NCBI GenBank assembly: GCA_964035545.1
Contig: OZ037767.1
Span: 25,250,628-25,314,627 of the forward strand
Origin: Bugula neritina
Taxonomy: Eukaryota; Animalia; Bryozoa
DNA: 64,000 bases
Direction: 5' to 3'
Positions 1-64,000 of this stretch are shown here, piece by piece. Positions within the stretch are counted from its first letter, which is position 1. Each line of letters begins with the position of its first letter. Both the position numbers and the translations under genes were made by a program. The notes below the pieces were generated by a model. The model saw nothing but the letters and a program-made list of their open reading frames with translations, was not told where the DNA came from and did not search any database.

Positions 1-932
1 TTTATTTTTGTAAAAATGTTTGAACAAATGGAAAGTTTGTCTATGTAGTTTTCGAATAAATGCAGCGTTTTAGTAAAATTTATCACCAAGAGTGATATTC
101 AGAAAGTTTTTTCTAATTTTTTTGTTAATTTAAAAAAATAATTACCTGTTCTAGATAAAGAGTCAATTTAAATTTAGAGGCAGCATAAATTAGTTGGTGG
201 ATATGACGCATGTGCTGTCTACAACTCTCAAAGTGCTCACACAGTTTAGTAAACATGTACTGCATGAAGAATTACAATTTAAAGATAATAAAAAACTTGT
301 AAGTAATTTTATTAAAATAATTTTTCAGAAAAGCTTAATTGGATTTGTTAAAATAGGGATTTTAAAAAAATAGTCTGTTCAGGTTTGGCCAATTTCTTTT
401 TTCCAAGGGTGATAGTAAATTTTAATTGACTTTATTAAAGTCGAGTTTAGAAAAGGTAAGATTTTTTTTGCATTCAATGCATTAACTTTCAAGCTACGAA
501 ATGTAACTTTGTTCTCTGCTTTTGTGTGATTTAAAAGTTGTTTTGTTAAGTTTGATATTATCATACAACATTTATACATATGCAAATTTCTAAAAGAAAA
601 ATAATTATCACAAACACCACTGTAGAGTAACTAAAATTAGTTATATTATATGAAGCTTGTATACATTTGTAGTCATTAAGCAAGCCTTTGAACCCTATAT
701 TTGTTAGTAAAAAATCCAGCTTAAAATTGACAGATATGACTAACAGGCATAAACAATTTGTGTATATTATAACTGGTATAATTTAATATAAAATAAAAAA
801 ATAGTATAACAAAATATATCAAAGTCTGGACTGACCCATATTTAAATTACAAGAGTTTAGTGCCAAGCACTTGTAAAAATAATATTATATTTAAATTTTA
901 CAGTTTAAAAGTAATGGAAAATCACAATATGT

Positions 933-1150
933 TCACTTTCTCATGGGTCCATATAGCATAGTAAAGAGAGTGGCAGGGTGTACAACGTTGGAACCATGAG
1001 GGGAAAACTCCAAGTCAGAAGGTTTTACAAACTTCATTTCTAACTGATTCCTGGTGTTGAATTGAACTTGTAGAAGTGATTGATGATATTTACTGTCAAC
1101 ATCTATGAGTATGAGTTGAACATATAGAGAGGTTTCTCTAAAGAGTAATT
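933..1150 (-). pseudogene. Decayed orphan copy of exon 5 of the secreted beta-trefoil-like family
   Basis: Close nucleotide match to the reverse complement of exon 5 (gaaggttttacaaacttca...gattcctggtgttgaattgaacttgtagaagtgattgatgata...gagaggtttctctaaagagtaa), with indels (extra 'at' at ~1123, deletion near 980-1010). Truncated where the Penelope-like relic begins. Confidence 0.85.
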
Positions 1151-1174
1151 ATAGACACATATAGACACACACAT

Positions 1175-1740
1175 ATAGACAGGCGCGAGAAAATAGTTTT
1201 AAATTGAAAAAAACCTATCCTCAACACCAATTCTGAACAAGGGACAAAATATGACAGCAATTTTGATGTCGCCATGGGAAGGTATGACAATGCTGAAGCC
1301 TGCCAACTAACTGGAACTTACCTGCTAAGTTTGTTATTCACCGAAATAAATCTGGACTGCAACTTTGGTTTTATACAGATATGACGGACTTATAGTTTGC
1401 AAAGGAACACACCACAGTATTAAACAGAATAAAAAAAGAACTTGCTGCTTTTTCAGAAAATTAAATCTCCAATGTTAAACAAACCTTACACCAAACTAGG
1501 AAAAACTACCCTTTACACACACAAACAATTAAGCAACCACCTTAACCTATAGCTGCAGTACTGAAAAGCTCACCAGAAAATATAAATAAAAGACTTAGTG
1601 CACTATCATCCAGTAAAACTGAGTTCAATGCCACTGTGCGATGCTACCAAGATGTACTCATAAACAGTGGGTACAACTTTATGTAAATTGAAATACAATC
1701 CAGCATTGAAACCTATTAAAAATAGGAAAAAAAACATAAA
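1175..1740 (+). mobile_element. Degraded Penelope-like retroelement RT fragment
   Basis: Broken frames give FDVAMGRYDNAEACQLTGTYLLSL, YRYDGL and LPENINKRLSALSSSKTEF...YQDVLINSGY. These match the Penelope-like RT motifs FDVxMGSYDGAExCELVG, GLYRDDGL and INxRLSxLSS..YQxALxxSGY. Frameshifted. Confidence 0.7.
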
Positions 1741-1979
1741 TCAAGCAGTTTGACATTTTTGAAAGATACTTTATAAATTTTATAGCTTTAGTTATGTTGG
1801 ATTTATTGGGAAAAGAAGGAATGCTTTTATAGTTGTTGTGTTGTCAGAATTTAAGGGAGAGTTCTGATCTTGCATTATTACAACTTGCAGTTTGTAAACC
1901 TTATAAATCTCTTAATTGATTCACTATTTACCCTAGAAAGAGGTCGCTGGTTGCATTCAAACTGTAACTAAATAAGTAA

Positions 1980-4900
1980 ATGTTACCATCTCACTCTCCG
2001 CCTGCATACTGCGTGATGTCTAAAACAGAAGATACTGAAGAGCTGATCCCAGCCAGTAAGAGATATGAAGACGTCTCTCTCAGTGCTGAATATGTCAAGT
2101 CGAGAATCAGATATCCGAATTCTGTGTTTGAGACAGTCATGGGCTATGTTGAAGAATCGGTGAGACTCATATATTACTGTACACTATAATATGCATGCTA
2201 TATGTATGCTATACATATTCTATACATATGCTATGCATATGCATATATGTATGCTATATCTATGCTATTATATACATACATTATGCTATATGTAAGCTAT
2301 ACATATATACTATGCATCTGATATACATATTTTTATATATGTGTTATACATATGCTACTAATATGTTATGCATATGCTATGCATCTGCTATACACTTTAA
2401 ACAGATTTAGATTTAAAAATATAAAACTTAGTGCAAATAAGCAGTTTTCTATAAATTGAAAAAGCTATGTGTACAACAGATAGAAAAACTGGAAAAAAGC
2501 TTTTTTAGATATAAAAATGTCAACATGTAGATTGGTTGCACGTTAACAGAGCACTCTACTGTCAAATATAGTCTGAGGTACTCACAAGGCATGCAGGCAC
2601 CTTGTAAATACGTTGATGATTATTTTAAATAATCCAACAGAGTTCTGACAATTTTTTCAATTTTTTTATGCCTATAACTTATTATAGCCAGCATTTACAC
2701 TGAATTTCACGATGTGTTTTCATGTCTGTGATATGCAAAAATTCCATCAATCAATCATATTATTGTATATTTTATCTTAACTACTTGATTGTTTCTCTGA
2801 TAAGGAGTTGACTGTTCATGAACACAATATCCCATATATTATTATATGTACATCACTAACTTACTGAAGTGCATTCAATATTCATTAGCTTGGTCAACCA
2901 CCCAAATACCCCTTAGCTGTGGACGTTGGATGTGGACCAGGCTTAATGTCTACAGTATTCTTAGCTCCATACTTTGATAAAGTACTTGGAGTAGACATCA
3001 GTGAGTCCCAGATAGAGCAGGCAACCCTTCAAAACCGGCATCTGAACATTAGCTATATGTAAGTGTTGTAATATAATGAAGATGATAACTATAAGGATGT
3101 ATTCTAATATAAACATCAACTACTGTATGCTGTATTGTGATTTGAATTATCATTTCATTACTAGATAGCCGAAGTTTGAAAAGTAAAACTAATGAAATCA
3201 GACTGATTCTATGTAAATTTTGTTTATTTGTCAATTAAAGTCATACTACATGCATCCCTTCAGAGTTTCCCCAGGAGAGTCCCTCCCTGTAGAGGACAAC
3301 TCCGTAACCCTGGTGCAAGCTGCTACAGCACTGCACTGGTTGGATCATGAAAAGTTCTACAGAGAATGTGACAGAGTTCTGGTTCCTGGAGGAGTTATTG
3401 CTGCCTTTAACTATAAGCTGGATATAGAAGTGATAAAACACCCTAACAGCAATCAGCTTCATCAAATCTTTTCAGAGGTTTGAAAAGACAATTTTTTCAA
3501 AAGCTTAAAATGCAGTCAAATATTCTAATATATGAATGAAATATAATCAAATTCAAGAATATATCACTATATTATGTTCATAACACATTTGCTTTGCATG
3601 AAAACTGCTGATAAAATGTCAAATTATTGCTTTAATAGACCCTTTTAGAGATTCCCAATGTCCCCCTTATACAATTAAGAGTTGTGGTCCCTCAAAATGA
3701 AATTTGTCTTGCAAAGTAGGCTTGAACTCATTTTTGTGGTTTTGGTTGATGCATGAGCAATGCTTAAGTGCCACTACATAAATGCATTCAAGGTTATTTC
3801 TGTCAAAATTATCTAGGAAGAGATATTTTTAAAATTTCTTTGAACTGCTAATATGTGTGCTTATACCAAAATATCTATCTCCTAAAATTATAATTATATA
3901 GCATAATTAGAATTCTAAGTAGCAGCCAAACTTTAAATTGTTAATGAGTTTGTTTTTTACACAAAGGTTCAACCTTGTTCACTGTGGGAAACCACAACTC
4001 TTAATTGTAAAGGGGATATCAGGGACCTCTGAAAAGGGTCTATTGTCGTACTGAATGAGTATAACTGTTTACTTCAAATGTTTTTTCATTTAATAAAAAT
4101 GTTTTCATACTGTTTAATATTTGCTGTTGTGCTTTGCAGCTTACTATCAGTATAATATATTATAACTTTATTGTTCTATATTAGATAATGGACAGGATAA
4201 CTTCATCCAGTGAAAATCCATATTTCTCTAAACACTGCAGAATGGTTTTAAACAAATACACTGACCCTTCAATGCAGATACCTTATGAAAGCAGAAAGAG
4301 GTGAAAATTTACAATTATATACATACAGTGATGCTTAGTCATACTGTTAGCAGTTAATTAATCTACTTTTAAGTTAACTTTGAGTCTCATAAAATAAAAC
4401 TATATACTTAGAAAACGAAGGTATAGGTGCAGTAATGGAGAAATTGAGAAAAGCCTGTGTTTTAGATTAGAAATGTAACAAAAGAAGTTATGCTCTCACA
4501 AGAATTTCAACCTACGCCCCAAACCAAAATTCAATAATAAAATTAAAGAACTTGGGCTTTCTCAATTTCTCCACTACTGTTCCAAGTGTAAAACAAAGTT
4601 TTCTAGTGTCTTTTGTCTGCATTCAGTTCCAATTATATGAGCTTGCTACTCAATCACTGGGTCTCTGTGATTGTTCTTCCAGACTAGACGGTCAGTACAT
4701 GGAGGTCTCCAGCACGATATCTGATTCGTTGAGGTGTCTGATGACTGCTGCCTTTGTCAAACATTATGTCAACAGTTGTGAAGAAAATAAGAAGTGGTGG
4801 CAAGATTGTCATACAAGGTATATTTGGGTGTGCATATAATACGTATACAATAGCTAAGAATATATTGTACCTGCAAAAAGGCCAGCATGTTTGTATTTAG

Positions 4901-5495
4901 CAGCACTTCAGACTAGATAAGCAATTAATGTACTACAGAAAAAGTATGCAGTGAGAAAAAGTTGTAGCTTAAATTTTTGGCTATAATCTAAGCAAAAGCT
5001 CTGGCTGGAAAGTTGGCAAGTAGATATGGACTTTCTTGCAGTTAGATTTGCCACGTGATGCAAGAACATGAGTAAGACACAGGAGCAGTCTTGTGACTTT
5101 GTGACAGTATACGTTTTCATGACCTTGGGTTCATCTCATAGTGCTACTAAAGCTTAGGTAGAGTTTGAGCCACTTATCTTATGGGAATAAATGATTTCAT
5201 ACTACACCAACACCCCCTTATACTTTCGATATAATATCCTGTTTAGTGTATACAGTTATATAATATACTGTTTAGTGTATACATGGGTATAGGAAATAAT
5301 GTTTAATATACACATAATACACTGTTGAGTGTATAATACACACTCACCAGTGTATCATGTATATACTTACCATATATTATATGGTAAGTATTCTAACATT
5401 TCAGACTAATGGAGGCATATGGTACAGATGATCCAGAGGCACCCTTAATTTATCAGCTCGAAGTCTTTATGCTTCTGGGACAGAAACCAAAATAA
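1980..5495 (+). CDS. Class I SAM-dependent methyltransferase (Methyltransf_11 type), 6 exons
   Basis: Exons 1980(or 2016)-2159, 2889-3058, 3264-3477, 4185-4300, 4683-4817, 5405-5495; all GT-AG and phase-compatible. Motif I AVDVGCGPG, then LGVDISESQIEQA, ESLPVEDNSVTLVQAATALHW and RVLVPGG; ends FMLLGQKPK*. Confidence 0.9.
2185..2395. repeat. Low-complexity ATGCTAT/ATAC simple repeat in intron 1
   Basis: Degenerate repeats of atatgctat/atacat visible in the sequence. Confidence 0.7.
3634..4044. mobile_element. MITE / non-autonomous DNA transposon in methyltransferase intron 3
   Basis: ~55-bp imperfect terminal inverted repeats: aatagacccttttagagattccc..cccctt.tacaattaagagttgtggt versus accacaactcttaattgtaaagggga..gggacctctgaaaagggtctatt. 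No ORF. Confidence 0.75.
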
Positions 5496-5992
5496 GCCGA
5501 GAGATCCTAAACAGTGAAAATGAGCATAAGTCTGTTTGTTTTTTCATTTCATAGAATTTAGTTCTGTGTGAAGGTTCAAATAGCAACAGAACTCTGTCTA
5601 CAATCTGTCATACTAACCACTTAATTATTTAGCATACAAAAGTTGAGTGTTGATTTTCCCACAAAGTTGTCTTTTCAACAGTATAATAAACTAGTACTAT
5701 AAAGATTTACTTTAGCTTGCCAATAGCTATATATTCTAAATAACATATCTGTTGAGAAAAACTGGGACTAGAACATGTGATCTAGATATGGTTATCTGAG
5801 GAGTATTACACAACAACTTAATGAATAAATAGCTAGTATAGTATTCATGTTGATACATGCAGTGTTCAAATTTATTTTTTTGTAAAACAAACTCAAGCTC
5901 ACAACCATGGGCAACATACCAGTATGATCTAAATATATCATGTAGTACTGTATTAAAACTCTCAAAATACTGATACATGCAGTTAAAAATCA

Positions 5993-6197
<205 letters not shown>

Positions 6198-6495
6198 AGA
6201 CAAGAGTCTTTTAATGTAAGTTTACGCTGTTATTTTTTTAATATGACTCATGTCATACTTTGTTGTGAATTGCTAAATTGTTGCATGCTAGCATATTATG
6301 AAGATTCTCCATTATTAGAGAAAAAGGTGAGTAACTTTCCATGCTATGGCTGCAGATGGTCAAAAACTGGTAAGTGATTGAGGAAGTAAATGTTTTTGAC
6401 TATAAAATGCTGCGACAGAATTTACATGATTGAATTTTCCACCTTAGGATACTTGATTTTATAGAATGGTATTTACTATGCTATGTATTCATTAT

Positions 6496-6522
6496 TGACT
6501 CATTCAAATCTGGAAATTCCCC
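6496..6522. promoter_or_regulatory. AP-1 site plus NF-kB-type site ~1 kb upstream of copy A1
   Basis: TGACTCA at 6496-6502 and GGAAATTCCCC at 6512-6522 (reverse complement GGGGAATTTCC). TATAAAA at 7395-7401. Confidence 0.5.
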
Positions 6523-7505
6523 TTGACAGAGAAAATGTAAACATAAGCTTTTGTTAATCAAACCAAAGCTTTAAATTTACATTCATTGACTTTATTCAAC
6601 TTCAATTATTAGTTTTATTATTGCCTCTAATAAGAGCTCAAATGCTTAAATGTTTTGAAATCAAAAACGTTTCCTTATAAGCAGTTCTACTATGTACAAA
6701 AATTTATTCAGGTTTTTTAGCAATCTATTTTTTAAAAAAAAAGAACATGCTCAAAGGTTTTGTTACTCAAGCTATTTTTTAGAATGTGTTGTTTAAATGA
6801 CTAAGTGGTTAGCATAGTATTATATAGGAATTCCTAAACAAATAATTTTTTTTCACCATCATTTCGTTTGGTTACTCAACATTTTGTTCTCATTACAAAT
6901 TCTTTTTGTCATGTGAAAAAAATATTTTACAGCTAATTGAAGGATCTGAAATTTTGAACTTTAAAAAAAAAGTAATGGATAAGCTTAAATTAACAAAGAC
7001 AAATAAGTCTTCTAGTAAAACAACTATAATTTTATAATTAATGCTAACATGAAAACCAATATTCGAGTGTCTTCAGTCTAAAAATACACCTATGATTCTC
7101 TGTTGTTTTAATTTTCTTAAAACATACAATAAAGGACTTTCAGCTGCATGTAACAGAAAATTATATACCAGGCGTTAGACACTGCAGAGCTGCAGAACAT
7201 CTAATGCAGTAATATATATTTTTAATGAAAGGAAATGAAGCTGGTAGGGAGCTTAGCAATACATATGTGGTATTTTCCATAAAGTAAAATATATTCTACA
7301 TAAAAAGATGCTCATCAATTACATCCCTTTTCAAAGAGATAAATACAAAATGATCATCTTATTTCGCAACACTTGGGAAAAGGCCATCATTTACTATAAA
7401 AGACAAACGAGATGGCATTTAAAGCCATATCAACTTTTCAATAGTTACAGCTTGGATACTGTTTTTTTCAAATTCATTTTAATAACCATAGAGAAATTAA
7501 TCAGC

Positions 7506-8790
7506 ATGAAGGTAAGTATAATATCTGTATTAGATGAAAGTACTTTGAGAGAATATTGACAACTTTATGATTAAATGATATTGTAATTAAGTCAATGGCT
7601 TAATTGATTTCTAACTTTTGATTGCTCTTTTTTTTTAACTAGGCAACTCTTATTTTCCTGATGGCTGTGCAAGGAATAGCTAGTTACGCTTCTGGGACAT
7701 CAGGTAATACTGGAAGAGCCCTTAAAAGAATGTCAGATATTAATGATGAAGCCATGAAACAGGCATTGATACTGGTACGAATATTTGTTATAAGTAAAAG
7801 TATAACTTTTGGTATTGGGAGTTTATATAACATACTTTGCAATCAATCAAAATATTTTTTAGAAATATAAGTTACAGTATACTCGTACATATATGAGTAG
7901 CTTTACGAGCAATACTTTTTTATATTGTCAACTATTATATCAAATGTTGAGAAACAGTTTATATTTACTGAATGACAGAAAGCATGTGTTGTAGCCGGAT
8001 ATGAGTAGCAGAGTTCAGTTATACAGCCATCTTGGAAACGGATTTCTGCATGTTCAACAGAAATCCAACAAAAATCAGGAGAAACCACTCAAAGCAAGAA
8101 ATTCTGACTCTCACAAAACCAGTATGCATGCATAACCTCTACAAATTCTACCATACTACATTATTATATTATGGCGTTTTTTATTTGCACTTGAATTCCT
8201 TTCAGTATATAATGTTGACTCGTACTTGTAGCATATTTATGGCGATCTAGAAGTTCCAATGGGAAATCCTATCTTGTAACCTTTATGACAAATACTGGAG
8301 TAACCAACTATAATGGTAATTCCCCTCTTCATCCAGATGGAGTTCTTGAGAGATTAGTCAAATCTGGAGACCGTCTGGTCGCTAAAGTAAGTGTTCTTCA
8401 ATATCGTAATAGACTGCTGAACATCTAAAATCATGAGGAAATACATCACAGTTTATACAGATGCACTTATTTACCTATACCTTTATGTTGTAGAAAGTGG
8501 ATATTGATGAAGCTGCACATTTTCTGGTTAAACGATTTCCTCCAGTTTGTAATGAGACTAAAGATTACTCTTTAGAGAAACCTCTCTATGTTCAACTCAT
8601 GCTCATAGATGTTGATAGTGAATATCATCAATCACTTCTACAAGTTCAATTCAACACCAGGAATCAGTTAGAAGTGAAGTTTGTAAAACCTTCTGACCCA
8701 GATTGTCTCCCTCCTGGTCACAATGTTGTCACACCATCTGTACACCCTGGAACTCTGTTTACTATGCTATATGGACCTTGGATAGAGTAA
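7506..8790 (+). CDS. Secreted beta-trefoil-like (IL-1/FGF-fold candidate) protein, subtype A, copy A1, 238 aa
   Basis: Exons 7506-7511 (MK), 7643-7774, 7995-8121, 8232-8386, 8494-8790; GT-AG, phases 0,0,1,0. Hydrophobic N-terminus MKATLIFLMAVQGIASYASG, KR site, core PDMSSRVQLYSHLGNGFLHV...GDRLVAK|KVDIDEAAHFLV...HPGTLFTMLYGPWIE. The gene model is solid; the fold assignment is inference. Confidence 0.85.
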
Positions 8791-11343
8791 CTCATTGTCT
8801 TTGTTGCATGTGTTTATCTTGCATAGTTCCTTAAATAAAATAATCCCTAAGCTACATCATTAAAACATATTTTCTATAACAAATTATTATATCTTTATAA
8901 CGTTTAAAATCTTACAATTTAGTTGTTATTTATTTATTTTCACTTCATAAAATTAATTTTAGTTATTATTTGAAACTTTTATTGTATGGTTTCAATTGTT
9001 AACAGTTATTTATATTCATAATATTACATTTACGTATAACTTTTGAATTTAATAAATTAATTTCAAATTAGCTTAAATCTGTGTTCTGTGCACTAATATT
9101 AAATTTATTATTATTTGAGTCAGCTTGAATTTTCTCCAAAATGGGTCTGCCGCAATTATAGGCTTACACAGTACAAATAGTTATATAATATCAATGTACT
9201 ATACAGTACAATCATCAAAATTACAAAAAAATGTAGAAACAAGAATTATGTAAAGGAGACTTTAACATGGGTTGTAAGTGTCTTGCATCCTTTTACCTAT
9301 TTATCTAAAACAAAATTTATAAATAAATAATACAGTAATATAAAATCAAAGATGCTGCAAATTCTAAATCAGCACCCAAGGCTAAATAAAGGCCAAGTAT
9401 GCAGTGCATTAAAACTTTCCAGATGTTACTGAAAATTAGTTATATAACAATTAATGCTACAATTAAGTTCACTCTATTTGAATTAACATGTTTGTCATGA
9501 AAAATAGCTAGATATAACAAAGCATTGATAGTAATATCACAAGTTAATAGTAGCTGTCAAATCCTATAGAAAATAAGATGAAAAATTCTTTCATAAAAAG
9601 CAATTAGTTTCTATATTATAATAAAATGCTGTTTGTTTGAATAACAACAATGAAAGAGTAGCATTCAGGTAATAAACAAAAGCAGTCTTTCAATATTGAC
9701 ATCATGTTTAGGAATTTAAATTAATAACTGAACACATAGTAAATAGTACAAAAAAAATATATCATGATATATTTTAATCAGATTTGTAATATTTGAAAGA
9801 TCCAAAATTAACTTTTACGGTTTTCTGGTGACCATATCAATTCAAACGGAAGGTATACAACTGAGTGAAGTTTTGAGAGCGACTTATATATGAACAACAA
9901 TATGTAACCTGGATCTAATAAGATCAAAGGTTTATTAGTGATGATAATTATTGAAATAGTTTGTTTTCTAATGCAAAAAGTAAGATGCATCCATCACTGA
10001 TAGTTACACAATTTAAATATTTCAATTGTTTCAATACATACTCTGTTTTCGAGTAGGTGGCAGCATCACAACACCAAGTTCATTTGGGTCATTGCATGCA
10101 AGCATATCTGTACTAAAAGAAAAGAGATAATTGCATCGAAGATTTGTGTAATTTATTAACAACAAAGCCATAATTGCCATATGTGCATTATAAGTACCAT
10201 CAAAATATAAAAATATTCACTCATACAAAAAGTTTGAAACTGACCTTCAACTTTAGGTCAAGGAGAAAGCTTGAAAGCTCTGCTTTCTATTTAGCACCAA
10301 TTAAGCTATACTATAGAGGCTATGCTGTTTAAACAACCTACCTGGCTATATTAGAGCAGAAATGTGAAACTATTAAACCTTACAACTATTTGACATCCTT
10401 GTCTATGATGGCACAAATGATCATTTTAAAGAAGTTAAAAAACGTATCTTATCATATCACAACAAGCTCCAAGCTTAGTACCATGCAATCTAAATGGTTG
10501 CTTATTATATTTACAATCTTTGATTGACAATATAGAAAAGTCATCTATAAGTTATAGAATATTTCATAGCTAACAGTTATATCTTCACATTTGATATAAA
10601 CTTTGTAATTCTTTGTATTATTAGTTTTAGCACAAGTTAACAACATATTAAGATGTTCTCGCTCATAACTTCCTAATTATTTGTTTCAAGTTTATTTAGT
10701 TTTAGCAAAAAATTATGAGCACAGTAAACATTTTAATATATTTCCAGTATTGTAAATGAGGCCTTATACTTTTTTACATTTTCGATTCTATGTCTTTTAT
10801 AAAGTTGGCCTAACACCATGTTAATTTAAATTTTATCTATTTCTAGCTTTCACGGGTACAAACAAGTCATGAGTTGTTTAGTAGATGGTGTTTTTATCAA
10901 TGTTCAATAGCTGCTGAATAGTAGCACGGATAAGAATAAAGCAGAAGCTAAACTAGAATACATGTATATGATAGCTGAACTTGGTGCTATTAAGACAGGA
11001 TATAACTTTCAACTGCAATTGTGAACTAATTGAGCTTCAAAAAACCAAGAATTGAACATAGTGAGAGAATCCACTTTATTTTATCAATGAGAGTGAAAAG
11101 CAGTTTATCCACAAATATCAGCCTATGAAGCAAGAAGAAAATAAATAAATATGTATTTATATGGTTTAGCAAAACATATTATTCAATAAATAATTTCAAC
11201 CAAACACAAAAGTAAATGTGAATAATAATATTATAGTGATATAACATAATTAATATATATAAAATAAAAGAATTTAAAACACACAACTTTGAATAATATA
11301 ATAAGACTATGTCTTTGGATTTGGAAAGCGTGAACAATCTGAG

Positions 11344-13243
11344 TTACTCTATCCAAGGTCCATATAACATAGTGAAGAGAGTTCCAGGGTGTACAGATGG
11401 TGTGACAACATTGTGACCAGGAGGGGGACAATCTGGGTCAGAAGGTTTTACAAACTTCACTTCTAACTGATTCCTGGTGTTGAATTGAACTTGTAGAAGT
11501 GATTGATGATATTCACTATCAACATCTATGAGCATGAGTTGAACATAGAGAGGTTTCTCTAAAGAGTAACTTTTAGTCTCATTACAAACTGGAGGAAATC
11601 GTTTAACCAGAAAATGTGCAGCTTCATCAATATCCACTTTCTACAACATAAGAGTATGGGTTGATAAATCCAAAAAACGCATCTGTATAAACTATATGCT
11701 GTATTTTCTCATAATTTTAGATGTTCAGCAGTTTATTGTGATGGAAGAACACTTACTTTAGCGACCAGACGATCTCTGTATCTGACTAATCTTTCAAGAA
11801 CTCCATCTGGATGAAGAGGTGAATTGCCGTTATAGTTCTTTACTCCAGCATTTGTCAAAAAAGTAACCAGGTTGTGTTTTTCTGGTGAACCTCTGGCTCG
11901 GTAAAGGAAACCTAATAAATTATATACATATATACCATATGGTCATAAACTCAAGCTGTTTGACACATTACGCAATCCTCTCAATTGCTGATGATAATTT
12001 ACTTGAGCTCTCTGGATTGAGTTTACACATCTTTGAAATACATTTTAGTAGAAACACAAGTTTTGTATATTGCAAAGGTGTGGGCCATGGTACTCCGTTC
12101 TGTATGCTGATGAAGGGACAAACCCTGAAACAGCTGCTGTACACAGATTGAAGTACGTATAAGTACTTGAATATATATATGTGTGTTAGAGAGAGCTAGT
12201 GTTTTTTATAATGGTACACGATAATATCATATTATAATATGATATAATACTATGATAGTAATATAAACTCACTACTTGAAAGCGAATTTGATCTTCTCAT
12301 TCTGATTAAACTGTTGACAGATCTTGTTGAAGGTACAGCGGAGAGAAAATTATTGGAGATATAACTGTGTAACTGAACTCTGCTACTCATGTCAGGCTGT
12401 AATGATTCAAGTTATGCATTTTATTTGTAACCAGTCGACTAGTTTAATATTTTGGTACAATTTCATAAAATGACTTACTAATTAAGCGACATCATTTTAA
12501 ATTCTTAGGACCAAAACAGCTAACAATGATGTTTTAGTGGAAGTTACTAATACATATAATTATTAGCTTACCAATGTGATCATCTGCTTGACAACCTCTG
12601 CATTAATATCAGATGGTCTTCTTAGCTCATTGGCTACACTTCGTTTGATTTGAGCTCCAGAAATGAAGGTAACCTGGAAAGCTTGTAGGGTAAAGAGAGA
12701 GAGGAAAGCTCCGAGAACAATTGTAGTCTAAAATTATGAATTAATTGTTAGAGAGTTGATTTATTATAGGAGCTAAAGTCCCCATAAAGTAATTGTGACC
12801 ATTAGAATAAAAAAGTCTTTAATGAAAACATGAATTGGTTACTGTCTATGTAGCATATGCGTAGACTAGCAATCACATTATAGCAAATCATAAAAGTTAT
12901 TTCCGGAAGGTAAATTTGGATGTAGACTCCAATTTATCTTTTAGTATGAAAACTTTGTTTTAATAATTTAGTAGGATAATGTATAGCAAGTTTTTAATGC
13001 CTACTAAAATTTTTTTTTAAAATAAACTATATACAATATTTCGGAGGGTGGCAATTTTTGATCTTCAACAACTATATTGCATCATTTTATAGTTGACAAT
13101 TAAAAATTAATAGCAGTTCAACAAGCTGCTTTTACAGTAAATGATCGAAAGATTTAATTAAAAGTTAGCTATTGTAGATGTAATACTTTAATCAATTAAA
13201 TATATCTGCTTAAAACTCAATAAGTTATAACTCTCACCTTCAT
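11344..13243 (-). CDS. Secreted beta-trefoil-like protein, subtype B, copy B1
   Basis: Exons 13243-13238 (MK), 12727-12572, 12396-12273, 11911-11757, 11640-11344; same phases as subtype A. Signal-like MKTTIVLGAFLSLFTLQAFQVTFISGA; KR and RR sites; PDMSSRVQLHSYISNNFLSA. Confidence 0.85.
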
Positions 13244-13354
13244 TTTTATGAGTTTAAAATTCTAAAAAGGAATAATTTGAGATTTCTCTGTGTAGAATAT
13301 GTTTATCCTGGTCAGATATTTTCTGGTAATGCTTGTTCTCATAACTTCACTCAG

Positions 13355-13446
13355 TTTTATACCTTTCATCTGTTTTGATAATGTCTCAACTAATATTTCA
13401 CAATTAAAAAATGTTTTTAACTGTAAAATTTAATTTGGGAATTTCC
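13355..13446 (-). promoter_or_regulatory. B1 core promoter: TATA box and consensus kB site
   Basis: TATAAAA on the minus strand at 13355-13361; GGGAATTTCC at 13437-13446. Both are conserved in B2 and B3. Confidence 0.6.
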
Positions 13447-14927
13447 TGATCTAATTATAACTTAATTAAAAGCTATGCATTCATGTAGCCTATAGCACTT
13501 ATGGTTTATATTGTTTGTTGTTTGTTTATCTTGTAATTTAAATTTTAGAATATGAAAATTTGATATGGAAAGTTATTTTCATTTTTTCATTCATTCCTTT
13601 ATTTTTATTTTGTAAATTTATTACATGTGTGTAGAGTTTTATTATATTTGTTGTGAAAAAGTATAATGTGAATTGTGGAAAAATTATATAGTCTGTATTA
13701 TTATTTAAATAAATTTGTAGGAAAACTTGCAATGCAATACATTTTAAGAATAACTGGTACAAGAAAAATATAGTTGAGAATATTTTTTAACATAAGTTTC
13801 ATGGTCAGAGTCATAAGTTATAAAATGTGTGTGAAATCTTTTGCTATAAATTATAAAAACATTATTTTAAACTCTAACTGTCTTTTGGCTTCAATGTTTT
13901 CAGTAAAATCTACCTGACTTTAGATTTCTAAACACATGAAAATAAAAACTGCTGTGTGTCATTGTATTCACGAATTAAATTAGAATTTTTATATTTTATA
14001 AATTTACATATTTTATTTAATTTGTATTGTGTGAATTGTTTTTTATCATGCAGGCGTTTATGAATTGAGTCCACTGAAGCAATCTAATAAATTTACACAC
14101 AACAGACTTTCTCATGACAACTTTCCAAATTAAATGCTTTGTCATTAGAAAATAAATTCCGTTAAACCTAATTTAGAATTGAAAATACTTTAATTGAACA
14201 TTGTTTACTGAAAAATTTTGGTTTGGAAAGCGTGACCTCAAATCTGTTTAACAATTTTTTATGACAACTTTTTACGTTAATGTTTTTCTCATTCAATTAT
14301 TTTGTTAAACTTAAATTTGGTTAGCTTAAAATTAAAAATACCCAACTTGAAACTTAGTTAATAAAAATTTTGGTTTGGAAACAACATATGGTCTACAAAT
14401 GGTTGAGTCAAATAGATGTGTAGATGAAAGAACTGGCCAAGTTAGTCACACTTGGATTTGCTTGAATGGAATTTCCAACTTCTATTATGCTTTTTAGTTG
14501 AATGCATATACAATATTTCTTTTATATATTATACAGTTAATATAAGGTAAGATGGGACTAAACTAAAAACTTTAGGTTAAGGAAGTATTTCTCTCCCAGT
14601 ATTGGTTATGAGTAGTTCTTTTATTATTCCCAACAATAGAGAATTTAACACTCATGCATTCAACTTGATATTCCAGTGTAAATACATCAACTTAAGGCAT
14701 TTCAGTGTGAGTAATACGTCTTTGTAAATGTTTTCCTTTAATAAACACAAGTTCATACAAGTAAGCTGGCAAATGTGTTCCACTTAATGCTCTTAAACTC
14801 AATGAGTGAGTTATAACATAGTTATAACATGCTTTATAGGTTTCAGGGTTGGTTATATAAGAGAGGTTGGTCTGTTATATTGAAAAATAAAGATGAAATA
14901 CAACCCTTGCACCTCTCTGGCCTAGTA

Positions 14928-15875
14928 GGGAAAACCTGGGTGAGATGGACCATGCATGTTTTGCAGTATCCAAGGTTACCAGAAAGTTGAAAAGTGTCTT
15001 ATTGTTTAGAAATAAAAATATCTAACTTCTTGTCTACATATTTTAAACTTGTATCCTTGTCTTAGAAAATAAAGACACATTTTCTCTTTTTGCTCATTTT
15101 CTTATATAACTTTTCACAACTTTTGTGGATATATTTTTATTGAAAAAATTACCTGAAGTAAGGGACCTGCATCTACAGATAATGTGTGGAAGGTATGTAT
15201 AGATACCCGAATGGTATATATTATATTTGTCCACTCTCTGTCTGTAGGAATTCAAAATTCTTGGTGACATAATTTTTGGGTGATATGGACCACCACTCGG
15301 GGGGTGATATGGACCGTGGACCATATCACTCGGCAAATTGAATTTTTTTTTCATATACTTGTTTGGAGAAAAATAATACTATTTCTCAAGCATTTCAAAC
15401 AATGATGAAGCACTAAACCTCTAAATATTGATTAGACAACATTATAGCTAGTTGCTGTGGAATGTGTGCTTGAAATATTCATACCCATGCAATGTATTTT
15501 AGATGCCAAGATATTCTTTCAAAAATAATTGAAATGCTTGGAGTTAGGACGCACTAAAAGAAGCTGTTACACACTTATTTTAATCTATTGTTTTATGTTT
15601 CTTTTTATTATAGCAAAATGCATTTTCAACACAAAAAAGCTGACTTTATGTCACAGAGTCTGTGGTGGCCCATATCACCCGAAATTTCAAAAAATCATTG
15701 GGTGATATGGTCCACCAATTTTCAATTATAGCTCAGTCAAGCATCTGTATAGGAGCTTCAAATTGTGTTTGTATGTCAGTAGAAATAGCACCCACATGTT
15801 GAAATACTAATTTTCAATCAACCATAGTCAGTTTGGGCTGTGGGCTTAAGTGGCCCATATCACCCAGGTTTCTGC
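14928..15875. mobile_element. Non-autonomous TIR DNA transposon (TA-flanked, Tc1/mariner-like), copy 1
   Basis: TIRs gggaaaacctgggtgagatggacca and tggcccatatcacccaggtttctgc, flanked by TA. Internal repeats of GGGTGATATGGACCA in both orientations. No transposase ORF. Confidence 0.75.
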
Positions 15876-16481
15876 TAATTTACTCAACTGGCAGAACGTA
15901 ACATGAAAGCTTCATAATCATATTGACACTTCAAAGTATAATAATTATGTTGGTAATTCAGTAAGATTTCCTGCAGCTAATTGCATAATTTTACATATAG
16001 ACCGTCAGGTATGCGTTTAAAATTATTATATAAATTTGTGTTTGAAAATTGTGCTGCTTCTATCGATAGCCTTTCTAAAAAAAAATAAAAAAAAAAAGTA
16101 AACTTTAATTAGCTAACTAACAAGTGTTACATTCTTGGTCGCCAAAAGAGACTGCTGATATCGGCATTCTATTTTAGCCACCAAGAAAATCCAAGTTTTG
16201 TTTCCTTTAAAGTTTGTTTTTGACTGCAATAAGATTTTACAAAAAAATTCTATGCTGCATTCTAATATAGTTTCGAAGTTTAACAAGTTGGAATATTTCA
16301 TTTGTAAAATTTCGCCTTTAAGCATTTTACTGGCATTAGATCAGAGTTACTATTATTAACAGCTCTTTTGTTTTCACACAATAGTTTGAATTAAATTGTT
16401 TTGTAACAACCTGAATGAAATAAGTTTCAATGCAAACTCAGTGTTGTAAGGTGTTGAATTCACTCAGTTGTTAGTAAATTT

Positions 16482-16491
16482 GGGATTCCCC
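16482..16491. promoter_or_regulatory. Consensus kB site in the B1/A2 divergent intergenic region
   Basis: GGGATTCCCC; the duplicate unit has GGGATTTCCCC at 27133-27143. Confidence 0.45.
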
Positions 16492-17890
16492 GTAGTACTT
16501 ATATGCTAGTCTAGGTTTATTGAGTACAACATTTGAAGAAGTAACAAATTTTACATGCTTATAAATTTCGAAGGGAATATTTTAAATAGTATAAGTGTTC
16601 TTAGAAGTTATTTTAAATGATGATAAAGTTAATGGTATTTTTTATTGAGATTATTTTTAGGATGATTACTCAGGAAATGTTTTATCCAGATTTACAACTT
16701 AAAAAGAACCTGTGTACTCTCTTAAGTTAAATTATTACAAAGCAAGAAGTTAGTCACCAAAAACTCTACCAGCATTTTTATGTTTTCTCATTTTGTAAAG
16801 ATCATGTGAAACCCTGACTGTAAAAACTGTTTAGATTCAAACAGCATGATAAAATAATGGTGATAGTAATGCTAAAATGAGGGCAGCAACAAAATAATTT
16901 TATCTAGTAGGTTGAAGCAAATAATAAAAAACCATATAGGTTTGAAACCATAATTAGGCTGCTCTAATAATATATTCTCTTTTTAAGTCATTCATGTAAC
17001 AAATCTTCACATTCCTTATAAGAAGCAAGTGCACAGTGACCTTATAACAAGCTTCAGTAAATGTTCTTAAGGACATGAAAAACAAGATAGAAGTACTAAA
17101 ACTGTACTTCAAACATAGCAACTAAAAATCTTTGGAAACTCCATGAACTTTCAGATAAAATACATTAACATATTTTGTTAAAATGTGTTAATTTTTTATT
17201 TGATGCACTTTTTGTTGAATAAACTCAGTGAAAATTTTATATTATTCATTTCAATTCATTCCATCAATAATATATCAAGTAGAACAAAGTTCAATATTCA
17301 ATGGAATTATTACTGTGACACATATAATTATGAAAATAACAATCAATATGTAATACCAATAATCAAAAAATAAATAACACAACCAGGATAGTTTTAAAAC
17401 AGAACAAACGTACAACACATTAAAATGGATTTCAAATTTTCAAATAAACGTACACACTATTGAAACAAACGATAATGTTGCATAATTGAGTTAATTTATT
17501 ATTTAGGATATTATACTGTAATATTGATGTTGGTATAACTCAGCAGTGCAGTGAAGCTTTCAAGTTATTCAGTTTTATTTATTTACTAATCAGTGTAAAA
17601 TTGAATTAGTAGTTCCTTACCCAAAGTGATTGTAATACCAGATAAGATAATGATGGTTAAAAACCTACTTGGAAGTTCCTATTCCCTCAGATGTTAGGAA
17701 ATGTCTATTAGTAGCTCATCTTTTCAAAAGAGATAATAGTAAGTATTGTGTACCTTATTTCACAATAGTTGAGTTGAATTGGTATCTTCTTATATAAAAG
17801 AAAGAAAATATAAGCAGATATTTATATTCAATCTACAACTTCAACTTGAACATTCTTATTTCTAATATAGTTAGATAAATACTCATCATA

Positions 17891-19351
17891 ATGCAGGTAA
17901 GATACAGTGTTTGATTAGTTAAATGTTGTTTGAATGTACTAATTGTAATATAAATAGTTATAGTTGCAATAATGACATAATTTATTTAATATGTCGAATA
18001 GTATAGGCTTTAAATTTTTTATGTCATAGGCTAATTAAACCATTATTTTCAGTGAATCTGTTTATTTGTATGATTTAGGTAACTTCAAGAGTTCAATTTT
18101 GTGCTCTACTGATGGCTGTGCAAGGAATAGCTAGTTACGTTTCTGGGTCATCAGGTAATACTGGAAGAGCCCTGAAAAGAATATCAGATATTAATGATGA
18201 AGCCATGAAGCAGGCATTGATACTGGTACGTATATTCGTTATAAGTAAAAGTATAACTTTTGGTATTGGGATTTTATGTTATAGTACACTTTGCAATCAA
18301 AACCTTTTCATGAAATACAAGTTACAGTACTTGTACATATATATGAATAGCTTTGAAAGTTATAGTACTATTGTTATATTATTTAAATAAATTATTACAT
18401 CAAATATAGAAAATGAGTTTATATAGTACTCACTGAATGACAGGAAACATGTGTTGTAGCCTGATATGAGTAGCAGAGTTCAGTTATACAGCCATCTTGG
18501 AAACGGATTTCTGTATGTTCAACAGAAATCCAACAAAAATCAGGAGAAACCACTCAAAGCAAGAAATTCTGACTCTCACAAAACCAGTATGCTTTATGAT
18601 AACCTTTTTTATAGTTTCATATTTATATAATGTATATATAATTGTATATAATTGTACTAAACTGCATGCATAACCTCTACAATTTCTACCATACTATATT
18701 TTATTACCATACTATATTATTATATTATGGTGTTTTTATTTGCACTTGAATTCTTTTCGGTATATAATGTTGATTTGTACTTTTAGCATATTTATGGCGA
18801 TCTAGAAGTTCTAATGGAAAATCCTATCTTGTAACATTCATGACAAATGCTGGAGTAACCAACTATAATGGTAATTCACCTCTTCATCCAGATGGAGTTC
18901 TTGAGAGATTAGTCAGATCTCGAGACCGTCTGGTCGCTAAAGTAGGTGTTCTTCCATCACAGTAAACTGCTGAACTTCTAAGATTATGAAAAATACATCA
19001 CATCTCATATAGATGCATGTCTAATGTATATCAACCTATACTCTTATGTTGTAGAAGGTGGATATTGATGAAGCTGCACATTTTCTGGTTAAACGATTTT
19101 CTCCAGTTTGTAATGAGACTAAAGATTACTCATTAGAGAAACCTCTCCATGTTCAACTCATGCTCATAGATGTTGATAGTGAATATCATCAATCACTTCT
19201 ACAAGTTCAATTCAACACCAGGAATCAGTTAGAAGTGAAGTTTGTAAAACCTTCTGACCCAGATTGTCCCCCTCCTGGTCACAATGTTGTCACACCATCT
19301 GTACACCCTGGAACTCTCTTTACTATGCTATATGGACCTTGGATAGAGTAG
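17891..19351 (+). CDS. Secreted beta-trefoil-like protein, subtype A, copy A2
   Basis: Exons 17891-17896 (MQ), 18079-18225, 18460-18586, 18787-18941, 19055-19351; open frame, GT-AG. TATA at ~17791. Confidence 0.85.
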
Positions 19352-19944
19352 CTCATTGTCTTTGTTGCATGTTCTTTAAATAAAATAATCTCTAAGCTAC
19401 ATCATTAAAACATATTTTCTATAACAAATGATTATATTTTTATAACGTTTAAAATCTTACAATTTAGTTGTTATTTAATTATTTTCACTTCGTAAAATTA
19501 ATTGTAGTTATTATTTGAAATTTTTATTGTATGGTTCTAATTGTTAACAGTCATTTATATTCATAATATTACATTCACTTATAACTTTTGAATTTAATAA
19601 ATTAATTTCAAATTAGCTTAAATCTGTGTTCTGTGCACTAATATTAAATTTATTATTATTTGAGTCAGCTTGAATTTTCTCCAAAATGGGTCTGCCGCAA
19701 TTATAGGCTTACACGTAGTACAAATAGTTATATAATATCAATGTACTACAGTACAATCATCAAAATTACAAAAAAAAAATTTAGAAACAAGAATTATGTA
19801 AAGGAGACTTTAACATGGGTTGTAAGTGTCTTGCATCCTTTTACCTATTTATCTAAAACAAAATTTATAAATAAATAATACAGTAATATAAAATCAAAGA
19901 TGCTGCAAATTCTAAACCAGCACCCAAGGCTAAAGGCCAAGTAT

Positions 19945-20161
19945 AAACTCACGAAAGTTTATAGTCGCTATCCCTGTGAGAAACCCCTGTTGGAAAGGGT
20001 TTTTATTAGAACGGGCTAAGGACTTGTTTTAAATGAGGCACAGGAGCAATTATGACTGGATGCTTTTCCTAACATCACCAATGGCCTTTGTCTGGGCTCG
20101 AACCCATGACCTTCGTGTTTACTAGGCCTACGCTCTAACCCCTAGACCACGGCTGCTCCCT
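19945..20161 (-). mobile_element. tRNA-derived SINE with 16-bp target-site duplication
   Basis: TSD gctaaaggccaagtat at 19929-19944 and 20162-20177. Minus-strand head has A box TGGTCTAGGGG and B box GGTTCGAGCCC. Absent from the paralogous site at ~9381-9400. Confidence 0.88.
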
Positions 20162-22122
20162 GCTAAAGGCCAAGTATGCAGTGTATTAAAACTTCCAAGA
20201 TGTTACTGAAAATTGGTTAAATAACAATTAATATGCTACAATTAAGTTCACCCTATTTGAATTAGCATGTTTGTAATGAAAAATAGTTAGGTATAACAAA
20301 GCATTGATAGTAATATCACAAGTTAAGAATAGCTGTCAAATCCTCTATAGAAATTAAAATAAAAAATTCTCTCATAAAAAGCAAGTTTCTATATTATATT
20401 AAAATGCTGTTTGTTTAAATAACAAGAATGAAAGAGTTGCATTCAGGTAATAAACAAAAGCTGTCTTTCAATACTGACATAATGTTTAGGAAGTTAAATT
20501 GATAACTGAATAACTACTAAATAGTACAAAAAAATATATCATGATATATTTTAATCATATATTTGTAATATTTGAAAGATCCAAAATTAACTTTTACGGT
20601 TTTCTGGTGACTTTATCAATGCAAATGGAAGGTATAAAACTGAGTGAAGTTTTGAGAGCGACTTATATGAACAACAATATTTAACCTGGATCTAATAAGA
20701 TCAAAGGTTTATTAATGATGATAATTATTAAAATGGTTTGTTTCCTGATGCATCCATCACTGATAGTTACACAGTTTAAATATTTCAATTGTTTCAATAC
20801 ATACTCTGTTTTCGAGTAAGTGGCAGCATCACAACACCAAGTTCATTTAGGTCATTGCATGCAAGCATATCTTTGCTAAAAGAAAAAAATAATTGCATCG
20901 AAGATTTGTGTAATTTAATAACAACAAAGCCATAATTGCCATATGTGTACTAAGTACAATCAAAATATAAAAATATTCACTCATACAAAAAGTTTGAAAC
21001 TGACCTTCAACTTTAGGTCAAAGAGAAAGCTTAATTAAAACTCTGCATTCTATTTAGCACCGATTAAGCTATACTATAAAGATTATGCTGTTTAAACAAC
21101 CTACCTGGCTATATTAGAGGGAAATGTGAAACTATTAAACTTTGCAACTATTCAACATCCTAGTCTATGATGGCGTATATGACCATTTTAATAAAGTTGA
21201 AAAAACCTATCTATATATCATATCAGAACAAGCTCCAAGCTTAGTACCATGCAATCTAAACGGTTGCTTATTATGTTTACAATCCTTGATTGACAATATA
21301 GAAAAGCTATCTATAAGTTATAGAATATTTCATAGCTAACAGATAGATCTCCACATTTGATATAAACTTTGTAATTCTTTGTGTTAATTATTAGACATAG
21401 AAAAAATTACCATAATGTTATGGTGTTCTCGCTCATAAATTTTACTTTAGTAATTATTTATTTTACATTTATTTAGTTTTAGCAAAAAATTATGAGCACA
21501 GTAAAAATTTTAATATGTTTTTCAGTATTTTTAACGAGGCCTTATATTTTTTACACTTTTGATTCTATGTCTTTTCTAAGGTTGGCTTGACATCATGTTA
21601 ATATTTAAATTTTATTTCTTTCTAGCTTTCACAGGCACAAACAAGTCATGAGTGGTTTGGTGGGTGATGATTTTATCAATATTCAATAGCTGTTGAATAG
21701 TTGTATGGGTAATAAGAAAACAGAAGCTTAACTAAAATATATGTTATAGATGATAGCTCAACTTGGCACAATTCAAACTCAATATAAACTTCAATTGTAA
21801 ACCAGTTATAAGCCTCCAACAACCAAGAATTAAACATAGTGAGAGATTCCACTCCACCAATTATGTGATAGAAAGCAGTAAAAAACAGTTTATCCATAAA
21901 TATCAGCCTATGAAGCATGAAGAAAATAAATAAATATGTATTCATATGGTTCAGCAAAACATATTATTCAATAAATAATTTCAACCAAACACAAAAGTAA
22001 ATGTGAATAATAATATTATAGTGATATAACATAATTAATATATATAAAATAAAAGAATTTAAAACACACAACTTTGAATAATATAATAAGACTATGTCTT
22101 TGGATTTGGAAAACAATCTGAG

Positions 22123-23904
22123 TTACTCTATCCAAGGTCCATATAGCATAGTAAAGAGAGTTCCAGGATGTACAGATGGTGTGACAACATTGTGACCAGG
22201 AGGGGGACAATCTGGGTCTGAAGGTTTTACAAACTTCACTTCTAACTGATTCCTGGTGTTGAATTGAACTTGTAGAAGTGATTGATGATATTCACTATCA
22301 ACATCTATGAGCATGAGTTGAACATAGAGAGGTTTCTCTAAAGAGTAATCTTTAGTCTCATTACAAACTGGAGGAAATCGTTTAACCAGAAAATGTGCAG
22401 CTTCATCAATATCCACCTTCTACAACATAAGAGTATAGGTTGATATATTTTAGACATGCATCTATAATATGTGATGTGATGCATTTTTCATAATCTTAGA
22501 TGTTCAGCAGTTTATTGTGATATAAGAACACTTACTTTAGCGACCAGACGATCTCTGTATCTGACTAATCTCTCAAGAACTCCATCTGGATGAAGAGGTG
22601 AATTACCATTATAACTCTTTACCCCAGCATTAGTCATGAAAGTAACCAGGTTGTGTTTTTCTGGTGAACCTCTGGCTCGGTAAAGAAAACCTAATACGAT
22701 AAACACAAAAGAATATAATAAAGAAATACAGTCAGTTCTGTTATCATTTCTAGTGGACTAATCATATATAAATCAAATGTTTCTTTTATTACTTTGATGA
22801 CAATATATATATAATAAAAAGCATTAATATAATAATAATAAAATAATTTTTCTACAATAGCTCACTGCTTGCATGTGCAATATACTGAATTACATAATAA
22901 TCAAGTAATATAACAAAATAAACTCACTACTTGAAAGCGAATTTGATCTTCTCATTCTGATTAAACTGTTGACAGATCTTGTTGAAGGTACAGCGGAGAG
23001 GAAATTATTGGAGATATAACTGTGTAACTGAACTCTGCTACTCATGTCAGGCTGTAATGATTCAAGTTATGCATTTTATTTGTAACCAGTTGACTAGTTT
23101 AATATTTTGATACAATTTGATAAAGTGACGTACTAATTAAGCGACAGCATTTTAAATTTTTAAGACCACAACAGCTAACAATTATGTTTTAGTTATAGAA
23201 GTTACTAAGACATATAATTATTAGCTTACCAATGTGATCATCTGCTTGGCAACTTCTGCATTAATATCAGATGGTCTTCTTAGCTCATTGGCTGCACTTC
23301 GTTTGATTTGAGCTCCAGAAATGAAGGTAACCTGGAAAGCTTGTAGGGTAAAGAGAGAGAGGAAAACTCCGAGGACAGTTGTAGTCTAAAATTATGAATT
23401 AATTGTTAAAGAGTTGATTTATTATAGGAGCTAAAATCACCATAAAAATAATTGTGACCATTGAAATAAAAATTTGTTTTATGAAAACATGAATTGGTTA
23501 CTGTCTATGTAGCATTTGCGTAGACTAGCAATCAAATTATAGCAAATCATATAAGTTATTTCCGGAAGGTAAATTTGGATGTAGACTCCAATTTATCTTT
23601 TAGTATGAAAAATTTGTTTTAATATTTTAGTAGGATAATGAATAGCAAGTTTTTAATGCCAACTAAAATTTTTTTTAAAATAAGTCATATACAATATTTC
23701 GGAGGGTGGCAATTTTTGATCTTCAACAAATATATTATTGTATCATTTTATAGTTGACAATTAAAAATTAATAGCAGTTCAACAAGCTGCTTTTACAGTA
23801 AATGACCGAAAGAGTTAATTAAAAGTTAACTATTGTAAATGTAATACTTTAATCAATTAAATATATCTGCTTAAAACTCAATAAGTTATAATTCTCACCT
23901 TCAT
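22123..23904 (-). CDS. Secreted beta-trefoil-like protein, subtype B, copy B2
   Basis: Exons 23904-23899, 23385-23230, 23051-22928, 22690-22536, 22419-22123; intact. kB site GGGAATTTCC at 24098-24107. Confidence 0.85.
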
Positions 23905-25592
23905 TTTTATGAGTTTAGAATTCTAAAAAGGAATAATTTGAAATTTCTCTGAGTAGAATATGTTTATCCTGGTCAGATATTTTCTGGTAATGCTTGTTCT
24001 CCTAATTTCACTCAGTTTTATACCTTTCGTTTGTTTTGATAATGTCTCAACTAATATTTCACAATTAAAGAATGTTTTTAACTGTAAAATTTAATTTGGG
24101 AATTTCCAGATCTAATTATAACTTAATTAAAAGCTATGCATTCATGTAGCCTATAGCACTTATTGCTTATACTGCTTGTTGTTTCTTTATTGCGTAATCT
24201 AAATGTTAAAATATGAAAAATTGATATAAGAAATTACATTTTTTTATTCACTTTTTTTTCAATTCTGCAATTTTATTACATGTGTTTAGAGTTTTATTAT
24301 ATTTGTTGTGAAATAGTATAACATGAATTGGGAAAAAATATATAACCTGTATTGTTATATAAATAAATTTGTAGGAAAACTTGCAATGCAATATGTTTTA
24401 AGAATAAATATGGTAGGTACAAGAAAAATAGTTGAGATAATCTTTTTCAACATAAGTTTCATGGTGACAGTCATAAGTTATAAAATGCGTGTCATAGCAT
24501 TTGCTAGTAAAAACATTATTTTAAAATCAAACTGTCTTTTGGCTTCAATGTTTTTGATAATATCTACCTGACTTTAGATTTCCAAGCACATGACAATATA
24601 AATTATTGTGTGTCATTGCATTCACTAATTGAATTAGAATTTGTATATTTTCTAAATTTACCTATTTTATTTTTGTATTGTTTGAATTGTTCTTTATCAT
24701 CCAGACGTTTATGAAATGAGTCCACTGAAGCAATCTAGTGAATTTACACACAACAGATACTCTCATGACAATTTTCCACATTAATTGTTTTGTCATTAGA
24801 AAATTATTCTGTTAAACCCAGATTAGGTTAGTTTGAAATTAAATTTACTTAAATTAAAAATTTCTTACTGAAAAATTTCGGTTTGGAAACAACATGACCT
24901 CAAATCGGTTTTAAAAACTTTTTATGACAACTAATTTTTATGTTAACTTCTTCATCATTCAATCATTTTGCTAAAATTAAATCTGGTTAGATTATACTTC
25001 AAAACACCTAACTTGAAATTTAGATAATAGAAACTTTGGTTTGGAAACAACATATGACCTACAACCGGTTGAGTCAAATAGATGTGTAGATGGAAGAAGT
25101 GGCCAAGTTAGTCACACTTGGAGTTGCCTGAATGGAATTTCCAACTTCTATTATGCTTTTTAGTTGAATGCATATACAATATTTCTTTTATATATTATAC
25201 AGTTGATATAAGGTAAGATGGGAGTAAATTAAAAACTTTAGGTTAAGGAAGTATTTCTCTCCCTGTATATTGGTTATGAGTAGTTCTTTTATTATTCCCA
25301 ACAATAGAGAATTTAACAATCATTCAACTTGATATTCCAGTGTAAATACATTAACTTAATGTATTTCAGTGTGAGTAATACGTCATTGTAAATGTTTTCC
25401 TTTAACAAGCAAACGTTCATACAAATGAGCTGACAAATGTGTTCCACTTAATGTTCTTAAACTCAATGGGTGAGTTATAACATAGTTATAACATGCTTTA
25501 TAGGTTTCAGGGTTGGTTATATAAGAGAGGTTGGTCTTTTATATTGGAAAAATAAAGATGAAATACAACCCTTGCGCCTCTCTGGCCTAGTA

Positions 25593-26538
25593 GGGAAAAC
25601 CTGGGTGATATGGACCATGCATGTTTTGCAGTATCCAAGGTTACCAGAAAGTTGAAAAGTGTCTTATTGTTTAGAAATAAGAATATCTAACTTCCTGTCT
25701 ACATATTTTAAACTTGTATCCTTGTCTTAGAAAATAAAGACACATTTTCTCTTTTTGCTCATTTTTTTTATAACTTTTCACAACTTTTGTGGATATATTT
25801 TTATTGAAAAAAATTACCTGAAGTAAGGGGCCTGTATCTACAGATAATGTGTGGAAGGTATGAATAAATACCCGAATGGTATATACTATACTTGTCCACT
25901 CTCTGTAGGAATTCAAAATTTTTGGTGACATAATTTTTGGGTGATATGGACCGCCACTTGGGGGGTGATATGGACCGTGGACCATATCACTTGGCAAATT
26001 GAATTTTTCTTTTCATATACTTGTTTGGTGAAAAATAATACCTTTTCTCAGGTATTTTAAACAATGATGAAGCAATAAACCTCTAAATATTGATTAGACA
26101 ACATTATAGCCAGTTGCTGTGGAATGTGTGCTTGAAATATTCATACCCATGCAATGTATTTTAGATGCCAAGATATTCTTTCAAAAATATTTGAAATGCT
26201 TGGAGTTAGGACGCACTAAAAGAAGCTGTTACACACTTATTTTAAATCTTTTGTTTTATGCTACTTTTCAATATAGCAAAATGCATTTTCAACACAAAAA
26301 AGCTGACTTTATGTCGCGGAGTCTGTGGTGGCCCATATCACCCGAAATTTCAAAAAATCTTTGGGTGATATGGTCCACCAATTTTCAATTATAGCTCAGT
26401 CAAGTATCTGTATAGGAGCTTCAAATTCTGTTTGTATGTCAGTAGAGATAGCACCCACATGTTGAAATACTAATTTTCAATCAACCATAGTCAGTCTGGG
26501 CTGTGGATTTAAGTGGCTCATATCACCCAGGTTTCCGC
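25593..26538. mobile_element. Non-autonomous TIR DNA transposon, copy 2 (duplicated with the segment)
   Basis: Same TIRs, TA flanks and flanking DNA as 14928-15875. Confidence 0.75.
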
Positions 26539-27633
26539 TAATTTACTCAACTGGCAGGACGTAACATGAAAGCTACATAATCATATTGACACTTCAAAGT
26601 ATAATATATGTAAGATTTCCTGCAGCTGTTGTATATGTATACATATAGACCGTCAGGTATGCGTTTAAAATTATTATATAAATTTGTGTTTGAAAATTGT
26701 GCTGCTTCTATCGATAGATTTTCTATAATGAAATAAAAAAAAAAGTAAACTTTAATTAACTAACTAACAAGTGTTACATTCTTGGTTGTTAAAAGAGGAT
26801 TTTGATATCAGCATCCTATTTTAGCGACCGTGAAAAACCAAGTTTTGTTTCCTTTAAAGTTTGTTTTTGGCTGCATTAAAATTTTACAAAAAAATTCTAT
26901 GCTGCATTCTAATATAGTTTCGAAGTATAACAAGTTGGAATATTTCATTTGTAAAATTTGGCCATTAAGCATTTTACTGGCATTAGATCAGAGTTACTAT
27001 TATTAACAGCTCCTTTGTTTTCACACAATAGTTTGAATTAGATTGTTTTGTAACAATTAACCTGAATGAAATAAGTTTCAATGCAAACTCAGTGTTGTAA
27101 GGTGTTGAATTCACTCAGTTGTTAGTAAATTTGGGATTTCCCCGTAGTACTTATATGCTAGTCTAGGTTTATTGAGTACAACATTTGAAGAAGTAACAAA
27201 TTTTACATGCTTATAAATTTTGAAGGGAATATTTTAGATAGTATAAGTGTTCTCAGAAGTTATTTAAATGATGATAAAATTAATAGTATTTTTATTGAGA
27301 TTATTTTTAGGATGATTACTCAGGAAATGTTTTATCCAGATTTACAATTTGGAAATAACCTGTGTACTTACTCTCTTAAGTTAAATTATTACAAAGCAAG
27401 AAGTTAGTCACCAAAAACGCTAACAAAAATTCTAGCAGAAATTTTATGCACTCTAATTAATTAGTACGTACTAAATAAAGATGTGAAACCCTAATCAAGG
27501 ACTGCTGAGTTCCAATACAGCCTGATAAAATAATGGTGATGGTAATGCAAAAGATATGTGCAGCTTAACTTAAATTTCAATTCATTCCACCAATAATATT
27601 GAACAAAATTTAATATCCAATGCATTTATTAGA

Positions 27634-27636
<3 letters not shown>

Positions 27637-27681
<45 letters not shown>
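27637..27681. repeat. (TA)n microsatellite
   Basis: ~22 TA units; not expanded at the paralogous site (~17320). Confidence 0.95.
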
Positions 27682-27685
<4 letters not shown>

Positions 27686-29750
27686 TAAAAATAATAATCA
27701 ATACATAATACCGATAGTCAAAAAAAAAAAACACAGCCAGGATAATTTCAAAACACAACGAACCTAAAACACAATGGAATGCTTTTCAAATTTTCAAATA
27801 AACGTACACACTATTGAAACAAACGATAACATTGCATATTTGAATTAATTTATTATTTGGGATAGTATACTGTAATATTGTTCGTTAGTCTGACTCAGCA
27901 GTGCAGTGAGGCTTTCAAGAAATTCATTCTTATTTGTTTACTAATCGGTGTAAAATTGAACTAGTATTTCCATACCCAAAGCGATTGTAATAACAGATAA
28001 GATAAAGATGGTTAAAAACCTACTTGGAAGTTCCTATTCCCTCAGATGTTAGGAAATGTCTATTAGTAGCTCATCTTTTCAAAAGAGATAATAGTAAGTA
28101 TTGTGTACCTTCTTTCACAATAGTTGAGTTGAATTGGTATCTTCTTATATAAAAGAAAGAAAATATAAACAGAGATCCATATTCAATCTACAACCTCAAC
28201 TTGAACATTCTTATTTCTAATATAGTTAGATAAATACTCATCATAATGCAGGTAAGATACAGTGTTTGATTAGTTAAATGCTGTTTAAATGTACTAATTG
28301 AAATACAAATAGCTATAATTGCAATAATGACATACTTTATTTATTATGTTGAATAGTATAGGCTTTAAGTTTTTTAATTGTTAAAAACTTTTTCTTATTA
28401 AGCTAATTAAACATTATTTTCAGTGGATCTGTGTATTTTTATGATTTAGGTAACTTCAAGAGTTCAATTTTGTGTTCTACTGATGGCTGTGCAAGGAATA
28501 GCTAGCTATGTTTCTGGGTCATCAGGTAATACTGGAAGAGCCCTGAAAAGAATATCAGATATTAATGACGAAGCCATGAAACAGGCATTGATACTGGTAC
28601 GTATATTCGTTATAAGTAAAAGTATAACTATTGGTATTGGGAGTTTATGTTATAGTACACTTTGCAATCAAAACATTTTCATGAAATACAAGTTACAGTA
28701 CTTGTACATATATGAATAGCTTTGAAAATTATAGTACTATTGTTATATTATTTAAATAAATTATTACATCAAATATAGAAAATGAGTTCGTATAGTACTC
28801 ACTGAATGACAGGAAACATGTGTTGTAGCCTGATATGAGTAGCAGAGTTCAGTTATACAGCCATCTTGGAAACAGATTTCTGTATGTTCAACAGAAGTCC
28901 AACAATAATCAGGAAAGACTACTTAAAGCAAGAAATTCTGACTCTCACAAAACCAGTATGCTTTTTGCTAACTTTTGTTGACTTATTATAATTATATAAT
29001 TGCAGTTTTATAGATACAATTTCTACCATGCCATATTATTATACTACAATATTTTTTTTGTTTCCATTTAAATTTTCGCCTTTAGTATAATACTTTTATT
29101 AATTTGTACTTTTATCATATTTATGGCGATCTAGAAGTTCTAATGGGAAATCCTATCTTGTAACATTCATGACAAATGCTGGAGTAGCCAACTATAATGG
29201 TAATTCACCTCTTCACCCAGATGGAGTTCTTGAGAGATTAGTCAGATCTGGAGACCGTCTGGTCGCTAAGGTAAAGACATTCGCACGCATTAGTTATTCA
29301 CAGATATTTACATATATATGACAAGTCATAAGTATATTGTAGGCTACTTACTGCACACAATGGTTTTATTCCATTAATAAACTTGAAGCCTTTGTTTTTT
29401 CCTAGTTAACTTTTATATTTGTTATCAAATTAATTGTAGTTTTTTCTAAACAATATTTTTACAAACTTCGAGTTTATAGTGCTTTTACCACGGCTGAGTG
29501 TAAAATATGGTGCATTGACTTTTTGCACTGACACACAAAAGTGGCAAAAACTAAAAGGTATTTTCAAAAAGTGAACTCACTTTTTCACAATTCATCAACC
29601 TATACTCTTATGTTGTAGAAGGTGGATATTGATGAAGCTGCACATTTTCTGGTTAAACGATTTCCTCCAGTTTGTAATGAGACTAAAGATTACTCTTTAG
29701 AGAAACCTCTCCATGTTCAACTCATGCTCATAGATGTTGATAGTGAATAT

Positions 29751-30143
29751 TGTGATAGTTTTGTGGATTGTGAATGAAACTAGTGCTGTTACATGCTTGT
29801 ATGAGAAACAAGGCGAGAAATAAGGTAGAATGTAGATAATCTTTATTGTAGTATAGTCCGAGTGAATCAAATGGTCTTTATCCAACGAGCTCCAGTAGTA
29901 GACTGAACTATACTGGAACTCGCTGGCTTTTATATACATGCAGGACAAAGACATTCCTTTGTTTGCCGAGATCGGAGACCCGAAACACCGAATATCGGCA
30001 TTTCGGGAATCCGAAACGCCGAATCCGGCATTTCGGTACTTCGGTATTCCGATATGCCGAGAATCGGCATATCGGTGTTTCGGAGGACCGAAGTACCGAT
30101 CTCGGCAGCAAAGGACACACACACACAACATAAATTTACCACA
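29751..30143 (-). repeat. 3' LTR
   Basis: 393 bp; I find only 2 differences from the 5' LTR. AATAAA (minus) at 29842-29847, TATA at ~29928-29935. Preceded on the minus strand by the G-rich tract gatggggggtgtg. Confidence 0.95.
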
Positions 30144-30447
30144 CACACCCCCCATCGGAAAGCATGCTTTCCGATAAAGAGGCGTACACAACACAAACAC
30201 ACAACAGGGAATGACACGACAATAAAACACACAGTTGAAAGTAACACACGAAAAAAAATATGGTAAACATGCAGTGATAGTAATAATACAATGATAACAC
30301 AAAAAAAAAACAGGGAAGATTTGTGCACACACAAGAAACACAGAGCATGAATAGGTACATGCATTACATGAAGCACTTACACCAAATAATAAACAAACAA
30401 AGAATAAGAGTAGAAGAGAAAAGAAAAAAAAAACTATACAAATAGTC

Positions 30448-33400
30448 TCAGCGGCGGTCGCCAGATCGACCCCGCTCCAGGCGGCTAACTCGTCTCCGGA
30501 GTTGCCCCAGCTCCTTTTCATATCTGCGGAGCTGCCGGCGTAACTGGTGAACCTCCTCTGCCAACTGAGCTGACGTCTGGTGCCTAGGGCGGTCGGTAGT
30601 ATCACGGGCAGGACGTCGCTGGCGGTGCGTCTGCTTCTCGCCCGCCGCCGAGGGTCGGGGGCCCAGGTCCGATGAATCGGCCCTGGCACCTGGTCCGACC
30701 CGTGCCAGCATGACCCGAAGTGGCTGGGTGGCTGCCGGTTGGGGTGTCGCGGCGGGCTCCCCTTCTTCCTCCCGAACAGGCCTACACGCGGGGAATCCCA
30801 GGGCGAGAGCAGCCCGTTTGTGGGGATCCGCCACGTGTGGCAGCACCAGGTCCCGAAATTCGGGAAAGGAGGCCTGGTCTACAGCAAACGTGTAGCCCGT
30901 GTGGCAGTGAGCTATGCGCTGATGTCTCAACACATAGTCTCTCTGGTAGGAGAACTCCCCACACGGGCAAAACACGTTGATGTAATGCTGAGGGGCGTGT
31001 ACGCGCAACCGCCGTGCAGAGGAGAATTTCCTCTTACACTCATGGCAGATGCGGTTGCCCGGCTCACCGCAAGCATCACCAATCTTTAGGTTGGTGGGTC
31101 CAGTCACCCAATACTGGCGGGCGACCAGGGCCCGAGGCAGGGCCAGTATTGGGGAGGCATCTTCTTCTGCTGGCAGGTGGTCGCCGTGTAGGATGCCCTG
31201 CTCCTCCCCGGCCGTGAGCTGAAGCTCGACCGGTTTGGGGTCAGGGCCAACCATGGCGGAACACACCTCTGTGGAGGAGGTGGCGGCCTGCTGGCTGGTA
31301 GAAGCCGAAGCAAGGCCCGGTGGGGGAGGGGAGTCGGACCGACTGGCCTCCTCAACGTCCATTCGCTCCTCTAGAATAGATAGTAGAGGCTGTGAGAAGC
31401 CGGTCTCACTATCGCCGAAATTCGGCACAGGTGTGAATGGAGATAAGTTAAAAACCGAGGGCCGAGGTGTATCGCAGAAATTGACTGAGCCTACATCGTG
31501 ATTCAACAATGTATCAATGGCAGAGTCATCTCCGAGATCCATCTCGGCCTCCGGTTCTAAGATATCAGAACCAAGTAAGTCTAGTAAAGACCAGTCTACT
31601 GTAGTTTGATTAGACTCCGCAACTGGAGGATCTAATCTAGAAGAAATACCTGATTGTGTATCTGGTAGAGTGATCCCCATAGCCGCTGATAGCGTAGGGA
31701 GAATAGTGGTAAAATCAAAATGAGTATTAGAATCAGAATTTAGTTTGAGTTGCAACTGCCGTGCGAGCTGTGTGAAGTCAGAATGAGAAATGGCCGAACC
31801 TCGTGCTTCAGAAGTTTTACCTGCTGAAGCCCGAGTCGCGTGGCTCGTGGGAATTTCCCCCGGATTTCGAGAAGACAACTCGCGTGATCGAGTGTCTTCC
31901 GAAATTCGGTCGGCCATTTCTTCTTCTTGGTGGAATTCTCCGGGGTGATGGAGGGAATTTCCAACCAAGATGGGGTGGCAGTCAGTGTGGGGGGGGTCTT
32001 CCTCAGGAGGGGGCCCCTCCAGGTGTCCTACAGCATAGTCTGCCAGGTACCTGGGAGGTCTTCTTGGCCGCTGGCTCCTCTCAAGTGGAACAGACTCTGG
32101 TGGTGTTGGTGGCTCCTGGGCTACCCTGGTAGGGGGGTCCCCGTCTTCACCCCGTACGGGGGTGGGGGTGTCCTCCCCCGGGAAGGGTTGTGAGCCAAGG
32201 GCTTGCTGCTGTTCCTGCTCCCGCTCTGCTCTCTGCTGTCGCTCCAGCTGCTCTATCAGGGCGGCTTGCTCCTGGTCTGCCTCCCTGGGGACCATGATCT
32301 CCACCTCACGGGGCCGGGTGGCCCGTCCACGACGGTTGGGCTGACGGTGGGGCTCCAAGAGGGGTGGAGCCTGACCCACCGCGTCTGGGCTGGCATGGTA
32401 AGGTTTGAGGCGCTGCTCGCTCTGGACAGAGACCTGTCCAGAGCGCTCCACACGGTATGTGTGGTTGGGCAGCACCTCTACTACGCAGTAGGGGCCGACG
32501 AACTTGGGCTGAAGCTTAGCCGACTGTCCGCGCCGCCTTCGGTAACTCACCATCCAGACCCAGTCTCCCACTTGGTACAACGGGGGCTCCTCTGAGTCCT
32601 CTGTGCGGGTCTGCCACTGCTGGGTGCGCAGCGCATCATGAGCTTTGCCCATGATGTCCATCAGACCCTCCACATATTCGTGTACCGGTGACTCGGGGGC
32701 AGGAACATGGTACGTCAGGTGTTCTGGGACCCGCGTCTCCCGGCCTAACATCAGGAAGTTTGGGGTCTCCTGCGTGGCGGAGTGTGGTGTGCTGCGGTAA
32801 GCCCGCATGATCTGCGGCAGCACCACGTCCCATTCTTCTTGACCTCGACCAAGCAGCAGGCTCCGGAGCGCGTCACCCAACATCCTGTTGTTCCGCTCGA
32901 CGACTCCGTTCCCTTGCGGGTGATATGGGGTGGTCCGACTCTGGTTCACCCCCCATATCCGGCAGAGGTCTCCCATGAGCTGGGACTGGAACTGGGCACC
33001 CTGGTCTGTATGTATCTGCTCGGGCAAACCGAGGTAACAGAATACATGTTGGTCCAGGGTCCGGGCCACCGTGGGGGCGGTGGCGTCTGGAATAGCCAGA
33101 GCATCTGCCCACCGGGTAAAGTGGTCCGTGAGCACCAGTATCCAGGTGTTTCCTCTGGCGGATAACGGCATAGGCCCGACGAGGTCTACCGCCACTACTT
33201 GCCACGGTCGACCAGCGTACAGCCGGCGTCGACCAGTGGTTTCCGTGGGGCGGCCATGCTTGCTAGCTTGGCAGACCTCGCATTGCCGTACCCGCAGTCG
33301 TACGTCCCGAGTCATTCCGGGCCAATACCAACGCAGCCGCAGACACCTGATGACCCGACTGACTCCAGCATGAGCCTGCTTATGGGTGTCCCAGATCAGT

Positions 33401-36400
33401 TCCCGCCGGAGGGCGCGTGGACAGACGACGCGGTCCCTCTTCTGCTGGCGGTTGTCTGCTGCTAACGTTATCATCAGGAGGCCATCAGGACTGACCTTGA
33501 GGGCATCCCAGCGACGACAGAGGAGTTGGAACTCAACGTCTCCCTGCCGCTGCTGTTCCTCGCTAGGTCGTCGGCCCTCCTTCTTGGCCCGGAAGATGTC
33601 CGCTACCGCGCCGGGTAGCGTCTCCTGGAGTCGGCACAGCTCCTTGACGTTCTGGTGCAGAGTAGGGTTGACGTGGAGCGCCTGGACACCGTCCTGGTGG
33701 GTTTCGGTCCGAAGATGGCCGTGCTCCCACCGGTAGGCGGTGCCCTCCACTAGCTCTGTTTCCACGTCAAGGCGAGCGGGTCCCCCGTCCCGCTGTTCAA
33801 TGTGCAGGCATTGCTTACAGTCCTCTACCGGCCGGCGGCTCATGCCGTCGGCGTTCCCATGCTTCCGGCCTGCACGGTGCTCTATACGGTAAGAGAACTC
33901 GGCAAGAATCTCTAGCCAACGAGCTACCTGGCTCGAGGGCTCTGCACGTTTACACAGCCATATCAGTGATGCATGGTCTGTTCGCAAACGGAACGATTTC
34001 CCATACAGATATGGCCGAAAGTGCTTGACCGCCTTGACTACTGCTAGGAGTTCCTTCCTAGTGGTGCAGTAGTTCTTCTCGGCGGCCGCGAGAGTCTTGC
34101 TATAGTAAGCCACGACCACCTCACTTCCACCCTGGACTTGAGACAGGACGGCTCCCACGCTGTGGTCGCTGGCGTCGGTGTCCAGGATGTACTCCTTGGC
34201 TGGGTCAGGATACGCCAGGATTGGCGCTTCCATTAGCCGTTGCTTGAGGTGGTCGAATGCCTGCTGCTCCTCCTGTGTCCACTGCCACCGGACTACCTTT
34301 GCGGTCAGCCGATTTAACGGCTGAGCCACTCCTGCGAAACCAGGTATGTACTGCCGGTAGTACCCTACTAGGCCCAGGAATGCACGCAACTCAGGGAGGT
34401 CGCGGGGAACAGTCCACTCCTTCACAGCTTGTACCTTCTCTGGATCGGTAGCGACCCCATCACGGCCAACCACATGGCCCAGGTATGTGACTTCTGGCTG
34501 CAGGAGTGCGCACTTGGAGGGCTTCAGCTTCAGTCCGGCTGCCCGGAGACGGTCAAAGACCTCCCGCAGACGACTGACATGAGTCGAAAAGTCTGGGGAG
34601 ATGACAATGACATCGTCCAGATAGATGAGGAGGGTCTTCCAGTGTAACCCACTGAGGACTTGCTCCATGAGCCGTTGGAATGTTGCCGGAGCGGACGTTA
34701 GTCCAAATGGCAGTACTTTCCACTTCCAGAGCCCGTCGCGAGTAATGAATGCTGCTTTGTCCTGGGCATCAGGACTGAGGGGCACTTGCCAGTACCCGCT
34801 AAGCAGATCCAAAGTACTGAAGTACTTGCTACCCGCGAGGGCATCTAGAGACTCATCTATCCGTGGGAGAGGGTAGGCGTCCTGGATGGTGGCGTTGTTG
34901 AGTCTGCGGTAGTCTACGCAGAATCTCCAGCTACCATCCTTCTTCTTGACCAGGACCACTGGGGAGCTCCACGCACCGTGGGCAGGCTCAATCAGATCCC
35001 GGTCCAGAAGATCCTGTACCTGTCGGCTCACCTCCTTCTCCTTCTCCGGGCCCAGACGTCGGGTAGGCTGCCTGATGGGAGTGGTGTCGGCTGCCAGGGG
35101 TATCTCGTGAGAGATAACCTTAGTCAGCCCCATGTCTCTATCGCCACAACTGAAGACATCACTGTACTCCGCGAGTAGTTGAGCCAGTACTTGGCGTTCA
35201 GTACTACTCGTACAGTTTCCACATGCTCCGCCATACAGGTCAGCCAGATGCTCCGGGACTGCTTCTCGTCTGGTGTGAGGGGGGTTTCCCTGGTTGTCGG
35301 CCACTGTCTCCAGTGCCGGACCCACATCCGCTTCCTGGATGGAGTGGTACTTCCCCACCAGCGCTCCAGCCGATAGTTGGACAGGTTCCGTGAAGGGGTT
35401 GATGCACTGCACGAGGAGCTCTTGCCGACAATCTAGCCGATTCAGGCTGTTTGCTAGTCGGATGGCTCCGTGCGTTCCTTCAACCATCCCCAGGCCGGCG
35501 ATCCCCTTGCAGTTGACTCTGCATCGGAGAGTCGCCTGGGACCTCCCCGGAACTGTGCAGTCCCGCACTACCTGGACTCCGCCCACCAAGGGCCTGCCAA
35601 ACTTGTCAACACAGACAAGTTCCTTCCCAGCCATCACCACCACTGACTTCTGGAAATCCATGTGACACTGGTGTTTCTCCAGAAAGGGCATTCCCAAGAT
35701 GGCGTCCTCCTTCAGCTGGCTGACTATGAACGTCTCGTGAACTGCTTGATCACGGACGCGTCCAGGTAGTGAAATGACGCCGTAGAAAGGAATGCATGAT
35801 CCGTCCGCCAACGTACCATGCGCACCTTCATACGGCTCGAGGCTCGCCCGCTCTCGTGCACCAAGGGTGTCAAAGAGACGCCTACTCAGCAGGTTGGTAG
35901 TGCACCCAGTATCCAGTAGGAATGTGGCAGCTTTACCCGAAATCTTCCCGGGCAGGAACTAGCTGCTTCCATACGGCTGGGTGCTCCTGGAGCGGTCAGT
36001 CTCTGGGGGAGACACGACTTGGGTCCGCACAGCGGGCCTCCTCTTTGTCTTAGAGACAACGGGGGTTTTCTGAGGTCGGGAGGGTAGCTTGGGATACTCT
36101 TGCGAGTAAGCTGAATCCTCCTCCACAACCTCCTCGGGCAACCCCGCGAACCGGTTACGGAGTGGCCAGGCTGGAGGATCGGGTAGACCTTGCGGCCTCC
36201 GAGATCTCCGAGGTGCCTGCCATCCGGTTTCTTCTAGTTCCATCCGGGTATCGAGTGGCAGGGCAGGAGGATCGGGTAGGCCTTTCGGTCTCCGAGATCT
36301 CCGGTTTGCGTGCCACTCGATGTAGGTCGACTCTGGAGAGGTCTCTTCTGTTGTCTTCCGAGTCCTATCCCGGACCGGATTGGCGTGGGGCCCACGGGTG

Positions 36401-36411
36401 GCGGAATTCAC
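30448..36411 (-). CDS. pol: Gypsy Pol (protease, RT, RNase H, integrase) with a long C-terminal extension; one in-frame TAG at 35959-35961
   Basis: ORFs 36411-35959 and 35811-30448 are in the same frame. Protease LLDTGCT (~35905-35913), RT LPFGL..YLDD, RNase H TDASD..KELLAV, integrase HHCC, D,D(35)E and GPY motif, then a ~530-aa extension. Confidence 0.93.
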
Positions 36412-37307
36412 CGTGAGCCTCGGGTGTTCAAAGGCTTCTGTCCCTTAGGGCAGTGCCTTCTCACATGTCCTGGCATCCCGCACTCCCAGCAAGTGGGCAT
36501 AGGGGGGCGGACAGGGTCGTCCCGCGAGCGGGGAGCCCGCCTGTCCGTCTGGTTGCGCTGCAACTCCGTCACTGTAGCCTGCAGGCCTTTCATCATGCTC
36601 ATCAGCATGTTGAGCTGCGTCTGCTCAGGTGACGGGGTAGCTGCTGCTGCCACTTGTGGGGTTGGGGGTACCTCTTCTGCATCTCCGGCCACCTGGCGAG
36701 CTGCGTAGTTCGCCCTCCGTGGCTCTTCCACCTGGAAGTAGGCCTTCCCCATCTCTAGTGCTTCGTCCAGGCTCTTGACTTTTGCGGCTAGCCAGTACCG
36801 CTGGAGATCCAGGTGGTTCACACTCCGGAAGAACGCGTTAAAAACGAGGCGCTTCCGATCGTCGCCAGTGGCGTGACCGAAAGCAGCCTGAGCCAGGCGC
36901 TCTACCTCGTTAGCGTGATCTTCCAGAGATGTTCTTCGGTCTCTCCTCATCACTTGTAGCTGGTCTGACGCCTCTTCCGTGGTCAACCCGAACCGGGCCC
37001 TAAGAGCCCGCAAGATGTGGGCTTCGTCGGGTCCCAGTGCGAAGTTCCTGGCCCGGCCTGTCAGACAGGCCCGGAGTTGGAGGACGCGCACCCGTACTGG
37101 CCATTCAGCGGTGGCGGCCACGTCCTCGAACTCCTTGATGAACTGTTCCACGTCTCCATCTCCTCCGAAAGTCGGGGGCTGGAGGCGATACCTGTCACCA
37201 GGTGCTGCCTGTCCTTGCCCCCGCAATCCCTGGAGGGCTGTGACCAGCGCCTCAATAGTGAGGGCTGGTGGTGCTGCTGCCTCAGGGGCTGGGTCCCCTG
37301 GGGCCAT
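36408..37307 (-). CDS. gag: Gypsy Gag, 299 aa, with CCHC zinc knuckle
   Basis: PPTFGGDGDVEQFIKEFE capsid-type motif; CWECGMPGHVRRHC knuckle; starts just after the PBS. Confidence 0.93.
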   Translation of the reverse strand: MAPGDPAPEAAAPPALTIEALVTALQGLRGQGQAAPGDRYRLQPPTFGGDGDVEQFIKEFEDVAATAEWPVRVRVLQLRACLTGRARNFALGPDEAHILRALRARFGLTTEEASDQLQVMRRDRRTSLEDHANEVERLAQAAFGHATGDDRKRLVFNAFFRSVNHLDLQRYWLAAKVKSLDEALEMGKAYFQVEEPRRANYAARQVAGDAEEVPPTPQVAAAATPSPEQTQLNMLMSMMKGLQATVTELQRNQTDRRAPRSRDDPVRPPMPTCWECGMPGHVRRHCPKGQKPLNTRGSR

Positions 37308-37337
37308 CCTATTTCTCTTAGCAACTAGCTATTCGTA

Positions 37338-37357
37338 GAATCCCACCGCTGCCACCA
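37338..37357 (-). other. Primer-binding site complementary to the tRNA-Leu 3' end
   Basis: Minus strand TGGTGGCAGCGGTGGGATTC, 1 nt after the 5' LTR. The plus strand reads GAATCCCACCGCTGCCA-CCA, the 3' end of eukaryotic tRNA-Leu(AAG/TAG). Confidence 0.9.
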
Positions 37358-37358
37358 A

Positions 37359-37751
37359 TGTGATAGTTTTGTGGATTGTGAATGAAACTAGTGCTGTTAC
37401 ATGCTTGTATGAGAAACAAGGCGAGAAATAAGGTAGAATGTAGATAATCTTTATTGTAGTATAGTCCGAGTGAATCAAATGGTCTTTATCCAACGAGCTC
37501 CAGTAGTAGACTGAACTATACTGGAACTCGCTGGCTTTTATATACATGCAGGACAAAGACATTCCTTTGTTTGCCGAGATCGGAGACCCGAAATACCGAA
37601 TATCGGCATTTCGGGAATCCGAAACGCCGAATCCGGCATTTCGGTACTTCGGTATTCCGATATGCCGAGAATCGGCATATCGGTGTTTCGGAGGACCGAA
37701 GTACCGATCTCGGCAACAAAGGACACACACACACAACATAAATTTACCACA
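37359..37751 (-). repeat. 5' LTR
   Basis: 393-bp direct repeat of 29751-30143; TATA (minus) at ~37536-37543. Confidence 0.95.
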
Positions 37752-40389
37752 ATATCATCAATCACTTCTACAAGTTCAATTCAACACCAGGAATCAGTTA
37801 GAAGTGAAGTTTGTAAAACCTTCTGACCCAGATTGTCCTCCTCCTGGTCACAATGTTGTCACACCATCTGTACACCCTGGAACTCTGTTTACTATGCTAT
37901 ATGGACCTTGGATAGAGTAACAAAATTTTAAATCGCATCACTAAAATAGCATGTTATTCTTCAGATTAAATGGTATTAGCAACTTAATTTTATACCTATA
38001 TACATCCAGAATATCAAATGTCTTCCCAATAGCTTATGTTTAAAAAAAGTTACATAAAGTTATTTATTTATTTCTTGTTTTTGTATTCAACCATTTTATG
38101 TTATAAATAGTATTTATAAACAGCTACTAATTCTTTTTCATATAAATTTGTTTTTACTTTACAAGCTCAACACTAAGTTTTTTTTAGCTAATTTTTATGA
38201 ACTATAATTCCATAACATATGCACAAATAAATGTTCCACAAATACTTTATACTAACAACTATTACTTCAAGGAAGTCTTATTGGGATAATGACATGGTTT
38301 CATTTGAAGCTTTCTCTAGATATTTCTATATAGAATAATTAACCTTCAAAGAATGCAAATTAGTGGACTCAACTAAATATGATGGTTTAAATAGTTTTCA
38401 AAATAAGGTTCAGTAGATTAAATAGTTTCAATAAGAAATTTAAGCCTCCTATATATCAAACAGAAGCATATTTGTACCTATCTTCACTAGTATTGCGTGC
38501 ACTGTTGCAATATTTGAACAGTTTTTTAAAAAGCATACTATGCATTTAAATCTAGTAATATATCATAGACATGCACTTTTCAAAAACAGGCACAAATAAA
38601 TTTATGTATATATTACATGTTTGGTTAAGAAATAAAAACTAGTAATGTTGTTTATAATGCACCGTAAATTATAAAAAAATAAAGTTTGTTTATATATACT
38701 AAGTTTTCTACTGTCAACAGACATGCGCTTTGTTTGCTATTATAGACACTATAAACACATTTTACTCAATTCTTACATTAGTTCAATGTTGAATTGAAAT
38801 AAATTACAATGCTATTGTTAAAAAACAATAAAGTAGTTTTCAAAGTTAGAGCATTACAAAATTGAGTTACCTTAACTGGGAAAATCTCATGTCTAATTTA
38901 AATGTTCAATGAGTTAAATTGTATTCAAATTTACTATTTATTTCTGAAATGTAGCTTACTAGTGAATTGGGAGTTCCTATCGCATGTTTGCAAAAGGGGA
39001 TTTGCAACTATACATGCAGGTAAATCTGTGTCATATACAATTTCAGATAGTAGTTATTATCATCTTTGAACTAGAAACTGGTACAAGCTTACAGTTACTA
39101 TAAATATGACTCCACATGTAATGCAAATTATTCAAACTATATTTTTATTTAATTTTTTTTTCCAAACATTTTTATTTAGCTTCCAACATGTGCAACTTTT
39201 AGTTTCTGTTTTGACTTGACAGTTTGCATATATGCAGAGGGTTTAAATCTGAGGTTTGGTAAAATTAACAAAAAAAATAGATTTGCGAACTCATTCTTAT
39301 TTTATGCAATCAATGTGTCTACATTTTATCAACATTTAAAATCAATAAATCAAATAGTGTAGACTTTTGTCGCTTACTTTTTACTATAAGTGCTACCATG
39401 CAGAAAAGTTTTCATTTTAGCTGTAAATTTGAATTAAAATTATAATACTAAATTTATAAGGCAGTATAGTTCGGTCATTTTAAAGTTGTTGCAAAACTTA
39501 CATATATATAAATCCTTATTATTGCAACAATATTTCAGAAATTCATATTTCACAACTTGTTATTCTTTGACATATTGTGGTTGTTCAATCAAACAATTAT
39601 ACAACCTGAATGCAACTTAACGTAACAAAATAAAGCTAAAAAAGTTGATAGGGCATTTTAATTTACTGTTGAATTAAATCTAATGCATAATGTACTATAT
39701 TTATCTGTTGTAGAAGATGTAGCTTGTTGGGGCAGTAGATATGACAAAAATGCATTACAGTATATTTCAATAATCGACTATAGTTTTTTTAGAAAGCTAT
39801 TCAAAGCAGAGTTGTGCAAATTAATTAATTGAATAAAACAGTTAATAGAAAATAGGGTTGAAAACTCCCAAAGATTACACGACAACGAAACTCTTGAGTT
39901 TTCCTGCATGAAGAAAGTTTGGCAATTACATATACAAGAGAATAGTATGTAACAAGTAATCTAAAAATAGCTGAGTATATAGCTTTTTGTGATAGCTTTA
40001 GATATATCTTAATAAAATGGAGTGAAGAATACAATTAGCTGTCAGTGGAAGAAGCAAACATACGTGTCCAGTTTAGGAAAGAAATGGCTAATCAATATGA
40101 TAGAACTGAGTAAGTTTTAAGTAGGTTTGAAGTACTTTATATAAATTTAGTGTCTCTGTCAATTTGTATCAATAGCAAAGGCTTTTAAATGTTTTATTTT
40201 CTACTTTAAAGATTACACTAACTTCATAAATCTAATTATCTGCTATCTGTTTATGCAATTCTAAAATTGAGGCAGGGAATAGAGTTGGAACAATAAATTG
40301 GAACATTTGCACCTTTTTTAAGCCATGATCCTATAAATTTGATTAGCCTTAGAGTTGTTATATTGTGCTAAACATTTAATTTTTGTTAG

Positions 40390-43300
40390 CAGTAGATTAC
40401 AGTTTTATGGAATATGGCTTCCAAGGTTTTGGTGTTTCAGGCAACTGGGAGATGAATCCAATACAGCTCTTTGTTATCAGAGGCATGTAAATATGTACCT
40501 ATATAAGATTGACTAAGATACAGAGGATGATTCTAGAACAGCACAATGTTAGAGTTTCATTTGGCAAGAATAACTGCTTACTTTTGAATGGGAAAAATAT
40601 TGAAGATGCCAGAAAAACTATTTCCGAGGAGGTTGAACGCCTCCATGAAGTAGATATGACCTTTCCAGCAGTGCGCTATTACAATCTCAAGAATTCAAAG
40701 ATTTCAGCAATCAATCAAGTATTGAGAGACCACTGTGTATATGTCTGTAGCAGCAGTAGTAAACGAGCTAAAGAAACTTGTCAAATGCTGTTACATCTGG
40801 CAAGAAGGTGTTTGGATGAAAAAAGAAGAAAAACTGACGTTTGCTATAGCTGCATTCTTACTTTAGAGAAATACAGCTATTTTAACCGAGTTGGTTTTAC
40901 AGAACAGATGACTAAATTTAATGTCGAAATTGACATGCTCAAAAAACACGAAGTTGAAATTTGTGGAGCCATGCAGACTTTCAAACATATATTTGGCTGC
41001 TAACTCATTAAAAAGAACTCCAACAAAAAACTTCAAAATTTCAGATCTTTTTCTGCAATGTCTAAAAGATGTTCTGTACGAAAACATACTTGCAGCACTG
41101 CATGCTGGTGAAGTAATTGTTGGGTGGAGCTATCGTAAAGATAGTTTGTGGATATGCAGTTCCTCCTATACAAATGTTGACATTGCCTACCGAGCAATGA
41201 AAAGTCTAGTAGCAGAAGCAACTTACCCTAACAGACATCTTAAAAATTTTGAAAAAATCATATATCAACAACACTGGAGGCAGTTAGAAGAGGAACTTGA
41301 ATTGCAAAATCTTAAGTGTATAATACAGTTATGAAAGGGTTCATCTCATCTAATGCTTGCTATTCACCCGGCTAAAGATATGCCAAAGCTGATAGAAGTT
41401 TTAAAACAATTCCTGAAGCCACCACAAAAATCCCAACAGAACTTAAAATACTCACTACCTTTGCCGGAAATAACATGCTGTGGACTGCTTTTATTAAGAA
41501 ATTTCAATCTTATTGAAGAAAGAGCTAAACTTGTTGCAGAAACCTCAGCAGTGAACATAAGCATTAAAAGCAGAGGTTTGAGTATACTGGTCGTATCTGA
41601 AAGCTATTTACAGAACATTGTAGAGGAAATATTATCTGAAATATTTGCCAGCTTGATTATAGAAGAGTCCATGAGTTTTAGCAAGAGATGGCTTATTAGC
41701 TGGCTAGGTTCTCAAAACTGCAAAGACAATCTGAAGAGAATTTCGACTGTTAACAAAGTTGTATATGAAATAATAAACTATCCCATAGCCAGAATGGCTG
41801 TTGTAGTAGGAGACTTTGAAGAACTGTTGGTGAGTTTGTGTTTATTGCTAAAAACTTGATTTTGATTTTATTTTGCAGTAAAGTAATCTTGATAAAAAAT
41901 GAAAATGAAATACAATAGTTATTTATTTACTAAGATTGTATATAGCAGTGACTCTATGTTTTATATATAATACCACTATTGTTAATGGCTAATTTGTTTG
42001 CTTTGATTTTTTTAAAAGTAAATAAAGCAGGCAAAACCAGCTGACAAGGTTTTGTTCTTATGATTGATATATTTTAGCATAGCTATTTATTTATCTATTG
42101 AAGTTGTTTGGCTCAATATTGGAATTGACAAAGTTACATACAGCTCAGCAGTTGTTAGACTTTGGCAGTTCAAATGTTTATTTTAAATTATACTTCCAAA
42201 TTGGCTGTTGAATGATTTATTATTAGCCATATTAAGTTTTGCCTTTTAGTTCAGCCACCATAATATTAACAGGCCTGCTTTGTATCGTGCAAATACATTA
42301 GATACAAATAATATATATAATAAGTCTTTTCTCACTTACTTGAAACACAAAACTACCATATATTCACAGATGGGAACCTGCTATACTAGGCTTTCAAGTG
42401 TCAGTTTCACTTTCTTGCTATAACTGGAAAATTCCAAATGGTAATGCTTACAGCAGAAGCACTCTTTCCAGCGGCATGGTGTCTTCAGTTATATCAATTG
42501 CTACTGTCATGGATGGGAAAACGAAACCAGTCATGAACTGAGTGTTGAGGAAGAGGCTCGAAATGTTGAAAGTCTTACCTACTACACACTACTGCCTGTA
42601 TTGGACTGGAGGTCAAACTTACCATTTGCTCAAGAGGTAGGCAACTGATGAAAAGAAGGTGTTTGTAGAGTGTAAATGATAACCATCTTGTTGGCTTGCA
42701 CCTGTTGTCTAGAATTGCATGTTGTGTATCATTGATTGAGTTATTGATTTGCACAGATAGGTGAAGTCAGTTTATAGACATGTTTCAGCAAAGTAAGCTG
42801 TAAAAATCTTCTCACATGAACTTTACAATCAACCCATTATAATTTTATCAGTATACTTGGAAGTTTATAAAAAAAATTATTGCATTTTCATATTAGTTAA
42901 TATGTTTGCAAAAGCTCATTTAATATTTGCTCTTCTATTTCTAAACTGTTCAAGTTGATGTTCTTTAGAATCTAGGTTATGAAATTAAAGAAGCGCTGCA
43001 GTGTTTCCATGAACATGATTTGGAAGTTGCTTATTTTAAAGTCGCTGCTAGAAGAAACTTTAGCTATCAATGACACACTGTTTGACTTGGTAACCAGCAA
43101 AGGTAAAAATTATCAACTTCCTCAGCCATATCTTATCTCATTGAGTGGATTGTATTCTTTGATAAGGATCTCTATACCCTCTGACTACAACACACTCTTA
43201 TGTCAACTAATAATTTTACAATTTTTTAAAAATATTTTTGGAATAGTTATCTATCCAACATTTTAGATGCATTTTTAATCGCTTCATGCTGTTTTAGTTA

Positions 43301-44662
43301 GATATCTGTAAAAAGTAACAAACGTTATTTAGATAATCTGCAAATACAACTACATGGTCCTACGAGGCCTGTCCGGTTTACACGTAACACAATTGCTGTA
43401 ACTGCTTACAGATACATACATATTCCCTACAACTTGTGCACTGAGTAGAGAAGCTGGGGTGAGGCTAGATAAGATTAGAGATCAAGTGGAATGGCAGAAC
43501 ATACTGAGCTATTTAGCAGAGTTTCCTCGAGATCAGATAAACTTAACAGGGGTTTGTAGTAGATCATATATAAGTTTTTAATATGGCAGCTTTCTCCTAT
43601 ACGTGCAATGATTTTGAGATGCCATCATAGCTTGGTCAATACATTCTCAATGGAAAGTTGTTATAAGCAGCTTTGAGTTGGTGGTCACCGAGTGCATTGA
43701 TTCAGGAAGAGGGTGTTTCGAGTTTGGCATTGGGGGTTTGAAGTTTGAATAACGATGGCTATACAACTTCTACATTCAATTACCCCTAACGCAGGGCTGC
43801 TCCTAGACAGATTTTTTTAATGAAGAGACCTACCTAACTGTTACATGCAAATGATGTGGAAGTATTTAATAGTTGACTTTTAGCTTGTATCACATTCTTC
43901 TACTGCAATTACTGCTTACCAAATAATTGCAGTGAAATTTTAGATATTCTTCTTTCAGATAAAAAGATTAGAAGACAAAGATATGTACGCCATATATCAT
44001 GCTTACAAAGCACAAGCTTAAGAAAAAATGGACGAAACAGCCGAGTCTTTTGAAATCGAAAGACTCCTATGGTGCAATTACCAGATTTTTATGAGGAAAT
44101 AGAAGAAGGTGAATGTTCAAGTGCTTTGAGTACAAAACTTTCTGAATCAATTTTCAAACTTTATTTTTGTTTAGTACCGTACATAATATATGCTGCTTTA
44201 AACTTGTAAACTTGGCATTCAAAGTAAGCGCATCTACTGAATAGTGTAGTAGTTTAAATTTGCGCTGCGGCCACTTTGCACACTACACACATTGACATAT
44301 CAAGTTGCATTCTATATACTAATTAGCAACGTTGCTAGATAATTATTATTAGTAACACCGATTCAGTTTCTGTTGCAGATTGTGTCAACAAATTGTACTT
44401 TACTTCCAACTTTGAATATGCACGAGACTTCAGCATGAGAGATTCGACTTCTTATTCAATGACATTGTCTTTAGTGGAAACTGGAAACTATACATTAGAG
44501 AATTCTGGATCAAATAAAGAGAACTTGCCAGAAAAGTGCTGCTCTTCTGCCAATGATCTTGAAGACCCATTGATATTTGTAGTGTACGACAAGGCTGCTG
44601 TTTACTCACAATATGTAGTTGAGTTTTCAGATAATTCAAGCACTGAAATTTGCACCGTTTAG
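40390..44662 (+). pseudogene. PARP14/15-like pseudogene
   Basis: Large exon ~40390-41829 with a frameshift near 40990 and an in-frame TGA at 41332-41334. PARP-domain exons from 43959 (IKRLEDKDMYAIYHAYKAQA*...IERLLW; TAA at 44019-44021) and 44379-44662 (LYFTSNFEYARDFS...LVETG...IFVVYDKAAVYSQYVVEF). The 5' boundary is uncertain. Confidence 0.75.
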
Positions 44663-47600
44663 CTCAAACATTTAAAATGTACTCTAAAGTTTGTTTACAG
44701 TGCTTCCAGCTAAAATGTGCTACTATGTCTTATGTATTATATAGATGGATCGCTAATTAACTAGTATTCTATTTTAGTTTTTTCTTTTTAAAAATATATA
44801 AGGGCTACTATCAGTTGTCTATTTGTAACACACACATACCTTGCAGGTTATATGTCACTATTTGTATTTGCAGGTATTGTACATGTAATGCTTTTCACCA
44901 TTATGTAATATTCAATTGAGTGGTTTAATGTTTTAGTAGCATGATAAAACCTTAACCTTGAGAAAGTGTTAAGAAGTAAATATATAATATTTTAGTTGAT
45001 ATGCTATATAAAAAATGTGTAGTAATTTATATCAATATTGATATTATGACTATACTTGAGATTTCACAGCAATACAGATGTCAAAAATTGAATGTAGAAA
45101 GGGGATGAAACTGAAAAATAAGTTATAATAATGATATACACCTAATGTGGATACTAGTTGAAGAAATGTAGACGATCTATCGTACATATTACTGCAGTAG
45201 AGCATATGTCATATATAGCATGGAACATAATTTTAGGATTTATAATGTTACTCAGATGTGTAATGTTTTGCAGAGCTGGCTTAAATTTTCAAGTCAACTC
45301 AGTGATCGTAATGGCAAAATACAAAAGTTAACAATAACTACTCTTTGTTTTATAATACCAGAGCCTTTTGGAAACTGCATTAGTATGAGCACAAAATTTA
45401 CTCTAAAACAAAGTTGTTTGAGCGTGTGACCTTGGCACAATCTGCAAAAGATAACCAAGATATATAACAATATTTTGAATGAAGTTGTAAAATAACTGCC
45501 CTTACCAGAAACTGAACTTTTATTTGTAAATTAGATTTATTAATTGTCATCAAAATATTTACATTGAGAAGACTTACACTTCTTTAAATATTTTTTTATA
45601 AACTATATATATATAAAATGTATAACTTTTTCAAATATTGCACAGTCAAAAATCTGGGCTGGCAAATTTATGGGAACTCTCAAGTTTAATAAAAAACTGA
45701 ATGAATTCAATATTTTGCAACAGTGAGTTAGTTTGTACTGAAATTTAGTTCGTTCAGGTTGTTAAAAACAATTAACTTCAAACAAAAAAGCTGCTAATAA
45801 TAACAACTCTAATTTGTTTCAAATTTAAGGCTAAGGTAGTTTTACATGGCTCAATTATTTGAACATGGGACATCCCAAAGTGTAACTCTGTTAACTTCAT
45901 TCAAAAATCAGTGAGAAGAGTTTTGTAAGATTTTGCTGCAGGTGAAAACTAACATCACAGTGAAAAAAAAGTTGCTATTGTTTGGGTAGGAAAACAAGTA
46001 CTAAAAGTTGAAGTTTATTTTTCGACTTTTTGCTATAAGCAGCTGCACAGAATTTATTAAAAACAGTTAATGTATACCTATAATAATTAAACACATGGTC
46101 TTGACAGTTTGTATACATAAAGGTAACTGCAGAAATGCTTACTAAATCATCAATGAGCACTTTGACGCACCAATATGACAGCCTGACTGTTTAATTATGA
46201 AAATGCAAGTTTAGCATTTAATTTTTACCTGACGAATACTTCATTGAATTCCAATAATGTGAGAGAGCACATACAAATAAGTTGTATGTTTTGGTTTGAT
46301 ACAGTTTTAGATAATTCTAGCACAGTTTTTGCTTTTATAAAAAACACTTATGGTTTGTAGCAATGCCATAGACATACTCTTTATAGTTATAGGCAAAAGT
46401 TTAACCTTATCTGGTATTATCACTGGGGGTTGACCAGGTTTTGCAACATGAAAAACTCTAACATTAGCATAGATTGACAATAAAACAAAACTTTATATTA
46501 ACTGTTTGCGCCTAACCTGCTATAAAACACTCATTGTATAGTCAAACAAAGTTAATTTCTAGAACTATTGTCATTTGTATAAACATGCTTGTTAAAGGAA
46601 CAGATTTACAATGATGTATTCACACTGAAACACCTTAAGTTGAATGGGTGTTAAATTCTCTATTGTTGGGAATAATAAAAGAACTACTCATGAGCAATAA
46701 GGGGAGAAAATATATTTCTTCAATTTAAATTTTTTTAAATTAGTCATATCCTATATTATATAAGCTGAAAATATATAAAAATACAGTATGACCATTGAAC
46801 AAAACGGCATTACATAAGTTGGAAATTCCGTTCAAGTAAACCCAAGTTTGACTAATTTTGCCACTTCTTCCTTATTTACATATATTTGACTCAACTAATT
46901 TGATGTCATGTTGTTTCCAAACCAAAATTTTTATTAAATAAGTTTCGAGTTAGGTATTTTCAATTCCAAAGTAACCTAACTTAGGTTCAACAGAATAAGT
47001 TACAATGATGAAAATATCTAATGTAGAAAGTAGTCATAAATGTTTATTGTGTTTATATAGATATGCATACATACTACTTTTGAGGGACTCAATCCATGAA
47101 GGTCTGCATGAAACAAAGAATCAAAACTCAAACAATTTGCAACAGCACAGCATTTAAATGTATAAAATATAGCTATATATTTATAGTTTATAGTAAATTG
47201 CACTCAGTATTTCATGCTTTCATGTAAAGATATTGAGATCTAAAAACAAATGTATAGGTTAATTTAAAAAAATTTACCTCAAAAGACAGTTTTTTTTCAA
47301 ATAACTTTTCTACGTTTCAACATACCAATAAAAGGTGTATAGAATCTACAGATATGATTATAAAAGTATGATATGAAAGATTCCCAGCCATGTTTCTTGT
47401 ACCACTCATCTTTAAAACACATTAGTCATTGCAATGGTTTTCTCCAAATCCGTTTACATAATAATAAGTTATGTTTTTCACAATTTATGTTGGCATTTCA
47501 AGATGAATATAACAGAGCTCTAAGCAACTCCAGTAAATTTTCAAAATCAATAAGAAAAAAATTAATGAAGGAGTTTTCAGAAAAAATTTTCAATATTAAA

Positions 47601-47702
47601 ATTGTATATTTTGAAATTTGGATTATGAACTAAACAAACAATATAAACAATAAATGCTGTAAGCTACATGAATGCGTAACTTCTGGTTGAATAATTAGTT
47701 TT

Positions 47703-47790
47703 GGAAATTCCCAAATTAAATTTTACAGTTAAAATACTGGGTTGTGAAAAAATAGTTGAGACACTATCAAAACAAACGAAAGGTATAAAA
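47703..47790 (+). promoter_or_regulatory. B3 core promoter: kB site and TATA
   Basis: GGAAATTCCC at 47703-47712 and TATAAAA at 47784-47790. Distal GGAAATTCCG at 46821-46830 with TGACTCA at 46887-46893. Confidence 0.6.
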
Positions 47791-47903
47791 CTGAGTGAAA
47801 TTATGGGAACAACCATTAACAGAAAATATCTGACACCAGGATAAACATATTCTACACAGAAAAATATCACATTATTTCTTTCTAGAATTCTGAACTCATA
47901 AAA

Positions 47904-49587
47904 ATGAAGGTGAGAGTAATTTACTGAGTGTTTGAGCAGATATATAGTATGTTATGTAGAGCATTACATCTACAATAACGTACTTTTAATCAAAAACTTT
48001 ATGTATTTACCAATATGTTTTACCAAATATAATGTATTATACTTTGTATATTATATATGCAAAGTTATTTTGTTAGTTTGGTATTGTAGATTATTGGCAG
48101 GATATAGTTGTTAAATATTAAATATTGCCACTTTGCTAAATATAATTATAGCTTATTTAACAAAACTTTTTTATTAGTTCCCATCAAATATGCAACATTT
48201 ACTTTTTTTGCAAATTAAAACAAGTTGCTATATATATTATATAAACTATTGGACTCTAAATACATTTCTACCTCTAAAAATCATGTTTATGATCTATTAA
48301 CTGCTTCCCAGTTCACGTAAATGTGAGATATAAAAATTAACCATCTCAGCTCCTATAAATCAACTCTCGAGCAATTCATTTATTATTTCAGACCATAACT
48401 GTCCTCGGAGTTTTCCTCTCTCTCTTTACCCTACAAGCTTTCCAGGTTACCTTCATTTCTGGGGCTCAAATCAAACGAAGTGTAGCCAATGAGCTAAGAA
48501 GACCATCTGATATTAATGCAGAAGTTGCCAAGCAGATGATCACATTGGTAAGCTAATAAATATATGTCTTAGTAACTTTTACTGAAACATAATTGTTAGC
48601 TGTTTTGGTCTTAAGAATTTAAAATGATGTCGCTTTTAATTATTAAGCCACTTTATGAAATTGTACCAAAATATTCAACTAGTTGACAGATTACAAATAA
48701 AATGCATACTTTGAATCATTACAGCCTGACATGAGTAGCAGAGTTCAGTTACACAGTTATATCTCCAATAATTTCCTCTCCGCTGTACCTTCAACAAGAT
48801 CTGTCAACAGTTTAATCAGAATGAGAAGATCAAATTTGCTTTCAAGTAGTGAGTCTATTTTACTATCATTATATTATATCATATCACAATATATTATGAT
48901 ATCATGATTCACCTTATAATAAAACATAAACCCACACACACTCACTCATGTACCTTAATCTGTGAGATATAACAGCTTGAGTTTATGACCATATGGTATA
49001 TATGTTTATAATTTATTAGGTTTCCTTTACCGAGCCAGAGGTTCACCAGAAAAACACAACCTGGTAACTTTCATGACAAATGCTGGAGTAAAAAACTATA
49101 ACGGCAATTCACCTCTTCATCCAGATGGAGTTCTTGAGAGATTAGTCAGATACAGAGACCGTCTGGTCGCTAAAGTAAGTGTTCTTCCATCACAATAAAC
49201 TGCTGAACATCTAAAATTATGAGAAAATACAACATATAGTTTATACAGATGCGTTTTTTGGATTTATCAACCTATACTCTTATGTTGTAGAAGGTGGATG
49301 TTGATGAAGCTGCACATTTTCTGGTTAAACGATTTCCTCCAGTTTGTAATGAGACTAAAGATTACTCTTTAGAGAAACCTCTCTATCTTCAACTCATGCT
49401 CATAGATGTTGATAGTGAATATCATCAATCACTTCTACAAGTTCAATTCAACACTAGGAATCAGTTAGAAGTGAAGTTTGTAAAACCTTCTGACCCAGAT
49501 TGTCCCCCTCCTGGTCACAATGTTGTCACACCATCTGTACATCCTGGAACTCTCTTTACTATGCTATATGGACCTTGGATAGAGTAA
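47904..49587 (+). CDS. Secreted beta-trefoil-like protein, subtype B, copy B3
   Basis: Exons 47904-47909, 48392-48547, 48725-48848, 49020-49174, 49291-49587; intact frame, GT-AG. Confidence 0.85.
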
Positions 49588-51077
49588 CTCAGATTGTTCA
49601 CACTTTCAAAATCCAAAAATTAACCATAGGTTTATATTGTTTAAAGTTGTGTGGTTGAAACATTTTTATTTATATTGCTTGGTTCTTATCAACATAATTT
49701 TATTATTATTATTTCTTTATTATTTACTTTTGTGTTTGGTTGAAATTATTTATTAAATAATATGTTTTGCTGAACCATATAAATAAATTTATTTTTTTAT
49801 GCGTCATAAACTAATATTTCAGGATAAACTGTTTTCTACTCTTGCTAATAAAATAAAGTGGAATCTTTCACTTTATTAGATTCAATCCCTGTTTGCTTTC
49901 AGCTAAATTTGTTCACAACTGCAATTGAAGTTTATTTCATGTCTGAATTGTTCCAAGTCTAGCTATTATTTACACATATTATGTTGTAGTTTAGCTATTG
50001 GTTTATATTTATCATTGGCATTTTCCAGCACCCTATTGAACATTTATAACCTAAGAAAAGCACCATAGACAAATTCACTCAAAACTTGCACTTGTTTATG
50101 CTAGTGGAAAAGGTTCTAAAAACAATTGCAACAATTCCGAAAATATCTTATAAAATACACAGATCAAATTTAAAGTATCAAAAGTAAACTTCCATTGTGA
50201 TACTGTACATAAAATTAAATACTTTCAATCTAATAAAGTAACAGAAAATAACAAGCATGCCATAATTCTACTCAGGTAAACTTGGACTGGTTCTTTACAA
50301 CGTCATGATAACGTCCGTTATCTCTAATAATGCAAAAGATTAATAAGTCTATGACAACTGTAAGAGATATATGTGTTAGCTATGTGGATACTACACAGCT
50401 ATATAATTGTTATATCTTCACTAAACATTGTAAAGCTTGCAAGAAGCTCTCTAGCTTTTATGCTTCAAGTTTGAGCTGTAATGAGACTAGATTATTATTT
50501 GTATCTCTCTGTTGAATTGGTTGACTCACTCATAGACTGATGTTGAATAGCAGTTCAACAATTTTGCTATAAGATAACCAGGTAAGTTGTTCAAATGGTA
50601 CAGTTTTATATATTATATCATACATATCATACTATACTTTTACGTATACATGCTTATGCTGCTTTCACAACTCAGTACAATTAATGTTGTCCAAATTGGT
50701 TTATTCTTCTGTCAGCTATTCACGGTTAAAGGTAATTTAAATTTATTTAGTGCACATGTATTTTTTAATAGTGCATGATGATATTTTAGTCAAAATCAAA
50801 ACTTTGAGTCAATTAATAGAAATGAATACAATAAAAACTTCTTTTTATTACAAATTGTTCGTTTTTAAGGCATTTCTGCACACTAGAAATCAGTAATAAT
50901 CAATATATGGAGCGCACATTACAGTCTAGCCTTTCAGTTTTGATATACTTTTTTCATAACAGAATACAAACATCTACTGTTTGCAGTGTTGTTAAAGCAC
51001 CATTATACTACCATGATATTCAACACATATTACATATATAACTTCTTATATTTGTGTAAATTGATAGTGTGCTTCAA

Positions 51078-51200
51078 ATTGTTACAGTAGATATTCTCTC
51101 ACTACCATTGATGTCTTCATTGTTACAGTAGATATTCTCTCACTACCATTGATGTCTTTATTGTTACAGTAGATATTCTCTCACTACCATTGATGTCTTC
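51078..51200 (+). repeat. 3 x 41-bp tandem repeat spanning the PARP gene splice acceptor and start codon
   Basis: Unit attgttacagtagatattctctcactaccattgatgtctt(c/t) at 51078, 51119 and 51160. Confidence 0.95.
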
Positions 51201-54200
51201 GTTTCTGGAGTCCATCTCTGGCCTAGATGAAGTGTGTAGCAAACCTAAGAGGGCAAGGTATGATAACTCCAAAGAGACCGATAATGAGGTAAACGTGAGA
51301 AAAGCAATATTATTCCTTCAACTGTGTTCTAGTAAATAGTATATATCACGTGTATAGGTCTAAACAAATATGACAAACCTATATTACATATTATGTAATG
51401 ATATGTTATTTTTTGGTAGATATGTACCACACTTGATGATCCGTCCACTTCACAAGGTTTCTTTACTAATAGTTTAAGCAAAACACAGTGTGAAAAACTA
51501 TTCAGCGCTTGGGTTTTCACTAGCACAGGTGACTTGAATCTTTTGTCAAGAAACAAGAGCTATTTAAAGAGATGGCTACTTATGGATGATGTGGAACTTA
51601 CCTTCAATTCTGAAAAGCAGTGCTGCATAATTGAATCAAGTTCTGAAACCCTGGTGACCCAGAGTTGCCAGAATCTACAGGATGTTTTACAGAATAAGTG
51701 GTGCAAGACATTCAAATCTTGCAAAAGAGGTGTGGTTTCGTGGGTGACGTCAATTGATGGTGCAAGTAAATTGAAAGAATTAAACAGAAGATATGACACC
51801 AGCTCTGTAATCACAGCATTCTCTTCTGAGACTGATATGAATTCTCCGATTGGTCAAAGAACCAGTGATGATAAGCATGACACTTTGAATAACATGCCTT
51901 ACTTCCTGTCCGCCATACATAAGCTGAGTGTGTTTGAATTGAAGGTCAAGGACGTACAGGTATGTCAAAATAATTTTGTATTACAAAGTTAAATTGATGT
52001 TTTTCACCACCTTGGGATTGGAAAACATTTTAAATATTTAAAAAACCTATAATTCTAAAGCCGTTTTCTAGAGGGGGCCTGGAAAATTTTCTAATTGCTA
52101 ACAAATCACTTGGTGACACCACACTTTAATTTTTAAAAAATATGCAGTAGCTGTCTGTAGCTGCCCTTTTTCTATAAATTACTAGACATATCAGTTGCAT
52201 CATTATATATACACTTTTTATCCTATGCTAAATATAATTATTATAATTACTGTTTTTAATTTAAATTACTTTAAATAATTTTAGGTTGTTTTACAGTAGA
52301 TGTCATGCAATTACTATTTTTTATTTAGTAAATTTTCTTTACATTACGTAGGCCTGCTATCTACTGTGCTGCAGGTAGGTGGTATAATATGTTATTCTGC
52401 TGCCGCTGTCTCTTTGGTGGAACAGCACATCACGCCACCAACACTAACCACAGGTCTGCAGAAAGCCTTTCAAACAGAGAACCAGCAAACGATTTCCATA
52501 TTTTATGGAAACCTAGAGAACTGGAAAGTCAAGAAAACAGTATTTCAGGTGTTTCTCCTTGGCTTTCAAATATTTTCCTTTTTGATATTTTGCATACCTA
52601 TTTTGAATGTATGGATATTTAAAAGTTGTATGTTAGGCCCATATTAGGCAATAAATATTCAATAAGATTTAACTCAATACCAATCGTAAAGATATTAAAA
52701 GTATTTAATATGAATAAACGTTTAGCACGTTGAGACTACTATCAGAGCTGGACTTAACTTGATGAGTCATTTAAAGATACTGGCAATACCTGTATTGTCC
52801 TCACCAGAACTAGACTGTACCAACAGAGAACTGGCAGAGGTAACTGTTAGAAGTGTATTACTTCACCTGAGTGAGACACCAGAGAGCAAAACACAAAGAG
52901 TCTTGTTTGTAGCTTCACCCTCTGAAGAAAACCTGTATCTGGTAAGTTTGATAATATATAAACTGTATTCTATGGGCGAATACAGACTTTGAAACTGCTT
53001 CGTTTTCCACTTTCTTACTAATTCAATAAATATTAACTCATGTAAGAACTACATTGTTTTCTGGTCTTTATTAAAAAAAATTCTTTGCTAATTGTTTTGA
53101 GGGAAAGCATTTTAATTTAGTACAATATTATGGCTTACCTTATTTCGCATATTGTATACAAATAAATTAAAAGTTATGTTTACATCATTGCTGCTTAAAA
53201 CCCCGTTTTATGATTTAACAGAGTTAATTGCATATAATTAACCAACACATTCTTATCCAGGAAATAAAGGAAGCTCTGGATATAGTAAAGCAGCAAGTCT
53301 CATCTAGTAAAGCTGTAATGGTAACTGTACAGTTTGTGGGGTTTCAGGCTGAAAATGTAAGCATGGCTGCAGAAAACTTTACTCAATATGCCGATGAAGC
53401 AGTGATTGTTTCTAATTGGTCAACTTCTCAGCTCCAGACTGCATTAGGCAATATGTCTAATGAACAGGTCAGTTTTGCAGATAAAGCAAAAAATGCTACT
53501 CACTATTCTTATGCCTATGAACTCCGGCTGTGAAAACCAGGATTATGTATTACCACATTATAGCAATAAATTAATTAATCAGTGTATGCATAAGTTTGAA
53601 AACGACTTGTTTTCAAAGATTCAATTTTTCACTATAGTTTCACTATTATATTTTTTAGATGAACAGACTAGCACTTCTGTCAAGCAAAGTTAATGTTGAT
53701 ATGACGTGTGATGTGGATGATTTTGGCTTACTAGAAAACATACAGTTAGAAGGACTTCCAGCAGACGTAGAGTTGGTGCGAGACAAAGTTGCATCCCATC
53801 TCATCAGTTCCTCACCAGGTAACATGTACTGATGGAAAAAAGCTGTGAAACATGTTAATGTGCGACAGGGAAAACAGCTTCTAGAACAAATTGACTGACA
53901 TCTAAATAAACTCTTTCAAACCTAAGTTCTTCTTAGGGACCAACTATAAATGACTTTTGTACTTTCTGGGGCCATAACGCTATTGATTATTTTAGCTTAG
54001 TATATTACTTTAAAAAAGGAAGCTCGCGATTTTGAGGCACACAGAGCATTTAAGCTTTGTCCTTTAACCTTAGGTGAAGAACAGCTTCAAACTCTCTGTA
54101 TGAAAGAATTTTTTTTAAAGTTGCTTGTTTTTACATGACACATTTGGCAAAGATGACTTTGTATTGCTTCTGACACAGAGCTTTTGTGTAAATATTACCT

Positions 54201-55479
54201 TCTCTTTTAGTGAAGATGCTTAGAATTATGACTTTGTAAGCCATTGAATCAGTAAAATTAGACTTTTTGTTATGAAGAGCACATGTAAAATTTATTAACT
54301 ATCAATAAACAGTCTTGGAATAATAAAATTTGGTTTCCTCAGATATTGTGTAGTGAATCTGTTATAGTGAGCGAACATTTACCTCTACACTGGGTGAAAA
54401 ATCTGCACATGCATGAAATAGTTTTGGACCCTCAGAGTGATGAGTACAATTGTGTTCGAAAAAAGTTTAAAAAAGAAAATGATGAATTTGATGCTGTAGA
54501 GGTATGTGGGCTACTTGTTCAAAAATCATTAAAACTTAATATACAATTGCTTTCTTCTAATGAAATTACCTGGTATAACACTATTTGTTAAGCTTCTGTG
54601 TGAGCAATACATGGTATAATGCCTATTTGTTAAGCTCCTGCATGTGAGTAATGACAATTGTGAACAGATATCGCGAGTACAGAACAGAGAATTATATCTG
54701 CAATACCAAGAATACAAGCGCAGAGTGGAACGAGAGTGTGGTAAGAAATACGAAGCTAGCCAATCTATAGAGAGAGAGGTTTGGCACGGAACTTCAGCTG
54801 CAGTGGTGAAAAGTGTGTGCACCAAGGAGTTCAATAGATCCTTCAGCAGGTGTATGTTTTAAACTGCAGTTTTATAGCAATTACTTCAGTAGCCTCTGAA
54901 TATACGTATAACATTATCTTTACCAGCAATAAGTTGTATGTCATTCAATCCTATCCCAAGTTTTTATCTAATGGGTTGTTTTATAAGCAGCTCCGAGTTG
55001 GGGGTGAAGGACTACTGGGGTTTTCAAGTTTGAAGTTGGAGGACCTAACGCCCAAACATGAGAACCCTCAACTCGGAGCTGCTTATAGGACAATTCTTAT
55101 CTCATACTGCTATATTTAATTGCAATGCTGTAACTTTGCAGTATGCATAACTATTTAACAGCTATAATTTTGATCTTTTGCAGCCATGAACTTTGGGAAT
55201 GGAATATATTTTTCTCCCCATTCCTATACCTCTGTAAGATACTCAACTCAAATGGGTACAAGGTCTCAAAAATATTTTTATATCATGCTAGTAAAAGTTG
55301 TAACAGGAAACATGATTCAAGGTAAAGCAAATCTTAATGCCAAGACAATGAGAGAAAAAGGAAGTCATTCTACTGCAAATGTTCCCTGGTGCACTGACCC
55401 GGATGAAATTATTGTGTTTCACGATGCTGCTGCTTACCCAGAATACATTGTAAAATTTGAGGTCAGTTACGGCCTATAA
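51193..55479 (+). CDS. PARP14/PARP15-like mono-ADP-ribosyltransferase (~668 aa; degenerate macro-like region plus PARP catalytic domain)
   Basis: Exons 51193-51288, 51420-51959, 52375-52548, 52726-52941, 53261-53467, 53659-53818, 54368-54501, 54668-54851, 55184-55479 join in frame. ISRVQN..VWHGT..FNRSFS..FGNGIYF..VVTG..EIIVFHDAAAYPEYIVKF gives an H-Y-I triad (mono-ART). ILAIPVLSS..LAEVTVRSV..RVLFV resembles a macro-domain C-terminus. Some acceptor choices are inferred. Confidence 0.85.
54982..55087. repeat. Small inverted-repeat element (MITE-like) in the last PARP intron
   Basis: 19-bp perfect arms tataagcagctccgagttg / caactcggagctgcttata; a related sequence is at ~43660-43750. Confidence 0.65.
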
Positions 55480-56257
55480 CATGGATGATTGTATTTCACT
55501 TACTCTGAAAACGGAATAAATTGAAATCGTTCTGTTTTGTAACTATGCATAACATATCTTATTTCACAGCGTTGTAAAGCAATCAATTTCAAAACTTATT
55601 ATTACTGATATACCAATTTGATTTTTTTCTATACAGTAAAGATACTGTAAATTATGTTCTATCGACATTGCTAGAATAATGTTAGTTGAATGACGTACTC
55701 CCTGTTAATTTTTATGACTTATTATTTCCGTGCATTTTTTGAGTTGTTTCAATTGACATTAATCTATAAAAATTAATTGAAAAGGAATTTTTCATTGTTC
55801 AAAGAAACATTTGTATTATACAGGCTACTAAAGTTTATAATTTAACACTTTCATCATTTATATAATTAGGATGTAAGCTACTGTATGTAAGTTGTTTGTG
55901 GTAAATGAATAATGCCTACAGAATAAATTCTTGTGAGAGAATCGCAACTAAGTTTTAATGATGATGTATTAACCACTTTAGTAAGGTCTTGCAAAAGCAA
56001 AAATAAGCTAAACTTTAATTATGATCTTGTTTTGTAAAATCTTAGAAACCAATAAGTTTAGCTAAACATGTATACATTTCAAATAGTGGAAGTAATTAAA
56101 ATAAAAAAAGTCTTAAAAAATAAACAAGAATTGATTTGCATGGTTTAGTTGGAATATTGCAACAGCTGTCTATGATTTTTTGTTATTGAATGTTTTTCTC
56201 CTTTAGGTATTGTTGTAATTGCTGACATAGCCAAAACATATATATATATATATACAT

Positions 56258-56406
56258 ATAGAAGTGATTGATTATATTTACTATCAACATCTATATATGA
56301 GCATAAGTTGAACATAGGTAGGTTTTTTTTCAAAGAATAATCTTTTTTGAATTTCAAACTGGCAAAAAGCACTTAATCAGAAAATGTACAGCTTCATCAA
56401 TATCAC
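56258..56406 (-). pseudogene. Second decayed orphan exon-5 fragment of the secreted family
   Basis: tagaagtgattgattatatttactatcaacatctat..gagcataagttgaacatag..cagaaaatgtacagcttcatcaatatc matches the reverse complement of exon 5, with indels. Confidence 0.8.
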
Positions 56407-57227
56407 TGTATAATATTTAGCCCTACTATTCTTTGTGTTAATCTGATTTTTTATTGTTTGGCAGCTGAATCTTGTTATATGAAACGCTTTCATAAATTCA
56501 ACGAAACCTCTAAGCTAAAGGGTTTGGTTGAATTTTGTTTCTCTTCTCTCCCCTTCTTCTCTCCCCCAAACGTCTACTCAAAATTATTAGTAGCGGATAA
56601 CTCCTCAGCATTACTCACTTCAATATTAAGCAAATAATAACTTATATTTAATTTTGCAGTTTATTGTTTCAACCAAAATGTTTTAACTTTTAACCAATGA
56701 GCTGGAAACTGCCTTTCTAGCTCAGTGGTTTAGCTCAGATCAAAGTGCTGGAAAGCATACTATTGAGTTGTGCTACCTTTAAGAAGCAACTAGCTAGTAA
56801 TCAATGAAGTCCTCATTACTTTATTTAGTTTGTTTGAACGAACTCTGAAATTCTTAATAAGAGGTCAGTTGTAGTCAAATCGGGATTTAGGGGCGACATT
56901 CTAGGGTTCCCACATGACTTGGGATCTGCAGAATATTGTATCGGACTAATAATATTATGCGCCCACGGTGGGCGTGGCTTTAGTTGAAATAAAAAATCAA
57001 AATGGTATCAAAGGTTTGGTTTACTGCAGCCATAACAGCTCCAACTGCTATAGTTATACTCTAACATTTATTGTAATAAACTAAAAGTGACTTAGAGCAT
57101 GCGGTGTAAAATTAAATATTGATGTAATAATGAAAAACTAAATATCACTAAAGCAAATATAGCATTTACCATTTACTCTTTAGTCTTAGTTTTACTTTAA
57201 CTTTAAGTTTTACTGTTTTTGTTTTAC

Positions 57228-57490
57228 AGTACGAGTATTGAGTATCAGTATGAGTATGAGTATGACTATCAGTATCACTGTGAATGAGTATGAGTATCAG
57301 ATTCAGTATGACTATGAGTATCACTCTACTTTTCAGCTCCTAAGTTTAAGAGTAAGTCTATCAGTATTAGCACGTGTATCACTACCTCTATTACTATTAG
57401 TATTAGTATTACTATTAGTATTACTATAACTATTAGGCTGAGTCTATGACTATGAGTGTAGAGTCAGACTCAGAGTGAGAGTGTGGGTGT
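57228..57490. repeat. Degenerate hexamer simple repeat (TGAGTA/TTAGTA/TTACTA)
   Basis: Visible 6-nt periodicity. Confidence 0.8.
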
Positions 57491-58266
57491 TAGTGTTACT
57501 ATCAGTGTCGCTGTAAAAATAAAATTGATTAAATAGGTGGGAATAACTCGATTAGACAATTACAAAATGACTATCAAATTTAATGTAAATAGTAATACAT
57601 CATATTCATACTCATACTGAGTTATTCAATTGCAATTTTGTATCTATCGAAATTAACATCTATCAGTATTATTTAACAATATCAACATGAACATTTAAAT
57701 ATTTCATACAAGTACAAGTATGAATCATAATCATTATGATCATCGTAGTAATAATTATCATAATGATTAATGAGTGATGTTGACAATAATCATTAACAAA
57801 TTGAGAATCAAAATGATAAATAAATGATCTTAATTTTCATTTTCTTTTTTTATTCTGTCGATTATTTTGGCAGCTTGTCGGTGTAGGTAAGTATGTGCAT
57901 ATGGTTTTGTTACAAAATCGAAATAGTTGACAGCTGTTTTAAAGTAAAATGACAATTAATATTAAATATACAATAGCTTAAAGTAGTTTCAATGGACAGG
58001 TGATAGTAAGAAAAAGTAGCACTAGTAAGCAGTCAAAGGTGATAATGATGTAGCAGTTCTAATATTAACTCTCTGCAATTTATGTTTTTATGGAAAAAGA
58101 TTATGAGTCAATATTTAAGAGCTACTCGATGAATATCACATGTGTAGTTGTTTGTTGAACCTTTAAACTTGTTTTTATATTCTATTTTATGAAATTTATT
58201 TCATTTCTACTACATGTAATATGTTGTTTGCAGAGTTGCTTTCTCAATATTCACACTGGAATAACA

Positions 58267-64000
<5,734 letters not shown>

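Follow-up and report, generated by a model that had tools for sequence, protein, structure and literature searches.

Tandemly arrayed bryozoan genes encoding small, putatively secreted proteins with a probable beta-trefoil domain

We describe a tandem array of genes in Bugula neritina that encodes a bryozoan-restricted family of small, apparently secreted proteins, which we regard, at a probability of roughly 55%, as trefoil-fold binders. The genes keep one exon structure in Bugula and Watersipora, evolve under purifying selection, are homogenised in their last exon by gene conversion and lie outside known sequence families. Their predicted all-beta domain invites comparison with fibroblast growth factors (FGFs), the interleukin-1 (IL-1) family and trefoil lectins.

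Gene array and its evolution

The window (the whole 64,000-nt stretch of DNA analysed here) holds five intact five-exon genes encoding proteins of 238-245 aa, a broken copy (A3) and two exon-5 relics. A sequence-only reading had proposed six five-exon genes of ~240 aa; all six copies are present, but A3 is a pseudogene. The genes are arranged as convergent A/B pairs, and the repeat unit of ~10.4 kb is duplicated. A1 (238 aa; plus strand, 7506-8790; exons 7506-7511, 7643-7774, 7995-8121, 8232-8386 and 8494-8790) converges with B1 (245 aa; minus strand, 11344-13243; exons 13243-13238, 12727-12572, 12396-12273, 11911-11757 and 11640-11344). The second pair consists of A2 (243 aa; plus strand, 17891-19351; exons 17891-17896, 18079-18225, 18460-18586, 18787-18941 and 19055-19351) and B2 (245 aa; minus strand, 22123-23904; exons 23904-23899, 23385-23230, 23051-22928, 22690-22536 and 22419-22123). 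B3 (245 aa; plus strand, 47904-49587; exons 47904-47909, 48392-48547, 48725-48848, 49020-49174 and 49291-49587) lies between two PARP-domain genes.

Exon 1 consists of two codons only (ATG AAG or ATG CAG). The four introns have phases 0, 0, 1 and 0, and every intron is GT-AG except at the intron-3 acceptor of A3, where AT stands in place of AG. As had been claimed, a phase-1 intron falls at SDSHKT/T, which holds for the A type (SLSS/S in the B type), and a phase-0 intron separates RLVAK from KVD. Exon structure and intron places are identical in two further Bugula paralogs, C and D, and in three genes of Watersipora. Intact frames, canonical splice sites and a structure that recurs across species are far beyond chance; the gene family is real.

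Besides its lost splice acceptor, A3 (plus strand, 28246-37921; exons 28246-28251, 28450-28596, 28829-28955 and 29116-29270) has its exon 5 in two pieces (29619-29750 and 37755-37921), with an 8.0-kb Ty3/Gypsy-type LTR retrotransposon inserted on the minus strand (29751-37750). The element has 392-bp LTRs that differ by one mismatch and carry TG..CA ends, an ATAT target-site duplication, gag (37307-36408) and pol (35811-30448) ORFs on the minus strand, and a GC content of 53-62%. Both exon-5 relics are on the minus strand: that at 946-1149 is truncated at its 5' end, has lost the second conserved Cys and reads PATLF for PGTLF, and that at 56259-56404 carries stop codons and frame changes.

Within the A type and within the B type, pN/pS was ~0.1 (for exon 4, pN 0.009-0.026 versus pS 0.08-0.25), and the family is under purifying selection. 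Divergence between the types is distributed very unevenly along the gene. DNA identity between A and B was 45% in exon 3 and 77-82% in exon 4, whereas exon 5 was 97-98.6% identical among all copies; at the protein level the final 98 residues are near-identical and the signal/linker region and first third of the domain almost wholly different. The array thus reflects duplication of the convergent A/B unit of ~10.4 kb, homogenisation of exon 5 through gene conversion and the decay of one copy.

Distribution of the family

We searched a protein space of ~5.8 billion protein clusters overall, using as queries the window exons individually and the natural proteins P0007, P0011 and P0023 as proxies. 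Word-indexed profile searches returned only Bugula neritina and Watersipora subatra proteins labelled hypothetical or uncharacterized, together with short marine metagenome ORFs, as anticipated by the suggestion that a plain search would leave the family uncharacterised. Exhaustive phmmer against 1.84 billion representatives gave 10 matches, and neither viral contigs nor JGI metagenome contigs yielded further members when scanned. Judged by these searches, the family is restricted to bryozoans apart from the anonymous marine metagenome ORFs.

Protein layout and predicted fold

The proteins appear to consist of a signal peptide, a linker that is short and variable, a short conserved segment (D/A-I-N-x-E-x-x-x-Q-x-I, probably helical) and an all-beta domain of ~190 residues with two conserved Cys. 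Each array protein begins with MK or MQ followed by a hydrophobic stretch of 13-20 residues, which bears out the proposed signal-peptide-like N-terminus and suggests secretion. The residue motifs noticed earlier (RVQLYSHLGNGFLHV, PLKAR, EAAHF, TLFTMLY and SDINxE) all occur in the window genes. KR or RR does precede SDINxE there; the corresponding position reads ER in the Bugula paralogs and VR or nothing basic in Watersipora, which rules out a family-wide dibasic processing site. Both Cys of exon 5 are kept in most sequences; the second is invariant and the first is missing in at least one member. An N-x-S/T sequon follows immediately past the first Cys in 8 of 19 members. We infer that the two Cys form one disulfide.

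For fold prediction with AlphaFold2 we used a full-length Watersipora homolog, which over exons 4-5 shares 37-46% identity with the window proteins. The alignments left out the window exon 2 and 3 rows, leaving the domain's first third without alignment depth. Two models were obtained, with mean pLDDT of 37.0 and 46.8 and pTM of 0.32 and 0.50 (the latter for residues 64-271). Confidence was low, with pLDDT below 50 over more than half of each model and just 18 residues reaching 70. The modelled domain contained strands only, ~12 of them, in three blocks of 50-58 residues.

Foldseek searches of the PDB with both models returned mainly beta-trefoils, which, judged by the established folds of the entries, made up ~42 of the top 50 matches for model 1 and ~40 of 50 for model 2. 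Among them were IL-37, IL-1beta, IL-36gamma, IL-18, FGF1, the botulinum neurotoxin Hc domain (BoNT Hc), a MIR domain, a Kunitz inhibitor and lectins, and all PDB matches with a probability of at least 0.3 were trefoils. None was significant: every match had E >= 0.09 and a TM score normalised to the query of <=0.40 with both models, scores at which, the search tool warns, a match can lack meaning. Nor were the two runs independent, having a common target and a mostly common alignment. A fold search of BFVD returned mostly unnamed giant-virus proteins, two baculovirus Fgf and two fascin-like proteins, all non-significant.

The trefoil proposed in the sequence-only reading is thus the sole recurrent theme of both Foldseek searches and agrees with the ~12 strands, but it is carried by models of pLDDT 37 and 47 with a best E of 0.09; the domain is probably a beta-trefoil. 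The same figures leave appreciable room, although we think it rather doubtful, for a domain of another all-beta or unseen fold whose trefoil matches are an artefact of poor models. The low pLDDT, the absence of any significant fold match and a length of ~190 aa, compared with ~130-160 aa in classical trefoils, point that way; the predominance of trefoils in both match lists, including every PDB match at probability 0.3 or above, and a strand count and three similar-length blocks that suit a trefoil point against it.

On the preferred trefoil reading, the domain would most likely have 12 strands held by one disulfide, and the protein would function extracellularly, through binding to a partner. 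Since A and B proteins diverge in their first part and are near-identical over the last 98 residues, a common scaffold with one differing binding face would be expected.

Comparison with known secreted trefoil proteins

What kind of trefoil binder the family might be depends on more than the fold, which is held to have arisen repeatedly (PMC5861070) and therefore does not prove homology by itself. The proteins could be lectins, protease inhibitors or defence effectors whose first leaf diversified under pressure from microbes or predators, an identity we consider unlikely. BoNT Hc, HA33, Tpp80/Tpp49, CdtA, MtaL, Mitsuba, a Kunitz inhibitor and Bombyx 30K proteins are among the fold matches that would fit it, and a tandem expansion within one lineage, its A/B divergence gathered mainly in one stretch of the protein, is of the expected kind; within types, however, evolution is conservative, not diversifying. 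Beta-trefoil lectins are common in marine invertebrates, and ricin-B/mytilectin-type lectins and clostridial Hc trefoils recurred in the match lists of both low-confidence models. Ricin-B-type lectins differ in having QxW motifs and a threefold sequence repeat. We counted no QxW motif in six members, and Pfam ricin-B, Kunitz and Lipoprotein_11 gave no match at E<=10.

An internal threefold repeat had been hinted at by MAFFT, which repeatedly aligned window exons 2 and 3, entered as separate rows, onto exon 5 even with bridging rows; hhalign of the exon 3, 4 and 5 profiles rejected it (P 0.42-0.87). Lack of such a repeat is neutral for FGF/IL-1-type trefoils and gives them no positive support.

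The best-ranked PDB matches of model 2 were the Bombyx mori 30K lipoproteins Bmlp7, Bmlp3 and Bmlp6, which are secreted proteins of ~235-240 aa with an N-terminal segment ahead of a beta-trefoil, a layout like that predicted for the family. The matches had E of 0.09-0.4 and identity of 10-12%, with no Pfam Lipoprotein_11 match, and homology is unlikely because the 30K family is lepidopteran.

Location beside PARP-domain genes, which as a class are often tied to immunity, might also hint at a defence role. In both neighbours the PARP catalytic domain is closest to PARP15/10/12; the first (plus strand, 40491-44662) carries it in the final exon (44339-44659), the second (plus strand, 51420-55479) across exons 54620-54859 and 55174-55476. 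Both are context, outside the family. No macro domain was seen in either, so their earlier description as PARP14-like holds only loosely. The linkage is not conserved, being absent in Watersipora. Nor do the two PARP regions stem from a recent duplication: blastn gave no match between them at 1e-10.

Comparison with FGFs and the IL-1 family

A marginally less likely identity, the one favoured in the sequence-only reading, is that of true but very divergent members of the FGF or IL-1 superfamily that have kept ancestral trefoil introns and act as cytokines or growth factors through FGFR-like or IL-1R/TIR-type receptors. FGFs (PF00167) are of similar size and, as the family appears to be, secreted and equipped with a signal peptide, which is usual for FGFs. 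They are all-beta, as the family domain is predicted to be, and FGF1 (chain 3bad_B) was the match of highest probability for the low-confidence model 2 (E 0.42, probability 0.80, TM 0.57 normalised to FGF1). IL-37, IL-1beta and IL-36gamma headed the list for model 1, and these three and IL-18 ranked among the top matches with E of 0.39-2, all on low-confidence models.

Gene structure is in keeping with this relationship. Ancestral FGF genes have two internal core introns (PMC11733497), and IL-1 genes have two central introns of conserved phasing (PMC13736523). The family's predicted beta domain is likewise spread over three exons, and its two introns, of phases 1 and 0 and kept across the family, are compatible with these published patterns; our literature search found no published statement of FGF intron phases. 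The G-x-L-V-A-K hairpin at the phase-0 intron also appears to resemble the site that the sequence-only reading quotes for FGF8 and FGF2.

Sequence comparison gave membership of either family no support. Even with the E cutoff relaxed to 1 or 10, Pfam hmmscan gave no match, FGF and IL1 included, for the family's window exons, for P0007 and P0023 or for 25 members of the alignment, and PDB sequence and profile searches with the family gave none. A PROSITE-type FGF signature (G-x-[LIM]-x-[STAGP]-x(6,7)-[DENA]-C-x-[FLM]-x-[EQ]-x(6)-Y) was absent from P0007, P0011 and others, with a best partial agreement at 4 of 8 specified positions (DRLVAK...FLVKRF), and a PROSITE-type IL-1 signature was likewise absent (best partial, 5 of 9 positions). 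Replacement of the FGF Cys in its E-C-x-F context and failure of the classical IL-1 signature had both been noticed in the sequence-only reading. FGFs differ from the family in having that Cys and a recognisable HMM and signature; the family's presumed third leaf is also longer. Ordinary FGF8/17/18 and FGF9/16/20, recognisable by sequence, occur in brachiopods and a phoronid (PMC8180254), so ordinary members exist in related lophophorates, whereas this family is confined to bryozoans.

In favour of an IL-1 relationship, IL-1 homologs outside vertebrates came to light only in 2025-26 and by structure prediction, not sequence, in a study of IL-1anc that neither samples nor mentions bryozoans (PMC13736523). 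Like our family, these proteins escape sequence search and have undergone lineage-specific multiplication. IL-1anc proteins differ in that they carry PDZ at the N-terminus, mostly lack a signal peptide and often conserve FES in strand 9, although a minority are without PDZ and a leader is present in one lamprey protein (PMC13736523). The family shows the reverse: no PDZ match in Pfam scans, a hydrophobic leader, and no conserved FES, the aligned stretch reading LEKP in the window proteins and, among the remaining members, LLKP, TKP, SKP or SGA. Least likely of all, in our estimate, is an extremely diverged FGF/IL-1-type branch that keeps the ancestral phase-1 and phase-0 introns of its domain and has expanded in bryozoans as convergent A/B pairs, which would serve, for example, as agonist and antagonist or as a heteromeric ligand and would signal through an FGFR-like or Ig-TIR receptor.

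Implications

Sequence searches all but miss the invertebrate relatives of trefoil cytokines, and to our knowledge bryozoan immunity and signalling are almost unstudied. If the domain is a trefoil, this secreted, selected, multi-copy family would offer candidate cell-cell signalling or defence molecules in bryozoans; if the fold is ordinary or the proteins are structural, it would be merely one more lineage-specific secreted family. The public Bugula neritina models EB796_008607-008614, whose locus tags had no mention in this context in the literature searched, are cut to 132-149 aa. The gene models given here correct that annotation to five exons and ~240 aa.

Gene copies and array structure

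Self-comparison and motif searches revealed six copies of one gene within the window, in two types (A and B), together with two minus-strand relics of exon 5 (946–1149 and 56259–56404). Five copies are intact: A1 (+ strand, 238 aa), B1 (− strand, 245 aa), A2 (+ strand, 243 aa), B2 (− strand, 245 aa) and B3 (+ strand, 245 aa). Each has five coding exons, the first of just two codons, with GT-AG at every intron in a splice-site check and intron phases of 0, 0, 1 and 0. On re-reading of the sequence, the coordinates, intron places and motifs quoted in the sequence-only reading were all correct. Of its six five-exon genes five are intact; the sixth, A3, is a pseudogene with a retrotransposon in exon 5 and, as a second defect, AT at the intron-3 acceptor (29114–29115) where A1 and A2 have AG.

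The element in A3 exon 5 (29751–37750) is a Ty3/Gypsy-type LTR retrotransposon inserted in the orientation opposite to the gene. It encodes reverse transcriptase, RNase H and integrase domains, and has 392-bp LTRs and an ATAT target-site duplication. The insertion is recent, since the LTRs are nearly identical (one mismatch in 392 bp). The window is AT-rich eukaryotic DNA (27–34% GC) except at 30–38 kb (53–62% GC); the contrast between the retrotransposon and the ~30% GC of the genome is striking.

Convergent A(+)/B(−) pairs recur every ~10.4 kb. Divergence between A and B drops steeply along the gene, with DNA identity of 45% in exon 3, 77–82% in exon 4 (pS 0.32–0.48, pN 0.13–0.16) and, among all copies, 97–98.6% in exon 5 (for example, 8494–8790, 11344–11640 and 49291–49587; pS 0.03–0.08). 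This fall to near-identity indicates that the 3′ end has been homogenised by gene conversion; the converted tract has a sharp boundary. Within a type, exon 4 has pN of 0.009–0.026 against pS of 0.08–0.25; purifying selection therefore acts on the genes. Judged from their sequences, these are working genes rather than chance open reading frames (ORFs).

Tail-to-tail pairs occur at two Bugula loci, as A/B in the window (7506–23904) and as the divergent paralogs C and D at a second locus (L002, 1943–11787). In exon 3, A is identical to C at 16 of 38 positions and B at 10 of 38; A being the nearer to C, the pair may predate the array. On the preferred account, the family evolves through duplication of whole units, gene conversion and the decay of an occasional copy.

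Distribution and gene neighbours

With exon 5 as query, phmmer run exhaustively against 1.84 billion representative proteins returned only ten matches at E ≤ 0.001; two of these are repetitive proteins, aligned over 10 and 4 short segments, and are probably spurious. Profile searches of a 5.8-billion-cluster collection added a few further members. The closest match, with 98% identity to window exon 5, is KAF6033032.1 (‘hypothetical protein EB796_008613 [Bugula neritina]’). In DNA, the window shares 80–88% identity with the public B. neritina contig that carries such models (L011, VXIV02001458.1), and would therefore derive from B. neritina or a sibling species, or from a different stretch of that array. 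The public models (P0011 and P0016–P0020; 132–149 aa) are cut short, covering just exon 5 and the second half of exon 4; P0018 has a frameshifted tail. Outside Bugula and Watersipora, the matches were ORFs about the size of exon 5 on short contigs from marine metagenomes.

Besides the convergent pair C and D, full-length relatives were found in Watersipora subatra. There, the gene for P0007 (271 aa) is solitary, flanked by arrestin-like and mitochondrial-carrier genes, and P0023-type genes (223 and 231 aa) form a tandem pair nested in a large TPR_Trm732-domain gene (L012, OY755159.1, 2608–11847). Intron places are the same in the window genes, C, D and the Watersipora members, as are the phases read from DNA in C, D and P0007.

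The window genes had been described as lying beside PARP14-like genes. B3, which is unpaired, lies between two genes with a PARP catalytic domain in their last exons, but that domain is closest to PARP15/10/12, and neither a macro nor a WWE domain was seen in the scanned ORFs of the two genes. The linkage is probably incidental, because it is absent at the Watersipora loci. At 40491–41856, the first PARP-domain gene opens with three long ORFs in different frames, adjoining or overlapping one another; short introns or decay of the gene could explain this arrangement.

Protein layout

Per-exon alignments divide the protein into four parts: a hydrophobic leader, a variable-length linker, a conserved segment and a domain of ~190 residues. 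The conserved segment, [DA]-I-N-x-E-x-x-x-Q-x-I, ends at the exon 2/3 junction and is followed by an invariant Pro. Within the domain, conservation is strongest at x-V-x-L-Y/F-S...G-F-L-x-V, LERLV..GD.LVAK, AAHF.VKR[FY]PP.C, KP.FVQLML, YH..LL, the second Cys and PGTLF...Y. Two Cys are conserved, and an N-x-S/T sequon directly follows the first in 8 of 19 members, features that would be in keeping with a secretory protein carrying a single disulfide. With the leader, they make the family probably secreted, as first proposed. The dibasic KR/RR site noted earlier is not a conserved processing site: C and D have ER in its place, P0007 has VR, and P0023 lacks it.

Predicted fold and relationship to known families

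As expected of a family that a plain search would leave uncharacterised, Pfam gave no match, even at E ≤ 10, for the window exons, P0007, P0023 or 25 alignment members, and PDB sequence and profile searches gave only noise. QxW motifs are absent, as are the signatures of FGF and IL-1 (PROSITE-type patterns), and in hhalign comparisons exons 3, 4 and 5 showed no internal repeat.

For folding we used P0007, a natural homolog of the window proteins, with alignments of natural proteins plus window or locus exons. The full-length model (model 1; mean pLDDT 37.0, pTM 0.32) and that of residues 64–271 (model 2; pLDDT 46.8, pTM 0.50, at least 70 at only 18 residues) are of low confidence and all-beta across the domain; model 2 has ~12 strands in three blocks of 50–58 residues. 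Foldseek against PDB found nothing significant (best E 0.39 for model 1 and 0.09 for model 2). Among these non-significant matches, beta-trefoils made up ~42 of 50 for model 1 (IL-37, IL-1beta, IL-36gamma, IL-1Ra, BoNT Hc and lectins) and ~40 of 50 for model 2 (Bombyx 30K lipoproteins, BoNT Hc, Tpp80/49, MIR and IP3-receptor domains, FGF1, IL-18, a Kunitz inhibitor, CdtA and MtaL). The FGF1 match had a probability of 0.80 and a TM of 0.57 normalised to FGF1. A BFVD structure search added nothing firm. The proposed trefoil fold thus has weak but consistent support from the models, and we put its probability at roughly 0.6–0.7.

The proposed FGF/IL-1 relationship found no support in the sequence searches, and the model-based matches have no power to pick a trefoil superfamily. 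The trefoil fold recurs among unrelated proteins (Rivers-Auty et al., PMC5861070), so homology is not shown by fold alone. As in the ancestral FGF gene, for which two internal core introns have been inferred (PMC11733497), the bryozoan genes have two internal introns, a likeness in number. Ordinary FGF8/17/18 and FGF9/16/20 are present in brachiopods and a phoronid (PMC8180254); the bryozoan family is not the canonical lophophorate FGF. Invertebrate IL-1 homologs (IL-1anc), found by structure prediction, typically begin with a PDZ domain and lack a signal peptide; an FES motif in their strand 9 is often conserved (Fontenla-Iglesias et al., PMC13736523). Bryozoans are not mentioned in that study, and the present family differs from IL-1anc in all three features.

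The sequence-only interpretation is partly supported: the family is real, uncharacterised and probably secreted, and may well be a trefoil; kinship with FGF or IL-1 is not shown, and a cytokine role would be hypothetical. The best account would be secreted, bryozoan-restricted binding proteins built on a scaffold that is probably a trefoil, with A and B forms differing in the first leaf of the putative domain.

Other features of the window

A portion of a class-I methyltransferase domain is encoded by an exon at 3220–3483 (+), which matches Methyltransf_11 (E 2.6e-10). Two ORFs in spacers of the 10.4-kb units, 15094–15354 (−) and 25671–25997 (−), share DMVHGPYHPPSGGPYHPKIMSP and have no match in Pfam; both probably belong to the duplicated unit or to a repeat element. 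Long (TA)n-type microsatellites at 5736–6377 and 63326–63939 give rise to spurious Y- and I-rich ORFs.
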